A stretch of 64,000 nt of DNA, taken from positions 441,568 through 505,567 of the forward strand of contig JAULTD010000001.1 of assembly GCA_038801785.1 (NCBI GenBank). Reading direction: 5' to 3'. The position numbers and the translations under genes are program-made. Within the stretch, counting starts at the first letter, position 1, and each line of letters opens with the position of its first letter. The notes below the pieces were generated by a model that searched no databases, had not been told where the DNA came from, and saw nothing but the letters and a program-made list of their open reading frames with translations. This DNA is from Candidatus Methanomethylicaceae archaeon GD_Cm_T35_P0_bin.15. GTDB taxonomy: Archaea; Thermoproteota; Methanomethylicia; Methanomethylicales; Methanomethylicaceae. Shown one piece after another: positions 1-64,000 of this stretch.

Positions 1-534
1 GTGGACGTCGTCCTGACGATGGGGGGAAGGTCGAGGGGGGCGAGGCAGCTTGAGGAGCCGCCGATGGTCTGGCACGCCAGAAGGGGGCACTACATACTCT
101 CCCCTTACCTGGACGTGCTCTCCCACTGGTTCCACGAGCCCTGGAGGGATGTTTCCGTACAGGACAGGGTGGGGATGATGGTGAAGCTCGCGGACATGCC
201 CGGCGGGAGGGTGGAGGCGGACGGGACGGTGCGCAAGTCCCTGACGAGGACGGACAGGGAGAGGCTGGACGAGGGGGCGGCCCTCGCCAGGGGGATAATG
301 GAGGGGGCGGGCGTTGAAGGCCCCTTCACCGAGGGGATGCTGAACGGCGGGCACCTGGGCGGGACCGTCCCCCTGAGGCGGGAGGACGTGGGGGCGATGC
401 GCCCGGGCTCGCTTCCCGAGGGCCTGTGGGTGGCGGACCTCTCGCTGCTGCCGTCCTCGCAGGGGATGCCCACCATGCTCGTCACCGCCGCGCTGGCGAT
501 GAGGGTAGCGAGGCGGATAATCGGTTCGGGGTGA
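1..534 (+). CDS. C-terminal fragment of a GMC-family (choline dehydrogenase-like) oxidoreductase; truncated by the window start
   Basis: ORF runs to the window edge. The C-terminal motif '[30 protein letters not shown]' resembles the GMC_oxred_C signature (vvDaSvmP...N.nat.mmiAEraAd.I). Confidence 0.4.
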
Positions 535-639
535 GGCTGGGTGGCAGGTGAGCGGACGGGTGCACTCCGGCGCGGCAGCATCGGCCTGTTATTTTTGTTT
601 TTCTCTGTTATTTAGCATCGGGGCGGGCGGCCAGTTAAA

Positions 640-1314
640 CTAAACTCGTGCGGCGGGCTGGCCGCCCGAGCCTGCCTTCCGCAGGAGGTCGATCACCTCC
701 TCGTCGGAGGTCTGCTCAAAGTTCTGGTAGAACTGGCCTATGGCGAGGAAGAACTCGGGGGTGTCCAGGACCACCACCCTGTCGGCCTCGCGCGCCAGCG
801 CCCTGACTGTGCCCGGGGGCGCGACCGGGACGGCTATGACGAGGGACCGCGGCCCCTGCCCCCTTATCGACCTGACGGCTGCCCTGATCGTCGCGCCCGT
901 GGCTATGCCGTCGTCGACGAGGATGACGGTCTTCCCAGCCAGGGACGGGTAGGGCCTGTCCCCCCGGTACTTTTTCATCCTGCGCTGTATCTCCCGGACC
1001 TGGGCCTCGGCCTCGCGCCTGATATAGTCCTGGGTCACGCCGAGCTGGCTGACCACGTCCTCGTTGAGCACGACCGTGCCGTCCTGCGCCACCGCGCCTA
1101 TGGCAAGCTCGGGGTTGTAGGGCGCGCCGAGCTTCCTCGGTATTATGAGGTCCATCGGGGCGCCGAGCGACTTTGCGACCTCGTAGGCGACGACCACGCC
1201 CCCGCGGGGGACTGCCAGTACGACGACTCCGCCCTCCACGCCCCTGCCGCCGGCCTTGTACTCTGCGAGCCTCTCGGCGAGCATCTCACCGGCCTCGGTT
1301 CTGTCCGCGAACAA
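640..1314 (-). CDS. Type I phosphoribosyltransferase-domain protein
   Basis: PRPP-binding motif 'VILVDDGIATGATIRAAV'. N-terminal 'VVLAVPRGGVVVA' matches a PRTase fold. 224 aa. Confidence 0.7.
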   Translation of the reverse strand: MFADRTEAGEMLAERLAEYKAGGRGVEGGVVVLAVPRGGVVVAYEVAKSLGAPMDLIIPRKLGAPYNPELAIGAVAQDGTVVLNEDVVSQLGVTQDYIRREAEAQVREIQRRMKKYRGDRPYPSLAGKTVILVDDGIATGATIRAAVRSIRGQGPRSLVIAVPVAPPGTVRALAREADRVVVLDTPEFFLAIGQFYQNFEQTSDEEVIDLLRKAGSGGQPAARV

Positions 1315-1329
1315 GTCCGATCACTATTA

Positions 1330-1470
1330 CTATTGCGGGACGGGTATAAAACTTGGCTCAGCCTGGCCCTTCCCCGAAGAGGGCGCAGGTAAGGCGGGGG
1401 CGGAGGGGGGCGCGGTAAAACGGAAAACGGAGGGGAAAATGGAAAAGGGAAGGAGAGAAGCCAGCGGGAT
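1330..1470 (-). terminator. Pyrimidine-rich region with several oligo-T runs downstream of rps10 (archaeal intrinsic-terminator-like)
   Basis: Minus-strand 'ttttccattttcccctccgttttccgttttacc' immediately after the S10 stop. Confidence 0.4.
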
Positions 1471-1779
1471 TCAGACTAGCTCTATCTCGATGAATACGTC
1501 GTCCGGGACCTGGATCCGCATCATCTGGCGCATGGTCCGGTCGTCCGCGTCGACGTCGATCAGCCGCTTGTGAACCCTCATCTCCCACTTGTCCCATGTC
1601 TTGGTGCCTTCGCCGCACGGGGACTTCATGGTCGGGACGAGCAGCTTCTTCGTAGGAAGCGGCACTGGTCCGGCTACCTTTACGCCGGTCTTCTCCGCGA
1701 TCTTCCTGATCTGGGAGCAGACGTCCTCGAGCTTCGGGTAGTCCGTGCTGCTGAGCATTATCCGGGCTTTTTGTGGCAT
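1471..1779 (-). CDS. rps10: 30S ribosomal protein S10
   Basis: 102 aa from the first ATG (MPQKARIML...). Conserved '[12 protein letters not shown]' and 'HKRLIDV' motifs. Lies immediately downstream of EF-1alpha, as in archaeal tuf-rps10 operons. Confidence 0.9.
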
Positions 1780-1806
1780 AAAAAACACCTTTGTAAAAAA
1801 GGGGGG

Positions 1807-3114
1807 TTACTTGGCCAGTGTGGCCTGTTTTACCTCGATCACTACGCCCGCCGCGACGGTGCGGCCCATATCCCTGAGCGCGAACCTTCCGAGAGGGGGC
1901 AGCTCAGTGTAGGGCTCGACTACCAGCGGCTTTGTGGGCTTGAAGGTGACGATCGCGCTGTCGCCCTGCTTCAGGAAGCTGGGCTTCTCCTCGATGACCG
2001 CACCGGTCTTGGGGTCGAGCTTCTTCTCGAGGTCCAGGAAGGTCGTCGCGACCGTGGCTGTATGGACATGCATGACCGGGGTGTACCCGGCAGCGATCGC
2101 CGTCGGGTGGTAGAGGACGAAGATCCTTCCCTTGAAGGTCTCGGCCACTGAGGGCGGCTTCGCCGTGTCGCCGCAGACCTCACCCCTGTGGATGTCGGTC
2201 TTGCCGACGCCCTTGACGCTGAAGCCGATGTTGTCGCCAGGCACTGCCTGTTCGATCTTCATGTGGTGGGTCTCGATCGTCTTGACATCGCCGGTCTTGT
2301 TGGCGGGCATGAAGACGACGTTCTGGTTTATCTTCATTACACCTGTCTCGACCCTGCCCACCGGGACGGTGCCGACGCCTGTAATGGTGTATACGTCCTG
2401 GATCGGTACGCGGAGCGGCTTGTCTACCGGCTTGGTCGGGGCCGTGAACGTGTCGAGCGCCTCGAAGAGGGTCGGACCCTTGTACCACGGGGTGTTGGTG
2501 CTCTGCCTTATGATGTTGTCTCCCTTCCACCCGGAGATCGGGATGGCGGTGATCTTGGAGGTGTCGTAGCCGATCATCTTCAGGAACTTGAAGAGGTTGT
2601 CCCTGACCTCGTTGTACCTGTCCTGGCTGTAGGCCACGGTCTGGTCGTCCATCTTGTTGATGGCCACCACCAGCTGGTTTACACCCAGCGTCTTGGCGAG
2701 GAAGGCGTGTTCTCTAGTCTGGCCGCCCGGGCCCATGCCGGCCTCCATCTCACCCTTCTTGGCGGAGAGGACGAGGATGGCAGCATCGGCCTGCGAGGCG
2801 CCTGTGATCATGTTCTTCACGAAGTCCCTGTGACCGGGCGCGTCAATGATCGTGAAGAAGTACTTGGGAGTCTCGAACTTCCAGAAGGAGAGGTCGATAG
2901 TCATGTCCCTCTCGCGTTCTTCCTTCAGCTTGTCACCCAGCCACGCGTACTTTGCGAACTCTTTTCCGGTCGTCTTCGCCTCTTCCTCCAGAGCGGCCAG
3001 AGTCCTGTCATCGAGGCCGCCGGCCAAGAAGAGCAGGTGCCCTACGAGCGTGCTCTTGCCGTTGTCTACGTGTCCCATCACGAGCAAGTTTAGGTGTTCC
3101 TTCTTGGATGACAT
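1807..3114 (-). CDS. tuf: Translation elongation factor EF-1 alpha (aEF1A)
   Basis: 435 aa. GTP-binding motifs GHVDNGKST, DAPGH and NKMD. Full-length similarity to archaeal EF-1alpha. Confidence 0.97.
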   Translation of the reverse strand: MSSKKEHLNLLVMGHVDNGKSTLVGHLLFLAGGLDDRTLAALEEEAKTTGKEFAKYAWLGDKLKEERERDMTIDLSFWKFETPKYFFTIIDAPGHRDFVKNMITGASQADAAILVLSAKKGEMEAGMGPGGQTREHAFLAKTLGVNQLVVAINKMDDQTVAYSQDRYNEVRDNLFKFLKMIGYDTSKITAIPISGWKGDNIIRQSTNTPWYKGPTLFEALDTFTAPTKPVDKPLRVPIQDVYTITGVGTVPVGRVETGVMKINQNVVFMPANKTGDVKTIETHHMKIEQAVPGDNIGFSVKGVGKTDIHRGEVCGDTAKPPSVAETFKGRIFVLYHPTAIAAGYTPVMHVHTATVATTFLDLEKKLDPKTGAVIEEKPSFLKQGDSAIVTFKPTKPLVVEPYTELPPLGRFALRDMGRTVAAGVVIEVKQATLAK

Positions 3115-3245
3115 ATAATCGCCTCTAAATACCTGTCACTTTGAAGCTAAGAACATTCGGTGATATATAAATTTAATCAGGAAAGGTGGCGGCGGACGGG
3201 TCGGGCGGGGAGGGCGGCGGCGAAAAAGGGGGGCAAAAGCGCGCC

Positions 3246-3395
3246 TGGGCCGGGAAAGGGAGGGGGGAGGGGGGAATCGATGGGAAAAGGGCGGATAGGG
3301 CAGGAGGGGGGAGGGAAAGAGGCGGGGGAAATAAAATGGAAGGGAAGGAAAAAGAAGAGAAGAGAAGAGAAGAGAAGAGAGGATGAAGGGCCGCT
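3246..3395. repeat. ~150-bp homopurine(+)/homopyrimidine(-) tract with G-runs and an (AGAGAA)5 microsatellite, in the rps7/tuf intergenic region
   Basis: >95% purine on the plus strand. GGG/GGGG/GGGGGG runs. 'gaagagaagagaagagaagagaagag'. Confidence 0.9.
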
Positions 3396-3397
3396 GC

Positions 3398-4150
3398 TCA
3401 TCTGGCGGATATGGCGATGCGCTCCATCTCTTCCCGCTTCTGGACAGCGTAGCTCTTCGCGTCGTGGCTGCCTGCCAGCGCGATCTCGTCCGCAAGGCAC
3501 TCCTCTATCGGCTTGTTGCTGCCGAATGCAGAGTTCCTCGCGGCGTCGGTGATGAACCTGAGCGCCAGGTCGACCCTCCTCTGCGGCGAGGAGTCGACCG
3601 ACTGCGGGTATGAGATGCCGCCGTAGCGGATCCTTGTGACCTCCTCGCGGGGCGCAGAGTTCTCTATCGCCCTGACGAGGACCTGGATCGGGTTCTCCCC
3701 GGTCTTGAGCGCGACCAGCTCGAGGGCAGCGTCAACTATGCTCAGCGCGAGGATCTTCTTACCCCCGTTCTTGCCGGGGCGCATCATGCGGTTGGCCAAC
3801 CGCTCGACTATGTTGACGTCGGCCTTGCCGAACCGCCTGTGCTCGTGCCTGCCGCTCGAGTGGGGGATAAGCTTGGGTTCCACGTCGATGTAACTCTGGA
3901 GGCCCCTGTCCCTCTTCTCTATGTTGGAGACATCCCACTTGCCGAAGAGCTTGATCGAGTCGGAGTAGGATGCGGGCGCCTCAGGCGCGGTTTCGGTTTC
4001 GGTTTCGGTTTCGGTTGCAGTTTCAGGTTGAGACTCGGGCCCGGCCCCTGCCGATTCCGGGCCCGGACCTGACCCGGCTGCTGCCGGGTCCACGGCGGGC
4101 TCGGATCTTGGTTCGGGTTGATTCTCGGGAGTCTTCTCGGACATAATCAT
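3398..4150 (-). CDS. rps7: 30S ribosomal protein S7 with a ~60-aa acidic low-complexity N-terminal extension (..[18 protein letters not shown]..)
   Basis: The C-terminal ~190 aa match archaeal S7 ([15 protein letters not shown]..., ...[13 protein letters not shown]). The extension is encoded by a (GAAACC)n microsatellite at ~3960-4030. Confidence 0.9.
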
Positions 4151-4168
4151 GATACCCCTTTGTGTGCC

Positions 4169-4612
4169 TTACCTCACCGGCTTCTGCTTCTTGCCGGTCA
4201 TCAGCGCCTGGAGGGAGACGCCGTTGATCTTCACCACCTTCCACCTGACGCCGGGCAGGTCTCCGAGCGCCTTACCCATCGGGCCCCCTATGCCCTCGAC
4301 GATTACCTCGTCGTGCTCGTCCGCAAAGTTGAGGGCCCCGTCGCCCGGCAGGAAGGCAGTAATCTGCTTGCCGTTCTTGATGAGCTGCAGCCTGGCGCAC
4401 TTCCGGACGGCGCTGTTGGGCTGCCTGCTCTCGACGCCCACCTTCTCGAGGACGATCCCCCTGGCCTGGGGCGCCCCCTCCAAGGGGTCAGCCTTGACGT
4501 CGAGCTTCAGCGCCCTCCGTTTGAACTGCCTCAGGCTCCAGCGGAACGCCTTCTTCTTCTCGGAAAGCTTCCTCCCGGCAAGCAGACCTCTAGGCGATTT
4601 TGAACCTGCCAT
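4169..4612 (-). CDS. rps12: 30S ribosomal protein S12
   Basis: 147 aa from the internal ATG ([10 protein letters not shown]...). Conserved '[28 protein letters not shown]'. The longer ORF upstream of that Met is R/P-rich and judged non-coding. Confidence 0.92.
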
Positions 4613-4774
4613 TAACCTACACCTTGATGCTTTTTTGGATAATGCTTCACCGATATTTAAGGTTCTCGCCGGGGAGGGGGCATCAATCATGGGGGCGGTC
4701 TTGGGTGGGCAGGGGCCCCTGGCCTGACTGCCCCGCAACTCCGGCAGATACTGAGTCTGGCTCACGTCGAGGCG

Positions 4775-5446
4775 TTATTTCGTGGCGCCGTAGACTGCGA
4801 AGTTATAGTACTTCCATAGTATGTCGGGGTTCTTGAACCCGCTCTCCCCGAGGCGCCGGAGGTCTTCGAGGAGGACAACAGGCCGGTCCTCGCGCCGGTA
4901 CCTTTCGTTGATTTCGCTTATCTCGCCTGCCGAGAGCGACCGGCTGAGGAAGTCGCGCCACTTCCTCAGGTACAGCTCCTGCCAAGGGGCGCTGCTCGCC
5001 AAGAAGATATCAGCGTTGAGGAATGCGCCTCCATCCCTCAGAGCGCCGTATACCTTGGCAAATAACTGCTGCCGGCCCCCTACCTCAAGGTGGTGCAGCG
5101 CCAGGGAGGATACTACCGCATCGTACTTTGCGTCGAAGCTGTATTCCGACAGGTCCTTGAGCACGTAGGAGGCCTTGCCTTCGCCGAGTTTGCTCCGGCA
5201 TATCTCCAGCATCCTTTCGGAGATGTCCAGGCAGGTAATGTTGGCGTTCGGGAATCTCTTCCTGATCATCAGCGAGAGGTTGCCGGTCCCGCTCCCGAGG
5301 TCGATGACGTCGATCCCCTGCGTGCGGGGGAATGGCACCGCCGACACCAGAGCCTCCAGCATCTCCCGATAATGCGGAATGGTTTTTGTGACCGCGGCGT
5401 CAAAGCCGCTTGCTTCCCCGTTGAAGTGGGCCCGGACGGCATTCAT
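4775..5446 (-). CDS. Class I SAM-dependent methyltransferase inserted between nusA and rps12
   Basis: Motif I 'VIDLGSGTGNLS' and motif II 'ITCLDISERML'. Start chosen at MNAVRAHFNG; an alternative start lies at 5491. The upstream part of the 294-aa ORF is low-complexity. Confidence 0.75.
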   Translation of the reverse strand: MNAVRAHFNGEASGFDAAVTKTIPHYREMLEALVSAVPFPRTQGIDVIDLGSGTGNLSLMIRKRFPNANITCLDISERMLEICRSKLGEGKASYVLKDLSEYSFDAKYDAVVSSLALHHLEVGGRQQLFAKVYGALRDGGAFLNADIFLASSAPWQELYLRKWRDFLSRSLSAGEISEINERYRREDRPVVLLEDLRRLGESGFKNPDILWKYYNFAVYGATK

Positions 5447-6094
5447 CCGTTTCTTGCTGTCAGGGTCCCGGCATGCAGCTGTCATAACCATTCTTCCATG
5501 CGGGCGGCTTATAAGGGTCGGGGGCCGCCTGCTTGCCAACAGCGTTTTTGGCGTTGGGGACGGCCGCGCGTCTCCTGTCCGGGTCGGGGTGTTTGGCATG
5601 CTCAGGACGCCCCCGCGCGCTTGCGTGCTCCCCTTTACCCGGGGCTCGATCTTCAGCATCAGCCGGCAGGGAACGGCTTCGTCCGGAGGAGGCGGACGCT
5701 GCCCTTTCCGTACCTGCAGGGCGCGAGCTCCTCCCGGAACTCGCCGGTTGCGGGGGCGCGGGGCAGAAGCAGATGTGGCTCCTGAACGCGGCGGGGCGGC
5801 AGGTCGCCGTCCAGCTTAAGGGCATCCGGTAGCTTACCGCCTCCTCCGCGCCGGGCGCCGACTCCCGGAAGGTCTGCCGTCTCTCCCCCAGTATCTCCCG
5901 GACGTCTTTGGCACCATGCTGGTTGTGTAGTGGATGGGAAAGTCCCGGAGGCAGGAGGGCATAGACGGGTACACCGCCCAGTCCCCCAGAGCCGCAGAAA
6001 ACCTGTAGTATTCGGGGCGGGCGCAGCGGCGCTGCGGCCGTTATCCGCAAATCGCAAAGCAAGCCAAGCACACTGGCTTCGGGGGAGGGCGTAT

Positions 6095-6499
6095 TCACAT
6101 GATGACTACGTTGTCGAAGTTAAAATGACGCTTCATCAGGAGGCGGGTCTTGGTGATGTTCCTGCCGCTCTTCCCGATCGCCATGCCCTTGTCGTGGGGG
6201 TCGACCGTGACCTGCGCGACCATGTGGCCGTCGGAGGTCTTGCTCACCTTTATGCCTCTGACCTTGGCGGGGGCGAGGATGTTCTTGAGAAACCCTTCGG
6301 GGCTGTCGGCGTACTCGACTATCTCGACTGTGCGGCCTATGACCTTCCTCGCACGCTCGATGTTGACGCCGTTCTTCCCTATCGCGAGGCCCATGTCGCC
6401 GGGGCGGATGACGTATATTATCCTGTTCGACTCTGCCTCCACCACGCAGTCCTTGGCTATCGCGCCGGTGAGGTTCTCCAGGAGGGCGATGTAGCGCAT
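6095..6499 (-). CDS. nusA: Archaeal NusA-like transcription termination/antitermination factor (two KH domains)
   Basis: 134 aa. Two KH-domain GXXG loops: 'GLAIGKNGVNIERA' and 'GMAIGKSGRNITK'. Sits in the conserved position downstream of L30e. Confidence 0.9.
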   Translation of the reverse strand: MRYIALLENLTGAIAKDCVVEAESNRIIYVIRPGDMGLAIGKNGVNIERARKVIGRTVEIVEYADSPEGFLKNILAPAKVRGIKVSKTSDGHMVAQVTVDPHDKGMAIGKSGRNITKTRLLMKRHFNFDNVVIM

Positions 6500-6532
6500 G
6501 TCATCCGCGGTGAACTTTATGCCGGGCGTACG

Positions 6533-6826
6533 CTATGCCTCCTGGACGCTCAGGATCGCAGACTCGCCCGGGTCTATGACGGTTATCGTCGAGACGGGGA
6601 AGGGCTTGCCGCAGAGGCCGCCGAGGTCCCAGCTCGAGCCGGGGTACCTGTAGACCGGCACGGCGTCGCCTATCGAGGCCTTCATCCTGGAGAAGAGCTC
6701 CTCGGGGGCGTTCGCCGCCATCACGACGAGCTTGCCCTTATTCTTGGCTGTCTTGAGGCCGGTCTTGAAGCCGATCTCGACCTTGCCGGTCTTGATCGCC
6801 ACCTTCAGTTCCTTCGCGAGATCCAT
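6533..6826 (-). CDS. rpl30e: 50S ribosomal protein L30e
   Basis: 97 aa. 'GKLVVMAANAPEE' and the C-terminal 'DPGESAI' are typical of L30e. Conserved position between rpoA'' and nusA. Confidence 0.9.
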   Translation of the reverse strand: MDLAKELKVAIKTGKVEIGFKTGLKTAKNKGKLVVMAANAPEELFSRMKASIGDAVPVYRYPGSSWDLGGLCGKPFPVSTITVIDPGESAILSVQEA

Positions 6827-6827
6827 A

Positions 6828-8381
6828 TCATGCGCCCTCCTTGAATCTCATGAAAAGCTCCACGATTCCGGTGCCCAGCGGGATAGGCTGTCCAACGATC
6901 ACGTTCTCAGTTACTCCTTCGAGTGCGTCCTCTTCTCCATGTGACGCCGCATCCAATAAATGCTTTACGGTCACCTCGAAGGCCGCCCTCGCCAGGACGC
7001 TCGACTTTTCGCCGCTGACCCCGTGCCTGCCAATCTGCCTTATCCTCCCCGTCGAGGTCATGAGGTCGGCCACGAGGATTACGTGGCGCACATCCACATC
7101 GAGACCCTGCTGGTCCAGCACCTGGAAGGCCTCCCTGATTATGGCAGACCTGGCCGCCTCGATGCCGAGGACCTCGGCTATCTCCGAGATGTTGTTGGTG
7201 TATATCCTCGTGAGGTCGATCCCCTTTATGGTCAGGGTGGTCGCCAAGTTCGAGCCGTCGGTGTGGAGGACGTACTCGTCGCCCTCCTTCTGGATGAGCA
7301 CCCTCTTCACCCCCTTTATCCCCTTGAGGCGGAGGTCCAGGATCCGCTCCCTGAGGCGCTTGATCTTGTCGACCGTGACGACCTCGGGGATAATCGTGAG
7401 CCGGTTCCCCTCTATCTCGACCTTCCCGACCTTGAGCTTCTCTATCGACTTGGCGATAAAGTCGGTGCTCAGCCCCTTGTCGGCGGCTATCTCCTCGTCG
7501 ACGTCCACTATGACGGAGCCGTTGACCATATCGTACTCGATGCTCCGGGCCACGTTCTCCACGGCGATCCTCTCTATCCGGGCGACGACCTCCTTCGCCT
7601 TCTCGAGGCTGTGCTTGTGCTCCTCGTCGAGGTAGATGGTCATCGTCGGGGTCGAGGGGCTCCTGCGGGCGTCGACGATCTCTATGAGGCGGGGGAGGCC
7701 GAGGGTGACGTTCAGCTCCCTGACTCCCGCATAGTGGAAGGTCCTCAGCGTCATCTGGGTGCCGGGCTCGCCGACCGACTGTGCGGCGACGGTGCCCGCG
7801 GCCTCGCCTGGCTCCACCAGCGCCTTGGTGTACGCCCTGCAGACCTCGTCGACGACGGCCCTGGTCTGCGCCTCGTCGAGTTCCATCGCGGAGAGCTTCT
7901 CCCTCAGCTGGTTGATTAGGCTCTCCGGGAGGGGCCTGTCGAGTCCGTCGAGGACGGTCTCGAGCGGGGTCTTGGCCTTGGGGGGCTCCCCGGCGGCTTC
8001 GGCTTTAGCTTTGGTCCCGGCCCCGGTCCCGGAGGCGGGGGCGGGGGCGGGGGCGGCGGAAGCAGCCTCCTTCGCCGCCCTGGTCTTGCCGCCGGCCTTA
8101 GGTTTGGGCCTCTTTGCGGCCGCAGCCGGATTGGGCTTGCCAGCCTTCGGCTTGGGCTTGACGCCCTTGGCCCCGGCGCCAGCGGATTTGGCGGCGTCGC
8201 CGGGGGGGAGCGCCTCTCCTCCCCCCTCGACCTCTTCCAGCTCCGTCTCGATCTCTTCGTCGTCTACTTCCTCGAGGTCGGCATCGCCATCAATATCGGC
8301 ATCAGCAGCGATATCGGTGTCGGTGTCGGTATCAGTATCGGTATCAGTCTCTATCTCTTTGTCTATCTCGTTGTCGCTCAT
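6828..8381 (-). CDS. rpoA2: DNA-directed RNA polymerase subunit A'' with a ~140-aa N-terminal low-complexity extension (acidic DT-repeat, then a K/P/A-rich basic stretch)
   Basis: The core from '[13 protein letters not shown]' to the C-terminus matches archaeal RpoA''. Its ATG overlaps the rpoA' stop as ATGA (8378-8381), which supports the long N-terminus being real. A (GATACC)n repeat at ~8290-8350 encodes [11 protein letters not shown]. Confidence 0.9.
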
Positions 8382-11059
8382 TGCCTCTTGCCTCCGGTCC
8401 CTGTCCCGATCCCGGTGCTCAGAACCTTCTCTATAATCTTGTCCACGTTGACCGCCTTCCCGTGGTCGCTCTTCGCCGGATCCACGCCATCGTCGCCGTA
8501 CTTGAACTGGATGATCGACCCGTCAGTCCCCCGGACGGTGCCGTCGTACTCCACGCGGACGTCCTGGAGGGCGTTGATGAGCCTCCTTTGCATATAGCCG
8601 CTCTGGCTGGTCCTGACGGCGGTGTCTACAAGCCCCTCTCTCCCTCCCATCGCGTGGAAGAAGAACTCGATGGGGTCGAGCTTGTCCTTGTAGCTGCTGT
8701 ACACGAACCCGTGCGCCTTCGCGCCTAGGTCCCTCGGCTTGAAGTGAGGGAGGGTGCGGTTCTGGTAGCCGCGCGTGATCCGCTCGCCCCGGACGGACTG
8801 CTGGCCTACGCAGGCGACCATGTGCGCCAAGTTCATGAGGCTCCCCCTTGCGCCTGTCCGAGACATGAGGAGGGCGGTATTCCCTTCTTTCAGGTACTGG
8901 CTCGCGATGTCGCCCGCCTTCTCCCTCGCCTCCTCCAGCTCCTGCATGATCTTGGTCTCGAGCGTCTCCTCGAGGGTCCTGCCAGGGAGCCTGTCGAGCA
9001 GGCCCTGGTCGTAGATCTCGATCAGCTTGGCGGTCTTGCTCTCGGCCTCGCTGATGACCGCCCTGATCTTCTCCTTCCCCTCGGCGGGGAGGTCCTCTTC
9101 GTCGAGCCCTATGGTCAGGCCCTTGCTGTCGATGTAGCCCAGGAAGAGCCTGAACGCCTTGTCGATATAGTCCCTGCCGACGTCCGTGCCGTAGTCCTTG
9201 ACGAGCCTGTGGAGGACGCTCTCCGGCTGACTGGCGCCGATCGACTTCTTGTCGAGGACGCCGCCGAGGAGCTGGCCGTCCCTGATTATGACGTAGGCGT
9301 CGTGCTCGCATTCCTCCTTCTTGCACTTGGGGCACTTCTCGCAGACATTCGACTTGAGCGAGTAGTTGAAGCCCTTCGGGAAGAAGAGGCTCGCGAGCTG
9401 CTTGCCAGTCCACCTCTCCTCCGGAGAGGTTATCGCAGGCGGCGGGAGCCCGCCGGTATAGCCGGCCTCGGTCAGGAGCTGGCAGGCCTCCTCGCGGGTG
9501 AGGGTCGTGCTCTTCCTCGTCAGCATGTAAGCGCCGGAGATATAGTCCTGGATCGCGCCCATGATGGGGCCGCCGTACCTCGGGGAGAGTATCTGCTCCT
9601 GGACGAGCATAAGGACGAGGGCCTCGGCCCTGGCCTCCTCGCTCTGAGGGACGTGGAGGTTCATCTCGTCCCCGTCAAAGTCGGCGTTGTAGGGGGGGCA
9701 GACGCAGAGGTTGAGCCTGAAGGTCTTGTACGGGAGGACCCTGACCCGGTGCGCCATTATTGACATCCTGTGGAGCGAGGGCTGCCTGTTGAACATGACG
9801 ATGTCCCCGTCCTTGACGTGCCTCTCGACGATGTAGCCCACCTCGACAGAGTCGGCTACGACCTTGCGATCCTTCGGGAACCTCAGGTCTATGCGCCTCC
9901 CGTCGGGCCGGATGATGTAGTTGGCGCCGGGGTTGATGTCAGGCCCGTTCTCTATGAGTTTCCGCATCGCCTCGATGTTGAAGTGGTTGATCCGCTCGGG
10001 GATGGTGAGGAGTTTGGCTATGTCGACGGGGACCCCCACCTCGTTCATGCTGATGAGGGGGTCTGGGGAGATGACCGTCCGCGCGGAGAAGTCGACGCGC
10101 TTGCCCGAGAGGTTCGACCTGAACCTTCCCTCCTTGCCCTTGAGGCGCTGGGCTATGGTGCGGAGCGGCCTGCCGGACCTGTGCCTCGCCGGCGGGATGC
10201 CCGAGGTCTCGTTGTCGAAGTAGGTGGTGACGTGGTACTGGAGCAGCTCCCAGAGATCCTCTATGATCAGCTGGGGCGCGCCCGCATCTATGTTCTCCTT
10301 GAGGCGCTCGTTGATCCTGATGATGTCGACGAGCTTGTGGGTGAGGTCGTCCTCCGACCTGACGCCCGACTCGAGTGTGATCGACGGCCTCACCGACGAC
10401 GGCGGGACCGGAAGGACAGTGAGGACCACCCACTCGGGCCTCGCCAGCTCGGGGTTCAGGCCGACAAGGGCGGCGTCCTCGTTGGTCACCCTCTCGAGGC
10501 GGGAGCGTATCTCGTTCGCGGCGAGCTTGACGTTCCCCTCCTCGTGCTCCTCGTAGTAGGTGGTCGGCTTCTCGAACTTGATCTTGAACTGCTTCTCCCC
10601 GCAGTAGGGGCACTCGCCGATCTTGGTGGCCTTCTTCATTATCCGCTCTGCCAGCTTGAACCTGAGCTGCGGCCACCTGTGCTTGTAGTGCTCGGTGAGA
10701 CGGGTGTACCTGTCGTGGTCCTCCTTCGAGAGGATGAGCCTGCCGCAGTTCCAGCAGGTGGCCCTGATCATGAGGTAGACGAGCTTGGCGAAGCCGGGGT
10801 GGATGACGGGGCGGGCGAGCTCGATGTGGCCGAAGTGGCCCGGGCACTGCCCGACGCGGTTCCCGCAGGTCTGGCACTTCTGCCCGGGCTCGATCGTCCC
10901 GAGGCGTCTGTCCATAAGGCCGGCGTCGATGGGCACGCCGTCCTCGTCGTATGTATCCGCCGTGATGATATTGACCACGGACATCTTCCGTATGTCATCG
11001 GGCGACAGGAGGCTGAACCTGATCGCCTTGATGGATTTGGTGATCTCTGCTAGAGACAT
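8378..11059 (-). CDS. rpoA1: DNA-directed RNA polymerase subunit A'
   Basis: 893 aa. Zinc-binding '[17 protein letters not shown]'. Catalytic '[10 protein letters not shown]' motif. Confidence 0.97.
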
Positions 11060-11119
11060 CTTTCTCTCATCTCGCTCCTTTCACTATTGTTACAGCTGCC
11101 GGTATCAGTGCCGGCACCA

Positions 11120-11215
11120 CTGCTGATGCGGGCGCAGGTGTAGGCGAAGGTGCAGGCACAGGCACATGTACAGGCATAGGTGCAGGCATAGGCATAGGTA
11201 CAGGTGCAGGTGACA
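11120..11215. repeat. Hexanucleotide (RYAGGY) tandem repeat array of ~13 units in the 161-nt rpoB-rpoA' spacer
   Basis: 'gcaggt gtaggc gaaggt gcaggc acaggc acatgt acaggc ataggt gcaggc ataggc ataggt acaggt gcaggt'. Confidence 0.9.
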
Positions 11216-11220
11216 AGGCT

Positions 11221-14200
11221 TCACACCCTCTCCGAGAGCTTCAGGCGGGGCGCTATCCCCAGGCTCATGAGCTCCTGCAGGAGGAGCTTGAAGGCGTAGG
11301 ACATGACGACGGGGGTGCTCTTCGCCTTCTCGCCGCAGACGGGGCAGACGTGCTTGTCCTTGACCCGGTCGTAGTAGGCGATGAGCCCGCAGTCCTCACA
11401 GATATTGACCACTGTCTTGTCGGACTCGTCGAGGAGCCTCTCCTTGAGGAGCATGGCCGCTCCGTGGCCGATGAGGCAGTCCCTCTCCATCTCGCCGAAC
11501 CTGAGGCCTCCCTCCCTCGCGCGGCCCTCGGTCGGCTGCCTGGTAAGGATCTGGACCGGGCCTCGGGCCCTGGCGTGCATCTTGTCGGCCACCATGTGGT
11601 GGAGCTTGAGGTAGAAGGCGACGCCTATGAAGACCTCGGCCTCGAGGAGCCTGCCGGTCCTCCCGTCGTACATCACCTCCTTCCCGTTCGACTTGAAGCC
11701 CGCCTTAGTGAGGAGGTCCCTCATCGAGGCCTCGCTGGCGCCGCAGAAGGCTGTGCCGTCGACCGGCTGCCCGGAGACGGCGTAGGCCTTGCCGCCCAGG
11801 ACCTCGAGGAGCTGCCCTATGGTCATCCTCGATGGGATGGCGTGCGGGTTGATTATCAGGTCGGGGACTATGCCGTCCTGGGTGTAGGGCATGTCGTACT
11901 GGGGGACGAGCATCCCGACGACCCCCTTCTGGCCGTGCCTCGAGGCGAACTTGTCGCCGAGCTCGGGGACCCTCTCGTTCCTTACCCTGATCTTGACGAG
12001 CTTGTTCCCGTCCGAGGTCTCGGTCATTATCACGAGGTCGACCGTCCCGTCCTCGCCGGCCCTCATCGAGACGGAGGTCTCCCTCCGTATGGGCCCGGTG
12101 GACTCGAACTCGCGGTACTCCTCCAGGAACCTGGGGGGGCTCGTCTTGCCGACGAGGACGTCCCCTCCCTGGACTATGGACTCGGGCTCGATTATGCCGT
12201 CGTCTCCGAGGAAGCGGTAGGACTCGCTGGTGCGGTAGCCCCGGACGTTCGGGGTCGGCATCTCGATCTTGTCCTCCTGGCCGCCGGGGTACCTCCGCTC
12301 CTCGGTCTCGTAGCACCTGAAGAAGGAGGACCTGCCCAGGCCGCGTTCGACGGAGGACCTGTTCATTATGAGTGCGTCTTCTATGTTGTAGCCAGAGTAC
12401 GACAGGATCGCGACGACAAAGTTCTGCCCGGCGGGGCGCCTGTCCAAGTCTAGGATCCTGGCGCTCCGGGTGTTGACGAGCGGCCTCTGGGGGTAGTGGA
12501 GGAGGTGGCCGCGGGTATCGAGGCGCTTAGTAAAGTTGGCGGCGTAAAAGCCGAGCGACTGCTTCACCATGGCGGAGCCGTAGGTGTTCCTGGGCGACTG
12601 GTTTGCCTCCAGGAAGGGTATGAGGGAGGCGCTGATCCCGAGTATCGTGGACGGGATCACCTCCATGTGCGTGTGCTCTCCGGTGAGAGAGTCGACGTCC
12701 AGCGCGATGAGGCTGTTCTCCTCCTCCTCGGCGTCGAGGTACTCGACTATGCCCTGCAGGATTAGATCGTTCCACGTCCACTCGGAGGAGAGGCGGTCGA
12801 GGTGCTCCTTGGTCAGCCTAGGCGTCCCGCCGTCGGCGATCATGAGCGAGCGCCGAACGCGGCCGGCATCGCAGTTGATGTAGACCTCGTCGATCGTCCC
12901 GTACTTGTAGTGGGCGACGTTGACCTCGTGGTTGACCCTCCCGCGCCTCCTGAGCTTCCTTATCTCGGCGACGAGGAGCTCGGGGCGCTGGTGGATGCCG
13001 ATGAGGCGGCCGTTGAGGATGACCTTCGAGCCGGCCATCCCCTTCTTCCGGGCTGACTCGATCTGTTCGGTCTCGAGTTCGTAGAGGAGCTCCTCGATCG
13101 GCTTCTCGTCGACGCCGACCGAGATGAAGGCCATGAGTGCGAGGTTCTTGACGAGGCCGCAGTTAGGCCCCTCGGGGGTCTCGGCCGGGCAGAGGCGCCC
13201 CCACTGGGTGGAGTGGAGGTCCCTGGCCTCGAAGTGGGGCTGGCTCCTGCTCAGCGGGGAGATGATCCTGCGGAGGTGGCCGAGGGTCGAGATGTAGTTC
13301 GTCCTGTCGAGGAGCTGGCTCACGCCCGCCTTGCCGCCGACCCAGTTGCCAGTCGCGAGGGCGTGCCGCATCCTCTCGGTGATGACGTCAGCCCTGACGA
13401 GGGTCGGTATCGAGACGCGCCTGGACCTGCTCTTCGCCCTCTCGAGCTGGTACTTCATGTCCCTGCAGAAGCTCTTGAAGGCGACCCTGAAGAGGCTGGC
13501 GAGGAGGTCCCCTGCCAGTTTGAGGCGCTTGTTTGCATAGTGGTCCTTGTCGTCGGGCTTTCTCCTGCCGAGGGAGAGCTCGATGAGCTTCTCCGCCATC
13601 TGGCCGAGGTAGAGCGCCTTCTTCTTCCTGTCCGGCGCCTCCAGGCCGAGGTGGGGGAGGAGGTACTTGTCGAGGATCTGCTGGGCCCGCGAGATGCGGA
13701 AGTCGCGGGTCTGGCCGATCGCGACGCGGTTGCCGATATAGTCGAGGGCGTCCTCGACGGTGTTGATCTCCATGCCGGCCTCAAGGGTCGGGATGAGCGC
13801 CTTCTGGATGTCGGGGTCGCTCGATACGAACTCTACTATCTCCTTGTCAGAGGCGGTGCCCAGGGCCCTCATGAGGATCGAGAGGGAGATCCTCCCCGGG
13901 ATCGACGGGAACGTCACCTGGAGGCTGGTGTCCTTCATCCTCTCGAGCGTGACCGGGACGCGGAAGCCAGAGGTCGCAGAGAAGACCTTCGCGACGTGGG
14001 TGACGGGCGAGGCGCCCTCCATCACATCGACGAGGATGCGGTTGACCGCCAAGTCCTCCTGTATGACGACGACGCGCTCCGATCCGTTGATGATAAAGTA
14101 ACCTCCCGGGTCCTCGGGGTCCTCGCCCGCGCGGATGAGCTCGTCCTTGCTCATCTTCGAGAGGGCGCAGTACGCAGAGCGGACCATTATGGGGAGCTTG

Positions 14201-14556
14201 CCGATGTAGACCTCTATCGGCTCCTCCTCATAGCCGTCCTCCACCGGTATGACCGTGAGGTGCATCGACGAGGCGTAGGTGAGGTTGCGCTGCCTCGCCT
14301 CCATCGGCAGGATCTCCTTCTCGGAGCCGTCCGCCTCATGGATCGTCGGCTTGGATATCGAGAGCTTGCCCAGCTTTATCTTGTAGCCGGGGAGGTCGGT
14401 CTCGATGACGCCCTGCTCGTTGACGATCTCCTGGAGCTTGTTCCGGATAAAGTCGTCGAACGAGTCGAGGTGCTGCCTCACCAGCCCCTTCTCCTTGAAG
14501 AATGATTCTATCAGGGTCCACCTTTCATCCATACAGACAGTGCTCAACAAACTCAC
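11221..14556 (-). CDS. rpoB: DNA-directed RNA polymerase subunit B (unsplit, fused B'/B'')
   Basis: 1111 aa as a single ORF. Conserved RpoB blocks 'GDKFASRHGQKG' and 'GGLRFGEMERD'. C-terminal zinc ribbon 'CEDCG...CPVCG'. Confidence 0.97.
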   Translation of the reverse strand: MSLLSTVCMDERWTLIESFFKEKGLVRQHLDSFDDFIRNKLQEIVNEQGVIETDLPGYKIKLGKLSISKPTIHEADGSEKEILPMEARQRNLTYASSMHLTVIPVEDGYEEEPIEVYIGKLPIMVRSAYCALSKMSKDELIRAGEDPEDPGGYFIINGSERVVVIQEDLAVNRILVDVMEGASPVTHVAKVFSATSGFRVPVTLERMKDTSLQVTFPSIPGRISLSILMRALGTASDKEIVEFVSSDPDIQKALIPTLEAGMEINTVEDALDYIGNRVAIGQTRDFRISRAQQILDKYLLPHLGLEAPDRKKKALYLGQMAEKLIELSLGRRKPDDKDHYANKRLKLAGDLLASLFRVAFKSFCRDMKYQLERAKSRSRRVSIPTLVRADVITERMRHALATGNWVGGKAGVSQLLDRTNYISTLGHLRRIISPLSRSQPHFEARDLHSTQWGRLCPAETPEGPNCGLVKNLALMAFISVGVDEKPIEELLYELETEQIESARKKGMAGSKVILNGRLIGIHQRPELLVAEIRKLRRRGRVNHEVNVAHYKYGTIDEVYINCDAGRVRRSLMIADGGTPRLTKEHLDRLSSEWTWNDLILQGIVEYLDAEEEENSLIALDVDSLTGEHTHMEVIPSTILGISASLIPFLEANQSPRNTYGSAMVKQSLGFYAANFTKRLDTRGHLLHYPQRPLVNTRSARILDLDRRPAGQNFVVAILSYSGYNIEDALIMNRSSVERGLGRSSFFRCYETEERRYPGGQEDKIEMPTPNVRGYRTSESYRFLGDDGIIEPESIVQGGDVLVGKTSPPRFLEEYREFESTGPIRRETSVSMRAGEDGTVDLVIMTETSDGNKLVKIRVRNERVPELGDKFASRHGQKGVVGMLVPQYDMPYTQDGIVPDLIINPHAIPSRMTIGQLLEVLGGKAYAVSGQPVDGTAFCGASEASMRDLLTKAGFKSNGKEVMYDGRTGRLLEAEVFIGVAFYLKLHHMVADKMHARARGPVQILTRQPTEGRAREGGLRFGEMERDCLIGHGAAMLLKERLLDESDKTVVNICEDCGLIAYYDRVKDKHVCPVCGEKAKSTPVVMSYAFKLLLQELMSLGIAPRLKLSERV

Positions 14557-14559
14557 ACC

Positions 14560-14650
14560 TTTTCCTTTTGCTCTTCCCTTCTCCTTTTTCCTTCTCCTTC
14601 TCCTTCCCTCTTTCCTCTTTCCTCTCCCGTCCCCCCAGCCGCCCGAACCT
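14560..14650. repeat. ~90-bp homopyrimidine(+) tract between rpoH and rpoB
   Basis: 'ccttttccttttgctcttcccttctcctttttccttctccttctccttccctctttcctctttcctctcc'. Confidence 0.9.
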
Positions 14651-14659
14651 CGCCCCCGC

Positions 14660-14911
14660 CTAGCCCGGGACGACGTACCGGTAGGCCACGGAGCTGACGG
14701 CCACCTGGCTCTTCCGCTCTATCTTCAGAACCTCGCCGGGCTTCGCCCCGATCGCCTTGCAGACCGGGTCGCTCTTCCTTATCCACGGGAGGTCTTCCTT
14801 CCGTATGCCGTACAACCTTCTGAGCTCCTCCACTTCATCCTTCGTGAGGATCGTGAAGCGGGGGACTAGTTCATGCGACAGTATATCAAACTTGACCAAG
14901 CAGGCTCCCAC
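14660..14911 (-). CDS. rpoH: DNA-directed RNA polymerase subunit H (Rpb5 homolog)
   Basis: 83 aa. 'DILSHELVPRFTILTKDEVEELRRLYGI...LPWIRKSDPV' matches RpoH. Conserved position upstream of rpoB. Confidence 0.9.
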   Translation of the reverse strand: MGACLVKFDILSHELVPRFTILTKDEVEELRRLYGIRKEDLPWIRKSDPVCKAIGAKPGEVLKIERKSQVAVSSVAYRYVVPG

Positions 14912-15034
14912 CTGTTAATATCAGACTCCGAAAAGTGAAACACGACATAACCAGCGCCGAGGCTACAAACCAAAAAATTGAGGGTATTAATAAACCTTCC
15001 TGTAGTGCTTTGATGGGGCATACTACTCATAGAG

Positions 15035-15171
15035 TGGTCCCGCCCGCCGGACTTGAACCAGCGACCACCCGGTATTTGCCAGGCTGGCCCGGGGACATGC
15101 ACCGCCGAAGGCGAATTCCCCCGGTCGACCGAAGTCTACAGCCGGGCGCTCTACCACTGAGCTAGGGCGGG
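15035..15171 (-). tRNA. tRNA-Tyr (anticodon GUA) with a ~60-nt intron 3' of the anticodon; CCA encoded
   Basis: Cloverleaf reconstructed by hand on the minus strand. Acceptor stem CCCGCCC/GGGCGGG with C1:G72 and A73, which are archaeal Tyr identity elements. D-arm GCTC-AGTGGTA-GAGC. Anticodon stem CCCGG/CCGGG with loop CTGTAG|intron|A. T-arm GCTGG-TTCAAGT-CCGGC. Confidence 0.75.
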
Positions 15172-15215
15172 CCCAGATACAATTAATAGACCGAAATTAA
15201 AAACCTTTCCCAGCC
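15172..15215 (-). promoter_or_regulatory. Candidate archaeal TATA/BRE promoter for tRNA-Tyr
   Basis: Minus-strand 'aaaggTTTTTAATTTcgg' is centred ~-29 relative to the tRNA 5' end. Confidence 0.4.
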
Positions 15216-15289
15216 GCGCGGGGAGGGGGCGCCGGCCCTCCGTCCGGGCCGCAGACCGGTCAGGGATGCCGGGCAGGCCCCCGGCGCCC

Positions 15290-16501
<1,212 letters not shown>

Positions 16502-16544
16502 ACGATCATACTGTCGGGGGCGGGTAAATAACCTGAACGCCCGG

Positions 16545-16680
16545 GGGCGCCCGGCGGCGGCTTCAGAGTCAGAGGAAGAGCCAGAGCCAGGGTCAGAGCC
16601 AAGGTCAGGGTCAGGGTCAGCGCTGGCGCCGGCGTAAGCATCAGCGGCTACGGCAGTGGCAGCGTAAGCGTCAGCGGAAG
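16545..16680. repeat. GC-rich hexamer/nonamer microsatellite (GTCAGRGCC-like) in the htrA/transporter spacer
   Basis: 'gagccagagccagggtcagagccaaggtcagggtcagggtcagcgctggcgccggcg...'. Confidence 0.8.
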
Positions 16681-18077
16681 ATCAGCATTATCCAGAGCTG
16701 ACCGACGAGCATGGGGAGGACGCTCCCGGCTATCCCGATCCAGATCCACTTCATGAAGCGCATGTGGTAGTTGAACTGCTTCTCCATCATCCCCAGCGCC
16801 ACTATGTTGGCGGTGCTGCCGACCATCGTCATGTTCCCGCCGAAGGCGCCCCCGAAGAGGAGCGCCCACCAGAGCGGCTCCGCGAAGAAGCCGAGCTCCC
16901 CGAGGCTCTGCACCACCGGCAGCAGCGCCGCGACGAGGACGACGTTGTCTAGGAAGCCTGACCCGAACCCTGAGAACCAGAGCATGAAGGTCTCGATCTG
17001 GAGCTGGGAGGTAGCAAAGCCAGCGATCGCGCTCGCGAGCACGTCGGTCAGGCCGGTGTACTTCAGTGCGCCCGCCTTTGCGAAGAGGAACATGAAGAAG
17101 AGGAGGGTCCACCAGTCGACGCCCCTCTCGACGATGTGGTGCGCCTTCCGCCTCTTCCACGCGAGGCCCACCATCGCGCCCAAGAAAACCGCAACCAGGA
17201 GGTAGGTGAACTTCTCCACGTTGAGGAGGAGCTCGAGGCGGTAGTGTATCGCGACGAAGAAGATCGTGGTGAAGAGGAGGAGCCCGCTGATCTTGACCTC
17301 CCTCATATTTACCGAGCCGGAGTCGAGGAAGTTAGAGCTCCCGCCGTTGAGCTTCCCGGAGATCTTGACCTTCGCCTCGAGGAGGAACTTCCGGTACCAG
17401 AAGGTGCATACCACCAGGAGGACGAGGAGGGACATCAGGGACACGGGGGTGGCGTACATAATAAAGTCCTCGAAGGTCAGCCCCGCCCTGAGCCCGATGA
17501 GTATCCCGATCGGGTTGCCGAGCATCGTCGCCGAGCTGCCCACGTTAGTGGCAAGGACGGTGGAGATGACGTAGGGGAGGGGGTCGAGCTCAAAGTTTCT
17601 GCAGTACTCGAAGACGATGGCAGTGATGAATATGATGGAGGTCACCTCGTCTACCATGGCAGCCATCAGGGTGGACATGGCGAGGAGGAGGAGCATAACC
17701 TTCTTCGGGTCGTACTTCGTGACCCGGAGGAGCTTGCCGAGGAGCCACGTGAAGAAGCCGCAGTCCTTCGCGATGTCGACGAGGATCATCATCGAGACGA
17801 GGAAGACTATCACGTCGATGTTCATGAAGAGGATCATGTGCTCAATGTCGAGGGTCTGGGTGGCCAGGAGGAGGCCGATCCCCGCGAACGCGACGGCGAG
17901 CCTGAAGCTCCAGAAGAAGAGGGTCCCCAGGACTGTGGCTATGAAGATGGTCCCCGCCACGGTCTGGATAAAGTTCCCCAGGAGCGACCATAGCACTACG
18001 CCCGTCGCCAAGACGAGGGCGAGGTAGATGGCAAAGTCCCGCCTGCTCCCTACCGGTCCGGATAGTTCCTCGGCCAA
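16671..18077 (-). CDS. ArsB/NhaD-superfamily (CitMHS-like) ion transporter permease
   Basis: 468 aa with ~12 predicted TM segments. Internal two-fold repeat architecture, as in COG1055 permeases. Confidence 0.55.
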   Translation of the reverse strand: MAEELSGPVGSRRDFAIYLALVLATGVVLWSLLGNFIQTVAGTIFIATVLGTLFFWSFRLAVAFAGIGLLLATQTLDIEHMILFMNIDVIVFLVSMMILVDIAKDCGFFTWLLGKLLRVTKYDPKKVMLLLLAMSTLMAAMVDEVTSIIFITAIVFEYCRNFELDPLPYVISTVLATNVGSSATMLGNPIGILIGLRAGLTFEDFIMYATPVSLMSLLVLLVVCTFWYRKFLLEAKVKISGKLNGGSSNFLDSGSVNMREVKISGLLLFTTIFFVAIHYRLELLLNVEKFTYLLVAVFLGAMVGLAWKRRKAHHIVERGVDWWTLLFFMFLFAKAGALKYTGLTDVLASAIAGFATSQLQIETFMLWFSGFGSGFLDNVVLVAALLPVVQSLGELGFFAEPLWWALLFGGAFGGNMTMVGSTANIVALGMMEKQFNYHMRFMKWIWIGIAGSVLPMLVGQLWIMLIFR

Positions 18078-18382
18078 GTCAACGACAACCCTCTATGAGA
18101 TTCGCTTTCCTACACAATTGGGCTTTCTGTAGCTAAAAAGCTTACTATCGTTGGTAGCGCAGCACCTTTTTCGGGCTAAAAAAAGGCGGCGGACGTCTAT
18201 TTTTGACACTGGCAATTCCGCGGCGCACGGCAGTCCGGCGATCCGGATTATCCCCAGGCCGCCGTCCTTCTGAGAGGGGCGCCGCGGGGGCGGTCACGGC
18301 ATCCCGGGCCCCTGCCGGCGGTGCGGGCGTCCGGCCGAAAAAGTTAAATTAAGCTGGTCAGATGGAGAGTGAGGAAAAAGAT

Positions 18383-18509
<127 letters not shown>

Positions 18510-18761
18510 CACCTCATCGTACAGCCCACAATTATTCGTCTCCGCAAGATTCACTGTTCTTTCATTGATAAGGTTTGGCAGGGGTCTATTCCATCGCAAT
18601 AATCTTGCGAGATGTCAGGTTAAACTAGTTCATAATTATCGATCCGCGATGGTTTAAAAAGGCAAACGCTATATACCAACAGTAAAAATATTTAGCGCTA
18701 CCTCGGGGCCACGGCTACGGCAGAGACAGACAATGTTTTCAAAAGCATTACCCCCGAGGAG

Positions 18762-19507
18762 TTGGAAGCTTTCAACAAGGCTTGGCCGGAAGTCTTTGAA
18801 GCTATTGGCGATTATGTTGAGAAGATCGGACGTCTCGAAAAGGATCGCCCTACCGTGTGGAAGACTTTCCAGCAAGTAGGCAACAACCCTGATAGAATAT
18901 TTGGTTTAGTGGATCAGATGCCAAAAAGGGAGCGGGGGAAGGTTTTACGAGAGAATCGGAAAGCTTCTCATCTACATGAGCATGCTTAACAGGCTGGATA
19001 AAATGAGCGCCGATGATAAAATAGCATTAGGTATGGCAGTCAAAAATTTTGCCAGAGAATCCAAGAAGGATTGGAAGCAGTATGAGCCGGCAGGCATCGT
19101 TTGGCAAAGCCGCAGTGCGCCTGGAACCATTAGGTCCGTCAACTGTATTGCATACCACCATCCCTTCCCTGACGCAGTCGCAGTTATTGCAGCTTGATAA
19201 AGATATATACGATTTGCGTGCAGAGGTAGAGAGCCTAAGGGATGAAATAGTTCTAATGCGGCGGGAGCAAGCTATGTTTAGAGGGGTGATTGAAAAGGGG
19301 ATGGCCAGGACAGGCGATGAAGAAGTGATCAATCTGAGAGTAATCCCTGTCTCGGAAGCTAAGCCGCTAGTCGAGGAATATGTCAAGAATCATCCTGATT
19401 GCTGGACGAGCGATATCGCCATCGGGCTGGGCATTGATGTCGGAGTAGTTTTGAAAAGTCTGGAGGAGCTGCAGAATGAGCGGAAAGTCAGAGGCACAGA
19501 TCCCTGA
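18762..19507 (+). pseudogene. Gene fragmented into three successive overlapping reading frames (18762-18989, 18976-19197, 19049-19507); coiled-coil plus a C-terminal wHTH-like region; probable decayed gene of an integrated element
   Basis: Three ORFs in frames 0/+1/+2 overlap end-to-start. The region has lower GC than its flanks and lies immediately 3' of tRNA-Asp. Confidence 0.35.
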
Positions 19508-20351
19508 TGTTGGATCAAAACTGAATTTTGCGGCTGCTACGGTGCATGCCAGGAAAATACATGTCCAGCCCAAGCCAATCGGGTTAACTTCGTGCCACAG
19601 AGGGCAGTGTGCAAAATGCGATTACGGGTACATCATAACCGAGAAAAAGTGGAACGTATGGCGCTGATCGGGCGCACCTTTAACCCGCTGGAACGAAAGG
19701 GGCAGCCCCGGCATTCCGTTAACGGGTCTCCTGCATCCTGCCAGACCTTCCCTCAGCGACTATCGCGATCCGCTCTCACGAGTACCGAGGCCGCTCCCTC
19801 CGGCTGAGCAGGCAAGGTTTTCAGCCAATCCGCTGACTTCTTGACAGCATCGCGTCTTTGGGTCTTCTCGCGCTCGGCTGTTGCGGACATCTCCCAACAC
19901 GTACTTATGAACGCATCCAAACTGGTTGTTGGGGAAAGACCAGAAAAACAAAGAAAAAAGGGGCTATGGGAGACTTCCCTGCGATCAGCACTATCCCCTT
20001 CACTAAAGCGCCGACGGGATCATACGAGGAGCGTCAGGTCGGTCAGGAGCAGCTGCAGCGCGAAGGTGAGGGGGCAGGCAACGTCTGATCTACCTTGACC
20101 GCGAACCGATTATGGCCCCGACTATCAGGCCTGCTGCCGCGCCGGCGGCGATATGCCACGCCTCGCCGGCGAAGGTGAAGACCATGATGCCGGCGGCAGC
20201 CCCGAATGCGATCCCCAGCCCGCTCGCCATGGATAGGAATTTTCTGCCCATAGGTATGACGGGCCTCCGCCAGCTAATAAGGCAATAAGGTATAGCCGCG
20301 CCGATCAGGCGTGCGCCTGCGCCGTGGGTACCGGGGGCTGCGGGCATGCCG

Positions 20352-21728
20352 TTATTGCTGCTGTTGCCCGACCGGATGCTTCCTCATGAGCTCCCTGACC
20401 AGCCGCGCGTCTCCGGGCCGGAGGAAGCCCGTGAGCCTGAGGAGGAGGGCTGCGAGGAGCTCGATCGACAGGAGGGTCGCGGGCCACGGGAGCGCCTGCG
20501 AGGCTGCCAGGAGGTACGAGAGGAGCCACGGCAGGGCGAAGACCAGGGCGGCCTTGCCGAGGTTGATTACGTCGCGCCGCTCGGAGAGCACCAGCGCCGA
20601 GGCTGAGGCAGCGAGGAGGTAGGCGAGGGCTGCCTCCCTCTCCTCGAGGTTGGGGGCGGCTGCCAGCATGAGGACGACGAGTATCAGGAGCTGGATGATC
20701 CCCGCCATGACGACCCGGACCTTGTCCGCGCCTATCCTCGAGACGAGGATGGAGAGGGCCGCGAACGGCACACCGGCGAGGGCGAGCACCGTGAGGGCCG
20801 TCCCGCCGGACGCGAACGTGGGGCCGAGGTAGGAGAGGAGCTCGCGGGGGAAGGCCGCAAGGGGCAGGGCTGCCAGGACGGCTACCGCCAGGGCGATGCG
20901 CATCGCCTCGTAGGTCGAGACGTCCCTCTCCGGGCGGAGGGGGATGAGCGCGAGGGCAGCAGAAGAGGCGGCGGTGCTGACCGTGAGCGCGGCCATGACT
21001 GCTATGTAGAAGGCGCCCACCTTTGACGGGTCTGCGGTGACGAGCCCGAGGACGACGACCGCGGTGCTCATGGTTATGGCGTTGAGGGTGCCGGGGTAGT
21101 TGACTATGCCGACGCGGAGGCAGGTCCTTGCAGAGGAGTACGTGGGGCGCTGGATGCCGATCTTCCACATGACGTAGGCGGTGAAGGCGAGGGTGACGAC
21201 CATCGAGGAGGCTATCAGGGAGACCGTGATCCCGAGCCCGCCGAGGCCGCGGAGGACGAGGATGACCGCGAGGGCGTAGCGGAGGGCGACGCCGAGGGCG
21301 CTGATGAAGAAGCTGAGCCGGACCTTCTTCATCACGAGGATGCTGTTCTGGGTGACGAGGGACATCGGGGAGAGGAGCGCCATGACGGCGGCTATCGCGA
21401 CGTAGAGGAGGAACGAGTCGTAGATCGAGTAGAAGGCGAGGGTGAGGGCGGAGGCGAATATCCCTACCGGGACGGCGAGGATGATAAGCGTGGAGAACGA
21501 CCCCTTCGGGTCGCAGGCGACCATCTTTAATGTGGAGACGCCGAGCCCCATGTTCATCAGGCCGGAGGAGAGGGCTGCGACAGAGAAGGCGGTGGTGGCG
21601 TAGCCTATCGCGGAGGAGGTCGAGATGTAGCCGACGAGGAGCCAGAAGAAGAGCCCGCCGAAGACTGAGAGGGCAAAGCGCGCGGCGATCCAGCCCCTCT
21701 CGCTCCCGAGGGCGTCGGTGCTGCTCAC
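20352..21728 (-). CDS. Wzx-like polysaccharide/oligosaccharide flippase (MOP/MATE superfamily membrane protein)
   Basis: 458 aa with ~12-14 TM segments. A/L/G-rich helices and duplicated 6-TM architecture, typical of COG2244. Confidence 0.55.
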   Translation of the reverse strand: MSSTDALGSERGWIAARFALSVFGGLFFWLLVGYISTSSAIGYATTAFSVAALSSGLMNMGLGVSTLKMVACDPKGSFSTLIILAVPVGIFASALTLAFYSIYDSFLLYVAIAAVMALLSPMSLVTQNSILVMKKVRLSFFISALGVALRYALAVILVLRGLGGLGITVSLIASSMVVTLAFTAYVMWKIGIQRPTYSSARTCLRVGIVNYPGTLNAITMSTAVVVLGLVTADPSKVGAFYIAVMAALTVSTAASSAALALIPLRPERDVSTYEAMRIALAVAVLAALPLAAFPRELLSYLGPTFASGGTALTVLALAGVPFAALSILVSRIGADKVRVVMAGIIQLLILVVLMLAAAPNLEEREAALAYLLAASASALVLSERRDVINLGKAALVFALPWLLSYLLAASQALPWPATLLSIELLAALLLRLTGFLRPGDARLVRELMRKHPVGQQQQ

Positions 21729-21777
21729 GGGGTTCCCTAGGTAAGATAAGTGCCGGGCGGTATAAAAGGTAAAGGGG

Positions 21778-22179
21778 CTAGAGGGGGACGACCTTCACGC
21801 CGATCCTCTCCGCGGCAGCGATCTGCCTGGCGTCCCTCGACAGCAGCTCGGCGCCCAGCTTCGCGGCCAGCGCCAGGTAGAGCGCGTCATAAAACGCCAA
21901 GTTATTCTTTGAGGCGATCTCGAAAGCGGGCTTGAGGAGGTCCCTCGGCGGATGAAGCTTCACATTCGTGCCAGTTAATTCCAGCAGAACCTCGAGCGAT
22001 CTCTGAACCAACTCTTCATCGATCAATGCGCGCCTCCGCGCGATAAACACCGCGTTGAAGCTCTCCTTGATGACGAGATCCATGCTTACGGCGCCCCTCC
22101 CGAGCAGCGCCCCGATCCGCTCGAACCCCTTCTCCTTCAGGACGTAAGACACGAGTGCAGAGGCATCAGTCACTATCAC
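21778..22179 (-). CDS. vapC: PIN-domain ribonuclease toxin VapC
   Basis: 133 aa. N-terminal 'MIVTDASALV' with the conserved Asp5. 'FYDALYLALA' and C-terminal acidic residues. Overlaps the upstream antitoxin by 14 nt. Confidence 0.85.
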   Translation of the reverse strand: MIVTDASALVSYVLKEKGFERIGALLGRGAVSMDLVIKESFNAVFIARRRALIDEELVQRSLEVLLELTGTNVKLHPPRDLLKPAFEIASKNNLAFYDALYLALAAKLGAELLSRDARQIAAAERIGVKVVPL

Positions 22180-22408
22180 GAATTTCTCTCACCAGCTTTG
22201 CTGCTGTCCCCTCAGGGTGGGTCGGCATAGTCCTGAGCAACGCCTCCACGCGCTCCATGGTCTCGTGCCTCCTAGCTTCTTCGAGCTTCTGGACTATGAA
22301 GGAGCGTATCTCGTCGGACCAGCATATACGATCGCTGAACCGCTCCATCTCCGATTTGACTTCGTCCGGGATCTTGACGCTCACTACCGCCATTCTCCCA
22401 CCAGACAT
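22166..22408 (-). CDS. vapB: VapB-type antitoxin (RHH/CopG-like)
   Basis: 80 aa. 'VVSVKIPDEVKSEMERF' is RHH-like. Overlaps vapC start/stop. Confidence 0.7.
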   Translation of the reverse strand: MSGGRMAVVSVKIPDEVKSEMERFSDRICWSDEIRSFIVQKLEEARRHETMERVEALLRTMPTHPEGTAAKLVREIRDSD

Positions 22409-22646
22409 AAGCCATAACGCCTAAAGGTACAGGTACGTCCACTTTTTTGGTTTACTTAATTAAACATATCAGTATAACGCGACAAGTTGAATCCAGTATG
22501 AACGTAGATCGACTGCTTCAGCAGCCCAAGCATTTTGGCAGTATTGGTGTAGGTCGGACCGTAACGCGTTATGTTATATACCCCGCCCTCTCTCAAAAGG
22601 CTTAAAAAGATAATAGGAGCCTTCGATAAATATACATGGGCATTAC

Positions 22647-23501
22647 GTGATAGGTATGGCCTTGAAGGAGCGCTCTGAAAGGCTCGGGCTCCCGCTATTT
22701 CTGATAGGACATGGAAATAAGGGGTTTGTGGGAAAAACAAGGCTGCAGAAGATAATATACCTCATCCAGAACGAGGCCAAGTTGGATATTTATGATTTTA
22801 GGAAGCATTACTACGGGCCATTCAGCCGCGAGCTGGACAACGACCTGCTGAGCAGTCAAGATCTTGTCGAGGTCATATCGCACCCCAAGATACTGGCCCC
22901 ACATGAAAATTATTTCGAATTCAAGCTTACTCCCGAAGGGATGCGTGTAATGGAAGAGATGAAGAAGAGTTTGAGCGAGCCGTTAAGGGCGAGAATCGAG
23001 TCGTTAATCAATAGGTACTCTGCGTTACCGCTTGGTAAGTTACTCGAGGAGGCGTATGCGACCTTCGATGCGGTTGACGATCGTCTGAGGGGTCTTGAGA
23101 GGAGCACAGACAGGCTGCGCGATAATGTCCGTGAAATATTTAATACACACTGCAACCGGCAGTCGTTGTTTATTCTGACGGTTTTGGATTACGTCAAGGA
23201 CGTCCTTGAAAAGGCTAAGGACGTACGAGACGAGGTCCAGAAAGCAGTAATTCTTAGACTAGCCGCAGAGTTGGTCGAGACCTGTGAGGAGGCCTTTCCC
23301 GAGATCGCCCCTCCAGTAGATAGCGAGAAGCTCAGACCGGTTTTCATGAATATAGCTGACGTGTGGCTAGCGCTTATCGAATACTGTGACAAAAGGCGTA
23401 TTGTGAAGAATCCATTCGAAGCCCGGTTCGATGAAATCCTTAGCGAGGATGAGGCAGTACGTCTACAAACCGCCATGCAGGCTATCGAGCTCAAAGCGTA
23501 G
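22647..23501 (+). CDS. Panacea-domain (DUF4065, SocA-like) protein with an uncharacterised ~170-aa helical C-terminal domain
   Basis: N-terminal 'GKTRLQKIIYLIQNEAKLDIYDFRKHYYGPFSRELDNDL' matches the Panacea signature (LQKLLY ... W/Y.YGPv..el). Low-GC segment. Confidence 0.6.
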   Translation: MIGMALKERSERLGLPLFLIGHGNKGFVGKTRLQKIIYLIQNEAKLDIYDFRKHYYGPFSRELDNDLLSSQDLVEVISHPKILAPHENYFEFKLTPEGMRVMEEMKKSLSEPLRARIESLINRYSALPLGKLLEEAYATFDAVDDRLRGLERSTDRLRDNVREIFNTHCNRQSLFILTVLDYVKDVLEKAKDVRDEVQKAVILRLAAELVETCEEAFPEIAPPVDSEKLRPVFMNIADVWLALIEYCDKRRIVKNPFEARFDEILSEDEAVRLQTAMQAIELKA

Positions 23502-23707
23502 CCGTCCTGGATACCAATACGTGCATCCACTATTGCACCCATGCTACGTTCTCCATCCATGGGAAAAAGTTCACGCTTCAAACTTCCTGCACGCCGCGCA
23601 TACGTCCATACATTCAATCATTAATTAATAAGAGAGGATGTCAGATTCTGATTCCGGATGTAGTCGAGCCCGAGTTCAACAAAAATATCTGGAATGTCCT
23701 CTGTGAG

Positions 23708-24085
23708 GTGGTGCCTAAATGTGGTTTGACGACCAGAGTAGTTCCTCCCTTCCTCAAGGAGACTGCCAATAATTTTAAAGCCCTGAAGAGCAAATGCTTG
23801 CCCGCAACGGCCTCGACCACATCGCTAGACAAGGTTGCGAAGTTTTATGCGGATCTCTGGAAGAGGCCGGAGATGAAGTATAAGATCGAGAAGTGGGCAA
23901 GCATAAAGCGCAAGAAACCTTCGGAAGGACCCCCTAGCGGGGCCGATCTCAAAATATTGGCAGTTGCAGTCGATAATACGCATAGTCAATCAGAGCTAGT
24001 TACATTTGATCATGATTACATTGTTTTTTCTGACGAGATCACGCGAGATCTTGGAGTTATGGTAACAAATGGCTTCCTTCTATGA
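23708..24085 (+). CDS. Hypothetical protein, possibly PIN-like. The open frame extends upstream to 23453 with no ATG/GTG/TTG start, and an ATG sits 1 nt out of frame at 23638
   Basis: The upstream in-frame translation '..GCQILIPDVVEPEF..' looks like a PIN N-terminus. An SD-like AAGAGAGGA precedes the out-of-frame ATG. Probable frameshifted gene. Confidence 0.35.
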   Translation: MVPKCGLTTRVVPPFLKETANNFKALKSKCLPATASTTSLDKVAKFYADLWKRPEMKYKIEKWASIKRKKPSEGPPSGADLKILAVAVDNTHSQSELVTFDHDYIVFSDEITRDLGVMVTNGFLL

Positions 24086-24261
24086 CCTTAGTCCGCTAGC
24101 GATCCTTATTTGACTGGGGGGCCTCAGACAACCATCGAGGTTTATCGGGAGCGTTCTAGGATATCCGTCTGCAGGTCATGTGCAGATCGTAGCAGGCTTG
24201 AAACGAATACGTGTTCTGGATGTTCCATTAATGCGGACAGTAAAAAGGGGGGTGGGAAGGG

Positions 24262-24762
24262 CTACTGTTCGCGCTTCCCTGCTACAAGCACGAACCCCTT
24301 CACTATGGTAAGCACCGGCGGGATCATGAAGAGGAGCATCAGGTTTGTCAGGCGCAGCTGCAGCGCGGCGGTGACCGAGTAGGCGGGGATCATGTTCTCG
24401 GGAACGGCGATAGTTATGGCGCCTCCCTGGAAGGCGAGGTAGACGTAGGCGAGGAACAGGATGCCGAGGCCGGCGACGAAAAAGCCGTAGAGCTTCGATC
24501 CGCGGAGGAGCACCGCTGGGAAGGTGAAGGCTGCGATTAAAAGACCTGCCAGGGGAAGCATCGGGTGGATCAGGGCGGCGACCATCGGAGCTGCCGCGGC
24601 GAAGGTCCCGCCCATCTCCGGGAGGACCCTCGCAGCGAGCGCCACAAGGTTCGCCGGGACGAAGTAGAGGAAGAGGAAGGCCGCTGCCGCGAGTACGGCG
24701 CCGAGCACGGCGCGGAACGCGAGAGAGGTGCCCGTGAGTTCCAGATCGAGCAGCTTAGGCAT
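24262..24762 (-). CDS. Hypothetical polytopic membrane protein (4-5 TM)
   Basis: Hydrophobic 166-aa ORF. Its start overlaps the stop of the upstream surface protein by 8 nt. Confidence 0.5.
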   Translation of the reverse strand: MPKLLDLELTGTSLAFRAVLGAVLAAAAFLFLYFVPANLVALAARVLPEMGGTFAAAAPMVAALIHPMLPLAGLLIAAFTFPAVLLRGSKLYGFFVAGLGILFLAYVYLAFQGGAITIAVPENMIPAYSVTAALQLRLTNLMLLFMIPPVLTIVKGFVLVAGKREQ

Positions 24763-25936
24763 TCAGCACCACCACCTTCTGGGCGGTCCCGTACTCCGTG
24801 TCGAAGGTAAGCTCAGCCGTCAGGGACGTCTCTGAGAGGGCGCTCAGGCTGACGTATGCGGTGAGGGTCTGGGAGAACGTGCCGCCCGCGGGGACGCCCA
24901 CGTTTATCAGCCCGCTCCCGCCGATGTTGCTGCCGCTGCTGTCATAAATTGTGGCGCTGAGGGTGCCCTGCACCGGGAGGAAGCCGGAGTTGTCCGTGAA
25001 GCTGACCGGCACCGTGAGGGCGAAGTGGGTAGAGTTGTAGGGCTGCTTCCCGGGTGTCCCGAGCGCGAGGTCCTTCACCGGGGCGCCCCACTCCAGGGAG
25101 ACGTCCTGGTCTTCCCCGAAGAGCTCGGCGCCGTACGCCGAGAAGGAGCCCACCACGCGGTACTCGAGGACGGCGTCCTCAGTCAGGAGGGTTGAGACGT
25201 CGGGGAGCGCCATTATGACGACGATGCCGCTGCTGTAGCTGCCCTTCGGTGCCTCCATCTCGAGGGTCCCCCCGCCGACCTTCACGCCCTGCGGGTCGTA
25301 GACCGACATCTCCGCGGTCCCGACGACGGGCAGGAGGTCCGAGAGGTTGTCAAAGCTGACCGGGACGGTGATCCGCGCATGGGAAGAGTTGAGCGGCGAG
25401 AACTGCGGGTCCCCCACGCTGAAGTTGCTGAGGGGCGGGCTCCACGGTATCGTTGCGGCTGCGGAGCCCATTACCGAGGCGAGCGGCGGCATGCTGGCGC
25501 CTATCGTGCCGGTGACCGAGAGCAGCTCCTGCTCCGTGATGAGCCGCCGGAGCGTCTCCTCCGGCAGGCCGGACAGGTCGAAGCTGACGGTGAAGTTGGT
25601 TAGGACGTTGCGGGCGCCGGCGGGTATGCTTACGGGCCCGGCTGAGCCGGTGAGGAGCGTTGCGCCGTGGCTGTCCTTGACCGACACCTGCGCGCTGACG
25701 TCCGAGAGCGTTAACTGGCCGGGGTTGGAAATTGTGACCGGCAGGGTCATGGCGAGGCTGCTCCCGCCGCCCCCGATCCCGCCCTTGCTGATCTCGGGGG
25801 AGCCCACCTCGATGGAGGGGGCCAGCGCGGCGACAGTGTAGAAGAGGGTTCCGGCTGCGGCGAAGGCTACGACGACGGTGGCAACTATGAGGAGGTTGAG
25901 CGAGAGGACTGCTAGCGAGAATTTTGATTTTGCCAA
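24755..25936 (-). CDS. Secreted or membrane-anchored surface protein with two internal ~130-aa repeat domains and many N-x-S/T sequons
   Basis: N-terminal TM/signal 'LAVLSLNLLIVATVVVAFAAAG'. Two similar modules ('..PLNSSHARITVPVSFDNLSDLLPVVGT..' and '..PYNSTHFALTVPVSFTDNSGFLPVQGT..'). Confidence 0.6.
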   Translation of the reverse strand: MAKSKFSLAVLSLNLLIVATVVVAFAAAGTLFYTVAALAPSIEVGSPEISKGGIGGGGSSLAMTLPVTISNPGQLTLSDVSAQVSVKDSHGATLLTGSAGPVSIPAGARNVLTNFTVSFDLSGLPEETLRRLITEQELLSVTGTIGASMPPLASVMGSAAATIPWSPPLSNFSVGDPQFSPLNSSHARITVPVSFDNLSDLLPVVGTAEMSVYDPQGVKVGGGTLEMEAPKGSYSSGIVVIMALPDVSTLLTEDAVLEYRVVGSFSAYGAELFGEDQDVSLEWGAPVKDLALGTPGKQPYNSTHFALTVPVSFTDNSGFLPVQGTLSATIYDSSGSNIGGSGLINVGVPAGGTFSQTLTAYVSLSALSETSLTAELTFDTEYGTAQKVVVLNA

Positions 25937-26013
25937 GCGTTAATCATCCCGCCCCCTCTCTCTTGGCGAAGCGATAAATAGCTTTGCGTGGGGGACCGGC
26001 GGCTGGTGCAACG

Positions 26014-26625
26014 CTACACCGGTGCGTCAGGCGCGGGACCGCTGGGCGGGGGAGGGCTGCGCCTGAACCGCCTCGAGAGGGCGACCAGGGACGGTTTGAG
26101 CGGGAGGAAGCCCTGGTAGCGGACCGCGAAGGAGAGGGCGATGAGGAGGAGCGAGAGGAGGAGCCCCTCGGCGGTGAAGATCTCGGCGTCGAAGGTGGTG
26201 AACGTCGTGGGGGTATACGGCTGCTGGAGGAGGGCCAGCGTGATGGAGGGGGACGGGACGCTGCCGATGTGGATCGAGGACTGGAAGACGAGCCTGTAGG
26301 CGACGGGCGCGACGGGCCAGAAGAGCGGGGTGAACGAGGAGGTGAGGTCGAGGAGGACGTGGGACGCCCAGCCGGCGGCGAGGGCGAGGACGGGGTACTT
26401 GAGCTTGCGGGCGATGCGGGGCTTGGAGTTGAGGCGGAGGGCGGCGAGGGCGAGGAGGAGGGCGATCGAGGGGAGGAGGGAGTGGTCGATTGAGCGGTGG
26501 GTGTAGAAGAATATGTCGAGGTCGGGGAGCGTGGCGACGATGCCGATGGCGAGCGCCCACCTGAGGCGGAAGCCGAGGAGGGCGGCTACGGCGAACGGGA
26601 TGGCGAAGTGGAGGACGGGCTCCAT
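26014..26625 (-). CDS. DUF457/YdjM-like membrane-bound metal-dependent hydrolase
   Basis: 'HFAIPFA', 'LPDLD', 'HRSIDHS' and 'SHVLLDLTS' motifs. 203 aa. Confidence 0.5.
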   Translation of the reverse strand: MEPVLHFAIPFAVAALLGFRLRWALAIGIVATLPDLDIFFYTHRSIDHSLLPSIALLLALAALRLNSKPRIARKLKYPVLALAAGWASHVLLDLTSSFTPLFWPVAPVAYRLVFQSSIHIGSVPSPSITLALLQQPYTPTTFTTFDAEIFTAEGLLLSLLLIALSFAVRYQGFLPLKPSLVALSRRFRRSPPPPSGPAPDAPV

Positions 26626-26741
26626 ATAATCCCCAGCGGATAAGTGCGGCGGAGGGGGCTGATAAGCTTGATGGCGGGTGCGCCCGCAGAAAGGAGGGGC
26701 GGGCTATACGAAGATTAAGACGGAGAAGAAGAGGAAAGAGA

Positions 26742-27695
26742 TCAGGAGCCCGTTGTGTCTTTACTTTGGAACCACTTTACAGTCTCCTCCAGCCCTTCCC
26801 TGAGAGAGTATTCAGGGACGTAGCCGAGATCATTTTTCGCGCGTGTGATGTCCGCCACGGAGTGGAGCACATCGCCGGGGCGCGGCGGGGCGTACTCGAT
26901 GCCAGTGTTCCTGCCCGTTGCCGAGAAGACTTCGCGGGCAAGGTCGTTTATGGAGGTGCGGACCCCCGAGGCGATATTGTAGACGCCGGTCGCGCCAGAG
27001 GCGGCGGCGAGGATGTTGGCGCGGACGACGTCCCTGACGTAGACGAAATCGCGGGTCTGGGTGCCGTCGCCGTAGATTACGAGCTTCTCGCCGGAGAGGG
27101 CGCGGGTGATGAACTTCGGGATGACGGCGGCGTACTCCGATTGGGGATCCTGGCGCGGGCCGTAGACGTTGAAGTAGCGGAGGCAGACGGTGGGGAGCCC
27201 GTAGAGCTCGGTGAAGAGGCGGCAGTAGTGCTCCCCCGCGAGCTTGGTGAGGGCGTACGGGGAGAGGGGGCTGACGGGGAGGCTTTCAGAGAGAGGGAGG
27301 GTTTGGGCGTCGCCGTAAACCGCGCAGGAGGAAGCGAAGACGAACTTTTTGATATCACTGTCGCGGGCGGCTACGAGAAGGTTAAGGGTTCCGGTGATAC
27401 CCGCATCGTTGGTGCTGGCGGGATCGGATATTGAGCGGGGAACTGAGGGGATGGCGGCTTGGTGGAAGACGTAATCCACATCTTTCAGGATGCCGTTCAG
27501 GAAGGGGATATCGGCAAGGTTATTTTTTGCGAGTTTAACTTTATGAGCCTCAAGAAGGTCGGCGATATTGCGAAGGCTGCCAGTAGACAAATTATCGAGG
27601 ATAGTAACATCATTATGCGGAGATAACGCAATGCTCAAGCAAGAACCGATAAAGCCGGCTCCGCCGGTAATGAGAACCCTTTTGTCGCGCATCAT
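26742..27695 (-). CDS. NAD-dependent NDP-sugar epimerase/dehydratase (GalE/WbpP-like). Mosaic gene: the 5' ~270 nt are AT-richer than the rest
   Basis: 'VLITGGAGFIGS' Rossmann motif. Catalytic 'YALTK'. GC shifts at ~27420 inside the gene. Confidence 0.85.
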   Translation of the reverse strand: MMRDKRVLITGGAGFIGSCLSIALSPHNDVTILDNLSTGSLRNIADLLEAHKVKLAKNNLADIPFLNGILKDVDYVFHQAAIPSVPRSISDPASTNDAGITGTLNLLVAARDSDIKKFVFASSCAVYGDAQTLPLSESLPVSPLSPYALTKLAGEHYCRLFTELYGLPTVCLRYFNVYGPRQDPQSEYAAVIPKFITRALSGEKLVIYGDGTQTRDFVYVRDVVRANILAAASGATGVYNIASGVRTSINDLAREVFSATGRNTGIEYAPPRPGDVLHSVADITRAKNDLGYVPEYSLREGLEETVKWFQSKDTTGS

Positions 27696-27813
27696 GGGGC
27701 TATCATGTGATGTTTAATCCTATAAAACTATTAGAGAATCGCCGATCAGCGCCCCCAGTTTGGAACCTGAGCGCTCCTAGGAAACTTTAAACGCTCGCCA
27801 ATAAGGCAACGGC

Positions 27814-29277
27814 TCATCTGCTATACAGAACCTCGAGTATGTATTTTGCGTAAGGGTAAAGCTGATCCAACTGTTTCCGGGACAGGAAAGCAGAAGATAC
27901 CTCGGCCAGGTCGGACTTTGACAGCAGGTTTAGCCGAGCATAAGCAAACATAGATATAGCTAGAATAACTAGTGTTCCGATAATCCAATTAATATTTAGA
28001 AAAATCATCGCGAGCGCTACTGACGAGGGGATTACTGCGAAGAGGAGAGAGGAATTCCAATCGATAGCATAGCCTATACGGCGGGCCATGAAATATACTG
28101 CGAATAATGCAACGAACAGACCTGAAATGTAGGCGAGGGCAGCACCATTATTACCATAAAGGGCAACCAAGATAGGGTAGAGGGCAATACGCGGTACATT
28201 GGTTGAGAAACCCAGCAGAGTAACGTATCGATAATGACCATATGCATAGATGAGGGAGTTGAAGCCGTAAGAGATCGGGGCGACAAGACAGCCTATCATG
28301 AGGAGCTGGAGGGTAAAGGATGCTTCGACATAAGATGCCCCGAGAAGAGAGAGGGGGACATAAGGGAAGGCAATGACCACAGCAGCCAAGGGGGCAATAA
28401 TGACGGAAGTAAGGCGGATTGACCTAGATGTAGAGCGCTTCCTCCCGTCGCGCATACCGCTCAATATAGGAAACATGAGACCTAGAAGAGACAGAGGGAG
28501 GGTGTAGACTATTTGCGATATCTGGAAGGCTATATAGTATGTGCCAGCCTGCGTTGCACCGGCTAAACCATAAACGCCGATTACGCCGAGCTGTGTGCCA
28601 GCAGTCAATACGAGGGAGGGAACCCAGGAGGGCAAACCTTGCCTGATCGATTCTTTTGCGAGGTGAAGACTAGGTTTTGTGGCTGACACCGTTCTTCGTG
28701 AGGCTAAGAGAAGTATAACGTCCTGAACCATACCTGCGATAATGAATGCTAGCATTACGCCCATAAAGCCAGTTTCAGCATATAGGAGAAGAAGCCCAAG
28801 AGCCAAGCGTGCTAATGTGGCGAGAATGGTAGAAAGCGCGATTATGTGGGTCTTCAATGTAGCATTGTAAAGCGCATTGGCGACTGGTGGAATGGAACCG
28901 AGTAGGAAGAGTGCCGTAATGAAGGGAATTGTGAATTGTGTTAAACCTATGAGAGTGCCTATTACAGATATAAATAAAGCGGCGGAGCCACTTACGGCCA
29001 AACTAGTTATGAATGCGGACGCGAAAACGGCGCTTAACCCTTTTCGATCATTGGAACCATATGCCTGACCAAACATACGTGTGGCGCCAGAGGAGATACC
29101 TAAACTGGAGATACTGGTTATGAGTGAGGCCAAGGCTATAATGGCGGCAGCATCGCCCACTATTGACGGATGCACAAATTGGGATGCAAGCAGCCAGAAA
29201 AGGTAACCTACAAAACTACTGACGATCCCGGAAATGTAGAGCCAGAAGCTGCCCCGTATTACTCGGTTAAGAGACAT
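27814..29277 (-). CDS. Wzx-like oligosaccharide flippase (MOP superfamily)
   Basis: 487 aa with ~14 TM segments. Low GC. Its 3' 320 bp are repeated at 31816-32137. Confidence 0.6.
   Translation of the reverse strand: MSLNRVIRGSFWLYISGIVSSFVGYLFWLLASQFVHPSIVGDAAAIIALASLITSISSLGISSGATRMFGQAYGSNDRKGLSAVFASAFITSLAVSGSAALFISVIGTLIGLTQFTIPFITALFLLGSIPPVANALYNATLKTHIIALSTILATLARLALGLLLLYAETGFMGVMLAFIIAGMVQDVILLLASRRTVSATKPSLHLAKESIRQGLPSWVPSLVLTAGTQLGVIGVYGLAGATQAGTYYIAFQISQIVYTLPLSLLGLMFPILSGMRDGRKRSTSRSIRLTSVIIAPLAAVVIAFPYVPLSLLGASYVEASFTLQLLMIGCLVAPISYGFNSLIYAYGHYRYVTLLGFSTNVPRIALYPILVALYGNNGAALAYISGLFVALFAVYFMARRIGYAIDWNSSLLFAVIPSSVALAMIFLNINWIIGTLVILAISMFAYARLNLLSKSDLAEVSSAFLSRKQLDQLYPYAKYILEVLYSR
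27815..28137. repeat. Copy 1 of a ~320-bp direct repeat (the 3' end of the flippase gene); copy 2 at 31816-32137. The central ~100 bp are identical
   Basis: Side-by-side alignment of the two stretches: a perfect core 'tattttgcgtaagggtaaagctgatccaactgtttccgggacaggaaagcagaagatacctcggccaggtcggactttgacagcaggtttag', with ~75% identity in the flanks. Confidence 0.9.
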
Positions 29278-29831
29278 TTACAAACGCACAGGTGTGACCT
29301 ATTCATTTAAGGGTTAATAAGATTACCATATCTAGAAACAATCCCTCGCACAGCTTTGTCGCCCTATAAAAATAAAGGGCTTCAGATCGTTTTTCGGCGT
29401 AAAGCCTTTGACAAGAACATAAGCCACTAAAATAAGCGAAAATACAACCCGTCTTAGTAGTTACATCCGCTATCAATCCAGTACCATCGACGTTAATTTT
29501 CCGCCTTCGCGTTCTCATCGTTTGTTAGAGGATCACTTTCTGGCAAATGTAGAGGGATGAAGATGATGCCTTTTTCGGCTATCCAATAGGAGCTTTTGGG
29601 GTAGACATTACAGGTTAAAGACTAATTAGTCTTAACTTTTTCTTTAGAACAGAGGGTAAAATAAGCCATAGCCGATGTAAAGCATGCGGGATTTTTAGTT
29701 TATTACTTAATATATATGGCATAAGCGCTTCTGAAGGCATGACTGCAAGAGACTTTTGTACGCGCACTTCAAGAGTTTTATTACGTTTGTGTCGGGCTTT
29801 AGTATATGAAGGGAGTACGGATTTCATTATG

Positions 29832-30287
29832 TTAAATACTAACAGATAAGTCTATGTACTTAAAGACCGGCATATGACGTCGGGCGTTATATGTTGTGCT
29901 AAGATTTCTAAAGAGTATGTAATCTGCAGGCAGTTCACCCTTGAACTCAAGATCTATCTGATGCAGACCGTCATCGTTATGAATAATGTTTGAATAACCA
30001 AAATCAAAGGCGTACCCAGACAATATCGGGATGGCCAGCTCATCCCTACGCCCAGTATCAAATCTCCTGATGAGTTCCTCATAATATTTCTTTGCAAGTC
30101 TAACACTTTGTTCAAAATAGTCTTGTTGATATAAGATTTCGATTGCGCGGTAAGCGAGTAAATCGCCTTCTATCCACTTGGACTTAAGCACAGGCTCATG
30201 TTTAATTAAGAACTCTCCAACACGGTACTCAGCCTTATTGGCAAGTTTCGCTTCCGTTTTCTTCTCCACATGAAGCTCTGGTTCCAA
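29832..30287 (-). CDS. Hypothetical protein (low-GC island)
   Basis: 151-aa ORF. Codon usage is consistent with its low-GC neighbours. No recognisable motif. Confidence 0.4.
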   Translation of the reverse strand: MEPELHVEKKTEAKLANKAEYRVGEFLIKHEPVLKSKWIEGDLLAYRAIEILYQQDYFEQSVRLAKKYYEELIRRFDTGRRDELAIPILSGYAFDFGYSNIIHNDDGLHQIDLEFKGELPADYILFRNLSTTYNARRHMPVFKYIDLSVSI

Positions 30288-30328
30288 ATATAACGTCGTG
30301 ATAGAGTGATTACTTCGTTTACGCTGAT

Positions 30329-31358
30329 TTATGAGAAATGTTTAGCGACCCATTTAGGCTCGGCGATTGATGAGGAATTAGTTCCAGCGAGTATAAGAAA
30401 TGACTTTGCAAATTCCCTAAGTAGCCCGGCATGAGACAGAGTTTTAACAGCAAGAGCTTCATTAAATAAATACTTCCTAGTTAAATCTCCGGAGAACGGA
30501 GTAGAAATCCAGTTATGTAAATAGTAATTTTCACCTTCATCAACATCACTAAATAGAGTAGTAGCAAATCTGTAATCCGGGAAACAATAGTAATGTTGTA
30601 ATTTGGAAAAACCGGCTAATTTCAGTTTCAAGTCTAATTCCCTTTTGCTAAAAGTGATTATCCCGGGTTTACTTGGGGATCCTTCGATACCATTAAAGAA
30701 CTTCCCAGTGAGATCTTCAGTGTAGCCACACCAGTATTTAATGCCCAGCCTATCTTCAATAGCGAGAACAAGAATCCCGTCAGGCCTTAGCGCGGTTTTT
30801 GCGTGTTTCAATACCAATAAAGCAGATCTCTCGGGCTCTGCAATATCAACAATTTTAGGTGAATACTCCAATACGCCGACTAATACCACAAGATCATACT
30901 CGGGCTTAAAACAAATGCGCATAAAATCAGAGTTATAAATTGTAACATTCTGTAAATCTCTGCACCTTTCACGAGCGATTTTTGATCGGATAAAAGACCC
31001 TTCTACACCTACCACATTACGAAAGTTTTCACCCAAATATCGAGTGATGGCCCCACATCCAGAGCCTAATTCCAGAACATTTAGCGCTTTAGGTAAATCA
31101 AGAGCTTAGTATATTTGAGCGCCCCATGCCGAGGTGACATCGAGTCGGCCAATCGCAAGTTTTCCTTTCGAGCTCTTCCGAATTATCTCGCAAATCACTA
31201 GCATTTTTTAATATGGCATATATTTGATTTTCAGTAAATGCACCATCGGAATATGTGAAAGAACGTTTATCATCAGTTAGAACATAAATACCGCTCTCCC
31301 AATCATAGGTAAAATCGTCAAGGGCATAACTGCCGTTAGTTTTCACCGAAGACACCAC
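30329..31358 (-). pseudogene. Class I SAM-dependent methyltransferase split by a frameshift near 31098-31110 (N-terminal 86-aa ORF 31098-31358 plus C-terminal 235-aa ORF 30329-31036)
   Basis: SAM motif I 'VLELGSGCGAITRYLG' lies in-frame with the downstream ORF but directly after a stop codon and before any start codon. The upstream ORF ends 1 nt out of frame. Confidence 0.55.
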
Positions 31359-31764
31359 ATAACACCTTATACTAAGCTAGATTTATTGGAACTTTAGCAT
31401 TTATAAAAAGAGGGGGTAATCCCGCATATTTTAAAAATACGCCTCACAAACGGATTAAAACACTAAGATCCTCATCGCGCGATTAAGAGCATATCCAACA
31501 TAGTGATTGGACCATCACTATCGATCAAACACGGCGAGTATTGAGTGAAGCGAAGGGTTCCGCAATTTAATTCGTGAAGTGAGCATCAGAAAAGATGAGT
31601 CGGCCAAGCGACAGGCTAACAATCAGAACATCCGCAGACACGGGGGTAAGAAAGATTAGTCCGCAGATACTGATGCGATCATCACGTTAGAATCAAACGT
31701 TCTCAATCATATATTTTGCAGATCATGCGCGACCTGAGGATAGAACTTTTGGAAGTTTAGTGTC

Positions 31765-32266
31765 TTAAACCGTTACTCTCCCCTCGAAGGGCAGAAGGCG
31801 GATCAAACCACAATTCATCTGCCGTACAGAACCTCTATAATATATTTTGCGTAAGGGTAAAGCTGATCCAACTGTTTCCGGGACAGGAAAGCAGAAGATA
31901 CCTCGGCCAGGTCGGACTTTGACAGCAGGTTTAGTCGAGCATAAGCAAACAGAGACGGCCAGAATAACCAACGTTCCAATAATCCAATTAATGTGTAGAA
32001 ACACCATCATGAGCACTACTGATGAAGGGATTGCTGCAAGGATAAGGGAGGAGGCCCGACAGGCAGTATAGCCTATGCGGCGGATCATGAAGTATACCAC
32101 GAACAACGCAACGAATAGACCTGAGATGTAGGTGAGGTTGCGGATCCTCCCGGTGGAGAGGCCGTCAAGGACGGCGACCTCGTTGGAAAGGGAGAGCGCG
32201 CGGGCTAGGCAGGAGCCGATGAAGCCTGCCCCGCTGGTGAGGAGGATCCTTTTTGCTGCGTATCAT
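31765..32266 (-). pseudogene. Chimeric remnant: epimerase 5' fragment (32110-32266, frameshifted at an A5 run) fused to a flippase 3' fragment (31765-32106). Both are diverged duplicates of the genes at 26742-27695 and 27814-29277
   Basis: The translation 'MIRSKK(I)LLTSGAGFIGSCL..' matches 'MMRDKRVLITGGAGFIGSCL..'. '..VYFMIRRIGY..IPSSVVLMMVFLHINWIIGTLVILA' matches the flippase C-terminus. ~100 bp are identical at the nucleotide level. Confidence 0.7.
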
Positions 32267-32329
32267 AAGGTCACCTCAGACATTAATGGTGTAAAAGTAT
32301 TAAAAAGAACCTATGCTTGGATCTGAGCG

Positions 32330-32405
32330 GGGCAGAAAGCGAAGGGCGCTTGAGAACGGGATGGCGAATCGAAGGACGGGCTCAATATAATCCCCACCTA
32401 GTCAT
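32330..32405 (-). pseudogene. Remnant of the 5' end and upstream region of a DUF457 hydrolase gene (duplicate of 26560-26640)
   Basis: 'gaacgggatggcgaa.tcgaaggacgggctcaatataatcccc' matches 'gaacgggatggcgaagtggaggacgggctccatataatcccc' at 26585-26630. Confidence 0.55.
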
Positions 32406-32529
32406 TGCGGCGGTGGAGCCGATAAGCTGTGAGGTGGCAGGGCACCTTCAGTGGGGGCTACCCAAGATATTGAGTTGCTCCTTTTTAGTCTCAGGGCATC
32501 AGTGAGGATACGCAGTGTGCACGTCAACC

Positions 32530-33483
32530 TTATTTAATAATTTGTTTCCTAAATGCGCGTATTCTGCATATGGCAGCATATAAAAACCCAGCGAACCCGC
32601 TTGCATAAACTATAAACTCATCTAGGTTATCGAACTTATCGCCAGCATGAATTCTTTTCAGTTTGAGCGGATGAGTATCATGTGTATTAAACCCAAAATC
32701 GACAGTTAGACCAAAGTCATATCCCGCAGCCATACACAATTGAACCTCTCTATCAGAATAGTCGCCGTTTGGATATGCGATTGCGTTTATGATCAGACCA
32801 TACTCTTTTTCGAGTATGCGTTTCGAGGCAAATATTTCATCGTATGCTTCGTCAGTATTGCATTGCGTTAAGCAAGGATGAAATAAAGTATGAGACTGAA
32901 AGTTTACGTAGGGCAACATTTCGTAAATTTGCTTTTTTGACAAAGCGTGTGGAGTGTCATAGCCTTTTTCATTTTCGAACCCAATCTTCTTCAGGATTTG
33001 GAGTCGTTTATTATTTGAAACTTTTTTCAGTTGCTCAGTTGTAAGCGGCAGATATGCTTCGTTAGATTGTGCTTCTTTGAACCAAAAGTGTCTGTTAGTA
33101 TTTGCAATACCAGAACATAGGAATATTGTTATTGGAACACCATACTTTTTAAATATCGGAAGTAGATCGTAGTTGCTCTTATGCCCGTCATCGAAGGTGA
33201 TCACAAGTGATTTTTTGGGGAAGCGTTCTTTTCTTCTGTATAAATCGAAAAATTCGTTTAAGCTTATTATCTGGTAATTATTCACCAAGTATCTAAACGT
33301 TTTTTCTGCATTCTTAGGATCAATTTCATGAAAGAAGAGTATAGTAACTCTATTTTTTTGAAGGGTCTCCCTAAATATAAAAGGCAACCCCGAGAACCTA
33401 AGGCATAGATATATAAGGCGTCTGATCCGAATATTTTGCCTCGCATAAACCAGCAACTTGGTTAACACCTCTGAAATCGACAT
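32530..33483 (-). CDS. Polysaccharide deacetylase (NodB-homology, CE4 family)
   Basis: NodB motif 'VITFDDGHKSNYD'. Conserved His/Asp pattern ('HTLFHP'). Low GC (~35%). Confidence 0.8.
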   Translation of the reverse strand: MSISEVLTKLLVYARQNIRIRRLIYLCLRFSGLPFIFRETLQKNRVTILFFHEIDPKNAEKTFRYLVNNYQIISLNEFFDLYRRKERFPKKSLVITFDDGHKSNYDLLPIFKKYGVPITIFLCSGIANTNRHFWFKEAQSNEAYLPLTTEQLKKVSNNKRLQILKKIGFENEKGYDTPHALSKKQIYEMLPYVNFQSHTLFHPCLTQCNTDEAYDEIFASKRILEKEYGLIINAIAYPNGDYSDREVQLCMAAGYDFGLTVDFGFNTHDTHPLKLKRIHAGDKFDNLDEFIVYASGFAGFLYAAICRIRAFRKQIIK

Positions 33484-33504
33484 AGTTTGATCGCTAGTCG
33501 CGCT

Positions 33505-34593
33505 TCACCACACGTCTGACTGAAAAAGAGACCAACTCTCACTAAATCTCGTGTCAACTCCACCAACGAAATATGCACTGTCGTTGAAATTAGAAGAGAT
33601 GGGCTTGATTAATAGGCCAGGGAGTTTGCTTTTACCGACTAATTTCATCGCTTTTAATAATCGTACCATTCTATCGCCAGAATATTTAAAACCACTTTTC
33701 CGAAAGTTCAATAACTCCCCCTGATTACGAGTAAAGACAGGCACCAGTATACTGGGGACCAATACTTTTTCAGATATTCCTTTGATTAGACGTATAAAGT
33801 GGTCCGACTTTAAGTATGCATATTCCATCAATGAATAATATTTATTGCTAGTTTTTTGCAATGCAAGATAGCCAGTAGTTTTACCTCCTTCTCTACTATA
33901 TGCATAAACATGTTCGTAAGGACTCCCCCCGAATCGCCAAGTATAAAATTCTTTGTCTCTGATATTGCGAATCTTACTCTTTTCCGTGAATGATTGCATT
34001 AAACTATATATCTCACTAATTTTTAATTCATTTGTAATCTCAAACATTACATTGTTTCGTTCAGACCTGATTTTAGCATCTGAATCACTCTCATAAATAA
34101 GCTTTTTCAAGCCATTTACTGGATAAAAAGAGTACATGTATTCCCGTTCACCCACAGAAATGAAGCCACACTTTAGGTAACCAGCGGTAGATGCTTCATT
34201 TGACGAAAGGCTTAGTAAAAATCGAATATTCGAATTTTCACGCATATCTTCGAAAGCATAGTTAGTAAGGCTGGAAAAAAGTCCTTGCCGCCTAAAATCT
34301 GGATGAACGATTGTGTCAGCTGAAATTCCGACCAAGAATTCGTCACTATTGCAGGTAAGCTTCTGAATTACAAAAGAACGCTGAGCGATAATACGATCCC
34401 CATAGAGAACGAGATATCTAAACGGTCTTTTAGTGTAGGGGTTGCTTTCATAAATCCACTCAACTAACTTTTTCCTCTCATTGAAATTTTTATTTCGCCA
34501 TTGAAGGCCTAGAAATTCAACTAGTTGATCTTTTAAACTAGAATCGTACCTACAGATGCGGACTTTAGGCATATCTTGCATTCCCCTTAGCAA
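33505..34593 (-). CDS. GNAT-fold acyltransferase, two-lobed (FemAB/CelD-like) family
   Basis: 'HPDFRRQGLFSSL' GNAT motif A. 362 aa. Very low GC. Confidence 0.5.
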   Translation of the reverse strand: MLRGMQDMPKVRICRYDSSLKDQLVEFLGLQWRNKNFNERKKLVEWIYESNPYTKRPFRYLVLYGDRIIAQRSFVIQKLTCNSDEFLVGISADTIVHPDFRRQGLFSSLTNYAFEDMRENSNIRFLLSLSSNEASTAGYLKCGFISVGEREYMYSFYPVNGLKKLIYESDSDAKIRSERNNVMFEITNELKISEIYSLMQSFTEKSKIRNIRDKEFYTWRFGGSPYEHVYAYSREGGKTTGYLALQKTSNKYYSLMEYAYLKSDHFIRLIKGISEKVLVPSILVPVFTRNQGELLNFRKSGFKYSGDRMVRLLKAMKLVGKSKLPGLLIKPISSNFNDSAYFVGGVDTRFSESWSLFQSDVW

Positions 34594-34854
34594 GTCTTAA
34601 CCATCAAAGCATCAACAGATAAATAAAAGATCTAAATTGTTCTCCACCTATCTTTTGTGGTAAATCATTGATAGTTTTAGCCGAGACTTCATTTTACTCG
34701 ACTATGTTTTATGTCTTTGCATTTGTATAATCTCCCCGTTTTTTCAACAGGAGTTTTGTTACGCCAAGCCAGCCCTCGACTCTATACGATGCTGTAGAAA
34801 CATCAGATATGAGTTTATTAGGTGTTTTATGTTCGCAAGCTATGCTAGTCAAAT

Positions 34855-35949
34855 CTAAAGATTTTCTATGACGGAGTTAATCTTATTAGATATTTTTTTC
34901 CAATCAAACAAGTCAACTGCCAATTTGCGAGATTGCTCAGACATTTTACAAAGCTCTTCATCGGATAACGCCTTAAGATATCGAAAGCCTTCAATAAGAT
35001 CGACGCACTTGTTAGAACGAGCTACAAAACCACAGCGATATTGTCTTGTTAAAAAGGATGCGTCACCGACATCAGTTACTAAAACGGGCTTTCCCATTGC
35101 CACATATTCAGCGAATTTTGTAGGAGCGGCTACGGCAGTTGCTACGTTAATTGGTCTTGGCAAAACCAAGACGTCGCAAGCCGCATAATACTTGGGAATC
35201 GCCTCTCTCGACATGCTTGGCAGCTTAATAATATCGCGCTTCCTCCAAACAGAATTACCACCGACTATAAGAAAAGCAAACCGTTCATCGTTTGTTGCAT
35301 GTGCAGCGTTAATAAATTCTTCAACTCCTTGCCAAGGTTGCATACCACCAATGTAACCTATCACGAATTTCTTATCAATACCAAGCCTAGTACGTGTTGG
35401 TTGGGCTCCATCGCCAATAGGTTTGAATCTCTCCAAATCGACGCCATTAGTTATATATTCCATTTTATCATAACTAGTGTCATATCTGATTCGATTATAT
35501 TGCATCATAGTTTTAGAAACACAAAAAACTTTATCAGACGTCTCCAAGGCAATTTTCTCCATTAAAAGAGCGGTGTTTGACAATATGTTTTTTTTCCAAT
35601 AGTCATTAGAGAGCAATAGTTCATCCCGAGCATAACCATGCATATCAAATATTTGTGGTACGCGTTTAACGCGTAAGCAAGAAAGGAAAGCAGGCAAACA
35701 CCTGTTTGCAAAAATCAGTTGGGGCGAGTGTTTGCGTATCAAAGCGTTTATTTTTACTGCTGCATCTAGTCTAAATCTAGAAACAGCCATAGTTTCATCA
35801 AAGTTATTATCGGTTGTTCGCCTGGTGCTTAAATTAATTAACTTAACATCATGGTTAAATGATTTAAGCATCTGCGTAATCTTTAATATGCGTATCCACA
35901 TCGAGTCTTGGGGATCACATGGGCCTATACAAATTGAAAGAATTTTCAA
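34855..35949 (-). CDS. Glycosyltransferase family 4 (GT-B, retaining)
   Basis: C-terminal 'FAEYVAMGKPVLVTDVG' (E-x7-E-like) and 'IGGMQPWQG' are typical of GT4. Confidence 0.8.
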   Translation of the reverse strand: MKILSICIGPCDPQDSMWIRILKITQMLKSFNHDVKLINLSTRRTTDNNFDETMAVSRFRLDAAVKINALIRKHSPQLIFANRCLPAFLSCLRVKRVPQIFDMHGYARDELLLSNDYWKKNILSNTALLMEKIALETSDKVFCVSKTMMQYNRIRYDTSYDKMEYITNGVDLERFKPIGDGAQPTRTRLGIDKKFVIGYIGGMQPWQGVEEFINAAHATNDERFAFLIVGGNSVWRKRDIIKLPSMSREAIPKYYAACDVLVLPRPINVATAVAAPTKFAEYVAMGKPVLVTDVGDASFLTRQYRCGFVARSNKCVDLIEGFRYLKALSDEELCKMSEQSRKLAVDLFDWKKISNKINSVIENL

Positions 35950-36255
35950 TTTTAATACTTTAATTAAGTTTTTTAAATATACGATATATCAAGATAAAGT
36001 TATCGTGGGTCTCCGGCATATATTGCATGTAATGAGGCGTTATGCAGAATAACCCTTCTTATGCAGCTCATAGTAGTAACACTAGACACGCGTACAGATT
36101 AGTTACAAATACAGGCACGAAAACGGAGGGTCTTTCTGCCAATAGAACGGCGCTCTCGACCCAATATCTATAAGATTAGAATTGCTAAACTAAAGAGATA
36201 GTTATAAAGGAGGGCATCATCTATAAATTTAGAGGCATAATTTAAATAAAAACAG

Positions 36256-38430
36256 TTATCCCCATATTTCGGAATATCCATTATCGTATAACTTATTTTC
36301 GACCTCTAGTCGATCAAGATAAACATTAAGCGGAAAGGCGACGGCTGTCGAATCTACACCTAATTTTTCAATAACGTTATAATACCTAAGGAAGACATGA
36401 CCAACTGTGCCGTCTTGTTCAAAAAAAGTTATGATATGACGGATGCTCGCAGGAGGGATGCCCCCCTGACTTATTAATCGAGAAGCACTGCCAGAATCAC
36501 AATAAATTATTGTTCCTTCAACCATCTGATTGCTTAACCAACTACTAGCACGAGATTCACCAGCATGGACATACCTTAAATGATAATCAGCGCCTGTGGA
36601 ACTCAACTGTACAGTACTAGGTTGGTTAAACAATTGATAGTGAAGACCACTAGTTACGGCAAAATAGGGAATTAAAACGAGAAGTATGATAAAGACGGCC
36701 CTCTTCATTTGGAATAATTTCGCTATTCGTATACCACCGAGAACGAAAAAAATAGATAGAACAGGCGTCATCATGAAAAAGAGACGGCCCATATCGTATA
36801 CTTTGAGACATAAAGGCACTACCACAGATACCATCAATATTGCAGAACAAACGCAAGATAAGATGAAAAAGCTAAAATCAAGTTTGGATTTTAGAAAAGG
36901 AGATTCAGATTTATGAGAAATAGGTAATGGATAACGCTTTATTAAAATACTAATTATACCTACCCCAATAAAGGCGATTGCCGCCCAAGAGGAGATGCCC
37001 TCTATCACGTACGGAATGCCTTTCGTAAATTTGGCGCCAAAAAGAGATGTCGCACCGCCGCGCGAACTAACATTAAAGAACTCATCGAAGCCCGTCAGAA
37101 TGCTATAAAAAGCGTGTGTGCCAACCTCAAGAGGGGCATAAGTAACATAACTGTACCAAATAAAGGCGATCACGGAACAACTGGCGATTACTTTTATTGA
37201 GATGGGATTTCCTGCATATTTTAGTGGGTTTGAGTCACGATCATCTAATTTACATGAGAGATCTAAGTTTGCTTTTCTAAAATTGTAAATAAGATTAACC
37301 GCTATCCACATAAATATAAGAATACCGAGGAAAATATAGGCGCTAGTATAATGCGACACAACGCAAGAAAAGGCAAAAATAACTAACAAAATGTTTTTTT
37401 TAAAGGTATGTATTTTATCATTAAATAGAACCAGAATAAAAATAGCAAAAAAGAGTATTGCAATATTAGTCCGGGCGCTAGCAGCGGTATTGAAATAAGC
37501 ATATTGTGAGATAAAAAAGAATGCGGCTAAATAAGAGTAAAAGTTTGTCAAGTATCTTCTCGATATGCTATACACCGCCAAGGGCGAAATTGAAAAGAGG
37601 AGGGGATACAATATTTTGAAAAGCGATTCGCTTTCCAGATTCAGAAACTCTAGGTAAACCGTGGGGAGCAGAGTAACGCTCAAGCAGGCATTTAGAATAT
37701 TGTTTTCGAACATTTCCCAGTGTTGAGCTTGGAAAGTTTTACGGAAGAAGTAGTATTCCCGATGTGTATCAATGCCGATTATAAAATCTGACCTTAAACT
37801 CAGCAATATCATAACAGAGATGCCTATGAGGAGCAGACTTAAGGGATAAACTCTGTCGGAAATCGATTTACGCCATACAGACATTGAGATTAAATAAAAA
37901 CATATAAGTAGTAGAAGGGCGATGGACATAACGTTATTATTATGTGTATTAAACACATAACTTCCAAAAACTCCGAGCAATGGAAATATACCAGCCACAA
38001 GTAAAGCGAATTTATCATTCATAGAAATGACTGGGTTAGGATAAGGCATACGATCTGCACCACGGTTTCGCAAATAAGAGAGAACCAGCAACACGATAAC
38101 AACCACATTAAATGGACCGAGGAGAGAGGATATAGCTAAAGGCGTGTTTGAAAATAAGGATCCTATCGAATTCATAATTAATCCAAAACATATCGAGAAA
38201 GCTATGCTTAGAGCTACGCTTAAGACGATTTTTTCAGTCACTGTAAGAGCGGGGATTTTTAGCCTAGAAAGAATAAGGGCGCCAGGGAGAATGGTTAAAA
38301 GAATAAAACCTGAGACCTGCCTAATAATTGGGATGTCAAAAATAATGCTGGCATTCGAAACTACTAAAAAGTTTAGTATAACTATTAAGTACATGCACGA
38401 TTTCGATTTCCAGCCTAATTTCAGCTTCAT
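36256..38430 (-). CDS. Large polytopic membrane protein (>=14 TM) with a C-terminal ~170-aa extracytoplasmic domain; candidate glycan polymerase or ligase
   Basis: 724 aa. Hydrophobic throughout the first ~550 aa. Located inside the glycan cluster. No WWDYG motif, so it is not called AglB. Confidence 0.45.
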   Translation of the reverse strand: MKLKLGWKSKSCMYLIVILNFLVVSNASIIFDIPIIRQVSGFILLTILPGALILSRLKIPALTVTEKIVLSVALSIAFSICFGLIMNSIGSLFSNTPLAISSLLGPFNVVVIVLLVLSYLRNRGADRMPYPNPVISMNDKFALLVAGIFPLLGVFGSYVFNTHNNNVMSIALLLLICFYLISMSVWRKSISDRVYPLSLLLIGISVMILLSLRSDFIIGIDTHREYYFFRKTFQAQHWEMFENNILNACLSVTLLPTVYLEFLNLESESLFKILYPLLFSISPLAVYSISRRYLTNFYSYLAAFFFISQYAYFNTAASARTNIAILFFAIFILVLFNDKIHTFKKNILLVIFAFSCVVSHYTSAYIFLGILIFMWIAVNLIYNFRKANLDLSCKLDDRDSNPLKYAGNPISIKVIASCSVIAFIWYSYVTYAPLEVGTHAFYSILTGFDEFFNVSSRGGATSLFGAKFTKGIPYVIEGISSWAAIAFIGVGIISILIKRYPLPISHKSESPFLKSKLDFSFFILSCVCSAILMVSVVVPLCLKVYDMGRLFFMMTPVLSIFFVLGGIRIAKLFQMKRAVFIILLVLIPYFAVTSGLHYQLFNQPSTVQLSSTGADYHLRYVHAGESRASSWLSNQMVEGTIIYCDSGSASRLISQGGIPPASIRHIITFFEQDGTVGHVFLRYYNVIEKLGVDSTAVAFPLNVYLDRLEVENKLYDNGYSEIWG

Positions 38431-38460
38431 GTTTGTAGATTAAATAAGTTTTCCCACCGT

Positions 38461-39642
38461 CTAACCATGTTCAACTATAACCGCTCGATACAGTTCTTCG
38501 ATCTCATTAAGAACGCTATTGAGAGAAAATTTAGAGCCCACCATGCTTCTTGAACGTTCCCCCATAATGCTACATTGTTCAGGATTACTTAGGAGATATG
38601 TCATTTGTGTACACAACTCGGAGACGCTACCATCTTTAAAAATTAACCCTGTTATGCCATCTTGTACAAGGTCTTGCATGGATTCTACATCTGACGCGAT
38701 AACAGGTCTAGAACAAGCATTAGACTCTAGCACCACCATAGGAAAAGCCTCATATCTGGAAGGCAACACTACAAACTCGGAATCAACGTATGCTTCGAGC
38801 TTTTCTCGACCATACAGAGGACCTGTCAACAATATAAAGCGATCCAACCCTAGGTAGTTGATTAAACCCTCGATTTCTGCACGATAGCCATCATCAGGAC
38901 CTGCAATCACAAGCCGAATATTTGTCAATCCTGTACGATTAATCAGTTGTGCGTAGGCCTTAATGAGAATATCAACACCTTTAATCCGATGAAGGCGGCC
39001 TATAAACAACACAATTCGTGCATCATTAGATAGACCTAATTTTCGCTTAAAGAAGTTCTTGGGAGGGAGTTCACCGTATGTCGAAAGATCGACGACATTA
39101 GGAATAATAGCTATTTTTTCTTTGGGCACCCCTATTTGCATATATTGCATTGCCTCAGAAGTTGTTAATGCAATACATCTCGAAGCCGATTTCATTATTC
39201 GATAACCGACTGAATAATCATAGATGGCTTTGAGCCATCCTTTCCCCATCATTCGTGGGAGCGATCCATGAGCCTGAAAGAGGAAGGGGATGCTATATTT
39301 CTTAGCGTAAAAAGCTATGAGATTCTGGAATGTCGGGTGTCCGTGCAAGTGAATCAAATCAAATCGCTCTGACCTGAAAGATGTGACCAACTCAGGGGTT
39401 ATGAAAAGATTCAAGTTTTTTACGAGCGCCATTGACAAATTACGCATGTACCGTACCTTCACTCCATCTATATTTTTTTTATTTTCAGGAATTCTAGTAA
39501 CGCGATCCTTGGCGTCAGAGGTAAAAACAGTTACATCATGCCCTCTTTGGCGTAATCCTTTAGAAATCAGATAGGCACTTGTCGCCACTCCTCCAAAGGA
39601 ATGAGCGGGAACAAAAAACGGTGCTACGTGAAGGATGCGCAT
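38461..39642 (-). CDS. Glycosyltransferase family 4
   Basis: 'EAFPMVVLESNACSRPVIASD' E-x7-E motif. GT-B N-terminal 'MRILHVAPFFVP'. Confidence 0.88.
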   Translation of the reverse strand: MRILHVAPFFVPAHSFGGVATSAYLISKGLRQRGHDVTVFTSDAKDRVTRIPENKKNIDGVKVRYMRNLSMALVKNLNLFITPELVTSFRSERFDLIHLHGHPTFQNLIAFYAKKYSIPFLFQAHGSLPRMMGKGWLKAIYDYSVGYRIMKSASRCIALTTSEAMQYMQIGVPKEKIAIIPNVVDLSTYGELPPKNFFKRKLGLSNDARIVLFIGRLHRIKGVDILIKAYAQLINRTGLTNIRLVIAGPDDGYRAEIEGLINYLGLDRFILLTGPLYGREKLEAYVDSEFVVLPSRYEAFPMVVLESNACSRPVIASDVESMQDLVQDGITGLIFKDGSVSELCTQMTYLLSNPEQCSIMGERSRSMVGSKFSLNSVLNEIEELYRAVIVEHG

Positions 39643-39689
39643 CCCTAGAACGATCTGACTCGATCGGCTCTAGTCATGACCTCGGCGCT

Positions 39690-39900
39690 AAACATCTACA
39701 CTAGTCCAGTAGTCCACATTCCATTGGGGCACACTGCCCACCACGGAGTAGGTTTCCTGCGGGGATGTGAAGGCATACTGAACGCTGACCCAAGAATCAG
39801 CAATAGTCGCATCGACTGAAGATTCGCTCGGTACTGCAGGGACGGCTCCAAGTGAGGCAATTACTGCAAGTATTAGTAAAAAAGAATACTCGCCTCAAAT
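39690..39900 (-). pseudogene. Decayed 5' fragment of a DUF1616-family gene (paralog of 45266-46294); start codon mutated ATG->ATT
   Basis: The translation '..LILAVIASLGAVPAVPSESSVDATIADSWVSVQYAFTSPQETYSVVGSVPQ' matches 'LALAVIASLGAVSAVQGAPADATIAGSWASVQDAFVSLQDAYAVAGSVPQ'. Nucleotide alignment confirms it. Confidence 0.65.
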
Positions 39901-39997
39901 TCAATCTACATTAGTAAGCGTACGTTTTTGAGCATAACCTTCAACAAAAAGATTTCTCAAGAAGGTCTTTTATCAATAGGGGCACCAAACTATAGTT

Positions 39998-41002
39998 TCA
40001 GGTTTTTAGGAGATTAACTAAAGAGCATTTTATCCAAGAAAGAGGTCTAATAGCCAAATGATCAAATAAGTAAGTGGGCAAATTTACGCCTGTACACAGC
40101 TTAGTTATTCTATCCATTTCATCTGCGTTCAGGATGATATTAGGCGCCTCAGCGTTTGCAGCAACCTGATCCTCTGTCAGTGCTGCGGGTATTGGGGTAA
40201 ACCCCTTGTTAATAATGTAGGCTAACGCTAGTTGAGCGATACTCACCCCTCTTTCCTCAGATAGATTGCCTAGAAACTCAAACAAGGGAGTCGCTTTTTT
40301 AAGAAGAGATTGACGATTTACAAAATTAAAGGCCCTCGCCCTATCTTTTGCTAAGCGTTTGGCGTCATATTTGCCAGTCAATATCTCTCCTGCCAAGGGG
40401 CTGTAGCTAATTATTTCAATAGAATGTTTCTTGCAGTAGGGAATTATCTGTTGCTCTGCTCGTCTTGATAGAAGATTATATTCTATCTCATTAGCTATAA
40501 TTTCGCAGGAGGTTAAGTTCTCCTGAGCCCGTTCTAAGAGATAGCTACAGAAATTACTCACTCCAATATATCTAATCTTACCTTTTTTAACTAAGTATTC
40601 TAGAGTGCGAAAGGTTTCCTGGAATCTTATGAGGGGATTGGGATAATGTATAAGATATAAATCAATGTAATTTATACCTAATCGCCTCAGGCTACCATCA
40701 ACGGCTTTCACAATGTTATGCGATCTTAAATTCCATGGAGCGACCTTTGATACAATAACATAATCTTCCCTTTTGTAAGGTTTTAAGGCGTTGCCAAGCA
40801 ATTCTTCTGCTTTACCATTGCCATATGTTTCAGCAGTATCAAAGAAGTTGATGCCCTCATCCATACAACGACGAACAACTCGAACAATGGTATCATCAGA
40901 ATAGCGAATGCCGTGACCCCAAGCGCTGCAACCAAACTGACCTGATCCTTGACCCACTAAAGAGGTTTTTAAATCACTCTTACCAAATTTGCGATATTTC
41001 AT
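39998..41002 (-). CDS. Aldo/keto reductase family oxidoreductase
   Basis: 'FFDTAETYGNGKAEELLG' and 'IRYIGVSNF' are AKR signatures. Confidence 0.88.
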   Translation of the reverse strand: MKYRKFGKSDLKTSLVGQGSGQFGCSAWGHGIRYSDDTIVRVVRRCMDEGINFFDTAETYGNGKAEELLGNALKPYKREDYVIVSKVAPWNLRSHNIVKAVDGSLRRLGINYIDLYLIHYPNPLIRFQETFRTLEYLVKKGKIRYIGVSNFCSYLLERAQENLTSCEIIANEIEYNLLSRRAEQQIIPYCKKHSIEIISYSPLAGEILTGKYDAKRLAKDRARAFNFVNRQSLLKKATPLFEFLGNLSEERGVSIAQLALAYIINKGFTPIPAALTEDQVAANAEAPNIILNADEMDRITKLCTGVNLPTYLFDHLAIRPLSWIKCSLVNLLKT

Positions 41003-41050
41003 GGTTATACGATTGTAGACGCGATATTACTTAAGCACGAAATGATCGTT

Positions 41051-42325
41051 TTACCGTCTTTGTATAGGAGTTCTTGAAGCTTTAGAGCGACTGTGACGCA
41101 GATTGTCTAATTCTTTTTCAAACATTTCAACGAGGACGCTCCAATCATTACTTTCGATAGCCCTGCGAGCTTTCTCGCCCTCTTGTGTAATTAATTTGCC
41201 TTTAAGAGCGTATGCCTTTTCCACGACTTCTTCTGGATGATCAATATAGACAATACCGCTGCTCTCCCCAAATTCTTTTTGTATGCCAGGCAGCCTTGTG
41301 GCAATCACGGGCTTACTAGCGGCCATATACTCATACATTTTAATAGGAACAATATTTTGCATTACTACTTCATCAAGATATGCAGGTAAAAGACAAATAT
41401 CTGATGCAGACAGATAATCAAGAATCAAGTCAAACGGTTGCTTTCCAACAAGGATTAAGCGGTCTGCAAGATCATAAATATCACGAATTTTACAGAGATC
41501 AAAATAAGCTTCCCCCTCTCCGACGATCAGCATTTTCAAATGGCTTTTTGAGCGTTTAGTGTTAGCTAGACTTAAGGCAACTTCTTTTAATCCAGAAAAG
41601 CTATAGAGCCACCCCATAAAAAAGAGGACGATGTCGGCATCATCGATCTTGTATTTTACTCTTATTTCAGCTCGTTTTTCTGGATTTGGTCTATAGCGGC
41701 TCAGATCCACACCGCCAGGGATAATGACGACTTTAGCTGGATCTGCGCCCATCAATCTTACATAATCTACAAGACCTTTGTTTATTACAATAATTCTGTC
41801 CGACCTTTTTAGCACTGTACTCTCAATCGCTTTAGCGAGCGGTTGCCCTATTTTCTGGGGCACCAATGTATGCAAATGGTCTATCAGATAGTAAACGAAC
41901 GGGATACTCTTTTTCTTACACATATGTGACGCCAAATATGCATTAAGTATACCAAACGAGACGACTACATCAGGTCTAAATTCGTTAATCTGTTTTTCAA
42001 GCTCCAAGCGATGACTAAGTACCAGTGAGATGTACTCCAATAGGGGTAGTTGCACTATTGCAGGTCTGATCAAATCGATCTTTCCTTGTGGGACTACTTT
42101 CCAGCATCCATTGAATACCTCGCGTTTCTTTAAAAAGCGGTATTTTTTGTTTCTCCATAGTATGTCATAATCAATAACACGGATGTAATGGCCTCTCTCA
42201 GATAATCTCTCCATAAGGTGATGTTGTTGATGGGGGCCTCTCTCGATCCAATTCGATTCTTGCAGAACGAGTATGCGCATCTCAGAATTCGCAGGAGCGT
42301 TGGATCTCTGTCCAGTTATTAGCAA
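41051..42325 (-). CDS. Glycosyltransferase family 4
   Basis: GT-B fold. 'YEYMAASKPVIATRLPG' C-terminal motif. 424 aa. Confidence 0.75.
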   Translation of the reverse strand: MLITGQRSNAPANSEMRILVLQESNWIERGPHQQHHLMERLSERGHYIRVIDYDILWRNKKYRFLKKREVFNGCWKVVPQGKIDLIRPAIVQLPLLEYISLVLSHRLELEKQINEFRPDVVVSFGILNAYLASHMCKKKSIPFVYYLIDHLHTLVPQKIGQPLAKAIESTVLKRSDRIIVINKGLVDYVRLMGADPAKVVIIPGGVDLSRYRPNPEKRAEIRVKYKIDDADIVLFFMGWLYSFSGLKEVALSLANTKRSKSHLKMLIVGEGEAYFDLCKIRDIYDLADRLILVGKQPFDLILDYLSASDICLLPAYLDEVVMQNIVPIKMYEYMAASKPVIATRLPGIQKEFGESSGIVYIDHPEEVVEKAYALKGKLITQEGEKARRAIESNDWSVLVEMFEKELDNLRHSRSKASRTPIQRR

Positions 42326-43292
42326 ACCAGCGGTAAGTCTTGTTCAAGCCCACTTTAAACTCAGTTGTAGGATTATAATGCAATATCTTCTTTGCTTTCT
42401 CTATAGAGGCTAGCAACCTGAACTTCTGATCCCAGTCTCTTCTCTCCCTATATATAATTCCAGCATGATTTCCAGTAATCTCGTTTACCCAAGCAGCTAG
42501 ATCGTTTATCTTTATTTCGCGATTTGTGCCGAGATTGATTGCTTCACCAATAGCATCCTCGTAATAGGCCATTGCCAACAAGCCGTTTACGATATCACCC
42601 ACGTAAGTGAAATCACGAGTTTCTTCTCCAGTCCCTGTAATAGGCAAAGGTTGCCGATTCATGGCCCAATAGAAAAAGTTCGGGATTACATTACGATATT
42701 TGCCTGGAACCTCTCCCGGACCATAAGAGTTGAAGAATCTAGCGTTCACTATAGGCAGATCGTACAAGTTATAGTAACAATTAGTGTAGAGCTCACCTAA
42801 CATCTTAGTGACTTGATATGGCGTATACAATTTCATGGAAACATCGTGCTCTTCGAAGGGCATCTTTGAATCCGAACCGTAAATACCGCAACCGGAGGAA
42901 GAGTATATGAAACGCTCCACTCCAACAAGATGTGAGTATTCGAGCATCCTCAAAATCCCCATTCCGTTGACCATTAAATCTGTCTCAGGATTATCGACCG
43001 AATTCTGATTGGCAAAATGGGCCGCCAGATGGTATACGATTTCAGGTTTTCTTTTGAACGCCCGTCTGAGGTACTCTTCGTCCAATACACTGCCTTTAAT
43101 AAACCGTATCTTTTGTCCACGGGGAACATTCCACTCGTATGAGGAAGAAAGGTCATCCAAAATGATGACTTCTTTTGTATCCAAGGTGTTGAGTGTTCTG
43201 ACCAAATTTCCTCCTATAGCACCTGCTCCGCCTGTTACCAGAACAGTCTTTCCTTTAAAGGAGTTTTTTACTTCTTCCATGTTAATCACCAA
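42282..43292 (-). CDS. NAD-dependent NDP-sugar epimerase/dehydratase (extended SDR)
   Basis: 'VLVTGGAGAIGGNLV'. Catalytic 'YQVTK'. Confidence 0.85.
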   Translation of the reverse strand: MVINMEEVKNSFKGKTVLVTGGAGAIGGNLVRTLNTLDTKEVIILDDLSSSYEWNVPRGQKIRFIKGSVLDEEYLRRAFKRKPEIVYHLAAHFANQNSVDNPETDLMVNGMGILRMLEYSHLVGVERFIYSSSGCGIYGSDSKMPFEEHDVSMKLYTPYQVTKMLGELYTNCYYNLYDLPIVNARFFNSYGPGEVPGKYRNVIPNFFYWAMNRQPLPITGTGEETRDFTYVGDIVNGLLAMAYYEDAIGEAINLGTNREIKINDLAAWVNEITGNHAGIIYRERRDWDQKFRLLASIEKAKKILHYNPTTEFKVGLNKTYRWFANNWTEIQRSCEF

Positions 43293-44226
43293 TCCTGTAG
43301 TACCATCTCATCCAATCTACAGTTCTTCGAATGCCTTCCTCAGGAGGCACAGTAGGATTGTGTTTCAAATCACGTATTGCTTTCGAACAGTCAATGGTCT
43401 TTACCTTCGTAGTAAAGGGCTCACTCTCATTATACGAAACAAGCGAGTCATCCCTGCCAACAATCTTTAGCACTATGTCAGAATAGTCCTCAATACTCCG
43501 CTCCCATTCAGGTTTGCCTGCCACATTGTAGACTTCACCGGGTATGAAATTATTAATGATGTTTGCAAAAGTCATGCAGGAATCTTCGACATAATCTATA
43601 ATTCTCTTATGACCTTTGAAGACAACATACGGCTTGTTAAATAACGCGTGGTATATGAACTTGGGTATAAACCCCCTATAAGGAGTGTAATGCTCGCCAG
43701 GCCCATAGCAGTTCACAGGACGAACTCTTACAATCTCGGTTCCAAACATGCTGGCAGAGTTCATGCACATCAACTCGCCCGCCCATTTGGTAATGGCATA
43801 ATCATTCATCTGATAAGTTTCCTTGATTGGCTTGCACTCCATTATATCTTCGGTCATTACATCGTTATAATCGCCGTAAACCTCTGCTGAAGAAAAGAAG
43901 ATCATCCTAAACCTGAGTTTTTCCTGCAATCTAAGCATATTCTTTGTACCAATAACGTTGGTCTCCCAGAGATTTTCATAATAATCTTCGCCATTCCATC
44001 GACCGTACTCGGCTGCCAAGTGATAGACGTAATCAAACCGGTCTTTTTCAAAGACTTTTTCAATTTGTCGAAAATTACGTACATCTGCGCGTATGTAGTT
44101 ATCGCGATCATTATTGAAAAGATCGAGTGCGATAACACTATGACCGCGCTTTCTTAACTCATTTACTAAATTTGTACCAATAAAGCCTGCTCCACCGGTA
44201 ACGAGTATCCGTTGAGTATCCATCAT
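43282..44226 (-). CDS. NAD-dependent NDP-sugar epimerase/dehydratase (extended SDR)
   Basis: 'ILVTGGAGFIGTNLV'. Catalytic 'YAITK'. Overlaps the downstream epimerase by 11 nt. Confidence 0.85.
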   Translation of the reverse strand: MMDTQRILVTGGAGFIGTNLVNELRKRGHSVIALDLFNNDRDNYIRADVRNFRQIEKVFEKDRFDYVYHLAAEYGRWNGEDYYENLWETNVIGTKNMLRLQEKLRFRMIFFSSAEVYGDYNDVMTEDIMECKPIKETYQMNDYAITKWAGELMCMNSASMFGTEIVRVRPVNCYGPGEHYTPYRGFIPKFIYHALFNKPYVVFKGHKRIIDYVEDSCMTFANIINNFIPGEVYNVAGKPEWERSIEDYSDIVLKIVGRDDSLVSYNESEPFTTKVKTIDCSKAIRDLKHNPTVPPEEGIRRTVDWMRWYYRIGD

Positions 44227-44236
44227 ACGAACCTCC

Positions 44237-45214
44237 TTAACCTTTATTTTCCTTGTTGTTCTTGATACTGTATAATATAAGAGAGGTCATCGCCAGAAAC
44301 ATGCCCCCAATTGTCACACCTAAACAGACTATCGCCAAAGGTATACTGAAATACCGCGTCTGATTGAAGATTAGCAGTAAATAGCCTCCAAGTATGAGGC
44401 CTGCGGAAAACAAGGAGATCCCGGGGACGCCTAGGACTAACAAAGGACGCCGATGAACGGTCAGCTTCGCGATCGTATCGATAAGCTCGAGTCCATGTCT
44501 TAAAGGGCTCTTTTTCGAGGTTTGTGCCAGCCCATCATAAAGTACGGTTACAGGCACTTCCTTAATCTTCAGATTGTGCTCCTTAGCTATAGCCAGCTGT
44601 TCGGACTCAGTGCCGTAGCCCTCCACTTCACAGGACAGCATCGCCTCAAGGGCCCTCTTGGAATAGGCGCGGTAGCCGCTCTGGGTATCCTTAACAGTAC
44701 CTCCCCCGCTTAACGCATTGATTATGCGCAGCCCAAACCTGCGGTAGAGGGGCGCATCGGTCCAAGCGCCGTCAACGTAGCGAGAGCCCAGCGCGATATC
44801 GGCCTCGCCGTTCAGTACGGGCTCAATCAATAGCGGGATCTCATTCGGATCGTGCTGGCCGTCAGAGTCCAGCGTCACGGTCACGTCGGCCCCTATGTTC
44901 AAGGCGTGCTGGAACAGGTGCTTCAGGGCTACGCCTTTCCCCTGGTTCTTCTTGCTCGATATCACGTAGGCTTTCAGGGCCGAGGCTACCTCGCTGGTCA
45001 TATCTTCAGAGCCATCATCGTAGACCAGCACCTCGTCGACGTACTTCTGGGCTTTGATTATGACGCTGGGGAGAGTCCTGTCCTCGTTGTAGGCGGGTAT
45101 GCACGCAACGATCAGCTTGTGCTCGCTTACTGGAAGGGTGCGCTCCAGCATATCGCCCGTAACTCCCCGGCTACAAGTAACGCTTTTTGCCCTTACGTGC
45201 TCTTTACTTATCAT
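44237..45214 (-). CDS. GT2 dolichyl-phosphate sugar synthase-like glycosyltransferase (Dpm1/AglJ-like) with C-terminal TM helices. Mosaic GC: high at the 5' end, low at the 3' end
   Basis: 'IPAYNEDRTL', 'DDGSEDMT' and 'LDSDGQHDP' (DXD). Two C-terminal TM segments. Confidence 0.85.
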   Translation of the reverse strand: MISKEHVRAKSVTCSRGVTGDMLERTLPVSEHKLIVACIPAYNEDRTLPSVIIKAQKYVDEVLVYDDGSEDMTSEVASALKAYVISSKKNQGKGVALKHLFQHALNIGADVTVTLDSDGQHDPNEIPLLIEPVLNGEADIALGSRYVDGAWTDAPLYRRFGLRIINALSGGGTVKDTQSGYRAYSKRALEAMLSCEVEGYGTESEQLAIAKEHNLKIKEVPVTVLYDGLAQTSKKSPLRHGLELIDTIAKLTVHRRPLLVLGVPGISLFSAGLILGGYLLLIFNQTRYFSIPLAIVCLGVTIGGMFLAMTSLILYSIKNNKENKG

Positions 45215-45265
45215 AGTTTTAGTGCATAAGCGCTATAAAGGGATTGTGCAACGCCATCCGCATTC

Positions 45266-46294
45266 TCAGAAGGGCGGCGACGTCACATTTACCCACAGGT
45301 GAGTCCACAGCCCGGTATAATCGAGCCTCTTTGTTGTGCTGTTGAAGGACCACAGCTCGAAGATTATCCGCTGGCTCGGGCCGGTCTTGGAAAGGGTCAG
45401 CTCCAAGGGATAAGTCCCGCTGCCGTTGTTGGTCAGAACCTTATCGAGCCGGAGCACCGTACTTGCGGGGGAAGGGTCCATCTCAGTCGAGTTATCCCCC
45501 ACTTTCACCAGGACCGAGTACCACATCGGCTCACCTACATGGTTCCCAACATAAGCGTACAGGTCGATGGTCTGGCCGGATACCACCTCCTTCGGGTAGT
45601 CGCTCAGCTTCTGGCCGGGACCCAGTATGCCGAGTTCCGAGAAGGACTCCCCGGTCCTCCCCGCGGCAACAGCAAGTGAGGCGGGCACCAGCGCAACGAC
45701 CAGGAGCACGGCGACAATCGCAAGGGCAGCATGCTCCATCGTAAATATCGTGGATTCCTCGCCGTCATCGCCAGCGCCCTCCCCTTTCCGGACCTTGGGC
45801 TTCGCTGTCTCTCCGTTTACCCTCACAACGCTGCCTCCCCTGACCCTCAGCCACGCCTTCCAGAGCCCGCCAGCACCGAACCTGAAGACCAGCCCGGCGG
45901 CGATAACCGCCCCGGCGGTGGCCGCGATCATGGCGACCGTCCCGTTCTGGTTCTGCCTTTCGCCTGCCTCCTTGACTGCCGCCATATCCCGCATGACCTC
46001 TTGAGCGATGGAGCTCGCCTCCTGCGCCAGCGTTGCAGAGCCGGCCGGGTCAGAACCAGCCATGGCCTCGGCGCGCAGCATCTTCTCTATCGCCTGGTTC
46101 AATAATTCTACATCCCTCTGCGGCACGCTGCCCGCCACGGCGTAGGCGTCCTGCAGCGACACGAACGCGTCCTGGACGCTGGCCCAGGAGCCGGCAATGG
46201 TCGCATCGGCCGGAGCGCCCTGCACTGCGGAGACGGCGCCAAGCGAGGCGATCACCGCCAGCGCCAATGAGAAGACGGGCAACCTCAGGTTCAT
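45266..46294 (-). CDS. DUF1616-family archaeal membrane protein (signal/TM N-terminus, extracytoplasmic C-terminal domain)
   Basis: C-terminal '..FSELGILGPGQKLSDYPKEVVSGQTIDLYAYVGNHVGEPMWYSVLVKV..' fits the DUF1616 pattern recalled from memory. High GC. Confidence 0.5.
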   Translation of the reverse strand: MNLRLPVFSLALAVIASLGAVSAVQGAPADATIAGSWASVQDAFVSLQDAYAVAGSVPQRDVELLNQAIEKMLRAEAMAGSDPAGSATLAQEASSIAQEVMRDMAAVKEAGERQNQNGTVAMIAATAGAVIAAGLVFRFGAGGLWKAWLRVRGGSVVRVNGETAKPKVRKGEGAGDDGEESTIFTMEHAALAIVAVLLVVALVPASLAVAAGRTGESFSELGILGPGQKLSDYPKEVVSGQTIDLYAYVGNHVGEPMWYSVLVKVGDNSTEMDPSPASTVLRLDKVLTNNGSGTYPLELTLSKTGPSQRIIFELWSFNSTTKRLDYTGLWTHLWVNVTSPPF

Positions 46295-46298
46295 CTCA

Positions 46299-47858
46299 TC
46301 AGTAAGCGTGCCTCTTCGGCCCCGCCACCACGATCCTGTACCCTTTCTCAGCCATGGCCCTCAGGCTTATAGACAGTTCTTCCGCATCATGCGAAGACAC
46401 CACAACGATCGCGGCAGGGGGCCCCACCTTCTCCGCCACCCTCTTCAGGGCGCTGCTTGCCGGCGCGTCCTTCGCTGCTTCCTGCACCGCCCGGTTTTCC
46501 AGGTCCAGCACGCTGCCCAGCCCGCTCCCCTGCTCACCGGCGCCAACAAGGTGGATGTCCCGCCTCAGGCGTAGGGGGTCCACCGGCTGCAGCACCCTCC
46601 CGGCGGGCGGCGCCACGGCGATGCGCTTGGTCAGCACCATCGATCTTATCAGGGCTTCCCGGGGGCTCGCCAGCCCGGCAGACTCGACCACCCCGCCAGA
46701 GTCGAAGGCGGCCATTGCGACAGGCACGCCCTCCCTCGCCAGGGTAAGCGCAGAGGTTATCAGGCTGTAGGCAAGCTCGTCGGCGTCCTCCGCGTCCTTA
46801 GCCGTCAGATCAGCCACAATGATCGCGGGCTGGACCTGCCCTCCCGCGAACTCCTTCACCACGAGCTCCTGGAGCCTGAACGTGTGCCTCCAGTCCACGT
46901 CCTTGACCCTGTCCCCCGGCTGGTACTCCCGGCTGCCGTAGTAGTCCACGCCGCGCCTCGAGGGCTTCTGAACCCTTATCGGGGGGGTAGCCATCGACGG
47001 ATAATAACCGGCGGCAGCCTGCTCCAGGTACTTCTCGGCGAGCCATTCCGCGTACCGCGCCTTCGGGATGACGTGCACGTCCAGGGGGTACAGCACCTGC
47101 CCCACGGAGACGAAGCCCCACGGATCCGTCACGGTCGCGTTAATCGCCACGTCGGACGGCGCGGCCAAGGGGGGCGTCACCGTCAAACTCCCCTCGTATC
47201 CCCCTCCCGCCTCCAGTGCGAGGGCGTCCGCGGAGACGGAGACCCACGGCTGCGCAGGCTCCATCTGCAGCGTCACCGGGATCTGCGCGCCTGTCCTGAG
47301 GCTGAGGGGGGCGCTCACCGTCTCCCTGACGAGGACGCGCCTCTGCGCCGTGGCGACGGAGATCGGCGCCCTCGGGATGTTCATGACGGAGTGGGCAAGT
47401 ATTCCTATCAAATATGCTCCACATAACATGCACGCCAGGATCAGCTCGGCCCTTGCCAGCACCAGCGATGTCAGGGACAGCAACGCCAAAGCGGTGAGCA
47501 GGGTCCGCGGCAAGGGGGCGATGCTCCTCCCCGCCCTGAACTTCCCCCCGGTCTGGGCCGCGCCCGCCGATTTAAGGCACGGCTCCATCCTCAGCAGGAG
47601 GGGCGCGGCAGCCGCTGCGGCTGCGTATGGCCCCGTAATAGGTGCAAGCAGCAGGGGCACAATGAACAGCGTCGCGAAGAGGAGCGCGAGCGCCTGCCCT
47701 GCACCCCTTATTTTTATCCGGTACATCCTAAAGGCGTGGGCGGCGAGCAGCAGCACTGCGAACGCTGACCCTGGCAGCCCGGCGGCGATGGACGAGGCTG
47801 CGAGCACGATCATTATGTATGCGTCCAGCGCCTTCCGCACCACAGGCCGCTCTCTCAT
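46299..47858 (-). CDS. DUF58-domain protein (MoxR partner, vWA-like fold) with N-terminal TM segments
   Basis: 519 aa. Its start overlaps the MoxR stop by 4 nt. 'DVDWRHTFRLQELVVKEF' is DUF58-like. Confidence 0.6.
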   Translation of the reverse strand: MRERPVVRKALDAYIMIVLAASSIAAGLPGSAFAVLLLAAHAFRMYRIKIRGAGQALALLFATLFIVPLLLAPITGPYAAAAAAAPLLLRMEPCLKSAGAAQTGGKFRAGRSIAPLPRTLLTALALLSLTSLVLARAELILACMLCGAYLIGILAHSVMNIPRAPISVATAQRRVLVRETVSAPLSLRTGAQIPVTLQMEPAQPWVSVSADALALEAGGGYEGSLTVTPPLAAPSDVAINATVTDPWGFVSVGQVLYPLDVHVIPKARYAEWLAEKYLEQAAAGYYPSMATPPIRVQKPSRRGVDYYGSREYQPGDRVKDVDWRHTFRLQELVVKEFAGGQVQPAIIVADLTAKDAEDADELAYSLITSALTLAREGVPVAMAAFDSGGVVESAGLASPREALIRSMVLTKRIAVAPPAGRVLQPVDPLRLRRDIHLVGAGEQGSGLGSVLDLENRAVQEAAKDAPASSALKRVAEKVGPPAAIVVVSSHDAEELSISLRAMAEKGYRIVVAGPKRHAY

Positions 47859-48793
47859 TCCGCCTTCGGGACGGGCGCCTCCTTCATCACGCCGTCGATG
47901 ATCGATCTGGGGGTCACGCCGTCGATCTCGGCCTCGGCCTTGACCCGTATCCTGTGCTCCAGCACCGGGAGAGCCAGCTGCTTCACGTCGTCCGGTATAA
48001 CGTAGTCCCTCCCCCTCATGAATGCCATGGCTCGGGAGCCCTTGTAGAGCGAGGTCGTGGCCCTCGAGCTCGGCGCCACCAGCACGTCGGGGTTCCTCCT
48101 TATCCTGTCAGCCAGGTCCGTGATGTAGCCGCGTATCCCGTCGGAGACGTAGACCCGCTTCACCGCCTCCCTAACCTTCACGATATCGCCGAGCGAGGCG
48201 GCCACCCTCACGTCCGGGCTGTCGATATAGTCGATCCTCTCCAGCACCCTTGCCTCCGCCTCCTTGTCGAGGTAGCCGCTCCAGATCCTGAACATGAACC
48301 TGTCCGCCTGCACCTCCGTAAGCTGGGACGTGCCCTCAAAGCCGTACGGGATCTGCGTGGCGATGACCATGAAAGGCTGCGGCACGGCGTGCGTCCGTCC
48401 TTCCACGGTGACCTGCCCCTCCTGCATCACTTCTAGGAGGGCGGACTGGGTCCGGGCTGTGGTCCGGTTGAGCTCGTCCGTCAGCACGATGTTCCCGAAG
48501 ACTGGCCCCGGTATGAACCTCGACTTGCCGTCCGGCGTGTAGAAGTAAAATCCGGTCACGTCAGAGGGCAGCATGTCAGGCGTGAACTGGATCCTCCTGA
48601 ACTCGCCGCCGATCGCCCTGGCGAAGGTCTTTGCGACAAGCGTCTTCGCGGTGCCCGGGAGGCCCTCAATGAGCACGTGCCCCCCGCTGAATAGTGCCGC
48701 CAGCATGACCTCCTTCACGTCGTCCTTCCCCAGGACCACTTTCGAGACTTCGTCTATGATCCTCCTCGGTACCTCGAGCAGCTCGGATGCCAT
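47855..48793 (-). CDS. MoxR-family AAA+ ATPase
   Basis: Walker A 'GLPGTAKT'. Walker B 'VLTDELNR'. 312 aa is the typical MoxR length. Confidence 0.92.
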   Translation of the reverse strand: MASELLEVPRRIIDEVSKVVLGKDDVKEVMLAALFSGGHVLIEGLPGTAKTLVAKTFARAIGGEFRRIQFTPDMLPSDVTGFYFYTPDGKSRFIPGPVFGNIVLTDELNRTTARTQSALLEVMQEGQVTVEGRTHAVPQPFMVIATQIPYGFEGTSQLTEVQADRFMFRIWSGYLDKEAEARVLERIDYIDSPDVRVAASLGDIVKVREAVKRVYVSDGIRGYITDLADRIRRNPDVLVAPSSRATTSLYKGSRAMAFMRGRDYVIPDDVKQLALPVLEHRIRVKAEAEIDGVTPRSIIDGVMKEAPVPKAE

Positions 48794-48799
48794 CTCAGT

Positions 48800-49735
48800 T
48801 CAGCTCCTCCGCCACAGTGGTAATGTTGTAAGTGTGGCAATCAGTGTTATTAAGGCTAGTGAGCCGGCCTGCGTCGACGCCGCGGCGTGGAGTACGGCGA
48901 GCACCAGCTTTGCGTCATCGAGCGGCGCCCTCGGCAGGTGCGACTGGTCGATAATCACCTGCCTGCTCCCGTCGAGATTAACCAGCCTCCCGGCTGCTAG
49001 GGAGTTGCCGTCCACGCCGGCCATGCTGTTTATGATTATGCTGGGGTCTGCAACCGCTATCACGCAGCCGTCCCCCAGCTTCTGGTACCCTGCCACCGGC
49101 AGCGGGCCGCTCGGGTCGCCGGCAGACCTTGCAGAGTTCCCGTCCGTGTCGAGGAAGCTGAACTCCGATGACCTTACGATGACGCTTACGGAGCCCCCGC
49201 TGACTGTGAGTGACGTCGCATGGTTGAGGGCGATGTCCCCGGTCCCGTTCAGGGGGTATGAGAGGTCGCTGGCCCTCGGGAACATCGCGTTCCGGTAGTT
49301 GAATATGGGGTCCATCAGGCGCTCGCCGGTGAACCGCATCTCCGCCCCCAGATATTCGAGCACCTGGTTCCCGTAGCCATAGTCGTCCATAATCAAAAGG
49401 ACGCCCCCCTGCACGACGAACTGCCTGATCGCGGATAGGTCGCTCCCGTTCAGCGGGACGTACGGGATCACTATGAGGGTCGAGTTGCCCGGATCCGCCG
49501 GCAGGTCTGCCAAGGAGGTTATGCCCGCAGCGTTGTTCCGTTCCCTGAAGTCGGTCAGCCCGTTCCAGAACGGGTTGTCAATGCGGAAGTCGCCCGTGGG
49601 GGGGAAGTACCAGACGAGCAGGGCTAGCGACATCACTACAGCAAGCGTGAGGGCGGGTAAGAGCTTACGAGCCTCCAATTCCAAGGCGCTCCGCCACATA
49701 CCTTGCGTAATCGTCCGCCGCTGAGAGGTCATCAA
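48800..49735 (-). CDS. DUF4350-like domain protein with N-terminal TM anchor; start uncertain (the 49735 start overlaps the upstream gene by 71 nt)
   Basis: 'LIVIPYVPLNGSDLSAIRQFVVQGGVLLIMDDYGYGNQVL' resembles DUF4350/GldG-like. Frequently found with MoxR-DUF58. Confidence 0.5.
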   Translation of the reverse strand: MMTSQRRTITQGMWRSALELEARKLLPALTLAVVMSLALLVWYFPPTGDFRIDNPFWNGLTDFRERNNAAGITSLADLPADPGNSTLIVIPYVPLNGSDLSAIRQFVVQGGVLLIMDDYGYGNQVLEYLGAEMRFTGERLMDPIFNYRNAMFPRASDLSYPLNGTGDIALNHATSLTVSGGSVSVIVRSSEFSFLDTDGNSARSAGDPSGPLPVAGYQKLGDGCVIAVADPSIIINSMAGVDGNSLAAGRLVNLDGSRQVIIDQSHLPRAPLDDAKLVLAVLHAAASTQAGSLALITLIATLTTLPLWRRS

Positions 49736-51755
49736 CGTTGGGCGCCTCGCAGGAGTAGAGGGACTTTTCGGCCAGGTACGTCAGGTTCCTGAAAGCAAGC
49801 GCGGTCCCGTTCAGCTTGGGCTCGGCGGCGCGCAGGAACTCGTTCAGGGTCATGTCCGGGGACATCTGGACCCCGGCGAACGAGCTTACGGACCGGACGG
49901 CAGAGAGGTACGATGCAATTACCTTCTGGCGCCCCTGGCTCAGCCCGGACGCCCTGACGGCGTTAGCCATGCTCACCGCGGGGATGTGCGCCATGATCTG
50001 GCCCATGCCTTCTGGCGCGGAACCGTCGGCCGGAGCCTGGGACACCACGGGACCGGCTGGGGAGCCGGAGTCAGAGCCGGCGCCAGAGCCAGAGTCGTTC
50101 TCCCCGCCCAAGCGCCTGACCCTCCTAAAGAAGAGCAGGCCTGCGAAGGCAAGCACGGCAGTACCTGCAGCAACGACCGGGTTCACTATGAATATGGTTG
50201 CTTTGGCATCGCCGTCGGCGTACCATGGCTCCGCAGGATATACGGAGACGGATACCGTATGGTAGCCCGCGATCCAGAGGGAGGGGGGCAGCTCAAAGCC
50301 CACGGAGAACGAGCCGTTCTCCGCCAGGAGGGTCCTGGAGCCGCCGGTCATATTGACGGTCACGGTCGCGTTGGTCAGGGGTGCGGTGCCGGCATAGGCG
50401 CTCCCCGATATCACCACCGTCGACGGGATGAGGGCGAAGGGAGGGCACGAGAGGGAGACGTTGACGGGCACCCTCTCCACCCTCAGGGTTCTGGAGGCGC
50501 TTCCGCCGGCATAGACGCCGCTGGGGCTCACCTCCGCGTAAAGATAATGGCTGCCCGTGGCCGCCGAGGGATCGATCGTGAAGGTCGTCACGAACGAGCC
50601 GTCGGGGCCGCTTGCAGGGGCGTCCAGGAGCGAGCCGTCCAGGTATATGCGGATAGACCTCCCCTCCTGCGGCATCCCTCCAGAAGTCACCTTCCCCGTT
50701 ACTGTAACGTCTTTCCCGGGATAGGATACGGGCGGCGATACCAGCTCAACGGAGGTATTGTTGAAGAGGAGCGTGAGCACCAGCGGCTCGCTCATGGAGG
50801 AGCGGTACAAGCTGCCGTCGTCTGCCGACGGGATGTAGAGGGCGAAGAGGTATGCCGGGCTCTCGTAGAGGAACGGGATGGCGAGGAGGCAGGTGTAGGA
50901 GCCGTCCGGGCCGGTCACCGCGGATACGGCGCTCTCGCCGTTGAACAGGACCGTTATGCCCTTCCCGCCGAGACCGGTGCCGTTGCAGGTAAGGGAGCCG
51001 GATAGCTGGACAGAGCCTCCAACCCAGACCTCGCTGGCGTTCGAGGTGAGCGTGAGGGAGGTCGGAGACGCGTAGGTCGGGTTGGTTCCATTGATCCCGC
51101 CAGAGCCGTTAGTACCATTAGTCCCGCCAGGCACGGTACCGTTCTGCCCGCTAATCCCGCTCAGCCTCTCGCGGTAAGCCAGGAACAGCCGCAGGTAATA
51201 GTCGATAAGATCTTCAACGCTCTGGACGCTGCCCTCCAGCTCGGCGTAGGCCATCCTCGCAGGGCTGCCTTCCGGCGTCTTGGGCACGCCCAGGCTGTTG
51301 CCGATGGAGACGGTCGTGGACTTTACGTCCTTCAGCTGGATCTTCGCCTTCGCGATGGCGATGGCGGCGTCGTGCAGGGTCTGGTTGGCGCCCTGTGCGT
51401 TGTTCTGGTCCAGCAGGCGCGAGGTCTCGTCCGCCAGCCTCTCGATCTCCTCCACCTCGTCGCTCACCCTGGAAGTCTGCTCGGTATACTGCCCGAAGAG
51501 GGAGCGCACGTTCGAGGGGAGGGAGATCAGGTTGTACCTGGCGAGCAGCTCCCGGATATGGTCGTAATCGCTCTCGGGTATCAGCCTGAAGATGTCCGCA
51601 TAATAGGAGAGGAGCGAGTAGGCGTCCATTATGTTCGGGGCGGTGGACGGCTCCTCGTGGGGGGTAAAGTCGAGCTGGGCCCTGACGGGCGCCTGCAGAC
51701 CGGTCAGCAGCATGAGCATCAGCGGGGCTACCAGGAAGGGGTATCTCGCAGTCAA
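49665..51755 (-). CDS. Large cell-surface protein: signal peptide, coiled-coil region, Asn/Gly/Thr-rich linker, Ig-like beta repeats, TM anchor and a short cytoplasmic DUF4129-like tail
   Basis: N-terminal 'MTARYPFLVAPLMLMLLTGLQAPVRAQ'. 'GTNGTNGSGGINGTNPT' linker. C-terminal TM 'VVAAGTAVLAFAGLLFF'. 696 aa. Confidence 0.6.
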   Translation of the reverse strand: MTARYPFLVAPLMLMLLTGLQAPVRAQLDFTPHEEPSTAPNIMDAYSLLSYYADIFRLIPESDYDHIRELLARYNLISLPSNVRSLFGQYTEQTSRVSDEVEEIERLADETSRLLDQNNAQGANQTLHDAAIAIAKAKIQLKDVKSTTVSIGNSLGVPKTPEGSPARMAYAELEGSVQSVEDLIDYYLRLFLAYRERLSGISGQNGTVPGGTNGTNGSGGINGTNPTYASPTSLTLTSNASEVWVGGSVQLSGSLTCNGTGLGGKGITVLFNGESAVSAVTGPDGSYTCLLAIPFLYESPAYLFALYIPSADDGSLYRSSMSEPLVLTLLFNNTSVELVSPPVSYPGKDVTVTGKVTSGGMPQEGRSIRIYLDGSLLDAPASGPDGSFVTTFTIDPSAATGSHYLYAEVSPSGVYAGGSASRTLRVERVPVNVSLSCPPFALIPSTVVISGSAYAGTAPLTNATVTVNMTGGSRTLLAENGSFSVGFELPPSLWIAGYHTVSVSVYPAEPWYADGDAKATIFIVNPVVAAGTAVLAFAGLLFFRRVRRLGGENDSGSGAGSDSGSPAGPVVSQAPADGSAPEGMGQIMAHIPAVSMANAVRASGLSQGRQKVIASYLSAVRSVSSFAGVQMSPDMTLNEFLRAAEPKLNGTALAFRNLTYLAEKSLYSCEAPNVDDLSAADDYARYVAERLGIGGS

Positions 51756-52096
51756 AGGATCCTGAAGCCGAAGAGGATCTCCGTCACCCTCGAGGCGACT
51801 ATCACCAGGAAGACCGCGAAGAGCGCGTACCCCGTCAGGTCGAGCACCCGGTTGGTCTTCGGCTTGAGCGGGGAGTGGAGCAGGGTCATGATGAAGTACT
51901 CGATTATGTAGAGCGATACGTAGAGGTCCAGGCGCGTCTCGTTGAACAGGGACAGGACGAGGGTAGTGATGGCGTACGCCGCCCCTGTCGAGAGGAGGTA
52001 ACGCTCATTGAGCCTCAATTGGTGGGATCGCGGCTTCGGCTTGTGTTGGGGGCGCCGACTGTTCTGCAGCCTCGGCTGTGGTTTTTTCGCCTGCAC
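51752..52096 (-). CDS. Small membrane protein (2-3 TM); its 5' part overlaps the upstream ORF in another frame, so the true start is probably further downstream
   Basis: The hydrophobic C-terminal 80 aa are preceded by a basic low-complexity N-terminus. Overlaps the following gene by 4 nt. Confidence 0.35.
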   Translation of the reverse strand: MQAKKPQPRLQNSRRPQHKPKPRSHQLRLNERYLLSTGAAYAITTLVLSLFNETRLDLYVSLYIIEYFIMTLLHSPLKPKTNRVLDLTGYALFAVFLVIVASRVTEILFGFRIL

Positions 52097-52841
52097 CTGC
52101 GCCTGTGCCAGCCTTCACGCTGAGCCTTACGATGTGCTTGCCGCCGCCGGCCTCCTCTCCGGTGATCGTGACGGGGGAGCCGGTGCACTCGGCAACGACT
52201 GACGCCACCACCGAGGCTATGGGGCTCCCGATGTTCTCGAAGATCTTCATCCGCCTGTGGTCGAGCTTCGGGCCCCTCACCTCCACGTTCACGGCGGGGC
52301 CCTCCTGCACCACGCGGACCCCCTCAGCCAGATCGGTCGAGCCGGTCATCACCGATGATAGTGAGCCTTCGATGTCCGTGCCCTCGAGCCCAAGGTGGGC
52401 GAACCTCCTCACGGCAGCCGTCCCCAGCGTGGTCACTAGGATGCCCATCTCGTCCGGTCTCCTGCCGTAGCGGACGATGAGCCGGTTCGGCAGCGCCCTC
52501 TCGATCCGCGGGCTGTCGCGGGGCGAGACGGCGAGGAACGCGCGAGGGCTGCCGCCTGTGAGCGGCGAGGGCAGGTAGACCGCCTTCGAGCCGATCCCGA
52601 GCTCCTCTATCAGGGCCGCAGTGTTGTCGAGCCCGGCTTCCAGGAGCATGCTGCTGATCTCCGGCGGGACCCTCGGCTGCCCCCTCGCCAGCGCGAAGGA
52701 GATGGCCGCCAGGATAATCGTGGAGATGCCCAGCGCGGTGAAGGGCACGAAGCTCAGTACGAAGTGCGACGTAAGCGCGAGGAATGCCCCCGACACCAGG
52801 AGGCATATCCCCAGGATGTGGAAGGACGAGCGGTGCGCCAT
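52005..52841 (-). CDS. Hypothetical membrane-anchored protein (2 N-terminal TM, then a soluble domain, then an A/E/T-rich tail)
   Basis: 278 aa. Directly abuts the upstream gene (52841/52842). No recognised motif. Confidence 0.45.
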   Translation of the reverse strand: MAHRSSFHILGICLLVSGAFLALTSHFVLSFVPFTALGISTIILAAISFALARGQPRVPPEISSMLLEAGLDNTAALIEELGIGSKAVYLPSPLTGGSPRAFLAVSPRDSPRIERALPNRLIVRYGRRPDEMGILVTTLGTAAVRRFAHLGLEGTDIEGSLSSVMTGSTDLAEGVRVVQEGPAVNVEVRGPKLDHRRMKIFENIGSPIASVVASVVAECTGSPVTITGEEAGGGKHIVRLSVKAGTGAGAGEKTTAEAAEQSAPPTQAEAAIPPIEAQ

Positions 52842-53495
52842 TTATGCGGTCCTCCGCCCCATCTTTCCTGCACCTGCGCCTGCAAGCCTGTCAAGGGAGC
52901 CGTCCTTTCCAACGAGCCCCAGGCGGAAGTACCTGTACTTGCGGACGGAGGCTGCGACCGCCATGGCTTCGGTGAAGAGCGCGAGCGAGAACGTGACGGG
53001 CTCCAGGCGGATGCCCCACGGCGTGTAGTTCAGCACCAGCCCGATCAGGGGGACGACCGCCAGGCTCAGCCCCACCGAGAGCGCGAGCCTCTCAAGCCCT
53101 TCCAGATCGCCCGCCTTGGAGTAGAGCGCCTCGACCAGCATCGACCCGGGCAGGAAGAGGATGAAGAACGCCCCCAGCACATACCTCGCGTAGATGAGGG
53201 GCGGCCCGGTGACATACAAAACAAGGGGTACGGTCGCCGCGACGAGGGCGGTGACGCCCCAGAACCAGAGGCTCCTGAAGTTGAGCATGTAGCCGGCGAG
53301 GCTGCCGGGCGGGGACTCGTCCACAAGGTCCAGCTGCCCCCGCTTCCACATGACGTAGACTGCCCTGGCCGCGTCGTTGAACTTTACGCCCCTCTCCCTT
53401 ACGAGAGCGTCTACCAGGTCGGGCAGCCTGGGACTGTGCATCCTCCTGGCGGTATCGGCGATGGCTGGGAACAGCTCTGTATCGTCCTTTGCCAA
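52842..53495 (-). CDS. Membrane protein with an N-terminal cytoplasmic helical (wHTH-like) domain and 4 TM helices
   Basis: 217 aa. 'LVLYVTGPPLIYARYVLGAFFILFLPGSMLV' is a TM region. Confidence 0.45.
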   Translation of the reverse strand: MAKDDTELFPAIADTARRMHSPRLPDLVDALVRERGVKFNDAARAVYVMWKRGQLDLVDESPPGSLAGYMLNFRSLWFWGVTALVAATVPLVLYVTGPPLIYARYVLGAFFILFLPGSMLVEALYSKAGDLEGLERLALSVGLSLAVVPLIGLVLNYTPWGIRLEPVTFSLALFTEAMAVAASVRKYRYFRLGLVGKDGSLDRLAGAGAGKMGRRTA

Positions 53496-53498
53496 CGT

Positions 53499-54569
53499 TC
53501 AGCTCGAGCTTATTATCTCGGTTATCCTCTCGCCGCTCTTCCCGTCGCCGAACGGGTTGACCCACGAGCGGTCCCTGTCAAGCATCATCCCGGCGCACTC
53601 CAGAATCTTCTCAGGGCTGGTGCCGGCGAGCATGTTCGCGCCGGCCTCAACGGTCTCCGGCCTCTCCGTGTTGTACCGCAGCGTGACGCACGGCACCTTC
53701 AGGATGCAGGCCTCCTCCTGCACTCCCCCCGAGTCGGTGAATATGAGCCCGGCGCCGCACTCCAGCCTCAGGAACGAGAGGTAGTCGACGGGCTCGGTGA
53801 TCGCTATGTTGCCGGTCTTTACCGTTATGCCGAACTCCCGGAGCCTCTTCCGCGTCCGGGGGTGCATCGGATAGATAATCTTCTTCCCGAACTTCCCGGA
53901 GACGAGGTCCAGCCCCTTCAGTATGCTGGCGAGCCGCTCGGGGTTGTCGACGTTCTCCTGCCGGTGCATCGTCATAAGGAAGTACCCCTCGGGGTCCATC
54001 AGCCCGGCTCCCGCGCCGCTCTCCTCCGCCAGCCTGAGGTTCTGCCGGACGGCATCGACGACCGTGTTCCCGGTCACGAAGACGCCCTTCTCGATCCCTT
54101 CCCTGGCAAGGTTGGCGCGGGCGGTCTCGGTGGGCGCAAACAGCAGGTCGGAGACGTGGTCTGCCGTCACCCGGTTTATCTCCTCAGGCATGGTCCGGTC
54201 GTAGCTCCTCAGCCCCGCCTCGACGTGCCCGAGCCGGATGCCGAGCTTGACCGCCGCGAGGGCCCCGGCCAGGACCGTATTCGTGTCGCCCTGCACCAGC
54301 GCGATGTCCGGCTTCTCCTCCTTCAGGGGCTTCTCCATGCCGATCAGCATCCTGCCGGTCTCCTCCGCGTGGCTCCCCGAGCCGACGTTGAGGTTGTACC
54401 TCGCCCCGGGCAGCCTGAGCTGGGAGAAGAAGACCGCGTCCATGTTGTATGAGTAGTGCTGCCCGGTGTGGAGGATGAAATAGTCCAGACCGGCGCGTTC
54501 GCAGGCCCTGATCACGGGGGACATCTTTATTATCTCGGGCCTGGTCCCGAGGATGATCGCGACCTTCAT
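53499..54569 (-). CDS. wecB: UDP-N-acetylglucosamine 2-epimerase (non-hydrolysing)
   Basis: 'MKVAIILGTRPEIIKMSPVIRA' and 'HTGQHYSYNMD' match the WecB/MnaA signature. 356 aa. Confidence 0.92.
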   Translation of the reverse strand: MKVAIILGTRPEIIKMSPVIRACERAGLDYFILHTGQHYSYNMDAVFFSQLRLPGARYNLNVGSGSHAEETGRMLIGMEKPLKEEKPDIALVQGDTNTVLAGALAAVKLGIRLGHVEAGLRSYDRTMPEEINRVTADHVSDLLFAPTETARANLAREGIEKGVFVTGNTVVDAVRQNLRLAEESGAGAGLMDPEGYFLMTMHRQENVDNPERLASILKGLDLVSGKFGKKIIYPMHPRTRKRLREFGITVKTGNIAITEPVDYLSFLRLECGAGLIFTDSGGVQEEACILKVPCVTLRYNTERPETVEAGANMLAGTSPEKILECAGMMLDRDRSWVNPFGDGKSGERITEIISSS

Positions 54570-54636
54570 GTTGCCCCGTGGGAGGCATGGCCGGGCATAT
54601 TCTCGCGGGCTGGGCCGGCGGCGGTGGCGCCCATGC

Positions 54637-55131
54637 CTATATGGCGCCTTCCTCGGGGGTCAGGATGTTCACCCTCAGCGCCACGGTCTCGTCGGTGCAG
54701 AGACGCTCGAAGAGCTCGTCATATTCTTTCCTCACGGACTTCGTCTCGAAGTACCGGTTGTATTCGATGACCCGGTCCCGGCACCCGATACCCGAGTCGT
54801 TGAAGAAGTCGCGGGTGATGGGCAGTATCTTGTCAGGGCGGTTGCACGGGATGAGGAAGAACTCCTCGACTATCCGGTCGGTCTCGAGGACCCTGTAGCA
54901 GATGATGACGCCTTTCTTGGCGTAGATGCCGCCGTTGCCGTTACCGCTGCAGTTGCCGTTACCGCTGCAGTTGCCGTTACCGCTGCAGTTGCCGTTACCG
55001 CTGCAGTTGCCGTTACCGCTGCCGTTGACTCTGCCGCTGTTGGCGCTACACCCCAAAGAGTTGCCGTTTCCACTCGGGCAGTTGCTCTCAACCTCGGTCA
55101 TTTCCCTCTCACCTTGCTCCTGTTGCTCCAA
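54637..55131 (-). CDS. Hypothetical protein with an N-terminal Cys/Asn/Gly hexapeptide tandem repeat (NGNCSG x4-5) and a ~100-aa C-terminal domain of unknown function
   Basis: An 18-nt perfect tandem repeat at 54937-55026 encodes the repeat. An (AATCC)n pentamer repeat sits immediately upstream (55143-55185). Confidence 0.45.
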   Translation of the reverse strand: MEQQEQGEREMTEVESNCPSGNGNSLGCSANSGRVNGSGNGNCSGNGNCSGNGNCSGNGNCSGNGNGGIYAKKGVIICYRVLETDRIVEEFFLIPCNRPDKILPITRDFFNDSGIGCRDRVIEYNRYFETKSVRKEYDELFERLCTDETVALRVNILTPEEGAI

Positions 55132-55176
55132 TTCCTTGGTTTAATCCAATCCAATCCAGTCCAATCCAGATTCAAT

Positions 55177-55545
55177 TCAGTTCGTTATGACGAATACCCA
55201 CCTGCTCATGCGGGAGAGCATGTCGGTCCCGAGCCAGAAGATGTATTGGTCGCTGTTGATCCACTTCCTCACTGCAGGGAACACCCTCGCTGTCGCGTTC
55301 CTGAGCATACCCAGCGCCCTCTCCATCCCTCTGCGGAATATCTTCTGGCCTATGGTCAGTCCAATTCGCTCAGCTACGCTGCCGATCATCTCGACGAGCC
55401 TCTGGTTCACTATCTGTCCCCGCAGCCTCGCATATGATAGAGCAGCCCTAAAGAGGCCCCGCTGGACAGGAGGGAGCCTGCGCACGGTTCCGTTCCGCGA
55501 TCCCCGTCTCCAGAGTGATAGTATTGCAGCGTAGCTGATAGTCAA
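55177..55545 (-). CDS. Hypothetical protein
   Basis: 122-aa ORF in operon context. No motif recognised. Confidence 0.3.
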   Translation of the reverse strand: MTISYAAILSLWRRGSRNGTVRRLPPVQRGLFRAALSYARLRGQIVNQRLVEMIGSVAERIGLTIGQKIFRRGMERALGMLRNATARVFPAVRKWINSDQYIFWLGTDMLSRMSRWVFVITN

Positions 55546-55764
55546 CCTGGTGCATCTCGACTTTTTGTTATGGATTGCTCAGAATTTAAAAGCCTTGTGA
55601 AGGGCACTTTTGTTCCACACTAACCTGCATGACTTTCTTTGAACGATCGTTAAACTGTAGAATTTTTGTGTGTATTGCTACGGAGGCAGTAAAAAAGAGC
55701 GTCCGCGCTTCCGGGCAGACGTGGAAAGGGGGGCAGTATTTAATATTGACTGGAGACTATCTGA

Positions 55765-56508
55765 CTACCTCTTGACCACTCTTTTATAGATCCCCAAGAG
55801 TAGCCCGGCGACTGATTCTGGCATATGCTCTCTAGGGAGGCTCTCCAACACAGTTCCATCGTACCGAACTACCTTGCATCCGGATGCCAAAGCTTCAAGT
55901 GCGGCCTTGCTGGTATCATTTATCAGCCTGCCGCCAATTGATTTCACGTCAATGTAGTACTCGTACTCTGAGAAGATCTGAGGGAGGCGGGAGTGGGGTA
56001 TCGGCGATGCAAACCGGTCATGGAGCGTCAGGCTGAGACCAAGTTCTTTTGCGTACTGCCGGGCTAGATCATCAGCCCCGTAGGAGAAAGAGAAGGCGGT
56101 TGCCGGCACATGCTGCCGCCTATCGTAGAAGAGCCAAGTCTCTATCGGGATTGGAAGATAGATCGTACCTTCAGGGGCCCCTTCTAATAGATCCCGCGTG
56201 GAGACGAGGATAGCATCGGCATCGCGGTGATATGCGCGCTTCTCTCCCCACATGCCGCGGATGTCCGACCCGTGGTAGTGAAAAACAACAGGCTTACTAG
56301 GGGCTAGGGATTTAATTGCGCGGCCGATGCCTTCACAGGAATGTATGTGAGTTATATCATAGAAGGGGGCCAGGAGGAGGGATGCGATGCGGAAGAGTGT
56401 TAAAGAGGGAAGACAGAGGGATCCCTGATCATCCCAAGGAGGTTTCTTAGAGGCTAGAACAGTAGATTCGACCGAGCCCTTGAGAATGCGCGAAAAGATC
56501 GAGGCCAC
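55765..56508 (-). CDS. Glycosyltransferase-like protein (GT-B C-terminal half-like)
   Basis: 'SKAALEALASGCKVV' resembles the GT1/GT4 C-terminal nucleotide-sugar binding region. 247 aa. Confidence 0.4.
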   Translation of the reverse strand: MASIFSRILKGSVESTVLASKKPPWDDQGSLCLPSLTLFRIASLLLAPFYDITHIHSCEGIGRAIKSLAPSKPVVFHYHGSDIRGMWGEKRAYHRDADAILVSTRDLLEGAPEGTIYLPIPIETWLFYDRRQHVPATAFSFSYGADDLARQYAKELGLSLTLHDRFASPIPHSRLPQIFSEYEYYIDVKSIGGRLINDTSKAALEALASGCKVVRYDGTVLESLPREHMPESVAGLLLGIYKRVVKR

Positions 56509-56537
56509 CCCTGCGGTATCGCCGACGTGAAGGATCC

Positions 56538-57131
56538 TTAAACCGAAACCCTCCTTTGGATTATGTGGAGCGCCCTAGGTTCGACTTTGGGTTTACTGCC
56601 AACCGATGTGAGTTCTGGTCCTTCCTCTTCTAGGAGGTGTACACCTCTACTGAAGCATTTGGAACGCTGAAAAAGATCGTCTGAATCGGTCTTAGGGGGG
56701 CGGTTCTCCCAAGCATAAGCCACCTCTGTCCAGCCAGCCAAGTTTTCGAGGATCGCGTTGTAGGCGGTATCGCCGAGGATATGGGAGGGCAGATCGAGGC
56801 AGAGCACTGCTTCGGTCTCGATGCATGTGGGTTTGACGGCGCCTTGGCATATGAGTTCCCCTTCCTTGAGCTTGGCACGGTTGCGCTCGATTATTGTCGG
56901 TGATATGTCGATGCCAACATATCTCCTGCAGGCGGGGGAATCGCTGAAGCGGAAGGTGAGGTCCCCATAATTGACATCCGAGATTTCCTCGGGAGTACGG
57001 TCAAGGATACAGGACCTCTTCCTCAAGCCGATAGTGCCGTGGGAGCCTTGACCGGAGTTGCCGCCTTCACGGTAGCGCTTTTCCCAATAGCTCGTTTTTC
57101 TCCCACCATCAATTTGGGCATACCTCTGCAA
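56538..57131 (-). CDS. Probable SAM-dependent methyltransferase
   Basis: N-terminal 'SYWEKRYREGG' and 'YVGIDISPTIIERNRAKL' (post-motif-I block). Confidence 0.4.
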   Translation of the reverse strand: MQRYAQIDGGRKTSYWEKRYREGGNSGQGSHGTIGLRKRSCILDRTPEEISDVNYGDLTFRFSDSPACRRYVGIDISPTIIERNRAKLKEGELICQGAVKPTCIETEAVLCLDLPSHILGDTAYNAILENLAGWTEVAYAWENRPPKTDSDDLFQRSKCFSRGVHLLEEEGPELTSVGSKPKVEPRALHIIQRRVSV

Positions 57132-57438
57132 GCAATCCGATTATAACCATTTTTGTTTCTGGTTTAAGGTGCAATCAGATCAGGATTACAAAAATAATAT
57201 ACTCAACCTCATTTTTCATGCCGTATCCAAAAAGCAATCGCCAAGCTAGGGAGTGTGAAGACTGATGATGGCCTTTACTGTGGGCTTAGGACCTCTAATA
57301 CCTTCCGATCGCTCGATACCAGCGGCAGAATGAGGTCAGTTCAGTTTATGGAAAAGATCACATCTTCGCATCTCCTTTTCTTCAATCAGAAACCTGAATC
57401 GTGCTTAGATCGCAGGCGCAACCTACCCGGCGGACGCT

Positions 57439-59163
57439 TCACTCCTCAGCGCCGCCGCCCGCCAGCCGGGCCTCCACCTCGGGGGCATACATCTTGGGAC
57501 CGTCCCGGATCAGCTTCAGCTCGTACGCCATAACCGGCTTCACCACGGTCTTCAGGAGTCCGGACTTTCCAAGCATCAGGTCGGCGTTCTCCAGATCGAC
57601 GCCCCTCACCGCGCCGACGATGGGCGCCACGGTGAGGAAGATGGCCAGGAAGGACACTGCCCCCACGGCGAGGTTGAGCACATTCCCCAGCTGGACGAAG
57701 AGGTGGACGGCCACCACCGGGGCGGTCGCTATCCCTGAGGCAACGTATATCCTCCAGATCTTCCCCATGTTCAGGCCCAGCCCGTACCTGTTCCCCGCAA
57801 GGTAGAGGCCGTACACGGTATAGGCGAGGCTCGCCAGCAGGTAGATTATGATCGTCCCGGTAACGCCGATGAGCTGGGTCGCCAGCGGGGCGAGGGGGAT
57901 GAAGAGACCTGCGCGGAGCGCGTGCATCCTCAGGGTGAGCCTCGTGGCCCCTATCCCGTTGAACATGCTCTCGAGGACGGAGTAGCCGATCCCGGTGAAG
58001 AGGAAGAGGACGGTGTAGAGCGAGAAGTAGAAGGGCGCGAGGGTGTAGCTCGCCCCGTACAGGATATACACCAGCTCGTCGGAGAATATTATAGCCATGG
58101 TGGAGACGGGGACGAGGATGAGCGAGCCGTACCTGACCGTGAGGTCGAAGAACTTCTGAAGCTCCGAACGTTCCTTTGAAGGGTCTATCCTCGAGAAGGC
58201 GGGCACGAGCGCAAGCGCGATCGCATAGTTGAACATGGTCAGGATCGCGGAGAGGCTGATGGTCGCGTTGTAGTTGCCGATATCGAAGTTGGAGACGAAG
58301 AACGCGAGGAGGAGGAACTGGTACTGGTTGACCAGCATGATCAGGATCTGGCAGAAGTAGAGCGGGAACCCGTAGATGATCATCGGCTTGAGGTCGCAGA
58401 GGCCGTAGTGGAAGCGGGCGCGGAAGCCATAGCCGCCCTTAGGCGGCGGGTCCTGCGCCTCTGCCTGCAGGCTGCCGGGCGGAGACGCCTTGAGGGTCCT
58501 GAGGTACCGATCCACCCAGTAGAGGAGGGTCAGCCCGACGATCGCCCCGGCCAGGTAGCCCAGCACGTGGCCCGCGACCGCGCCTGCGACCCCGAAGCCC
58601 AGCAGTATGAGGAGGGGCGCCGTGACGACTTTGGTTATTGACATGAAGAGGTTGATGAGGACGCTCCTGCCCATCATGTTCAGCCCCATCAGTGCGTAGA
58701 CCCCGGGGGAGGTGATGGACTGGAGGAGGATTGTGATAGAGGCGATGCTGACGAGGAAGCTCATGTCGGGGCGGTTCAGGAGGTAGGTGGCGAAGAACCA
58801 GGAGAAGGTGAAGACTAGGAGGAAGACGAGAACCCCTATGAGGAACCTGAGCCCCATGCCGGCGCGGATGGTCCGGGCGATAAGGCTCTCGCGGCCGTCC
58901 GACCGCAGCTTCGCGGGGAACCTTATGAGCGCCTGGTCCAGGCCGAGCCCCATCAGGTAGTTCATTATGAGGGGTACGGTCAGCGCCAGGGTGTAGAGGC
59001 CGTAGCCGTCGGGGTCGAGGAGCCTGGCGATCAGGATGGAGGCGATGGCGGCGAGGACGTTGGTGGCGGCGTCCCCGATCATGAGGGCGAAGGCCCCCCT
59101 CGCAGAGTCTTCCGCTATGGAGGTAAGCTTCGTGCTGATGCCGTTGATCGCCGGCTTTGCCAT
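57439..59163 (-). CDS. Wzx-like oligosaccharide flippase (MOP superfamily)
   Basis: Start set at the internal ATG (MAKPAINGIST...). The 82 codons upstream are R/P-rich. ~14 TM segments. Confidence 0.6.
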   Translation of the reverse strand: MAKPAINGISTKLTSIAEDSARGAFALMIGDAATNVLAAIASILIARLLDPDGYGLYTLALTVPLIMNYLMGLGLDQALIRFPAKLRSDGRESLIARTIRAGMGLRFLIGVLVFLLVFTFSWFFATYLLNRPDMSFLVSIASITILLQSITSPGVYALMGLNMMGRSVLINLFMSITKVVTAPLLILLGFGVAGAVAGHVLGYLAGAIVGLTLLYWVDRYLRTLKASPPGSLQAEAQDPPPKGGYGFRARFHYGLCDLKPMIIYGFPLYFCQILIMLVNQYQFLLLAFFVSNFDIGNYNATISLSAILTMFNYAIALALVPAFSRIDPSKERSELQKFFDLTVRYGSLILVPVSTMAIIFSDELVYILYGASYTLAPFYFSLYTVLFLFTGIGYSVLESMFNGIGATRLTLRMHALRAGLFIPLAPLATQLIGVTGTIIIYLLASLAYTVYGLYLAGNRYGLGLNMGKIWRIYVASGIATAPVVAVHLFVQLGNVLNLAVGAVSFLAIFLTVAPIVGAVRGVDLENADLMLGKSGLLKTVVKPVMAYELKLIRDGPKMYAPEVEARLAGGGAEE

Positions 59164-59237
59164 GGCCCCTTGCGCCTGCCGACGTTGATCCTCCGGGCTC
59201 TGCTGCCCCGGATCCTCAGGCCGCGGTTTCATAGCAA

Positions 59238-59450
59238 TCATGCGGCCCCGAAAGACGTCACTATGAGGTATGACCTCAGGAGGGCGGCGGCGACGAACAG
59301 GAGGGCAACGGCGATCGCGATCATCCTGAGCCGCCCCCTGTCGATGCAGATGCTGGAGCCGTACTCTGACACTATCTCGTATGTGGCGAGGAGGATCAGC
59401 GCAGTCCATGTGAGCAGGAGGTTCGCGTCGAAGGGGGTAAGGGGGATCAT
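59238..59450 (-). CDS. Small 2-TM membrane protein preceded by a GGAGG Shine-Dalgarno sequence and an ~85-nt polypurine leader
   Basis: 70 aa. 'ggaggcaagg ATG'. Hydrophobic helices. Confidence 0.4.
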   Translation of the reverse strand: MIPLTPFDANLLLTWTALILLATYEIVSEYGSSICIDRGRLRMIAIAVALLFVAAALLRSYLIVTSFGAA

Positions 59451-59576
59451 CCTTGCCTCCTCTCTCCTTTCCCTTTCCCTCTCCCTCTCCCTCTCCCTTC
59501 CCCTCTCCCTTCCCCGTCTTCTTCCTCTTTCTCTTCCCCCTTCCTGTTGGCGTTCATATCGTATCCCGGATCGGGG

Positions 59577-60038
59577 TTAGACCTCGAGCGCTGCGGGGCT
59601 CCTGCGGCTCCGGCGGAGCATGTACCCCTGCCGCGGCTGGGGCGGCGCGCCCCGTATCCTGCTCTCCACGACGGCCCTGAAGGCGCGGACGAGGTCGTTG
59701 ACGATCTCGCTGTTGCGGTTGACCCTGATCATCTTGGCCCAGCTCCTCTCGGTCCTGTAGTTGATCTCGGTGAGTATCCCTTCGTCTATCAGCTTCCTGC
59801 AGTTCGAGATGAGTGACGACTCGGAGATCCTGAGGACCTTGGCGAGCTCGCTGATGGGCATGACGGCGTCCTCTTCCTGCATTATGAGGTACTCGAGGAC
59901 GATGAGGCTGTTCCTGGTGAAGAGCCTGCTGAGAGTGCCCCTCCCCGCCCGCGCGGCCGTTCCTGCGCCTCCGCTGCAGACTGCCCGGTCCCGGGCCTGA
60001 GCGCCCCTGACCGCTGCCCTGCCCTCAGGCTCGATCAT
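59577..60038 (-). CDS. Winged-helix (TrmB/ArsR-like) transcriptional regulator
   Basis: HTH 'MPISELAKVLRISESSLISNCRKLIDEGIL'. Start chosen at the internal ATG. Overlaps the upstream membrane protein stop by 4 nt. Confidence 0.55.
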   Translation of the reverse strand: MIEPEGRAAVRGAQARDRAVCSGGAGTAARAGRGTLSRLFTRNSLIVLEYLIMQEEDAVMPISELAKVLRISESSLISNCRKLIDEGILTEINYRTERSWAKMIRVNRNSEIVNDLVRAFRAVVESRIRGAPPQPRQGYMLRRSRRSPAALEV

Positions 60039-61069
60039 GGCGCACCTGCAGGCCTGAACATCCGGAACGTTGCCACTATAGTCTTGCCGTCGGGCAGCAG
60101 ACCGCTCCTCTCTATGGATACGTGCTCCCCGGAGGACCTGGCCAGGGCGAGGGCGATCGAGCTGCAGAGGGGGCATCCCAGCGATCCGCAGATGTAGGGC
60201 AGGCTGCACGCCTCCCTGCAGAGGCCGCTGTATACCGATTTTTTGAGACGCACGGTCGCCGTCCCGCCGCTAATCGTCATACGGGTATCCCCGGCGATCT
60301 CTAGGTCCCTGAATAGCTCCTCCAGCCTCCCGGGGAGGGCGGCCAGTTTCGTCTGGGAGAAGGGCGCCCCCATCTCGTCCTCCAGGAGGTTGGCGAGGGC
60401 GAGCCCCGGCGGGGCCAGACAGATACCGGGGGGGTCCCCGGCCACCGAACTCCCGCCGGCGGCCTTTGCAGGGGGGGCGGGCGAGGCGGGGACGAAGACG
60501 GTCCCGCCGCGGATGTCCCGCGCGTGGGCCGGCGGGAGGTAGACGGCGGTTCCGTTGAGATTAAGGTCTGCCAGCATCCGGTCTATGTCCACCAGAAGGG
60601 GGAGCGTGCTGGCGTCGAGCAGGATGGCCTTGGCGTATCTCCCCGGCATCACTAGGAGGAGGACCGCCCCCCAGAAGACGAGGCCCAGTCCGATCATCGC
60701 ATGGAGCGAGGAGGCGGTCAGCGTGGAGATGGCGAGGGCAGTGGCGCCTGCTAGGATGAGGATCGCCGCGGCGGCCCGTGAGGGCCTGCGCCTCGACTTG
60801 CGGAGGGCGAGCTTCAGGGCGGACCTCTCCCTCTCCAAGCGGTCTATCCGCTCCTGCAGGCTGGCTGTGGCAGCCGATGTGTGGGCGTACTCGTGGTCTG
60901 CGACCCGGGGGCCGCCAGCGAGCCGGGGCCGTGATTGCGTTGATGGCGGCGGTGTTGGTGTTGTTGGTGATGGTGATGGTGATGGTGATGTTTGTGGTGA
61001 TGGCGGTGTTGGTGTTGTTGGTGATGGTGGCTGCTGCCCTCTTGTCTCCGGACCCGGTTCCGCAGTCAT
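60035..61069 (-). CDS. Membrane protein with a Pro/Thr/Ser-rich N-terminal repeat, a coiled-coil, one TM and a C-terminal Cys-cluster domain
   Basis: 'TTPTPPSPQTSPSPSPSPTTPTPPPS' is encoded by a (GGTGDT)n repeat at ~60940-61030. C-terminal 'CREACSLPYICGSLGCPLCSS'. Confidence 0.5.
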   Translation of the reverse strand: MTAEPGPETRGQQPPSPTTPTPPSPQTSPSPSPSPTTPTPPPSTQSRPRLAGGPRVADHEYAHTSAATASLQERIDRLERERSALKLALRKSRRRPSRAAAAILILAGATALAISTLTASSLHAMIGLGLVFWGAVLLLVMPGRYAKAILLDASTLPLLVDIDRMLADLNLNGTAVYLPPAHARDIRGGTVFVPASPAPPAKAAGGSSVAGDPPGICLAPPGLALANLLEDEMGAPFSQTKLAALPGRLEELFRDLEIAGDTRMTISGGTATVRLKKSVYSGLCREACSLPYICGSLGCPLCSSIALALARSSGEHVSIERSGLLPDGKTIVATFRMFRPAGAP

Positions 61070-61082
61070 GCCGCCAACCTGC

Positions 61083-62300
61083 CTACGCCCCCCTGCCGTA
61101 AAGCCTGAAGTAGAGCGAGTAGAGCCTGTTGACCAAAGGGTTGTCCTTGGAGCACCGGAACTTCCATGTCGCCCAGTCGCAGGCGGCGCTGAGGAGGCCC
61201 CTGCGGACCAGCCTCGCCTCGCGGTTTATCTCGTATTTGGAGGTCCACTGGAACTTGTATGGCTCGTTCCCCCGCAGCAGGTCGTATGTCTCGAAGCCCC
61301 TCCTTATGTACCTGTCAAGGGTCATCAGGACGGTCACGTTCCCTACGGCGTAGCGGGAGAACGCCGGGTCGAACCCGCTCAGGTAGGACGATGCCCTCCG
61401 GCCCATCTCAAAGTTGTACTCTGCCGAGACGGGGATCCCGTCCGCGGTCAGGAAGTACAGCCCGAGCTGGTCCTTCTCGGCAAAGCGCCTCGCGACGTCG
61501 AGGTGGAACTCCCGGAAGCTCGCCTCCTTGAACTCGCCCGGCATGCCCTTCCCGATCCACCGCATCTGGTGGAGCTTTATGAAGGCGTCCATCGCCTCGG
61601 TCAAGGACATGTCCATCTCGTCGTACCTCTTCAGCTCGACGGCATGGTCGTTCCTGATCCGCCTCGAGAACCTGTTGAGGTTGTGCCTCCACCTCCCGTC
61701 CAGCCCTTTCATCAGGGCGTCAAAAGAGCGAGGGAGGGGGATGTAGGGGCAGACGTTGCATACGCGCTCCCTGAGGCTCAGCCTGCCGGAGAGGTCCGAG
61801 CCAAGCGACCTGATGGAATCGAGCGTCGTGGAGGAATCCGGCAGCTCGTTCAGCTCGATCCAGTCGCAGTCCTCAAAGTTGTCGAGGAGGTAGCCAACTA
61901 TCGAGCGGAGGCACCTGTACTCGTCCCGGACTATGATGAAGTTGTGGTAGTCGGAGATGGGCGACCCCAAGAACTGTATCTTCCTGATCCTGCCCAGCCC
62001 CGGAAGGCGGTACCGCGTCTTCATCATGGGCGCCAGGGCCAGGGGCTTCCCGTCCTCCTGGACCATGAGGACGACCATCTTATTGCCGGAGCCGTAGTGC
62101 CTCCACCATGCGTCCACCCAGTCCCAGGTCAGGAATATGTTGTCGCGGAGGGGGCTGGCCGCGAGCAGCGACGGCCACGTCCCCTCGAGGGAGGCGAGGT
62201 CGTTGAACTCGGTGACCCGCAGGCCTGAGGGCTTGCTCACAACGCCCTGCTCGGTGGTCATCTCAGAAAGCCCGGGTGATCGCCCCGGTCCTGCGGGCAC
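61083..62300 (-). CDS. GNAT-fold acyltransferase, CelD/BioF2-like (Acetyltransf_6) family
   Basis: 405 aa. The two-lobed FemAB-like architecture resembles the cellulose-biosynthesis CelD-like proteins found in polysaccharide loci. Confidence 0.5.
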   Translation of the reverse strand: MPAGPGRSPGLSEMTTEQGVVSKPSGLRVTEFNDLASLEGTWPSLLAASPLRDNIFLTWDWVDAWWRHYGSGNKMVVLMVQEDGKPLALAPMMKTRYRLPGLGRIRKIQFLGSPISDYHNFIIVRDEYRCLRSIVGYLLDNFEDCDWIELNELPDSSTTLDSIRSLGSDLSGRLSLRERVCNVCPYIPLPRSFDALMKGLDGRWRHNLNRFSRRIRNDHAVELKRYDEMDMSLTEAMDAFIKLHQMRWIGKGMPGEFKEASFREFHLDVARRFAEKDQLGLYFLTADGIPVSAEYNFEMGRRASSYLSGFDPAFSRYAVGNVTVLMTLDRYIRRGFETYDLLRGNEPYKFQWTSKYEINREARLVRRGLLSAACDWATWKFRCSKDNPLVNRLYSLYFRLYGRGA

Positions 62301-62354
62301 GGCAGATGCGGCGCTGCCGCCCCGGCTGTGCGCCCGGTGCCATCCCCTGCATGC

Positions 62355-63152
62355 TCAGTCTAGGCATGGCTTCCCGCCCCCCCCGCCCTCCATCAGCCGG
62401 ACGAGGGAGAGGTACTTCTCCTTGGGGCACCTGAAGAACGCCTCGCAGTACTCGACATTGCTCCCGGCACCCATGGAGCGGTAGAGGTTCAGCCCGCGTA
62501 TCTTGGACGGGTAGTCTATGACGCAGACCTGGCTCCTGTGCTCTCCTATGGCGCGCACCTTTATGTCCATCAAGCCGCTTATGTCCACCAGCACGTTGGG
62601 GAGGAGCGGTGACCAGACCTCGTACCCGTAGTAGTCAGCGTCCCCTTCCCACCTCCCCAGGGCCTCAGCCACTATCCTGATCGTCGCCATGTGGTCGGGG
62701 TGGTTGTCTATGAAGAAGGGCGCGTAGACCGACCTCGGACGGTACTCGTCGAGGACCCTGAGGACGGCGCCGACTGACGAGCTGTCGCACCTGAGCGAGG
62801 CGTCGGGAAACCCTAGGAAGGTGGCCTCTTCGCTGCCGATGCCCAGGACGCGGAGCGCCGAGAGGGCCTCTTCCCGCCTTATCCCCGCTAGCTCGTCGGG
62901 CCTGAACGCATCGTTCCCCATCCCCCCGTCCGTCATGTAGACGACCCTGACCCGGGACCCGCTCCTAGCGTACCTGTGCATCGTTCCCCCGCAGCCTATG
63001 ACGTCGTCGTCCGGGTGGGGGGAGACGACGAGCACTCTGCCGCGATCCGAGTCGGGGTCCTCCAGCCTCGCGACGGTGGTCTGCCCGCGGACGGCTGAGA
63101 GGAGGGCGATGATGCCGGCCTTCGTCCTTGCGAGCCGGTCTATGCCAAACAT
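62355..63152 (-). CDS. PIG-L/LmbE-family N-acetylglucosaminyl deacetylase
   Basis: 'VVSPHPDDDVIGCGGT' zinc-binding signature. 'DNHPDHMA'. Confidence 0.88.
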   Translation of the reverse strand: MFGIDRLARTKAGIIALLSAVRGQTTVARLEDPDSDRGRVLVVSPHPDDDVIGCGGTMHRYARSGSRVRVVYMTDGGMGNDAFRPDELAGIRREEALSALRVLGIGSEEATFLGFPDASLRCDSSSVGAVLRVLDEYRPRSVYAPFFIDNHPDHMATIRIVAEALGRWEGDADYYGYEVWSPLLPNVLVDISGLMDIKVRAIGEHRSQVCVIDYPSKIRGLNLYRSMGAGSNVEYCEAFFRCPKEKYLSLVRLMEGGGGGKPCLD

Positions 63153-63821
63153 GATCAGATGATCAGCCCCCTGGCCGGTCGGCGGCTGCCGTCTTGCTCA
63201 TTGCTCATTACGCAATACTCATCCCTCATCCTTCATCGCTCATCCCTCATCCCTCATCCTCATCCTCATCCTTATCCTTATCCTCATCCTCATCCTCATC
63301 GCTCATTGGGCAGCCCGCGCCGGCCGGCTCCCCTGCGGCGGATGGAGGGCGCCCGTATCGCTGAGCACTCTGCCGCGAACGACGCGATCCGCCAGCTCAG
63401 GGTAGCAGATCCCGTCCGGTTGTACCCGCCGGTGCGATCGCCTTCCCCATGCGCCCTTCTGCTCCCCCCGCCATCCATCCCCGTCGACCCCGCGGATGCT
63501 GGCGGAGCCGGCGTCGGGGGCGATGTCAAGGGTGATGCGGGTGCCGGCATACGTTCTGATGCGGATGATGACACGGGCAGGGGCAGGGGCGCAGACGCGG
63601 ATCCCGGCGGCAGTACTGGCGATGCCGGCACAGCTACGGGTACCTGCGATTCCCTTCCGTTCTCTGATGCCGTCACCGGCTTTCCTTCCTGCGCCTCCGC
63701 CGGCGCCCCCCTCAGGGTCCCAGGCACTGCCCCTGCTCCCTCCGCCGCGACCCCTCCCGGCTCTGCCCCCTGCGGACCCTTCCCAGCCCGCCGGGGCGCC
63801 GTCATATGTGTGCGGTTTTCA

Positions 63822-64000
63822 CCCATAGCTGAAGAGGATCGCCCTCGAGTTGTCGTAGATGCGGTTCAGGCTTGGGCTCTCCAGGAGCCGGGAGACCTCG
63901 GTCTCGTTGAATACCTGCGGTTCCCCCCTGCCGGTGGCGAAGTGGAGGTACTGGGGGCCGTACGAGAGGTAGAGGTAGTAGTCGGTCCTCCCGAGCTCCA
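63822..64000 (-). CDS. 3' end of an unidentified gene (C-terminal 59 aa); truncated by the window end
   Basis: Clean coding frame '..YYLYLSYGPQYLHFATGRGEPQVFNETEVSRLLESPSLNRIYDNSRAILFSYG*'. Stop codon at 63819-63821. Confidence 0.5.

Follow-up and report, generated by a model that had tools for sequence, protein, structure and literature searches.

Some prokaryotic genomes are rich in simple sequence repeats (SSRs) with units of 5-11 nt, those within genes having units of 3n length (Mrazek, Guo & Shah 2007, PNAS 104:8472, summarised in PMC4679880). Such repeats underlie the VNTR/MLVA typing loci of Burkholderia, Mycobacterium and Xanthomonas. SSRs are indel hotspots that concentrate at protein termini, because termini tolerate indels (Lin & Kussell 2012, PMC3315296). 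Marine Beggiatoaceae, in turn, carry abundant intergenic direct repeats of the heptamer TAACTGA (PMC4679880). In the window, the whole 64-kb stretch of DNA analysed here, we find short tandem arrays that exceed two kinds of null and occupy lineage-specific insertions at gene boundaries.

Tandem repeats were called with TRF, and the arrays listed in the original prediction were also read directly. TRF recovered all of them except that at 63480-63660, which is only weakly periodic. The arrays have units of 5, 6, 7 or 18 nt in 2.7-13.8 copies with 71-100% matches, iterated head to tail as in SSR/VNTR loci, and are 27-136 bp long, mostly <100 bp. CRISPR-like arrays have 24-48 nt repeats with unique spacers between them; TRF showed no such pattern in the window, where arrays are contiguous and units do not exceed 18 nt. 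Units of 5 and 7 nt are confined to sequence outside ORFs, while periods inside ORFs are 6, 18 or 21, all 3n, as in coding SSRs. The null consisted of 200 shuffles, with codons permuted within genes and spacers dinucleotide-shuffled. Arrays with a score of >=40 numbered 24 against 5.0±2.0 in the shuffles (maximum 11), those of period 6 numbered 11 against 0.12 (maximum 1), and repeat bases 1239 against 171±72. The observed array numbers were reached in none of the 200 shuffles, an excess over composition that is typical of the SSR/VNTR class and bears out the expectation that repeat counts exceed a shuffled-codon null. The density had also been called unusual for archaeal core regions, and this holds. 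Among 139 orthologous rpoA' loci from other archaea, each of at least 8 kb, period-6 arrays occur at a mean of 0.03 and a maximum of 0.83 per 10 kb, with no enrichment in high-GC loci. In the window there are 2.86 per 10 kb at 1-21 kb (the rpo region) and 2.11 at 45-64 kb; its period-6 density exceeds the mean of these loci about 100-fold and their maximum more than 3-fold. Enrichment throughout the genome would be an extrapolation from the 64 kb and about 7 kb of flanking sequence.

Copy numbers were compared with a second population, represented by contigs L162, L165, L168, L171, L172, L173 and L175 of JGI 3300001095 (43.8 kb aligned, SNP divergence 0.27%; two populations only, both metagenome assemblies). 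Four of the five indels, counted outside a divergent island boundary, are whole-unit changes within arrays (12, 5, 6 and 30 bp, corresponding to -2, -1, -1 and -5 units in the JGI strain), although only 2.1% of the aligned sequence lies in arrays (P ~9e-7). SNPs, too, show a five-fold enrichment there (Fisher 3e-5). Whole-unit copy-number polymorphism between strains, a hallmark of SSR/VNTR loci, is thus seen in four arrays, whereas 10 of the 14 main arrays, including the perfect 18-mer, have the same length in both populations. The original prediction of an active slippage or expansion process therefore holds for a subset of the arrays. Its corollary, length-variable proteins and spacers, is borne out by S7 and the rpoB-rpoA' spacer (see below): spacers and at least one core protein tail are polymorphic in length between strains. 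Unless noted otherwise, the arrays described below lie on the minus strand; those at 3339-3380, 55143-55181 and 63480-63660 are unstranded.

The S7 gene (3398-4144) encodes an S7 domain at residues 87-250 (Pfam) and, ahead of it, a lineage-specific N-terminal tail of 61 aa. Homologues align only from residue 64-66 on, and relatives have just 4-12 aa before IKLFGKW. The tail contains an ET dipeptide run encoded by the array at 3988-4029, which reads (GAAACC)n on the gene strand (TRF (CGGTTT)x6.8, 86% matches) and is written with the rare GAA codon. In the JGI strain 12 bp of it (4013-4024) are missing, which gives S7 proteins of 248 or 244 aa (P0121/P0122), and the S7 protein differences between the two populations are confined to the tail without exception. 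At the start of the S7-EF1a spacer, which is pyrimidine-rich on the gene strand, TRF detects 5.6 perfect AGAAG pentamers (3339-3380); here the JGI strain is one unit shorter (5 bp, 3379-3383) and carries a SNP at 3357.

In the rpo operon, a gap of 161 bp separates the rpoB stop (11221) from the rpoA' ATG (11059). Across 147 loci of other archaea this gap has a median of 2 bp, a 95th percentile of 16 and a maximum of 73, and six relatives have -17 to 12 bp. Most of this gap is filled by a non-coding (CCTGYR)n array of about 14 units (11127-11212; TRF (CAGGCA)x8.7-10.7), and the insertion moves an ancestral GAGAGGGTG motif away from the rpoA' ATG. A frame that crosses the array, ORF49, has 1/25 preferred codons, and each strain difference alters its peptide. 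In its 86 bp the array has 6 SNPs and an indel (the JGI strain lacks one 6-bp unit, 11169-11174), more variation than any other sequence within 15 kb; another SNP lies at 11101. The RNA fold of the spacer is no stabler than that of shuffles (z=+1.03), and a scan of the window at Rfam gathering thresholds returned a tRNA at 15038-15171 alone, with no RNA family in the spacer. Between rpoH and rpoB, which abut or overlap in six relatives (-4 to 7 bp), the gap is 103 bp and is filled by a GA-rich tract, homopurine on the gene strand, with TRF periods of 6, 7 and 13 (14558-14627); this tract does not vary between the window and the JGI strain.

RpoA'' (6828-8381) is 517 aa long, as against 385-499 aa elsewhere. 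Its N-terminal tail is missing in basal relatives (385-398 aa), and homologues align only from residue 140-151, or from residue 90 in the case of L002, a related species that has part of the tail. The extreme N-terminus (8278-8375) is encoded, by TRF and translation, by (ACCGAY)n, giving (TD)6 followed by xD units, together with a 12-mer EIDN/EIDK repeat; within it TRF reports (TATCGG)x8.7 at 8294-8348 with 73% matches. The (TD)6 core units use the rare GAT codon and vary solely at third codon positions, which fits constraint at the peptide level rather than pure neutrality. The array has the same length in the JGI strain. A second TRF array in the tail, (GCCCCC)n or (AP)n at 8030-8056, has SNPs at 8033 and 8043 in L168 and no change in length. 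Across the Methanomethylicaceae RpoA'' retains a tail of variable sequence, and in L002 the same tail contains independent arrays, (GAAACA)5 or (ET)5 and (AAGGCA)6 or (KA)6, which shows that arrays are born recurrently at a tolerant site. The runs of both S7 and RpoA'' are in-frame low-complexity segments outside the conserved domain. Judged by their composition and by an AlphaFold2 model, these tails are probably disordered; in the model, which is poor as a whole (mean pLDDT 52, pTM 0.32), RpoA'' residues 1-136 are coil with pLDDT 33-46.

At 16545-16680, between the stop of a CitMHS transporter gene (16671) and the promoter and start (16492) of a gene for an HtrA-like protease, a non-coding (YCTGRC)n array shows hexamer periodicity over the whole stretch (lag-6 autocorrelation 0.65, z=9.2), with TRF calling (TCAGAG)x9.7 at 16563-16620. 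The array shares the reading frame of the protease but lacks a start codon, the recorded gene call being 400 aa from 16492, and it does not differ from the JGI strain. The array at 50062-50096, (GRCTCY)n (TRF (GAGCCA)x5.5), encodes DSGSGAGSDSGS, a GS linker that directly follows the C-terminal transmembrane helix of a 696-aa membrane protein (49665-51755) with no Pfam match; its length is the same in L171. A small Cys/Asn/Gly-rich ORF (54637-55101/55131) contains the 18-mer, repeated 5.2 times with 98% matches in TRF (54934-55027), read as (NGNCSG)n with an in-frame GC3 of 0.84 and of the same copy number in L175. Immediately upstream of this ORF is a pentamer array (55143-55181; TRF (AATCC)x5.2 at 55143-55168), which does not vary in the JGI strain. 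No variation from that strain was found either in a (GGGAGA)n-type TRF tract, homopurine on the gene strand (59458-59539), upstream of a gene for a polysaccharide-synthesis-like membrane protein (57439-59409).

While the S7, RpoA'' and 696-aa protein arrays are coding, as predicted, the TRF array at 60941-61031, (CCATCA/CCAACA)n with periods of 6, 9 and 27, is probably 5' non-coding, to judge from its codons and from the gene calls. It separates an acetyltransferase-like gene, with its stop at 61083, from the gene that follows and would read PPSPTTPTPPSPQTSPSPSPSP in the longest ORF, with 0/30 preferred codons and a GC3 of 0.10; the NCBI/Logan product of the adjacent gene is 267 aa from 60838, and the JGI start is identical. 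In L172 this array has two SNPs and no length change. A non-coding composite of (GATGAG)n and (GGGATGA)n at 63218-63306 (TRF (CTCATC)x13.8, 88% matches, 9% indels), with stops in all frames, lies 66-154 bp upstream of a PIG-L deacetylase gene (62355-63152), and the JGI strain lacks 30 bp, or five units, of it (63271-63300). The stretch at 63480-63660 looks like a decayed array: it is hexamer-periodic (lag-6 match 46%, z=4.8), and TRF gives (GGGCAG)x2.7 at 63575-63590 only. It is located in a 666-bp region without a called gene (63153-63818), no gene is called over it in L172, and JGI SNPs at 63545, 63562, 63590 and 63602, with 63386 and 63464 nearby, amount to six in about 220 bp.

The arrays are most probably independent SSRs, grown and shrunk by slipped-strand mispairing and kept where indels are tolerated. 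We infer both slippage as the molecular mechanism and the near-neutrality of most arrays. Mostly hexanucleotide repeats, with some of 5, 7 and 18 nt, would arise separately in one Methanomethylicus-like lineage; mispairing in replication or repair would create them and still alter their length. They would survive solely at indel-tolerant sites, namely intercistronic and intergenic spacers, linkers and non-conserved, probably disordered N-terminal tails, and in coding sequence just 3n units would persist, read as dipeptide runs (ET, TD, AP, GS). Against slippage counts the hexamer bias, which extends to non-coding spacers and is left unaccounted for. The original prediction instead saw one dispersed family of related GC-rich hexamers, whose common origin could be a mobile or templated element. 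Such a family is hardly credible. Period 6 is common to the arrays and the 11-mer CTGGCTCTGGC is found in two of them, but the mean rotation- and strand-minimised Hamming distance between dominant units is 2.60 against 2.61 for random hexamers of the same DNA (fraction of null at or below the observed value 0.50), so that no shared consensus emerges. Nor are the arrays GC-rich: their GC of 0.38-0.71, (GCCCCC)n excepted, is not above the local background of 0.62. Flanks are unshared, and flanking inverted or direct repeats are absent at the arrays. Little weight, too, can be given to artefacts of assembly or sequencing as the source of the arrays or their length differences. Every source is a metagenome assembly, in which repeat collapse is a formal possibility, and one Logan contig, L174, stops within the 18-mer array. 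However, the independent Logan assemblies L161, L164 and L174 match the window at 100% identity, the JGI contigs reproduce it, at the SNP divergence given above, apart from whole-unit changes, the length differences are exact unit multiples, and the arrays are so short that collapse is unlikely.

It is also unlikely, if less so, that the arrays are selected functional elements whose DNA periodicity is a by-product. In proteins, acidic or Thr-rich disordered tails would modulate interactions of the ribosome or of RNA polymerase; in spacers, arrays would set intercistronic distance, serve as Shine-Dalgarno-like purine tracts or be bound by a regulator. The synonymous-only differences and equal copy number of the (TD)6 units, the retention of RpoA'' tails of variable sequence, the purine tracts that immediately precede rpoB and one other gene, rich in GGAG/GAGG motifs, and the displaced motif upstream of rpoA' all fit this explanation. 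Several observations speak against it: the rpoB-rpoA' array is exceptionally variable, its spacer has neither stable RNA structure nor an Rfam match, the insertions are all missing from close relatives, and the units are mutually unrelated. Moreover, the arrays consist of rare codons (in core genes GAA accounts for 12% and GAT for 11% of the respective synonymous codons) and have a GC3 of 0.1-0.6 compared with 0.85-0.92 in conserved cores, which points to recent amplification at the DNA level rather than codon-by-codon selection. Phase variation, in which unit number at contingency loci acts as an on/off switch for the expression of neighbouring surface or glycan genes, is improbable. The AGAAG, AATCC and GATGAG/heptamer arrays do sit in intergenic DNA 5' of genes, several of the genes nearby are linked to the cell surface or to glycans (PIG-L, polysaccharide synthesis), and one pentamer array and the GATGAG array differ between strains. 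In-ORF units, however, are all 3n and cannot cause the frameshifts that characterise contingency loci, two of the variable arrays are found within or next to S7 and the RNA polymerase operon, implausible on/off genes, and the arrays lie 60-280 bp from start codons at no identifiable promoter-spacing position.

Beyond slippage at tolerant sites, one may speculate, at rather long odds, that this lineage has a hexamer-biased repeat instability, for example through an altered replication or repair complement, and is actively making new gene-boundary sequence in the most conserved operon of archaea, growing disordered tails on S7 and RpoA'' and inserting a fast-evolving microsatellite of 161 nt between rpoB and rpoA'. 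If true, this instability would have broken the otherwise universal stop-start coupling of rpoB and rpoA', possibly retuning subunit stoichiometry.

Known low-complexity, dipeptide-repeat linkers and tails include the Thr/Asp/Pro/Ser-rich linkers of archaeal and bacterial surface proteins and K/A/P-rich, histone-H1-like tails. The ET, TD, AP, GS and KPKPKAG runs of the window likewise lie outside conserved folds, and in the poor model RpoA'' residues 1-136 have no predicted secondary structure. The tails of S7 and RpoA'' differ in being on cytoplasmic core proteins rather than on surface proteins, in consisting of rare codons and, in one case, in varying between strains that are nearly identical. 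With the Beggiatoaceae repeats the window shares many short tandem arrays in 5' intergenic regions of one lineage. There, a single conserved unit suggests sequence-specific regulation (PMC4679880), while here each array has a different unit. As at the terminal SSR hotspots (PMC3315296), where terminal indel variability is highest, archaea included, repeats are found at N-termini and linkers; those hotspots involve mostly 1-4-nt units and frameshift phase variation, in contrast to the in-frame hexamers altering tail length here.

The closest likeness is to prokaryotic 5-11-nt SSRs, with which the arrays share 5-7-nt tandem units above genome expectation, 3n units in genes with other lengths only between them, whole-unit strain polymorphism, and a scattered, lineage-specific occurrence. 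Hexamers dominate the window, whereas heptamers are reported as most abundant among long prokaryotic SSRs (PMC4679880). The host is an archaeon of Thermoproteati, for which the lowest STR density has been reported (PMC12699852), and its arrays occupy the universally tight rpoH-B-A'-A''/S12-S7 operon. The arrays of the window thus belong to the known prokaryotic SSR/VNTR kind, and what sets them apart is the host lineage and the core-operon site: probably ordinary repeat slippage, in an unusual place.

The tandem-repeat finder (TRF) recovered every array named in the original prediction except that at 63480-63660, where it returned only (GGGCAG)x2.7 and where a weak lag-6 periodicity is seen (z=4.8). 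It also found several that had not been listed, namely (AGAAG)x5.6 at 3353-3380, (GCCCCC)n at 8030-8056, a 21-nt KPKPKAG repeat at 8127-8168 and homopurine tracts at 14558-14627 and 59458-59539; a candidate at 26431-26480 was rejected as a Leu/Ala-rich transmembrane helix with biased codons and no microsatellite. When codons were permuted within 58 genes and the spacers were dinucleotide-shuffled in 200 rounds, which is the null named at the outset, 24 arrays (score >=40) stood against 5.0±2.0, 11 period-6 arrays against 0.12 expected and 1239 repeat bases against 171 expected, and none of the 200 shuffles reached the observed counts. We regard as stronger a biological control of 139 loci from other archaea, each spanning 8 kb or more around rpoA'. 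These average 0.03 period-6 arrays per 10 kb, with a maximum of 0.83, while the window holds 2.86 over the orthologous 21 kb and 2.11 at 45-64 kb, bearing out the claim that such density is unusual for archaeal core regions. Under our own definition of perfect STRs, which is used relative to the 139 loci only and is not comparable with published bp/kb figures, unit-6 repeats amount to 14.6-24.6 bp/kb, where the loci have a mean of 5.3 and a maximum of 15.2. Period-6 density showed no positive dependence on GC among these loci. Given both the shuffle null and the 139-locus control, the array density is therefore real and unusual, and the observation is statistically strong.

The framing of the arrays as one related, GC-rich family is wrong. 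The dominant hexamers (AACCGA, CCGATA, TGCCTG, CTGACC, CTCTGG, CCATCA, GATGAG and others) are as distant from one another as random hexamers of the window DNA (2.60 versus 2.61), and array GC ranges from 0.38 to 0.71 in a window of ~62% GC that also carries a 16-kb island at ~40%. The arrays are poor in G/C at third positions; codon bias is extreme in the core genes (GC3 0.85-0.92). Hexamers prevail also in the non-coding spacers.

Judged by their reading frames, translation of the ET, TD/AP and GS arrays and of the 18-mer can be taken as certain, since each has no downstream alternative start or lies internal to its ORF. The rpoB-rpoA', 16545-16680 and 60941-61031 arrays are open in all frames because their units contain no stop codons. 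In their proline-rich frames, preferred codons number 1 of 25, 13 of 26 and 0 of 30 ('SP/TP'), respectively, and the gene products on record begin downstream of all three, which we thus treat as non-coding; the coding status first given to 60941-61031 is probably wrong. An N-terminal extension of the HtrA-like protease through 16545-16680 was rejected: it would be in frame but lacks a start codon, and the recorded product begins at 16492. The rpoB-rpoA' spacer is spanned exactly by a 49-aa frame, ORF49 (11067-11216, minus strand), with a TTG start 4 nt past the rpoB stop and a TGA 7 nt before the rpoA' ATG, reading (PX)14 and then a hydrophobic stretch. Its coding status was rejected: only 1 of 25 codons is preferred, GC3 is 0.33, no such product is on record, and all seven strain SNPs and an indel change the peptide. 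If translated, it would be a candidate de novo micro-ORF. As for structured RNA, an Rfam scan of the window gave only a tRNA, and folding of the rpoB-rpoA' spacer RNA revealed no excess stability.

The minus strand of the window carries the archaeal cluster rpoH-rpoB-rpoA'-rpoA''-L30e-NusA-S12-S7-EF1a-S10, with an unsplit RpoB. The closest public genomes by RpoA' identity are the Methanomethylicales/Methanosuratincola MAGs L001 (86%), L002 (83%) and L010 (79%), and an RpoB cluster mate (identity at least 90%) is labelled Candidatus Methanomethylicus sp., a taxon placed in Thermoproteati, Thermoproteota. Comparison with six relatives places every array in an insertion specific to the lineage of the window, at a gene boundary. 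The rpoB-rpoA' gap, mostly (CCTGYR)14, measures 161 bp, against a median of 2, a 95th percentile of 16 and a maximum of 73 bp in 147 archaeal loci; the genes abut in the relatives (-17 to 12 bp), and the insertion sits exactly between the conserved ...GAGAGGGTGTGA stop region and the rpoA' ATG. Likewise, rpoH and rpoB are separated by 103 bp of GA-rich homopurine and abut in the relatives. In S7, 61 residues, the repeat run included, precede IKLFGKW, compared with 4-12 in the relatives. RpoA'' has 517 aa in the window, 441-499 aa with a K/A/P/E-rich tail in Methanosuratincola-like forms and 385-398 aa in basal relatives; the tail of the window additionally has an acidic (TD)6-xD segment, (AP)n and KPKPKAG repeats. 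Further arrays lie in the transporter-HtrA spacer, upstream of a membrane protein gene and of the PIG-L gene, in the linker after the transmembrane helix of the 696-aa membrane protein (49665-51755), and both upstream of and, as the 18-mer, inside a small Cys/Asn/Gly-rich ORF.

Several observations accompany these sites. The Lys/Ala/Pro/Glu-rich N-terminal tail of RpoA'' in Methanomethylicaceae/Methanosuratincola (window 7962-8381, minus strand; proteins P0001-P0065; L002:12651-12950) is hypervariable and reminiscent of histone H1, and adds 50-130 aa missing from the more basal relatives. A basic tail of this kind could bring the RNA polymerase subunit into contact with nucleic acid; we found no published description of it, and the AlphaFold model of RpoA'' is poor and gives no strong evidence. 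In the stretch 54637-57131 (minus strand; JGI contig L175:3479-5868), the small ORF with the perfect (NGNCSG)5 18-mer repeat has a weak, sub-threshold TrAA12-like Pfam match and adjoins two or three more small ORFs, of ~160 aa and ~70 aa, that match no family. The 18-mer interrupts the Logan assembly, whose contig L174 starts at 54963. Between NusA and S12, at 4775-6057 (minus strand), lie a class I SAM-dependent methyltransferase gene and an adjoining ORF with no family match, an insertion missing at that position in all six relatives examined. For S12, choosing the longest ORF produces a spurious N-terminal extension (198 aa); the product on record has 147 aa from the ATG at 4612. Between the HtrA-like gene and rpoH, Rfam (RF00005, 52.6 bits) places an intron-bearing 134-nt tRNA gene (15038-15171, minus strand), whereas ARAGORN reports no tRNA anywhere in the window.

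Public species-level collections gave no close relative, the best RpoA' protein identity being 86% in genomes and 73% in metagenome contigs, and these relatives are therefore useless for copy-number tests. Same-species contigs were reached by exact look-ups of small conserved proteins and their cluster mates; ERZ795032, ERZ795051, ERZ27257464 and 3300010347 also contain the species, at low coverage. Logan SRR25293830 matches the window at 100% identity; JGI 3300001095 diverges by 0.27% in SNPs over aligned regions (116 SNPs in 43.8 kb). Five indels separate the latter from the window in these 43.8 kb, the divergent island boundary excluded, and four are exact unit multiples inside arrays: the S7 (GAAACC)n array differs by 12 bp, (AGAAG)n by 5 bp, the rpoB-rpoA' array by 6 bp and (GATGAG)n by 30 bp. 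The fifth, a 3-bp GCC-type indel in a PASPAPP stretch, is outside the arrays. As arrays make up 2.1% of aligned bases, the probability of at least four of five falling in them is 9e-7. SNP density is also higher in arrays than elsewhere (1.2% versus 0.25%, Fisher 3e-5). The S7 proteins of the two populations are 248 aa and 244 aa long and differ in the tail only.

Other parts of the window were also compared between strains. The low-GC island (27800-44260; 37-45% GC versus 62%) contains glycan/polysaccharide biosynthesis genes (a Polysacc_synt flippase, several GT4 glycosyltransferases, a deacetylase, GNAT, an aldo-keto reductase and epimerases) and no tandem arrays of any period. JGI contig L171 follows the window down to ~44257 and then carries another set of low-GC genes (ATP-grasp, deacetylase, PHP, GT4; GC 0.38). 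The island thus varies between strains and is probably a horizontally exchanged surface-glycan locus. Long homopurine/homopyrimidine tracts occupy intergenic regions (3115-3340, 14558-14627, 59458-59539; Logan contig L164:4237-4330). Immediately 5' of rpoB and the 57439-59409 gene the mRNA strand is purine-rich, with many GGAG/GAGG motifs, and the S7-EF1a spacer has ~200 nt of pyrimidine on that strand. Possible readings of the tracts are Shine-Dalgarno-rich leaders and H-DNA-forming DNA; those at 14558-14627 and 59458-59539 showed no variation between the two populations. The 666 bp at 63153-63818, with no called gene in the JGI annotation, contain decayed hexamer periodicity, a variable GATGAG/heptamer array and six SNPs in ~220 bp (63386-63602) relative to the JGI strain, and resemble non-coding DNA that evolves fast, upstream of the paired PIG-L and acetyltransferase genes. 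Clusters of 2-3 SNPs within 2-7 bp, at 49972-49978, 47450-47451 and 45937-45939 in the 696-aa, DUF58 and DUF1616 genes, may be multinucleotide mutations or micro-conversion tracts.

The proposal of active slippage is supported by the whole-unit indels of the direct strain comparison, although ten arrays, the perfect 18-mer and (TD)6 among them, are equal in length in both populations. The evidence agrees with slipped-strand mispairing of the classical type, under a filter of selection: the indels comprise whole units, the arrays are hotspots of SNPs, and they build up at termini and spacers, where indels are tolerated, as reported for prokaryotic SSRs generally (PMC3315296). Units other than 3n occur in non-coding DNA only. 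The translated arrays reuse codons that are rare in core genes, such as GAA and GAT (12% and 11% of their synonymous sets), as expected if the DNA unit was amplified rather than the peptide selected codon by codon. A related species, L002, has hexamer arrays of independent origin, (ET)5 and (KA)6, in the same RpoA'' tail, and the homologue P0027 has (KP)6; array birth is therefore recurrent at this tolerant site. A further independent dipeptide run, EKEKEK, occurs in P0009. The range from perfect arrays (AGAAG, the 18-mer, four GAAACC units) to the decayed one at 63480-63660 suggests a cycle of birth, growth and decay. Variation within (TD)6 is synonymous only, and in this one array the peptide itself may be constrained. 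The absence of arrays from the acquired island may mean that they take time to build up, or that they require the native sequence composition.

Altogether, even the universally compact RNA polymerase/ribosomal-protein operon can harbour polymorphic microsatellites, and a core ribosomal protein, S7, differs in length between near-identical archaeal populations. The arrays can serve directly as VNTR markers to track strains of an uncultured methanogen-related lineage, and are a natural example of repeat expansion enlarging protein tails and spacers. They do not amount to a genetic system of a new kind. Readings as contingency loci, as one dispersed family or as structured RNA each disagree with the features tested. 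The nearest known kind is the prokaryotic long SSR/VNTR class, described with 5-11-nt units in the account of Mrazek et al. 2007 relayed by PMC4679880, and the window arrays show all four of its defining features that were tested. Two things are distinctive. Their host belongs to Thermoproteati, for which the lowest STR density of any kingdom is reported, archaea overall not being enriched over simulation (PMC12699852), and to this scarcity they are an exception. The other is their location inside the most conserved archaeal operon.

Follow-up and report, generated by a model that had tools for sequence, protein, structure and literature searches.

A clade-wide, predicted disordered N-terminal tail on the RNA polymerase subunit A'' of Methanosuratincola-like archaea, with a species-specific acidic head

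Archaeal RNA polymerase (RNAP) cores are seen as compact and nearly invariant, and differences between lineages are usually ascribed to small accessory subunits such as Rpo8 or Rpo13. A minus-strand open reading frame (6828–8381) in a 64,000-nucleotide stretch of DNA, the whole of which we refer to as the window, encodes a 517-aa RpoA''/Rpo1C and raises the question of what a catalytic subunit is doing with a long additional N-terminus: is the additional segment protein at all, how did it come about, and what could it do for the enzyme? The source organism belongs to Methanomethylicia (former Verstraetearchaeota) and is placed near Candidatus Methanosuratincola.

The identity of the subunit is not in doubt. 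Residues 151–512 match the TIGR02389 equivalog model over positions 2–367 of 367 with 497.7 bits (curated cut-off 420.65), making the protein a full-length, high-scoring RpoA''/Rpo1C, and Pfam Rpb1 domain 5 (PF04998) matches the 517-aa protein with E=8e-55. The canonical core, comprising residues 139–517 plus the stop codon (6828–7967, minus strand) and containing the trigger loop, jaw and cleft, is supported by TIGR02389, PF04998, the PDB and the AlphaFold2 (AF2) model alike, with archaeal Rpo1C chains in the PDB matching it at E about 1e-128. The gene lies in the standard operon, directly 3' of rpoA', in the order rpoH (14660–14911), rpoB (11221–14556), rpoA' (8378–11059, minus strand), rpoA'', rpl30e (6533–6826) and nusA (6095–6499); the 893-aa A' subunit is itself well assigned (NF006336 and TIGR02390, E=0; Pfam Rpb1 domains 1–5).

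What sets the protein apart is its length: while RpoA'' is typically ~385–400 aa long, with the core beginning no more than ~15 residues from the N-terminus, the core here begins at about residue 139 of 517. Solved archaeal A''/Rpo1C chains (PDB 2PMZ, 4AYB, 4QIW, 7OK0, 8CRO) have 391–397 aa, all of them without a long tail, and begin 8–14 residues before the alignment with our core, whereas the window protein begins some 130 residues further N-terminally; since their residues 8–14 align with query residues 135–144, the extra N-terminal length is ~130–138 aa. The first-pass annotation of this DNA, which took A'' to be normally ~390 aa long and to begin near the LPESLINQL block, had read the 517-aa frame as RpoA'' with a ~140-aa N-terminal extension, and both the TIGR02389 match and the solved chains agree with it. 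The length anomaly leaves membership of the RpoA'' core in its family unaffected.

The extension consists of two segments of opposite charge. The acidic head, residues 1–58 (8208–8381, minus strand), is specific to this species and carries a net charge of -27, with 15 Asp, 13 Glu and 7 Thr, including a (DT)6 run. The basic body, residues 59–138 (7968–8207, minus strand), is rich in Lys, Ala, Pro and Gly with a net charge of about +11, and contains KPKPK motifs, two copies of a 7-aa KP unit and (AP)n; counted over the 92 residues 59–150, it holds 26 Ala, 15 Pro, 15 Lys and 12 Gly at net +11. The opposition of -27 in residues 1–58 to +11 in residues 59–150 bears out the earlier description of an acidic (DT)n repeat followed by a Lys/Pro/Ala-rich basic segment. 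The tail as a whole has a net charge of -14. The DNA that encodes the tail is a patchwork of short tandem repeats, namely (GAYACY)n, an 18-nt unit, a 21-nt unit that occurs twice (the KP heptad) and (CCCGCC)n. The hexanucleotide repeat spans 8277–8351 (minus strand) and encodes (DT)n and then a D-x periodic stretch; TRF reports (GAYACY)n at 8294–8348, with a period-6 array of 8.7 copies at 8294–8345, arrays of period 12 and 18 close by, and, in the basic body, arrays at 8127–8168 (period 21) and 8030–8056 (period 6). The GAWACY dimer pattern has 12 matches in the window versus 2.5 expected, confined to two clusters.

Several features of the gene boundary point to translation of the tail. The rpoA'' ATG (8379–8381, minus strand) overlaps the rpoA' TGA (8378–8380) as ATGA, and a Shine-Dalgarno-like GGAGG (8391–8395, minus strand) is located 9 nt upstream, inside the 3' end of rpoA'. 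When all in-frame starts are listed, no ATG, GTG or TTG is found between codon 1 and codon 166 of rpoA'', the next in-frame start-like codon, which lies within the conserved core; a complete core could thus not be made without the tail, and an alternative start was rejected on these grounds. An internal promoter or terminator ahead of the core was likewise rejected, as the sense strand at 7800–8700 lacks both T-runs of at least four and TATA-like boxes, signals which are present at the operon borders. The arrangement recurs in relatives: at all six loci compared (L001, L002, L004, L007, L013 and L014) the tail ATG adjoins or overlaps the rpoA' stop with GGAGG 7–10 nt before it, and the gene order at L013, which is the Methanosuratincola petrocarbonis locus, and at L014 is the same as in the rpo cluster of the window. 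The first-pass annotation had considered the extension probably expressed because of the ATGA coupling, and the arrangement it had named as speaking against expression, orthologues that start at a downstream Met behind a terminator, was seen in none of the six relatives.

Could the start nevertheless be mis-called, with A'' really beginning near the core and the extension being an untranslated spacer that is open by chance in a GC-rich genome? GC-rich DNA does yield long spurious reading frames, for instance a 198-aa 'S12' ORF in which the gene actually starts at an internal ATG; the antisense ORF at 7759–8436 is open too, and GC3, at 0.87 in the core, has a less extreme value of 0.75 in the tail. 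However, a start at codon 166 would remove conserved N-terminal core helices, and an untranslated gap of 414 nt would be unique within an otherwise tightly coupled operon. Moreover, the Shine-Dalgarno motif and the ATG at the rpoA' stop are kept in the six relatives, including low-GC ones with open Lys-rich tails, and the tail has a dN/dS below 1 and a sole indel that is in frame. We therefore regard a mis-called start as extremely improbable and already close to refuted: the rpoA'' tail is in all likelihood translated, with the ATG at the rpoA' stop as its start codon. GC3 as such is weak frame evidence in the tail (0.75 versus 0.71 for GC1) and was given no weight.

A 223-kb JGI metagenome contig (L003) provides a separate assembly of the same species with 99.7 % identity. 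Since this independent, non-identical contig has the same tail with identical organisation, an assembly artefact was rejected. The two sequences differ by 18 substitutions in 6551 nt without any indel, and the number of DT units is the same; the identity of the (GAYACY)n copy number between strains is a weak comparison, with one other strain-level sequence only. Of the substitutions, 10 fall in rpoA', the A'' core, rpl30e and nusA, and every one of these is synonymous. Three lie within the 450 nt of the tail, two of them nonsynonymous (G54E and S117P), compared to two SNPs in 1101 nt of the A'' core. The exact window protein is absent from the indexed protein collection.

As judged by AF2 prediction with a 60-sequence alignment, residues 1–138 are intrinsically disordered, in line with what had been supposed from the letters: the model has no secondary structure in this segment, pLDDT is 39–51 (41–51 in the acidic head, 39–48 in the basic body), and the first helix comprises residues 139–145. 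A phmmer search with residues 1–150 against 1.84 billion representatives returned 0 matches, and searches of the PDB and Pfam at E<=10 with the tail produced noise only (best Pfam match YL1, E=0.43). With no predicted fold and no homologue, the tail is not a fused domain, be it a fused Rpo13 or a fused histone. The earlier label 'histone-tail-like' thus holds for composition; homology to histones or to any other family was not found.

The alignments also suggest where the tail is attached. The C-terminus of A' covers positions 2–67 of Pfam Rpb1 domain 5, and A'' resumes from position 66. Query residue 176 aligns with yeast Rpb1 residue 1045, so that residue 139 corresponds approximately to Rpb1 residue 1008. 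On the Pol II domain map we take the foot to be approximately Rpb1 871–1058, and the equivalent of residue 139 would presumably lie in it. The Rpb1 foot domain lies at the periphery of Pol II, on its lower, downstream side. From the alignment and this map we infer that the tail emerges from the polymerase at the position taken by the foot in eukaryotic Rpb1; a literature search for the position of the A'' N-terminus or of a foot in archaeal RNAP gave no usable statement.

To place the tail in its lineage, we surveyed 98 related RpoA'' protein clusters with an intact N-terminus. Long tails are found in 47 of these, a short Lys-rich stub (MADKKAKTKAEKEDPK...) in 19, and no extension in the remaining 32. 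The long tails share a characteristic composition (K27 A21 E11 P10 %) and a median net charge of +14, and only three of the 47 are net negative. In a neighbour-joining tree built from the core only, all long tails (59–138 aa) are monophyletic, their sister group is the stub clade (18–23 aa), and the outgroups have 5–7 aa. The long-tail clade corresponds to Methanosuratincola-like Methanomethylicia; core identity within it goes down to about 63–75 %, and loss of the long tail was seen in no sampled member. The tree indicates that the tail arose once and grew stepwise, from 5–7 through 18–23 to 59–138 aa, with Lys enrichment already at the stub stage.

The window protein has the longest tail of the set, while the A'' of M. 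petrocarbonis (P0004) is 464 aa long with a tail of ~86 aa that includes MAEEPSGRSIDE... There is no conserved short linear motif common to all tails: composition alone is shared. SPKK-type motifs occur in the tails of some relatives. The basic body is the window species' version of the clade-wide tail, which turns over rapidly in sequence at a constant Lys/Ala/Pro composition. That RpoA'' in this clade has a real, translated, disordered tail is a conclusion in which we have high confidence.

The acidic head has a different history. A 50-aa segment of the window protein reaches a net charge of -26, and no relative falls below -5, with smaller acidic N-termini present in some of them (MSEDEDIREEPEGEE in P0010, MSDESEDIEAENAE in P0029). 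Asp in the head is encoded by GAT in 8/15 cases versus 16/140 in the rpoB, rpoA' and rpoA'' cores (Fisher p=3e-4), and all differences between the five full GAYACY units are synonymous and at third positions. Given its absence from relatives, its atypical codon usage, its tandem-repeat make-up and the exclusively synonymous differences between its units, the head appears to be a young, species-specific addition, and looks like a recent slippage expansion that is still read as protein. Other young hexanucleotide expansions are found in the same operon, at the S7 N-terminus and in the rpoB–rpoA' spacer, and a mutational explanation would therefore be sufficient for the head. We also considered a genome-wide habit of extending N-termini and rejected it: while the S7 extension appears real, the long 'S12' ORF is spurious.

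How strongly is the tail constrained? For the pair L001/L004, dN/dS is 0.34 in the tail (9 synonymous plus 11 nonsynonymous, 20 differences in total) and 0.03 in the core; for L007/L002 it is 0.24 in the tail and 0.25 in the core, the latter value coming from 63 N-terminal core codons only, since L002 contains Ns. The one indel between close pairs, L007 versus L002, is a whole codon and in frame. The rate of evolution is about ten times higher in the tail than in the core. The dN/dS below 1 and the whole-codon indel, small numbers both, argue that the tail is coding and weakly constrained in sequence, and this degree of constraint, small numbers again, is as expected for a disordered region selected for composition.

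Weak constraint is also what the main rival to a functional tail predicts, namely that replication slippage at a permissive terminus has piled up low-complexity sequence from the fixed coupled start to the first helix of the core, where it is tolerated for being harmless, the Lys/Ala/Pro bias reflecting which repeats are tolerated and the tail as such having no function. Its mosaic of short tandem repeats and the rapid turnover of its length and sequence are readily accounted for in this way, as are the dN/dS values of 0.24–0.34 against 0.03 in the core, the density and the two nonsynonymous changes of the strain SNPs in the tail, and the net negative charge of the window species' own tail. 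On S7 the same genome has a (TE)n extension that is equally young, and there are spacers filled with repeats; none of these occurs in relatives. Furthermore, low-complexity regions of archaea in general show their strongest enrichment for Thr, Asp and Pro (PMC6821194). Slippage without function sits poorly, however, with a long tail that was never lost in the sampled clade while the cores diverged to about 63–75 % identity, with tails that are consistently cationic (median +14, 3/47 negative), with a tail dN/dS that stays below 1, and with stepwise growth from a stub that was already Lys-rich. On balance we consider it unlikely that slippage is the whole story.

Among known systems, Sulfolobus Rpo13 is by analogy the closest documented precedent of the tail (Wojtas et al. 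2012, PMC3479171; Korkhin et al. 2009, PMC2675907): it too is part of an archaeal RNAP, is lineage-restricted and combines an acidic N-terminal tail with a Lys-rich one, both disordered. In Rpo13, 14 of the first 32 residues are Glu and 11 of the last 22 are Lys; neither tail can be seen in any structure, and the nonspecific dsDNA binding of the protein is abolished when the Lys tail is deleted (PMC3479171). The resemblance is in organisation only. While Rpo13 is a separate subunit of ~104 aa that docks between Rpo5 and the clamp head and has a helix-turn-helix core, the RpoA'' tail has no folded core (AF2 places no helix in residues 1–138, and no Rpo13 match was obtained at E<=10), is a covalent part of A'' and measures 138 aa as compared to 32 plus 22.

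The C-terminal domain of linker histone H1 and bacterial H1-like proteins (such as AlgP and the tails of actinobacterial HU and topoisomerase I) offer a second comparison, being likewise disordered, dominated by Lys, Ala and Pro and marked by KPKPK and, as in the tails of some relatives, SPKK-type motifs; residues 59–150 of the window protein and the clade tails have just this type of composition. The RpoA'' tail differs in having no winged-helix or HU fold, no match to Pfam Linker_histone, no H1-like signature and no detectable homology, and in being located on a catalytic RNAP subunit rather than on a chromatin protein, with an acidic block in front. Lys-rich low-complexity regions across prokaryotes are associated with nonspecific DNA binding (PMC6821194).

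Alternatively, the tail could be a docking or regulatory platform, loosely like the Rpb1 CTD, that recruits factors or bears modifications, for example methylated or acetylated Lys in the body and phosphorylated Thr in the DT repeat. It is, after all, a disordered low-complexity tail on the largest-subunit lineage, and its alternation of Thr and Asp is reminiscent of the sites of acidophilic kinases. In Rpo13, moreover, the Lys tail contains a methylated lysine (PMC3479171). A platform of this kind is nonetheless very unlikely: the tails share composition only and no short linear motif, the DT repeat is confined to one species, and neither heptads nor any other conserved periodicity is present. 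Instead of C-terminal YSPTSPS-like heptads, the extension is found at the N-terminus of A'', and its repeats, of period 2 and 7 aa, are unrelated in sequence.

For the acidic head, parallels exist among the DNA-mimicking or autoinhibitory elements of other polymerases. Region 1.1 of bacterial sigma70 forms a small folded domain of that factor, and the A190 expander loop of Pol I is an internal jaw insertion; both are, as is the head, acidic and flexible and could occupy or neutralise DNA-binding surfaces, and neither is homologous to the tail. The likeness is one of analogy, and placing the RpoA'' head in the cleft on its strength would be conjecture.

Taken as a whole, the explanation we favour is a disordered, clade-wide tail that acts as a nonspecific nucleic-acid-binding arm and has acquired a young, possibly self-neutralising acidic cap in the window species; we would give it an even chance of being right. 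The polycationic body would serve as a flexible arm with sequence-independent affinity for DNA or nascent RNA, in the manner of the Lys-rich C-tail of Sulfolobus Rpo13 and of H1-type Lys/Ala/Pro tails. An arm of roughly 80 disordered residues would be long enough to reach downstream DNA, and might either raise the local affinity for DNA or tether the polymerase to the nucleoid. Nonspecific nucleic-acid binding by the body is a putative activity, suggested by composition and analogy, and taken by itself it falls a little short of even chances. Two observations count against the binding arm: the roughly tenfold faster evolution relative to the core and the 59–138 aa range in length are both explicable by weak constraint. 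Simple attraction to DNA, in turn, is hard to square with the net charge of -14 of the whole tail in the window species. Here the acidic head would most likely fold back electrostatically onto the basic arm or onto the DNA-binding cleft, reducing nonspecific binding as an autoinhibitory or DNA-mimic cap; as an alternative, the head may have arisen by slippage and simply be tolerated. The most far-reaching version of the binding arm, in which an H1-like polycationic arm, placed by a clade of methanogenic Thermoproteota in the catalytic subunit where eukaryotic Rpb1 later gained its foot, and, in this species, a polyanionic, DNA-mimicking head together form a self-inhibiting charge switch that gates nonspecific DNA or RNA binding and replaces Rpo13, strikes us as quite unlikely.

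The protein family is known, and related proteins are listed in databases plainly as 'RNA polymerase subunit A'''. Our literature search on RpoA'' tails and on Methanosuratincola RNAP found no description of such tails; the tail is thus not described in the literature searched, and the large acidic head is unique to one species in the data searched. The locus is a clean example of protein growth by hexanucleotide slippage at a translationally coupled start, and, across a clade of methyl-reducing methanogens, it presents a disordered, highly charged appendage of single origin, fused to a catalytic subunit and kept. Methanosuratincola petrocarbonis is now cultured (PMC12244365), and as its A'' bears the tail, the function of the latter is directly testable. 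If the tail does bind nucleic acid, it would be a built-in equivalent of the DNA-binding tail of Rpo13 and a simple prokaryotic case of polymerase regulation through a disordered, charge-patterned region; should the charge switch prove true, an intrinsic disordered regulatory tail would be on record for the first time in a core subunit of an archaeal RNAP.

On the minus strand of the window, the gene for ribosomal protein S7 (3398–4150, 250 aa) carries an N-terminal extension of approximately 65 residues (3956–4150, minus strand), which is acidic and proline-rich, with a net charge of −12. In-frame start codons are found only at codons 1, 3 and 20 of the open reading frame. In two related loci, that of Methanosuratincola petrocarbonis (L013) and a second locus used for comparison (L014), S7 is 188–192 aa long and begins at the IKLFGKW block, which is conserved. 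The extension is atypical in its codon usage, with GAA codons accounting for 7 of 12 there versus 13 of 197 in the core coding parts of rpoB, rpoA′ and rpoA″ (p = 1.5e-5). The extension contains an (ACCGAA)n array (3989–4024, minus strand) encoding (TE)n; a single base separates its hexamer, read as GAAACC, from the GATACC unit repeated in RpoA″, and the window has no other arrays of this kind.

Repeats also occupy the spacers on both sides of rpoB. The 161-nt rpoB–rpoA′ spacer (11060–11220, minus strand) is taken up by hexamer repeats of the form (CCTRYR)n, whereas the corresponding spacer is only 2–8 nt long in M. petrocarbonis and L014. It includes a 49-codon ORF with a TTG start and a putative Pro-x product, PAPVPMPMPAPMPVHVPVPAPSPTPAP, which ends 8 nt upstream of the rpoA′ ATG. 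The rpoH–rpoB spacer (14557–14659, minus strand) is approximately 100 nt long and made up of repeats rich in purines, which on the sense strand resemble GAGGAAAAGG; in the relatives it is approximately 20 nt long. Just upstream of rpoH, Rfam predicts a 134-nt tRNA (15038–15171, minus strand; 52.6 bits) that presumably contains an intron; ARAGORN reported no tRNAs in the 64,000-nt window. As for rpoA′ itself, the M. petrocarbonis gene call (L013 5255–7999) is 914 aa long versus 889–893 aa in the rest of the set; both of its termini look normal, and no Pfam matches are on record for it.

Two ORFs (4775–6057, minus strand) separate nusA from rps12: an unassigned one of 132 aa (5659–6057) and a class I SAM-dependent methyltransferase of 294 aa (4775–5659). 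The same interval is empty in M. petrocarbonis and is only a 400-nt gap in L014. For ribosomal protein S12, the longest ORF, which starts with GTG (4169–4765, minus strand; 198 aa), was rejected as spurious, the true start being the ATG near 4611 (MAGSKSPRG..., 147 aa). With a TTAAATA box upstream of this ATG, at approximately 4660, rps12 probably has a promoter of its own.

Further tandem repeats are found elsewhere in the window. A 164-aa ORF (54637–55131, minus strand), which gave a single weak, sub-threshold, TrAA12-like match against Pfam, contains a near-perfect 18-nt repeat (54934–55039; 5.2 copies, 98% matches) encoding (NCSGNG)n. Three other arrays, CTCATC ×13.8 (63218–63306), CCTCTC ×13 (59458–59539) and GGTGTTGGT ×8 (60941–61031), have periods of 6 and 9 and are positioned at or near gene ends, one of them directly upstream of the position at which a polysaccharide-biosynthesis protein (57439–59409) is called to start. 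The genome seems to be rich in hexanucleotide arrays.

Follow-up and report, generated by a model that had tools for sequence, protein, structure and literature searches.

The described systems that most resemble the locus studied here are the PanA/PanT, DarTG and VapBC toxin-antitoxin pairs. In PanA/PanT (Panacea, DUF4065, PF13274; Kurata et al. 2022, PMC8832971; Ernits et al. 2023, PMC10440598) the antitoxin gene comes first, is co-directional with the toxin gene and abuts it, and in multidomain PanA antitoxins the domain added to the Panacea core does the neutralising (PMC10440598). DarG, the antitoxin of DarTG, binds and inhibits its toxin directly through its own C-terminal domain (PDB 7yk3). 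In VapBC, the antitoxin gene lies upstream of and overlaps the gene for VapC, a PIN-fold protein of usually ~130 aa with four conserved acidic residues. Translational coupling of neighbouring genes needs overlaps of -4 or -1 nt; in -4 nt overlaps of the NTGA kind the downstream first codon occupies bases 1-3 and the upstream stop bases 2-4, and the surveys of such overlaps name only ATGA and GTGA (Huber et al. 2019, PMC6728339; PMC10666635; PMC12548453).

The window (the whole stretch of archaeal chromosome analysed here, 64,000 nt) holds a two-gene cassette that resembles each of these systems and departs from each. An antitoxin-like gene, gene 1, is directly followed by an ORF for a PIN-fold protein, both on the + strand. 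The order, direction and abutment of the genes are those of PanA/PanT; the N-terminal domain of gene 1 has LQK...Y...YGP motifs and a profile link to PF13274 members, and it too carries an extra domain on a Panacea-like core. However, gene 1 falls under the PF13274 threshold, its N-terminal domain is equally close to PadR-type winged helices, its ~140-aa C-terminal helical domain matches no described Panacea-associated domain, the main text of PMC8832971 does not name PIN among the PanT toxins, and the present family is archaeal, with a putative toxin gene that has no start codon. The gene 1 model has its best structural match in the C-terminal domain of DarG, and the sequence-level hits lie in that same region of DarG (NCBIfam NF048014 positions 186-229; PADLOC DarG 178-254), but the TM-score is low (0.29-0.43), with architecture alone in common, gene 1 reaches 21 bits against the 250-bit cut-off of the DarG model, and it comes without a macrodomain match and without DarT, its partner being a PIN nuclease. 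With VapBC the locus shares the PIN fold, the four conserved acidic residues and the upstream gene that overlaps the downstream one. It differs in that the PIN ORF encodes 195 aa with an inserted beta-hairpin and extra helices, scores below the gathering threshold of every Pfam PIN family and has no start codon, and in that gene 1 is not of the AbrB, RHH, MerR or PHD type. The geometry of the overlap is that of NTGA, whereas the stop here is always TAG or TAA, so that the overlapping codon is GTA, ATA or TTA and not a start codon.

A conserved pair in a low-GC island

The cassette lies in an island (22440..24150) of ~45-51% GC in the composition profile, as compared with 60-70% GC in the chromosomal flanks, and the GC3 of the cassette gene is 0.59 against 0.8-0.9 for host genes. 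A canonical VapBC pair adjoins it (21778-22408). Around the island we found no convincing flanking repeats, tRNA genes or att sites, and the viral contigs searched yielded no relatives; a promoter and terminator scan of bacterial type was uninformative, the host being an archaeon. We compared 12 diverged loci, the window type and 11 others, from Methanomethylicota and other metagenomes. In all 12, which are all the loci that encode a gene 1 relative and extend past its stop, the PIN ORF abuts gene 1 and is co-directional with it. The pairing is kept in L008, whose gene 1 is only 34% identical to that of the window, and in L027 and L028, whose gene 1 came up by profile search only. The neighbouring genes vary among the loci and include radical SAM, integrase with methyltransferase, Mrr, NYN and VapBC, and the distribution of the cassette is patchy. 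The comparison supports a conserved, mobile two-gene unit made up of a Panacea/DarG C-terminal domain-related antitoxin-like protein and a PIN-fold protein.

An earlier sequence-only reading had proposed a toxin-antitoxin-like module here, and the conserved two-gene cassette with a PIN protein agrees with that proposal. What weakens it are thaumarchaeal homologues of the PIN protein (P0017-P0023; 31% identity, all catalytic residues kept), which are solo genes with their own normal ATG and an AT-rich upstream region, and which have no gene 1 relative within 3.5 kb; the type II rule that the toxin gene is always found with an antitoxin gene thus has exceptions in this family. Because these homologues stand alone with a normal ATG, the toxin label is weaker and the PIN protein need not be toxic. 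The pair could instead be a complex of a winged-helix regulator or adaptor and an RNA-processing PIN nuclease, whatever its mode of expression. The solo homologues fit this, as do the TPR-repeat fusions of some gene 1 relatives and the finding that the products of overlapping, coupled genes are often subunits of one heteromeric complex (PMC10666635). Nevertheless, the low-GC island, the defence and mobile-element neighbours in several loci (integrase, methyltransferase, Mrr, NYN, VapBC), the patchy distribution and an antitoxin domain as the closest structural relative of gene 1 all speak against it, and we consider a complex unrelated to toxin-antitoxin function improbable.

A winged-helix protein and a divergent PIN-fold partner

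The 284-codon ORF that had been taken as the first gene is real and spans 22647..23501 (+), with the stop TAG at 23499-23501. Its start is more likely ATG 22656, which has GTGAT before it and gives 281 aa, than GTG 22647, which gives 284 aa; the gene is called as 281 aa in other assemblies. Gene 1 can be aligned from end to end with nine close homologues, and a profile search gave about 60 two-domain relatives. The AlphaFold model of gene 1 has a pLDDT of 81 (the input alignments for this model and for the PIN model were shallow, with 9 sequences each). The N-terminal domain (22668..23066, +; residues ~8-140 in the 284-aa numbering) carries the motifs LQKIIYL and HYYGPFSRELD. Their description as a clear Panacea signature was overstated, as the protein has no Pfam match at E<=1, PF13274 included, and the best close homologue (P0005) reaches 13.7 bits (E=0.12) against a PF13274 gathering score of 25.7 bits. 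A relation does emerge from profile and fold comparisons. The domain has weak matches to NCBIfam DarG (E=1.4e-4), PADLOC PDC-M19A (1.9e-7) and PADLOC DarG (1.3e-5), and a search with the gene 1 family profile yields ~145-aa proteins (E<=1e-11), 16/72 of which match PF13274 (E<=1e-3, best 3.1e-8) and 10/72 PadR instead. The hhalign comparison of A1 with A4 returned a probability of 99.9%, and the top Foldseek match of the gene 1 model is the DarG C-terminal domain, 7yk3_B (E=8.8e-4, probability 1.0). A single-sequence search of gene 1 against PDB sequences gave no meaningful match. The N-terminal domain is a winged helix and a distant SocA/Panacea relative, not a clear member of that family.

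The C-terminal domain (23076..23495, +; residues ~144-283) consists, in the AlphaFold model, of four long helices and a terminal helix. It had been described as an unassigned domain of ~170 aa; Pfam indeed has no family that matches it, but it is a helical bundle of ~140 aa and is kept throughout the family, with invariant columns that include NRQ, PPV, LR, YC and PF. By analogy with the multidomain PanA antitoxins (PMC10440598), it is a candidate for the toxin-binding part of the protein, with a neutralising role. Some gene 1 relatives are fused to TPR repeats. This family brings archaeal PIN partners, and an added new helical domain, to the antitoxin fold common to Panacea and the DarG C-terminal domain.

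The PIN-fold ORF (23498..24085, +) comprises 195 codons and TGA. Its suggested PIN-like nature was correct, as the AlphaFold model (pLDDT 93.9, pTM 0.89) has as its top PDB matches in Foldseek the VapC structures 5ecw, 5x3t, 5k8j, PAE2754 and 6sd6, plus HARP, with probabilities of 0.96-1.0 and a target-normalised TM-score of up to 0.68. The ORF is distant from known families in sequence: no Pfam PIN family is matched at its gathering score (best PIN_12, 14.9 bits vs 32), and when seven members of the family were compared, four matched PF16289 PIN_12 (best E=2e-5, all under the gathering score) and two matched PF01850 (about 0.009). An hhalign comparison of the PIN family with the neighbouring canonical VapC was not significant, a single-sequence search of the ORF against PDB sequences gave no meaningful match, and a search of a big protein database with the ORF alone found only its own truncated copy.

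The PIN protein begins with VAVLDTNTCIHY ('VAVLDTN') at GTA 23498. The first conserved acidic residue of the PIN site, Asp5 in VLDTN (codon 23510..23512, +), is invariant in the Methanomethylicota-type ORFs and is present as IPDAN in the thaumarchaeal homologues. The second, Glu59 in IPDVVEPEF (23672..23674, +), lies in a stretch whose invariant columns are I52, P53, V56 and E59. The segment 'QILIPD...', earlier taken as the N-terminus of the protein, is this strand and motif, and the N-terminus had therefore been misplaced by 144 nt. Asp150 in GPPSGADLKILA (23945..23947, +) is invariant in the window ORF and the thaumarchaeal homologues, and the fourth acidic position is provided by Asp171-His-Asp173 in TFDHDY (24008..24016, +), where D171 and D173 are invariant. 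The modelled fold and the conservation of D5, E59, D150 and D171 suggest that the PIN protein is a divergent but catalytically complete VapC-like nuclease.

An intact reading frame without a start codon

As had been recognised, the frame that contains QILIPDVVEPEF (23642-23677) has no ATG, GTG or TTG before GTG 23708, which is codon 71, so that the codon of the catalytic Asp5 precedes the first canonical start by 66 codons. From 23450 on the frame runs without a break, and a 1-nt indel at 23638-23645, previously suspected, is neither needed nor indicated. An out-of-frame ATG does exist at 23638-23640; it is incidental, within the coding linker that precedes strand beta-2. Assembly error does not account for the start-less state. 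The sequence is 100% identical on a 223-kb JGI contig, all seven members of its 90%-identity cluster, drawn from NCBI, JGI, Logan and ENA assemblies with contigs of differing lengths, are called only as truncated products of 70-125 aa, and the same layout recurs in the 11 further diverged loci.

A PIN ORF that has lost its start or suffered a 1-nt indel and is decaying, or that yields only a truncated product from GTG 23708, would account for the fact that gene callers annotate it only as 70-147-aa fragments. L028, which has a real internal frameshift further along its ORF, fits this as well. However, nearly all loci have an intact ORF of 191-198 codons, with pairwise identities of 28-49% (pS 0.7-0.9, pN 0.13-0.5), the four acidic residues are invariant, including Asp5, which the truncated product would not contain, and the full-length PIN protein gives the confident model described above. 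The start-less N-terminal 70 codons are themselves under purifying selection (L012 vs L025: pS 0.71, pN 0.13, dN/dS 0.07) and are conserved as much as the rest of the protein. Decay or inactivation is already largely refuted and we regard it as very improbable; the earlier suggestion of a frameshift-inactivated toxin falls with it, given an intact 195-codon ORF that is conserved in 12 loci at saturated synonymous divergence and low dN, and its alternative, an unusual expression mode, is the one that the evidence favours. That an intact, translated, start-less PIN ORF is coupled to a Panacea/DarG C-terminal domain-like partner is, as a statement of anatomy alone, highly probable. The gene has been missed or cut short by gene finders and in every public annotation examined, which makes a conserved catalytic domain invisible in databases, and genes elsewhere that follow a TAA or TAG stop and lack a start codon of their own may go undetected likewise.

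The junction and the routes to a PIN product

At the GTAG junction (23498..23501, +) the first PIN codon, GTA (23498-23500), overlaps in the -1 frame the TAG of gene 1 (23499-23501). An NTAR junction is present in 12/12 loci, with GTA as the overlapping codon in seven, ATA in four and TTA in one, and with TAG (8), TAA (4) and never TGA as the stop, although TGA makes up 22/36 stops in the window. Its position is invariant even though gene 1 ends in different amino acids (A, M, E, G, Q, S, D, P). Upstream in the PIN frame, 0/12 loci have an ATG, GTG or TTG, and 9/12 have none at or before the catalytic Asp; the other three have a canonical start within two codons of it (L001 GTG, L012 TTG, L021 ATG), and the PIN family may therefore have mixed start solutions. 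Counting back from Asp5, a start at codon -4, the overlapping codon, would yield a typical VapC N-terminus (MxVLDTN).

This geometry is that of the AUGA termination-reinitiation overlap, which the host itself uses in the window, for instance between rpoA' and A'', with GUA, AUA or UUA placed over a gene 1 UAG or UAA. We infer that a ribosome which has just released the antitoxin-like protein would restart on the spot in the -1 frame, either with initiator tRNA on a poor GUA or AUA codon or with no start codon at all, and that the PIN protein would be made only when the antitoxin-like protein is made, and in smaller amounts. Near-cognate codons are tolerated in reinitiation, and ribosomes that escape recycling can begin again near a stop with no start codon present (PMC10275272). 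Against this, GUA is not a recognised initiation codon; work cited in PMC2268962 describes it as a very poor one in E. coli, discriminated against by IF3, and we found no archaeal precedent. Taken as a whole, the proposal of a mobile type II toxin-antitoxin-like pair whose start-less PIN protein is made by termination-reinitiation at GUA/AUA, or without a start codon, has in our judgement a little less than an even chance of being right.

Independent, ordinary initiation at a weak near-cognate codon near the PIN 5' end would make the stop overlap an incidental result of compaction. Candidate codons do exist: CTG 23507 in the window, at codon -1, CTG also in L026 and L027, the canonical starts of L001, L012 and L021, and elsewhere ATA, ATC or ACG; CTG, ATA, ATC and ATT are rare starts in genetic code table 11. 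But in L004/L024, L005 and L011 the codons before Asp are GTA ACG GTA TTA, GTA ACA GTT GTA and GTA GCA GTT TTA, respectively, and not one of the seven table-11 initiators is among them. At codons -2 and -1, Val is written GTC, GTA, GTT or GTG and Leu CTG, CTT, TTA or TTG; NTG is not enriched, and these codons therefore look like elongation codons. Furthermore, no Shine-Dalgarno-like motif is conserved upstream of the PIN ORF, whereas gene 1 has GTGAT before its ATG, and the -4 register is kept exactly across deeply diverged loci. We think such initiation rather unlikely.

A programmed -1 frameshift at the stop of gene 1, or in the final codons before it, would need no start codon and would give an antitoxin-PIN fusion of ~479 aa. 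The PIN frame is the -1 frame in 12/12 loci, with 12-35 open codons ahead of the stop, this terminal open stretch exceeds any other in gene 1 of L005 and L012 (each P~0.01), and PIN codons -4 to -1 resemble elongation codons. An unbiased test of -1-frame openness gave P=0.15 by sum and 0.017 by Fisher, the latter being anticonservative; the -1 frame has T at 0/31 at-risk positions (P~1e-5), a count that is biased because the tail length was chosen post hoc. Eleven of the 12 stops are followed by a pyrimidine, which by eukaryote-type rules is a weak termination context, yet Thr, Val or Ala at PIN residue -3 explains the pyrimidine as well. Among the 12 junctions there is no conserved zero-frame slippery heptamer (X_XXY_YYZ); L008 alone has an A_AAA_AAA run, an A8 that lies 7 nt ahead of the stop. 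The P-site codons (GCG, ATG, GAG, GGG, CAA, TCA, GAT, CAG, GAA, CCA) cannot re-pair in the -1 frame, and no RNA structure is common to positions -10 to +60 (z-scores -2.9 to +2.0). A natural in-frame fusion of gene 1 and PIN was never seen, the 150 best relatives included, and gene 1 keeps, down to its final residues, the conserved C-terminus of a separate protein. We likewise think a frameshift rather unlikely.

If reinitiation at the junction is true, toxin output would be hard-wired to a small fraction of antitoxin output, and archaea would have a natural, conserved reinitiation that is independent of a start codon or dependent on GUA. Archaeal ribosomes are recycled by ABCE1, as are those of eukaryotes. 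If confirmed, the junction would offer a natural substrate for studying post-termination archaeal ribosomes at non-start codons and a new way to fix a toxin:antitoxin ratio. What the analysis shows is the anatomy, the folds, the conservation of the pair and of its junction, and selection on the start-less N-terminus; reinitiation, control of the ratio, toxicity and neutralisation are inferences. A broader form of the proposal, in which an entire archaeal family of PIN genes is expressed without a start codon and the layout is selected, avoiding the one-step change to a canonical GUGA overlap, is one that we put forward tentatively and with some doubt.

Readthrough of the TAG as pyrrolysine was considered and rejected: past the TAG, the zero frame meets a TAA after only ~46 codons and carries no PIN sequence, and four loci use TAA. 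The preference for G or A as the first base of the overlapping NTA codon could perhaps be only a preference for Val or Ile in strand beta-1, where the thaumarchaeal homologues have Ile.

Anatomy of the two-gene cassette

The cassette is a new archaeal toxin-antitoxin variant, which pairs a gene for a putative Panacea/DarG-CTD-like antitoxin (22647..23501, forward strand; 284 codons counted from GTG) with an ORF for a putative PIN toxin (23498-24085, forward strand; 195 codons). What sets it apart is that the putative toxin gene is deeply conserved, lacks a start codon and meets the antitoxin stop in a 4-nt NTAR overlap. This anatomy is solid, and the mechanism of expression is directly testable.

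No stop interrupts the PIN frame between 23450 and the TGA at 24083-24085, and the frame contains no ATG, GTG or TTG before 23708, where the first of these occurs. The first codon of the conserved PIN protein, GTA 23498-23500, overlaps the upstream TAG (23499-23501), and translation of the frame from that stop gives VAVLDTNTCIHY..., in which the first strand typical of a PIN domain and its first catalytic Asp are recognisable. The sequence-only reading of a start-less frame holding QILIPDVVEPEF, with an out-of-frame ATG at 23638, was borne out; the N-terminus had been misplaced, as QILIPDVVEPEF actually forms strand two, which carries the second acidic residue. The only Pfam match of the ORF is a sub-threshold one to PIN_12 (14.9 bits vs 32), which matches four of seven relatives (best E=2e-5), while PF01850 weakly matches two of the seven. 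The best PDB matches of the AlphaFold model (nine sequences; pLDDT 93.9, pTM 0.89) are the VapC toxins 5ecw, 5x3t, 5k8j, PAE2754 and 6sd6, along with PIN-type minimal RNase P, at probabilities of 0.96-1.0 and modest E-values (4.6e-3 and up). Residues D5, E59, D150, D171 and D173 are invariant in the family, distant thaumarchaeal homologues included. The product is predicted to be a PIN nuclease, divergent and larger than usual, which has additional helices and an inserted hairpin.

The upstream gene more likely starts at ATG 22656 than at GTG 22647, because GTGATAGGT precedes this ATG, the CGTGAT-N4-ATG arrangement seen here recurs at loci L001 and L004, and the protein is called at 279-281 aa in other assemblies. 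Weak matches of the protein were to NCBIfam DarG (E=1.4e-4, residues 27-70) and, in PADLOC, to PDC-M19A (1.9e-7), DarG (1.3e-5) and a type I S-subunit appendage. A profile built from nine homologues retrieved 1606 proteins at E<=1e-3, about 60 of them with both domains and many of ~145 aa that align to residues ~8-140 only. SocA_Panacea PF13274 is matched by 16 of 72 such short proteins (best 3.1e-8) and PadR by 10, and hhalign supports the link with 99.9% probability. The earlier Panacea assignment therefore stands at the superfamily level, but not at that of the family, whose own threshold is missed, no Pfam family matching the protein at E<=1. In the structural model (pLDDT 81) four long helices come after a winged helix; the model's top PDB match is the C-terminal toxin-binding domain of DarG in the DarTG complex (7yk3_B; E=8.8e-4, probability 1.0), with PadR-type regulators ranking next. 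The C-terminal domain, to which no family could be assigned, is a candidate PIN-binding part on the analogy of multidomain PanA antitoxins, whose attached domains do the neutralising (PMC10440598). Five relatives (P0037, P0064, P0070, P0082 and P0112; 526-578 aa) carry ~280-300 aa of N-terminal TPR repeats, and P0115 (575 aa) joins the N-domain to a type I restriction S subunit (PF01420); larger proteins thus also make use of the two-domain module.

Conservation of the start-less junction

The lack of a start codon is no assembly artefact: a JGI contig of 223 kb matches at 100% identity, and all seven members of the PIN ORF's 90%-identity cluster, drawn from NCBI, JGI, Logan and ENA assemblies, have been annotated only as fragments of 70-125 aa, as expected of gene finders on a start-less ORF. 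Relatives of the upstream protein occur at 11 further distinct loci (56% down to 34% identity, plus L027 and L028, found by profile search only) from Ca. Methanosuratincola, Methanomethylicota and Methylarchaceae MAGs and unassigned metagenome contigs. In all 12 loci the PIN ORF lies immediately 3' of the upstream gene, in the -1 frame, and always starts on the base preceding the stop. The ORFs have 191-198 codons and are intact where the contig allows, except in L011, where the ORF stops early near the contig end, and in the TARA-derived L028, where an internal frameshift (~1500-1780; ...GPRKALTW* vs ...KGPDLVILSTLA in the next frame) points to decay of this copy or to an assembly error. Conservation of the ~70 start-less N-terminal codons equals that of the remainder. 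Between L012 and L025 this region has a pS of 0.71, a pN of 0.13 and a dN/dS of about 0.07; other pairs have a pS of 0.7-0.9 and a pN of 0.3-0.5. Synonymous sites are saturated and non-synonymous change is low, and therefore the region is translated. A pseudogene, or a truncated product only, is contradicted by this selection and by the invariant Asp5.

The upstream stop is never TGA in the 12 loci, and therefore the overlapping codon is GTA, ATA or TTA; TGA accounts for 22 of 36 stops in the window. Given as last upstream codon and stop, then first PIN-frame codons, the seven GTA junctions are GCG-TAG, GTA GCC GTC CTG GAT (window); ATG-TAG, GTA GAA GTG CTT GAC (L001); GCG-TAA, GTA ACG GTA TTA GAC (L004); GAG-TAA, GTA ACA GTT GTA GAC (L005); GGG-TAG, GTA GCA GTT TTA GAC (L011); GAG-TAA, GTA ATC GTA TTA GAT (L025); and CAG-TAG, GTA GTC CTG CTG GAT (L026). 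The four ATA junctions are CAA-TAA, ATA ATA ATC TTG GAT (L012); TCA-TAG, ATA GTT CCA GAT (L008); GAA-TAG, ATA GTT CTG GAT (L027); and CCA-TAG, ATA GTT TCA CTT GAC (L028), and the single TTA junction is GAT-TAG, TTA GCA GTA ATG GAC (L021). ATG, GTG or TTG is absent at or before the catalytic Asp in nine of the 12 loci and occurs upstream in the PIN frame in none. The last upstream codon varies in amino acid and has a third-base purine in 11 of 12. At the four TAA loci one transition (GTAA->GTGA or ATAA->ATGA) would yield a canonical coupled start, with the stop and a hydrophobic residue kept; such a GTGA/ATGA junction was found in none of the 12. In the PIN frame, GTG, TTG and CTG are not enriched among Val codons at -2 and Leu codons at -1, which look like ordinary sense codons. 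A start at codon -4 would give MxVLDTN, a typical VapC N-terminus.

Possible routes of expression

The junction has the geometry of the -4 nt NTGA overlap, the commonest prokaryotic stop/start overlap, in which the start is bases 1-3, the stop is bases 2-4, and termination and reinitiation are coupled in archaea and bacteria (PMC6728339, PMC10666635, PMC12548453). That overlap has a start codon, whereas the 12 loci have GTA/ATA/TTA with a TAG/TAA stop. The host itself uses the -4 overlap: rpoA' (893 aa) and rpoA'' (517 aa), which with rpoB (1111 aa) lie at 6828-14556 on the reverse strand, meet at GCAATGAGC, a canonical ATGA (8378-8381) that serves as an internal control for normal coupling and TGA stops.

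We infer, as the best-supported mechanism, that a ribosome terminating at the upstream stop would reinitiate on the overlapping non-canonical codon or, alternatively, would restart independently of any start codon. Restart without a start codon is on record for eukaryotic 80S ribosomes left unrecycled near stop codons, and Met-tRNAi is still used in near-cognate reinitiation (PMC10275272). Translation of this kind, inefficient and strictly coupled, would yield less nuclease than partner, an advantage if the nuclease is a toxin. A -1 frameshift producing a fusion of both proteins would fit the PIN frame and its elongation-like codons, but neither a conserved slippery site nor a stimulatory RNA structure was found at the junction, no natural in-frame fusions were seen among the 150 best relatives, and there is no firm sign of -1 frame protection 5' of the stop, a stronger-looking result being biased by the choice of the stretch tested. 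Scattered near-cognate codons (CTG 23507 in the window) as sites of independent initiation cannot account for L004, L005 and L011, where even rare table-11 initiators are absent. An A8 run unique to L008 (4520-4544, Methylarchaceae; CTA AAA AAA ATT TCA TAG), 7 nt ahead of the stop, might promote ribosomal or transcriptional slippage.

Function and genomic setting

The cassette could instead encode a regulator-nuclease complex. In the thaumarchaeal loci the PIN homologues (about 31% identity) stand alone: they begin with ATG (MSTKRHITIPDANVC...), have AT-rich upstream regions of their own and lack a partner. The nuclease therefore need not be toxic in itself. At the thaumarchaeal loci L015 (4087-4251) and L016 (4081-4260), a similar 55-60-codon open frame (SM..RYRIKIIS...WVLIF.KCGV.NS...WK.DDIRLIENR) overlaps the PIN stop within a ~540-nt 'empty' stretch after the solo gene; this frame may represent a partner gene missed by gene calling, or reflect close relatedness alone.

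The window, which includes RpoB and split RpoA'/A'' at 6.8-14.5 kb, is a piece of archaeal chromosome; ARAGORN found no tRNA genes in the whole 64 kb. The cassette lies within a ~1.7-kb island of 45-51% GC, between flanks of 60-70% GC. A canonical VapBC pair (21778-22408, reverse strand) is directly upstream, so that two PIN modules stand side by side; its VapC (133 aa; PF01850, E=1.6e-9) starts at GTG 22179 and overlaps the stop of an 80-aa VapB-like ORF (22166-22408) by 14 nt. Neighbours at other loci vary (radical SAM/SPL, integrase with N6/N4 methyltransferase, Mrr, NYN), which fits a mobile two-gene module. A large low-GC block at ~27800-44200 (genes of 37-48% GC; GC3 0.34-0.48 vs 0.8-0.9 elsewhere), with genes for DUF2206 membrane proteins and for proteins of the polysaccharide-biosynthesis and flippase types, resembles a surface-glycan island gained by horizontal transfer.

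Follow-up and report, generated by a model that had tools for sequence, protein, structure and literature searches.

A probable replacement-type surface-glycan island with legible recombination scars in a Methanomethylicia-like archaeon

A low-GC block of glycan genes between host-like flanks

The window analyzed here (the whole 64,000-nucleotide stretch of DNA from Candidatus Methanomethylicaceae archaeon GD_Cm_T35_P0_bin.15) raises the question of how a 17- to 18-kb block of glycan genes, whose GC is 0.36-0.49 from ~27.45 kb to ~44.55 kb, down from ~0.64, came to lie among genes of host-like composition. The host is best described as a high-GC, Methanomethylicia/Verstraetearchaeota-like archaeon; its EF-1alpha is archaeal (83% identical to Methanomethylicaceae) and its RpoB is unsplit. 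An initial annotation had placed a low-GC island at ~27420-44500, and GC, GC3 and tetranucleotide profiles bear this out. GC3 was not uniform, being 0.388 ± 0.048 (maximum 0.48) in 11 island genes and 0.854 ± 0.048 (minimum 0.77) in 26 flanking genes, without overlap between the two (Mann-Whitney P = 2 × 10−6, 11 vs 26 genes), and tetranucleotide correlation to the flanks was about +0.9 outside the island and −0.4 to −0.57 within it. GC steps had also been proposed inside both end ORFs (epimerase and GT2), where within-ORF GC3 changepoints were found, and gene calls matched the full list of annotated genes: an SDR epimerase, Wzx-like flippase, deacetylase, GNAT, three GT4s, DUF2206 membrane protein, AKR, two SDRs and GT2. 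The genes are co-directional, as annotated; since all lie on the minus strand, the island starts with GT2 and ends with the epimerase, the reverse of the order originally given. Throughout, left denotes the GT2/DUF1616 side (high coordinates) and right the epimerase/ydjM side (low coordinates). The locus frame is MoxR-DUF58-DUF1616-GT2 ... (epimerase)-ydjM, with the following features:

45266..46294, minus strand: DUF1616 secreted or membrane protein, sequon-rich; conserved left flank
44237..45214, minus strand: GT2 polyprenyl/dolichyl-phosphate sugar synthase, AglJ/DPMS-like; first gene, left anchor
43282-44226, minus strand: SDR; left module
42282-43292, minus strand: SDR; left module
41051-42325, minus strand: GT4; left module
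39998-41002, minus strand: AKR; left module
38461-39642, minus strand: GT4; central module
36256-38430, minus strand: DUF2206 polytopic membrane protein; central module
34855-35949, minus strand: GT4; central module
33505-34593, minus strand: GNAT; central module
32530-33483, minus strand: polysaccharide deacetylase; central module
27814..29277, minus strand: Wzx-type flippase (Polysacc_synt), GC 0.48; PF01943 at 39.9 bits, cut-off 28.2
26742..27695, minus strand: SDR sugar-nucleotide epimerase, best NCBIfam match TviC-like; last island gene
26593..26669, minus strand: block A, made up of the ydjM start and the 44 nt before it; on the right, the boundary of divergence from the sister haplotype (see below) is the upstream edge of this block
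26014..26625, minus strand: ydjM-like membrane protein gene (Pfam YdjM), GC3 0.96; conserved right flank

By annotation, the island appears to encode a lipid-linked surface-glycan pathway, with SDRs and an AKR for sugar-nucleotide modification, GT2, GT4s, a deacetylase, GNAT, Wzx and the DUF2206 protein. GT2 had AglJ as its best NCBIfam match (128.9 bits, under the curated cut-off of 325) and matched the Pyrococcus furiosus Dol-P-Man synthase in PDB (5MLZ, E = 1 × 10−14); its true start is probably M22, because the database entry of the protein has 304 aa. GC was about 0.40-0.42 in the left module (39998..44226) and 0.36-0.42 in the central module (32530..39642), whose proteins fall into 90%-identity clusters that contain this genome alone. 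The DUF2206 protein (724 aa, about 13-15 transmembrane segments by a crude hydropathy count) had no PDB or NCBIfam match. STT3/AglB was not found among window ORFs scanned with Pfam or NCBIfam, a scan that covered all but a few of the larger, mainly plus-strand ORFs; an AglB gene could be located elsewhere in the genome. Proteins next to the island are rich in sequons: one of 696 aa contains 16 N-X-S/T sequons vs ~5 expected.

A different cassette at the same site in a sister haplotype

Comparison of the locus with related DNA recovered a single alternative haplotype, from two other metagenomes (contigs L002 and L005, which represent one haplotype because they overlap over 2,701 nt at 100% identity). 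Its flanks are near-identical to those of the window (99.05% over 8.1 kb on the left; 99.7% over 10.7 kb on the right, from 26669 downstream), with SNP density of ~1% over the 1.5-2 kb nearest the cassette on either side vs 0.1-0.4% farther out. Between the same two genes, the sister haplotype carries a different glycan cassette (~13.9 kb vs 17.8 kb in the window), also of low GC (0.30-0.55), comprising ATP-grasp, deacetylase, PHP, three GT4s, an EpsG-like protein (a weak match, below gathering score), an opposite-strand GT2, Wzx, epimerase and UDP-Glc dehydrogenase. Only the flippase (85.7% nucleotide identity) and the epimerase (65% amino acid identity) are recognizably common to both cassettes. 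Low-GC gene content between GT2 and ydjM differs among strains of one species. The initial annotation had favored replacement of a cassette over simple insertion, and the sister cassette, the junctions inside genes and the lack of integrase, tRNA or att at the island ends all support this. The region is very probably a replacement-type flexible genomic island for a predicted lipid-linked surface glycan, comparable to an O-antigen or S-layer island.

Junctions at the two ends of the island

Exchange involves recombination in the conserved frame, and on the left the current junction is found near the 3′ end of GT2. As the annotation had it, the break falls inside the gene: divergence from the sister haplotype begins at ~44460, where within a few bases 100% identity gives way to ~77% (318 identical bases are followed by 46 mismatches in 44459-44264). 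The GT2 proteins of the two haplotypes are identical over codons 1-251 except for T114A, with few synonymous differences in the DNA, while downstream of ~44460 differences affect 43 of the last 75 codons. Codon changes in this part number 27 synonymous and 23 non-synonymous. The catalytic domain is common to both haplotypes, and the last ~75 codons, encoding transmembrane helices, are the variable part. By composition, the changepoint lies at codon 207 (44593; GC3 0.72 then 0.52, permutation P ~0.009).

The right junction falls within the epimerase by composition and at the block upstream of ydjM by comparison with the sister haplotype. The epimerase is a mosaic of a low-GC 5′ third (GC3 0.40-0.53 over codons 1-60) and a host-like 3′ part (0.9-1.0 over codons 150-270), with the step spanning ~27284-27500 and the best single changepoint at codon 137 (27284; GC3 0.58 then 0.86, 0 of 2,000 permutations as extreme). 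It is 65% identical in amino acids to the sister epimerase, with no closer match among 5.8 billion proteins. Of the junction first proposed at ~27420, the GC3 step stood and was joined by a ghost 5′ end of the same gene (see below), but divergence from the sister continues past this point to 26669, 44 nt upstream of ydjM, where it ends abruptly. Composition and the ghost fragment point to an intragenic crossover in the epimerase. Block A has a second, diverged copy at 32354-32434 that starts at the same motif, AGCTTATC, which has no other occurrence in the window, and the ydjM-upstream boundary falls on the identical nucleotide in three contexts.

Ghost fragments and serial import

The stretch at 29.3-32.5 kb is not ordinary coding DNA; it contains the pseudogene of a methyltransferase, disrupted by frameshifts, together with three ghost fragments of genes, and a fourth ghost separates the central and left modules:

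39712..39882, minus strand: ghost DUF1616 5′ end, codons 8-63, degenerate start; 63% amino acid and 73% nucleotide identity to native DUF1616
32345..32434, minus strand: block A′, ghost ydjM promoter-proximal region plus codons 1-14; 82% nucleotide identity to 26593-26668
32134..32266, minus strand: ghost epimerase 5′ end, ATG to codon 44, with a 1-nt frameshift; joined directly to the ghost flippase 3′ end
31815..32137, minus strand: ghost flippase 3′ end, codons 381-487, frameshifted; direct repeat of 27814-28138
29630..31346, minus strand: class I methyltransferase pseudogene, ~590 aa, with at least three frameshifts

Homologues of the methyltransferase have 550-600 aa and are colinear with the pseudogene in four segments, which switch back and forth between frames −3 and −1. 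The two flippase 3′ ends are 94% identical in their final 141 nt and 77% identical in the 187 nt before that. GC3 of the DUF1616 ghost is 0.47 vs 0.84 in native DUF1616. The ghost epimerase, 4.5 kb upstream of the live gene and 65% identical to it in amino acids (E = 7 × 10−12), has a GC3 of 0.88, whereas the corresponding codons of the live gene have 0.47. Since the fragment keeps this value, a host-composition epimerase must once have been interrupted, and its displaced 5′ end survives as the ghost. It is joined, irrespective of frame, to the flippase codon-381 region, and it is downstream of that point that the live epimerase changes composition. The join may, tentatively, include a CCTC(G)CC microhomology if the ancestral sequence is reconstructed correctly. 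The sister haplotype has a ydjM ghost of its own (codons 13-62), located between flippase and epimerase.

The ghosts, together with the methyltransferase pseudogene, show that at least three or four imports make up the island, which is thus a patchwork. Replacement, as the initial annotation proposed, stood, but import of a single cassette did not, as the modules are divided by ghost fragments. Several imports appear to have had one homologous and one illegitimate junction each, and because several junctions look illegitimate, one clean double crossover does not describe the process. Such imports would have been one-ended: DNA would have crossed over homologously on the ydjM/epimerase side and been joined illegitimately, by a microhomology-type event, at its other end, and each event would have stranded a 5′ fragment of the resident gene upstream. 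The latest legible event may have brought in ~4.7 kb (32136 to ~27450) made up of the flippase 3′ ghost, the methyltransferase, the flippase and the low-GC 5′ part of the epimerase, crossing over inside the resident host-composition epimerase. Judging from the known biology of such islands, the selective driver could be cell-surface diversification, for example against viruses.

It is possible, if somewhat doubtful, that the ghost stack can be read further, as an event log in which serial one-ended recombination with lower-GC donors of the same class is the main way that glycan clusters of this uncultivated archaeal lineage arise and are renewed. This reading counts the ydjM 5′, epimerase 5′, flippase 3′ and DUF1616 5′ ghosts plus the independent ydjM ghost of the sister, gives each event a homologous anchor in ydjM or the epimerase and an illegitimate distal join, and has donors share the GT2...YdjM frame. 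If true, GT2 and YdjM would together offer glycan cassettes a conserved docking frame throughout Methanomethylicia. In one relative (L090), YdjM and this type of GT2 form a single fused ORF of 528 aa.

Distant relatives and the source of the low GC

The upstream frame (DUF1616-DUF7982-DUF8044-...-MoxR-DUF58-DUF1616-GT2) is common to the window, the sister haplotype and the relatives L086/L091 and L093, and the ydjM side is common to the window and the sister haplotype. In the distant relative L086/L091, the gene order of the left module is also found (SDRs 78-79%, GT4 55% and AKR 55% amino acid identity), with a low-GC centre between conserved ends. On this evidence, the order GT2-SDR-SDR-GT4-AKR-GT4 was ancestrally present in the wider lineage. 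Given that part of the gene order is ancestral, the foreign DNA would most likely have come from lower-GC relatives with the same locus architecture. No donor was found (the epimerase was at most 65% identical to any of 5.8 billion proteins, and the 90% clusters of cassette proteins held this genome only), so direction and source of transfer are inferred from composition alone.

This shared composition is also what lends some weight to the strongest alternative, namely that the low GC is a vertically inherited local AT bias, mutational or selective, with the junctions as mere edge gradients and no recent transfer. The low-GC centre occupies the same locus in three lineages (window, sister haplotype and L086/L091), the last of which keeps the left-end gene order, and the fall in GT2 GC3 starts at ~44593, within sequence identical in both haplotypes. 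In part, the low GC may have characterized the gene pool of this locus for a long time, and need not all mark a recent foreign origin. However, a local bias does not account for largely non-homologous gene content between haplotypes with 99.0-99.7% identical flanks, nor for the collapse of identity within a few bases at 44460. The GC3 of the ghost epimerase marks a host-composition gene that was interrupted, and the DUF1616 and ydjM ghosts are diverged orthologous copies of intermediate GC rather than local duplicates. We consider AT bias improbable; as sole explanation, it is largely refuted by the sister-haplotype comparison.

Mobility and assembly integrity

Delivery of the 17-kb cargo to an attachment site by a self-mobilizing element (integrative element, provirus or transposon) is less probable still, to the point of being very unlikely. 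Some parts of the island do lie between direct repeats (two ydjM 5′ blocks at a distance of 5.76 kb and two flippase 3′ ends at 4.0 kb), and the ydjM-upstream boundary recurs at one nucleotide. Yet these repeats are nested fragments of different genes (ydjM, epimerase, flippase and DUF1616) rather than terminal att sites, the boundary motif is absent elsewhere in the window, and its recurrence is more simply explained as the edge of a conserved ydjM promoter region. No integrase, transposase or tRNA gene was found in or beside the island, where no unassigned ORF space is big enough for one, and there was neither an att site at the island ends nor a repeated core site at the module borders. Moreover, a functionally equivalent cassette fills the locus in the sister strain and in relatives.

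Finally, although the source is a MAG-type contig and short-read contigs break at the flippase repeat inside the island, it is very unlikely that assembly or binning joined the DNA of two organisms. Both compositional junctions are spanned, without a mismatch, by Logan contigs that were assembled independently from SRR25293830 (54963..37855 and 27871..16014; 100% identity). A real repeat of 325 nt accounts for the position of the breaks, which fall at its two copies (one contig ends in the live copy; the other, judging by its length, is expected to end in the ghost copy). In addition, the sister haplotype from two unrelated metagenomes, with its identical 2.7-kb overlap, has a low-GC cassette on the same high-GC flanks, and the L086/L091 locus carries the same architecture on one 79-kb contig.

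Comparison with known systems

The island is of a known kind in a little-studied lineage, and its recombination scars are unusually legible. The O-antigen locus of Escherichia coli (galF-gnd) and the cps locus of Streptococcus pneumoniae (dexB-aliA) are low-GC clusters between conserved flanks in which flank recombination switches the serotype, and O-antigen and capsule loci often retain pseudogene remnants of earlier cassettes. The locus described here is like them in setting a Wzx flippase, sugar-nucleotide genes and glycosyltransferases, all of low GC, between conserved flanks. It differs in that family matches in the window cassette identified no initiating phosphoglycosyl transferase (WbaP/WecA type) and no clear Wzy, in that its lipid carrier enzyme resembles dolichyl-phosphate synthases, and in that the frame genes (DUF1616, DUF58/MoxR and YdjM) are archaeal. 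In homology-facilitated illegitimate recombination, known from naturally transformable bacteria such as Acinetobacter and pneumococcus, one homologous crossover and one microhomology join add DNA beside the anchor. The sequence scars at our locus (the stranded epimerase 5′ end, the composition switch in the live gene and the tentative microhomology) are consistent with this process.

In replacement islands, sets of surface-glycan genes are swapped at a fixed locus between conserved genes (Lopez-Perez, Martin-Cuadrado and Rodriguez-Valera 2014, PMC4033161), and substitutions peak in the boundary genes and are mostly synonymous (PMC4033161). Like those islands, ours occupies a fixed syntenic locus with equivalent but different gene sets in ~99% identical strains, has atypical low-GC composition and no mobility genes, and points to homologous recombination; substitution density likewise jumps in the boundary gene and stays raised in the adjoining flank. 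Unlike in those islands, the boundary peak comprises 27 synonymous and 23 non-synonymous changes, coinciding with the GT2 transmembrane anchor, and the host is an uncultivated Methanomethylicia-like archaeon. Interior ghosts pointing to one-ended or illegitimate joins are absent from that description.

Variation in surface-glycan and glycoprotein genes among close archaeal strains has been ascribed to recombination and tied to virus pressure (2015, PMC4535781; PMC5867893), including variation in the S-layer glycosylation (agl) genes of Haloferax (Shalev et al. 2018, PMC5867893). Our locus shares with these cases the variation in glycan genes between close strains and, putatively, the AglJ-like Dol-P glycosyltransferases. 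Unlike the halobacterial loci, it belongs to Thermoproteota/Methanomethylicia, has no S-layer gene or AglB inside the island, and lacks IS and viral genes, in contrast to Haloquadratum walsbyi, in which mobile elements play a part; its GC contrast (GC3 0.39 vs 0.85) is far larger than in the halobacterial cases.

Composition and gene content

The window has a GC content of ~0.64, but this falls to 0.36 to 0.49 from ~27.45 to ~44.55 kb, within a region (24.2 to 54.6 kb) in which the minus strand carries every gene. Gene annotation agreed with the content given for this low-GC block (the island) in the initial annotation: a flippase, a deacetylase, a GNAT protein, three GT4s, a large membrane protein, an AKR and two epimerases between a further epimerase and a GT2. 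The island was sharply distinct from its flanks in GC3 (0.388 ± 0.048 for 11 island genes versus 0.854 ± 0.048 for 26 flanking genes; ranges disjoint; Mann-Whitney p = 2e-6) and in tetranucleotide composition, whose correlation with the flanks went from about +0.9 outside to between -0.4 and -0.57 in the island. The FYMINK residue fraction of island proteins was 0.32 versus 0.22. The GC steps proposed inside both terminal ORFs were borne out by GC3 changepoints. In the epimerase gene (26742-27695), GC3 was 0.40 to 0.53 over codons 1 to 60, ~0.7 over codons 61 to 120 and 0.9 to 1.0 over codons 150 to 270, with the best single changepoint at codon 137 (27284; 0/2000 permutations as extreme); in GT2 (44237-45214), it was 0.72 before and 0.52 after a changepoint at codon 207 (44593; p ~0.009).

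A separate GC dip (0.51 to 0.57) lies at 54500-57500, upstream of the conserved genes that frame the cassette (MoxR-DUF58-DUF1616-GT2 on one side, ydjM on the other). It holds at least six copies of an 18-nt tandem repeat (54899-55042) and a GT4-like ORF (55765-56508) that looks truncated. The dip adjoins a second Wzx-like flippase (656 aa, 57439-59409) and could represent another variable region for surface glycans.

A sister strain with another cassette

Two contigs (L002, JGI 3300001095; L005, Ga0067045, 223 kb) came from an exact-protein look-up of MoxR and from scanning metagenomes with YdjM; they share a 2701-nt overlap that is 100% identical and therefore represent one haplotype. This sister haplotype matches window 52335..44257 at 99.05% identity and window 26669..16018 at 99.7%, and between the same flanks it carries ~13.9 kb of other genes, likewise low in GC (0.30 to 0.55). 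By annotation, these encode an ATP-grasp protein, a deacetylase/DUF3473 protein, a PHP protein, three GT4s, an EpsG-like membrane protein, a GT2 on the opposite strand, a UDP-glucose-dehydrogenase family enzyme, and a Wzx flippase and an SDR epimerase (85.7% nucleotide and 65% amino acid identity, respectively, to their counterparts in the window). Replacement of a glycan cassette, the explanation first put forward for the low-GC block, is thus supported by a near-identical strain that holds a different low-GC cassette at the same place.

On the GT2 side, the two haplotypes showed few mismatches down to 44777, zero from 44777 to 44459 and 46 from 44459 to 44264, and the alignment stopped past 44257. 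The GT2 alleles each have 325 codons (27 synonymous and 23 nonsynonymous codon differences over the whole gene); their proteins are equal over codons 1 to 251 but for T114A, and the last 75 codons include 43 that differ. The divergent part coincides exactly with the transmembrane-helix region (residues ~256 to 317). At 44779-44797, 320 nt from the main breakpoint, five synonymous differences follow in a row within 19 nt of otherwise identical surroundings, which looks like a short gene-conversion patch. The database entry for GT2 has 304 aa (window range in question, 45152-45214), and the true start is probably Met22, not the ATG at 45214; the breakpoint analysis is unaffected. The right boundary was sharp and lay 44 nt upstream of the ydjM start codon, at 26669, and the epimerase diverged over its full length. 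Of the two intragenic junctions originally proposed, the left one does lie inside GT2, but the right one, measured against the sister, falls at 26669, with the whole epimerase divergent and not only the part beyond ~27420. SNP density was ~1% in the nearest 1.5 to 2 kb of each flank and 0.1 to 0.4% farther out, resembling what has been described for flexible genomic islands of the replacement type (PMC4033161).

Scars of successive recombination

Because the whole epimerase gene diverges from the sister allele, its compositional step at ~27.3 to 27.5 kb could not be checked against a parent. A search of 5.8 billion proteins returned no homologue closer than that allele (65%), and with matches of ≤65% a phylogeny of the 5' versus 3' halves would be uninformative. 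Support for an intragenic junction came from the island itself, where a composite ghost (leftover gene fragments) includes an epimerase 5' end of host composition. It comprises, in transcription order:

Within 32434..31815 (minus strand): ydjM upstream block and codons 1-14, 82% nucleotide identity
After this block in 32434..31815 (minus strand): ~90 nt with a TATA-like element
Following the ~90 nt (minus strand): epimerase 5' end, from the start codon through codon 44, disrupted by a 1-nt frameshift
Joined directly to the epimerase fragment (minus strand): flippase codons 381-487 and stop codon, frameshifted

GC3 of the ghost epimerase is host-like (0.88 versus 0.47 in the same codons of the live epimerase). 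On the simplest reading, the ancestral state would have been an epimerase of host composition at this site. A low-GC segment of ~4.7 kb, comprising the flippase-3' ghost, methyltransferase, flippase and epimerase 5' part, would then have entered, its right end by homologous crossover within the epimerase and its left end by an illegitimate join at epimerase codon 44 that stranded the old 5' end. Judging from the inferred ancestral sequence, CCTC(G)CC microhomology is possible at this join.

Further scars were found in both haplotypes. The methyltransferase between the ghost and live flippases is a pseudogene: homologues of 550 to 600 aa are colinear with 31346..29630 in four pieces and two alternating frames. 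A degenerate, diverged DUF1616 5' fragment (39712-39882) lies between the AKR and the next GT4 (63% amino acid identity to the native copy; GC3 of 0.47 versus 0.84). The sister has its own ydjM ghost between flippase and epimerase (L005 7221-7370; codons 13-62; 80% amino acid identity, 92% nucleotide identity over 131 nt), complementary in extent to that of the window (upstream block and codons 1-14). Given these ghosts and the pseudogene, the island is a patchwork of the following pieces:

44460-39998 (minus strand): M1; GT2 tail, two SDRs, GT4, AKR
39882-32345 (minus strand): M2; GT4, DUF2206, GT4, GNAT, deacetylase; bracketed by DUF1616' and ydjM' ghosts
Between M2 and M4 (minus strand): old-epimerase remnant
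32136 to ~27450 (minus strand): M4
Last piece (minus strand): host-like epimerase 3' part

The proposal of recombination-mediated cassette replacement stands, with the number and nature of events refined to a patchwork in which some joins look illegitimate. Ghosts of ydjM recur toward the ydjM-proximal side in both haplotypes, which suggests repeated one-ended events anchored there.

A second insertion scar lies outside the island, where a frameshifted ghost (19974-20079; 81 to 84% identity) duplicates the final ~105 nt of a membrane-protein gene (24262-24762). Bracketed by the copies are ~4.2 kb (19974-24384) with a gene for a polytopic membrane protein of 458 aa, a PIN (VapC-like) gene plus a small partner ORF upstream of it (21778-22408), and low-GC ORFs that matched no Pfam family (22647-24085); this scar is common to both haplotypes, and no integrase was seen. 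Directly downstream of the ghost, a low-GC patch (18100-19950; 0.47 to 0.53) with only short ORFs lacking family matches is likewise common to the sister haplotype (~99.7% identity).

That the block is a mobile integrative island is unlikely, since no integrase, tRNA, att site or recurrent core motif was found for it: the only copies of a candidate site-specific core were two ydjM-upstream copies, and an Rfam scan placed no RNA family within the island. Elsewhere in the window, Rfam matched a 134-nt tRNA at 15038-15171 (minus strand; 52.6 bits), which presumably has an intron; ARAGORN reported no tRNA in the window. A scan with bacterial-type promoter and terminator models, which are not applicable to archaea, gave fewer matches than in shuffles.

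The locus in related lineages

GT2 homologues of 59 to 64% identity occur in other metagenomes behind the same upstream frame (DUF1616-DUF7982-DUF8044-large sequon-rich protein-DUF4350-MoxR-DUF58-DUF1616-GT2). In one more distant relative (L086/L091; 79-kb contig), GT2 is followed by SDR-SDR-GT4-AKR-GT4 and then by other GTs, methyltransferases, an epimerase and a UDP-Glc dehydrogenase, with a GC of 0.33 to 0.41 in this centre versus ~0.55 in its own flanks. Its two SDRs are 78 to 79% identical to those of the window (frame proteins, 38 to 76%). The shared frame and gene order imply that the locus and part of its order are old. In another relative (L090, 2059-3645), an N-terminal YdjM domain is fused to a GT2 (52% identical to the window's) in one 528-aa ORF, which directly follows MoxR-DUF58 and precedes a UDP-GlcNAc 2-epimerase; the two cassette-framing genes are therefore probably functionally linked. 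The GT2 homologue of highest identity (66%; P0250/L088) sits in a nonsyntenic rhamnose-pathway context and was left out of the locus comparison.

Low GC persists in the gene pool of this locus in three lineages, as might be expected of a purely vertical, locally AT-biased locus, and therefore low GC alone neither dates nor sources the transfer; the sister haplotype and the ghosts nonetheless contradict such a purely vertical history. Most likely, lower-GC relatives that have this architecture supplied the window's low-GC versions. No donor was found: 90%-identity clusters of cassette proteins (6/10 queried were present in the collection) hold only this genome.

Assembly integrity and host

Misassembly as the source of the low-GC block is contradicted by two Logan contigs, independently assembled from SRR25293830, that equal the window at 100% over 54963..37855 and 27871..16014 and span the GT2 and epimerase junctions, respectively. 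One stops at 27871, inside a 325-nt repeat (live copy); for the other, a length of 23,059 nt and the inclusion of the deacetylase gene put the expected end near 31905, within the second copy. Exact-protein look-up with the flippase gave no match, nor was a Logan contig found for 27871-31905; independent assembly support thus covers 54963..37855 and 27871..16014, not this repeat-bounded interior. The window is part of a 547-kb NCBI contig and encodes archaeal EF-1alpha, RpoA'/A'' and RpoB in one piece (unsplit). Host taxonomy was taken from EF-1alpha, whose nearest named relatives are Candidatus Methanomethylicaceae/Verstraetearchaeota MAGs (83%), and not from MoxR, for which a scan of the genome collection gave, among the matches listed, identities of ≤60% (Dehalococcoidales and others) that are uninformative for synteny or taxonomy.

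Predicted function

GT2 resembles the P. furiosus Dol-P-Man synthase (5MLZ, E = 1e-14) and, below cut-off, the AglJ model; the terminal epimerase is TviC-like with a score under cut-off, and Wzx is present in the island by annotation. Together with the sequon-rich neighbouring proteins described below, these similarities suggest that the putative product is a lipid-linked surface glycan, which may be either N-linked or polymeric. AglB, Wzy and an initiating phosphoglycosyl transferase were absent from the window ORFs scanned, and for DUF2206, the large (724-aa) membrane protein of the island, a PDB sequence search and a literature search gave no informative match or paper. A 696-aa frame protein (49665-51755, minus strand; no Pfam match) has 16 N-X-S/T sequons (2.3 per 100 aa versus 0.73 expected), and DUF1616 (45266-46294, minus strand) likewise has about three times expectation; both are candidate glycosylated envelope proteins beside the island.

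Significance and comparison with known islands

Knowledge of Methanomethylicia (Verstraetearchaeota), which are methyl-reducing methanogen relatives, comes almost wholly from MAGs. Here, strains that are ~99% identical, whether coexisting or geographically separate, differ in their glycan-coat genes, and short-read assemblies break exactly at the island, accounting for the fragmented state of such MAGs. The scars are unusually direct sequence evidence of cassette splicing, among them the surviving half of a gene that a probable intragenic crossover displaced; the unusual trait of the island is this legible history, in which nested ghosts speak for one-ended recombination. In PCR or long-read work, the GT2 and ydjM borders can serve as anchors to recover the diversity of glycan types and to link virus susceptibility with glycan type in digesters. 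A literature search returned no report of strain-level surface variation or of such an island in Methanomethylicia, and the "replacement island" pattern now reaches this archaeal lineage. The island is a replacement-type flexible glycan island, of a kind already described for Haloquadratum, for Haloferax and for the O-antigen, capsule and flagellar-glycosylation loci of bacteria (PMC4033161, PMC4535781, PMC5867893); by analogy, its architecture appears comparable to that of O-antigen and capsule loci, which likewise have conserved ends and a variable low-GC centre.
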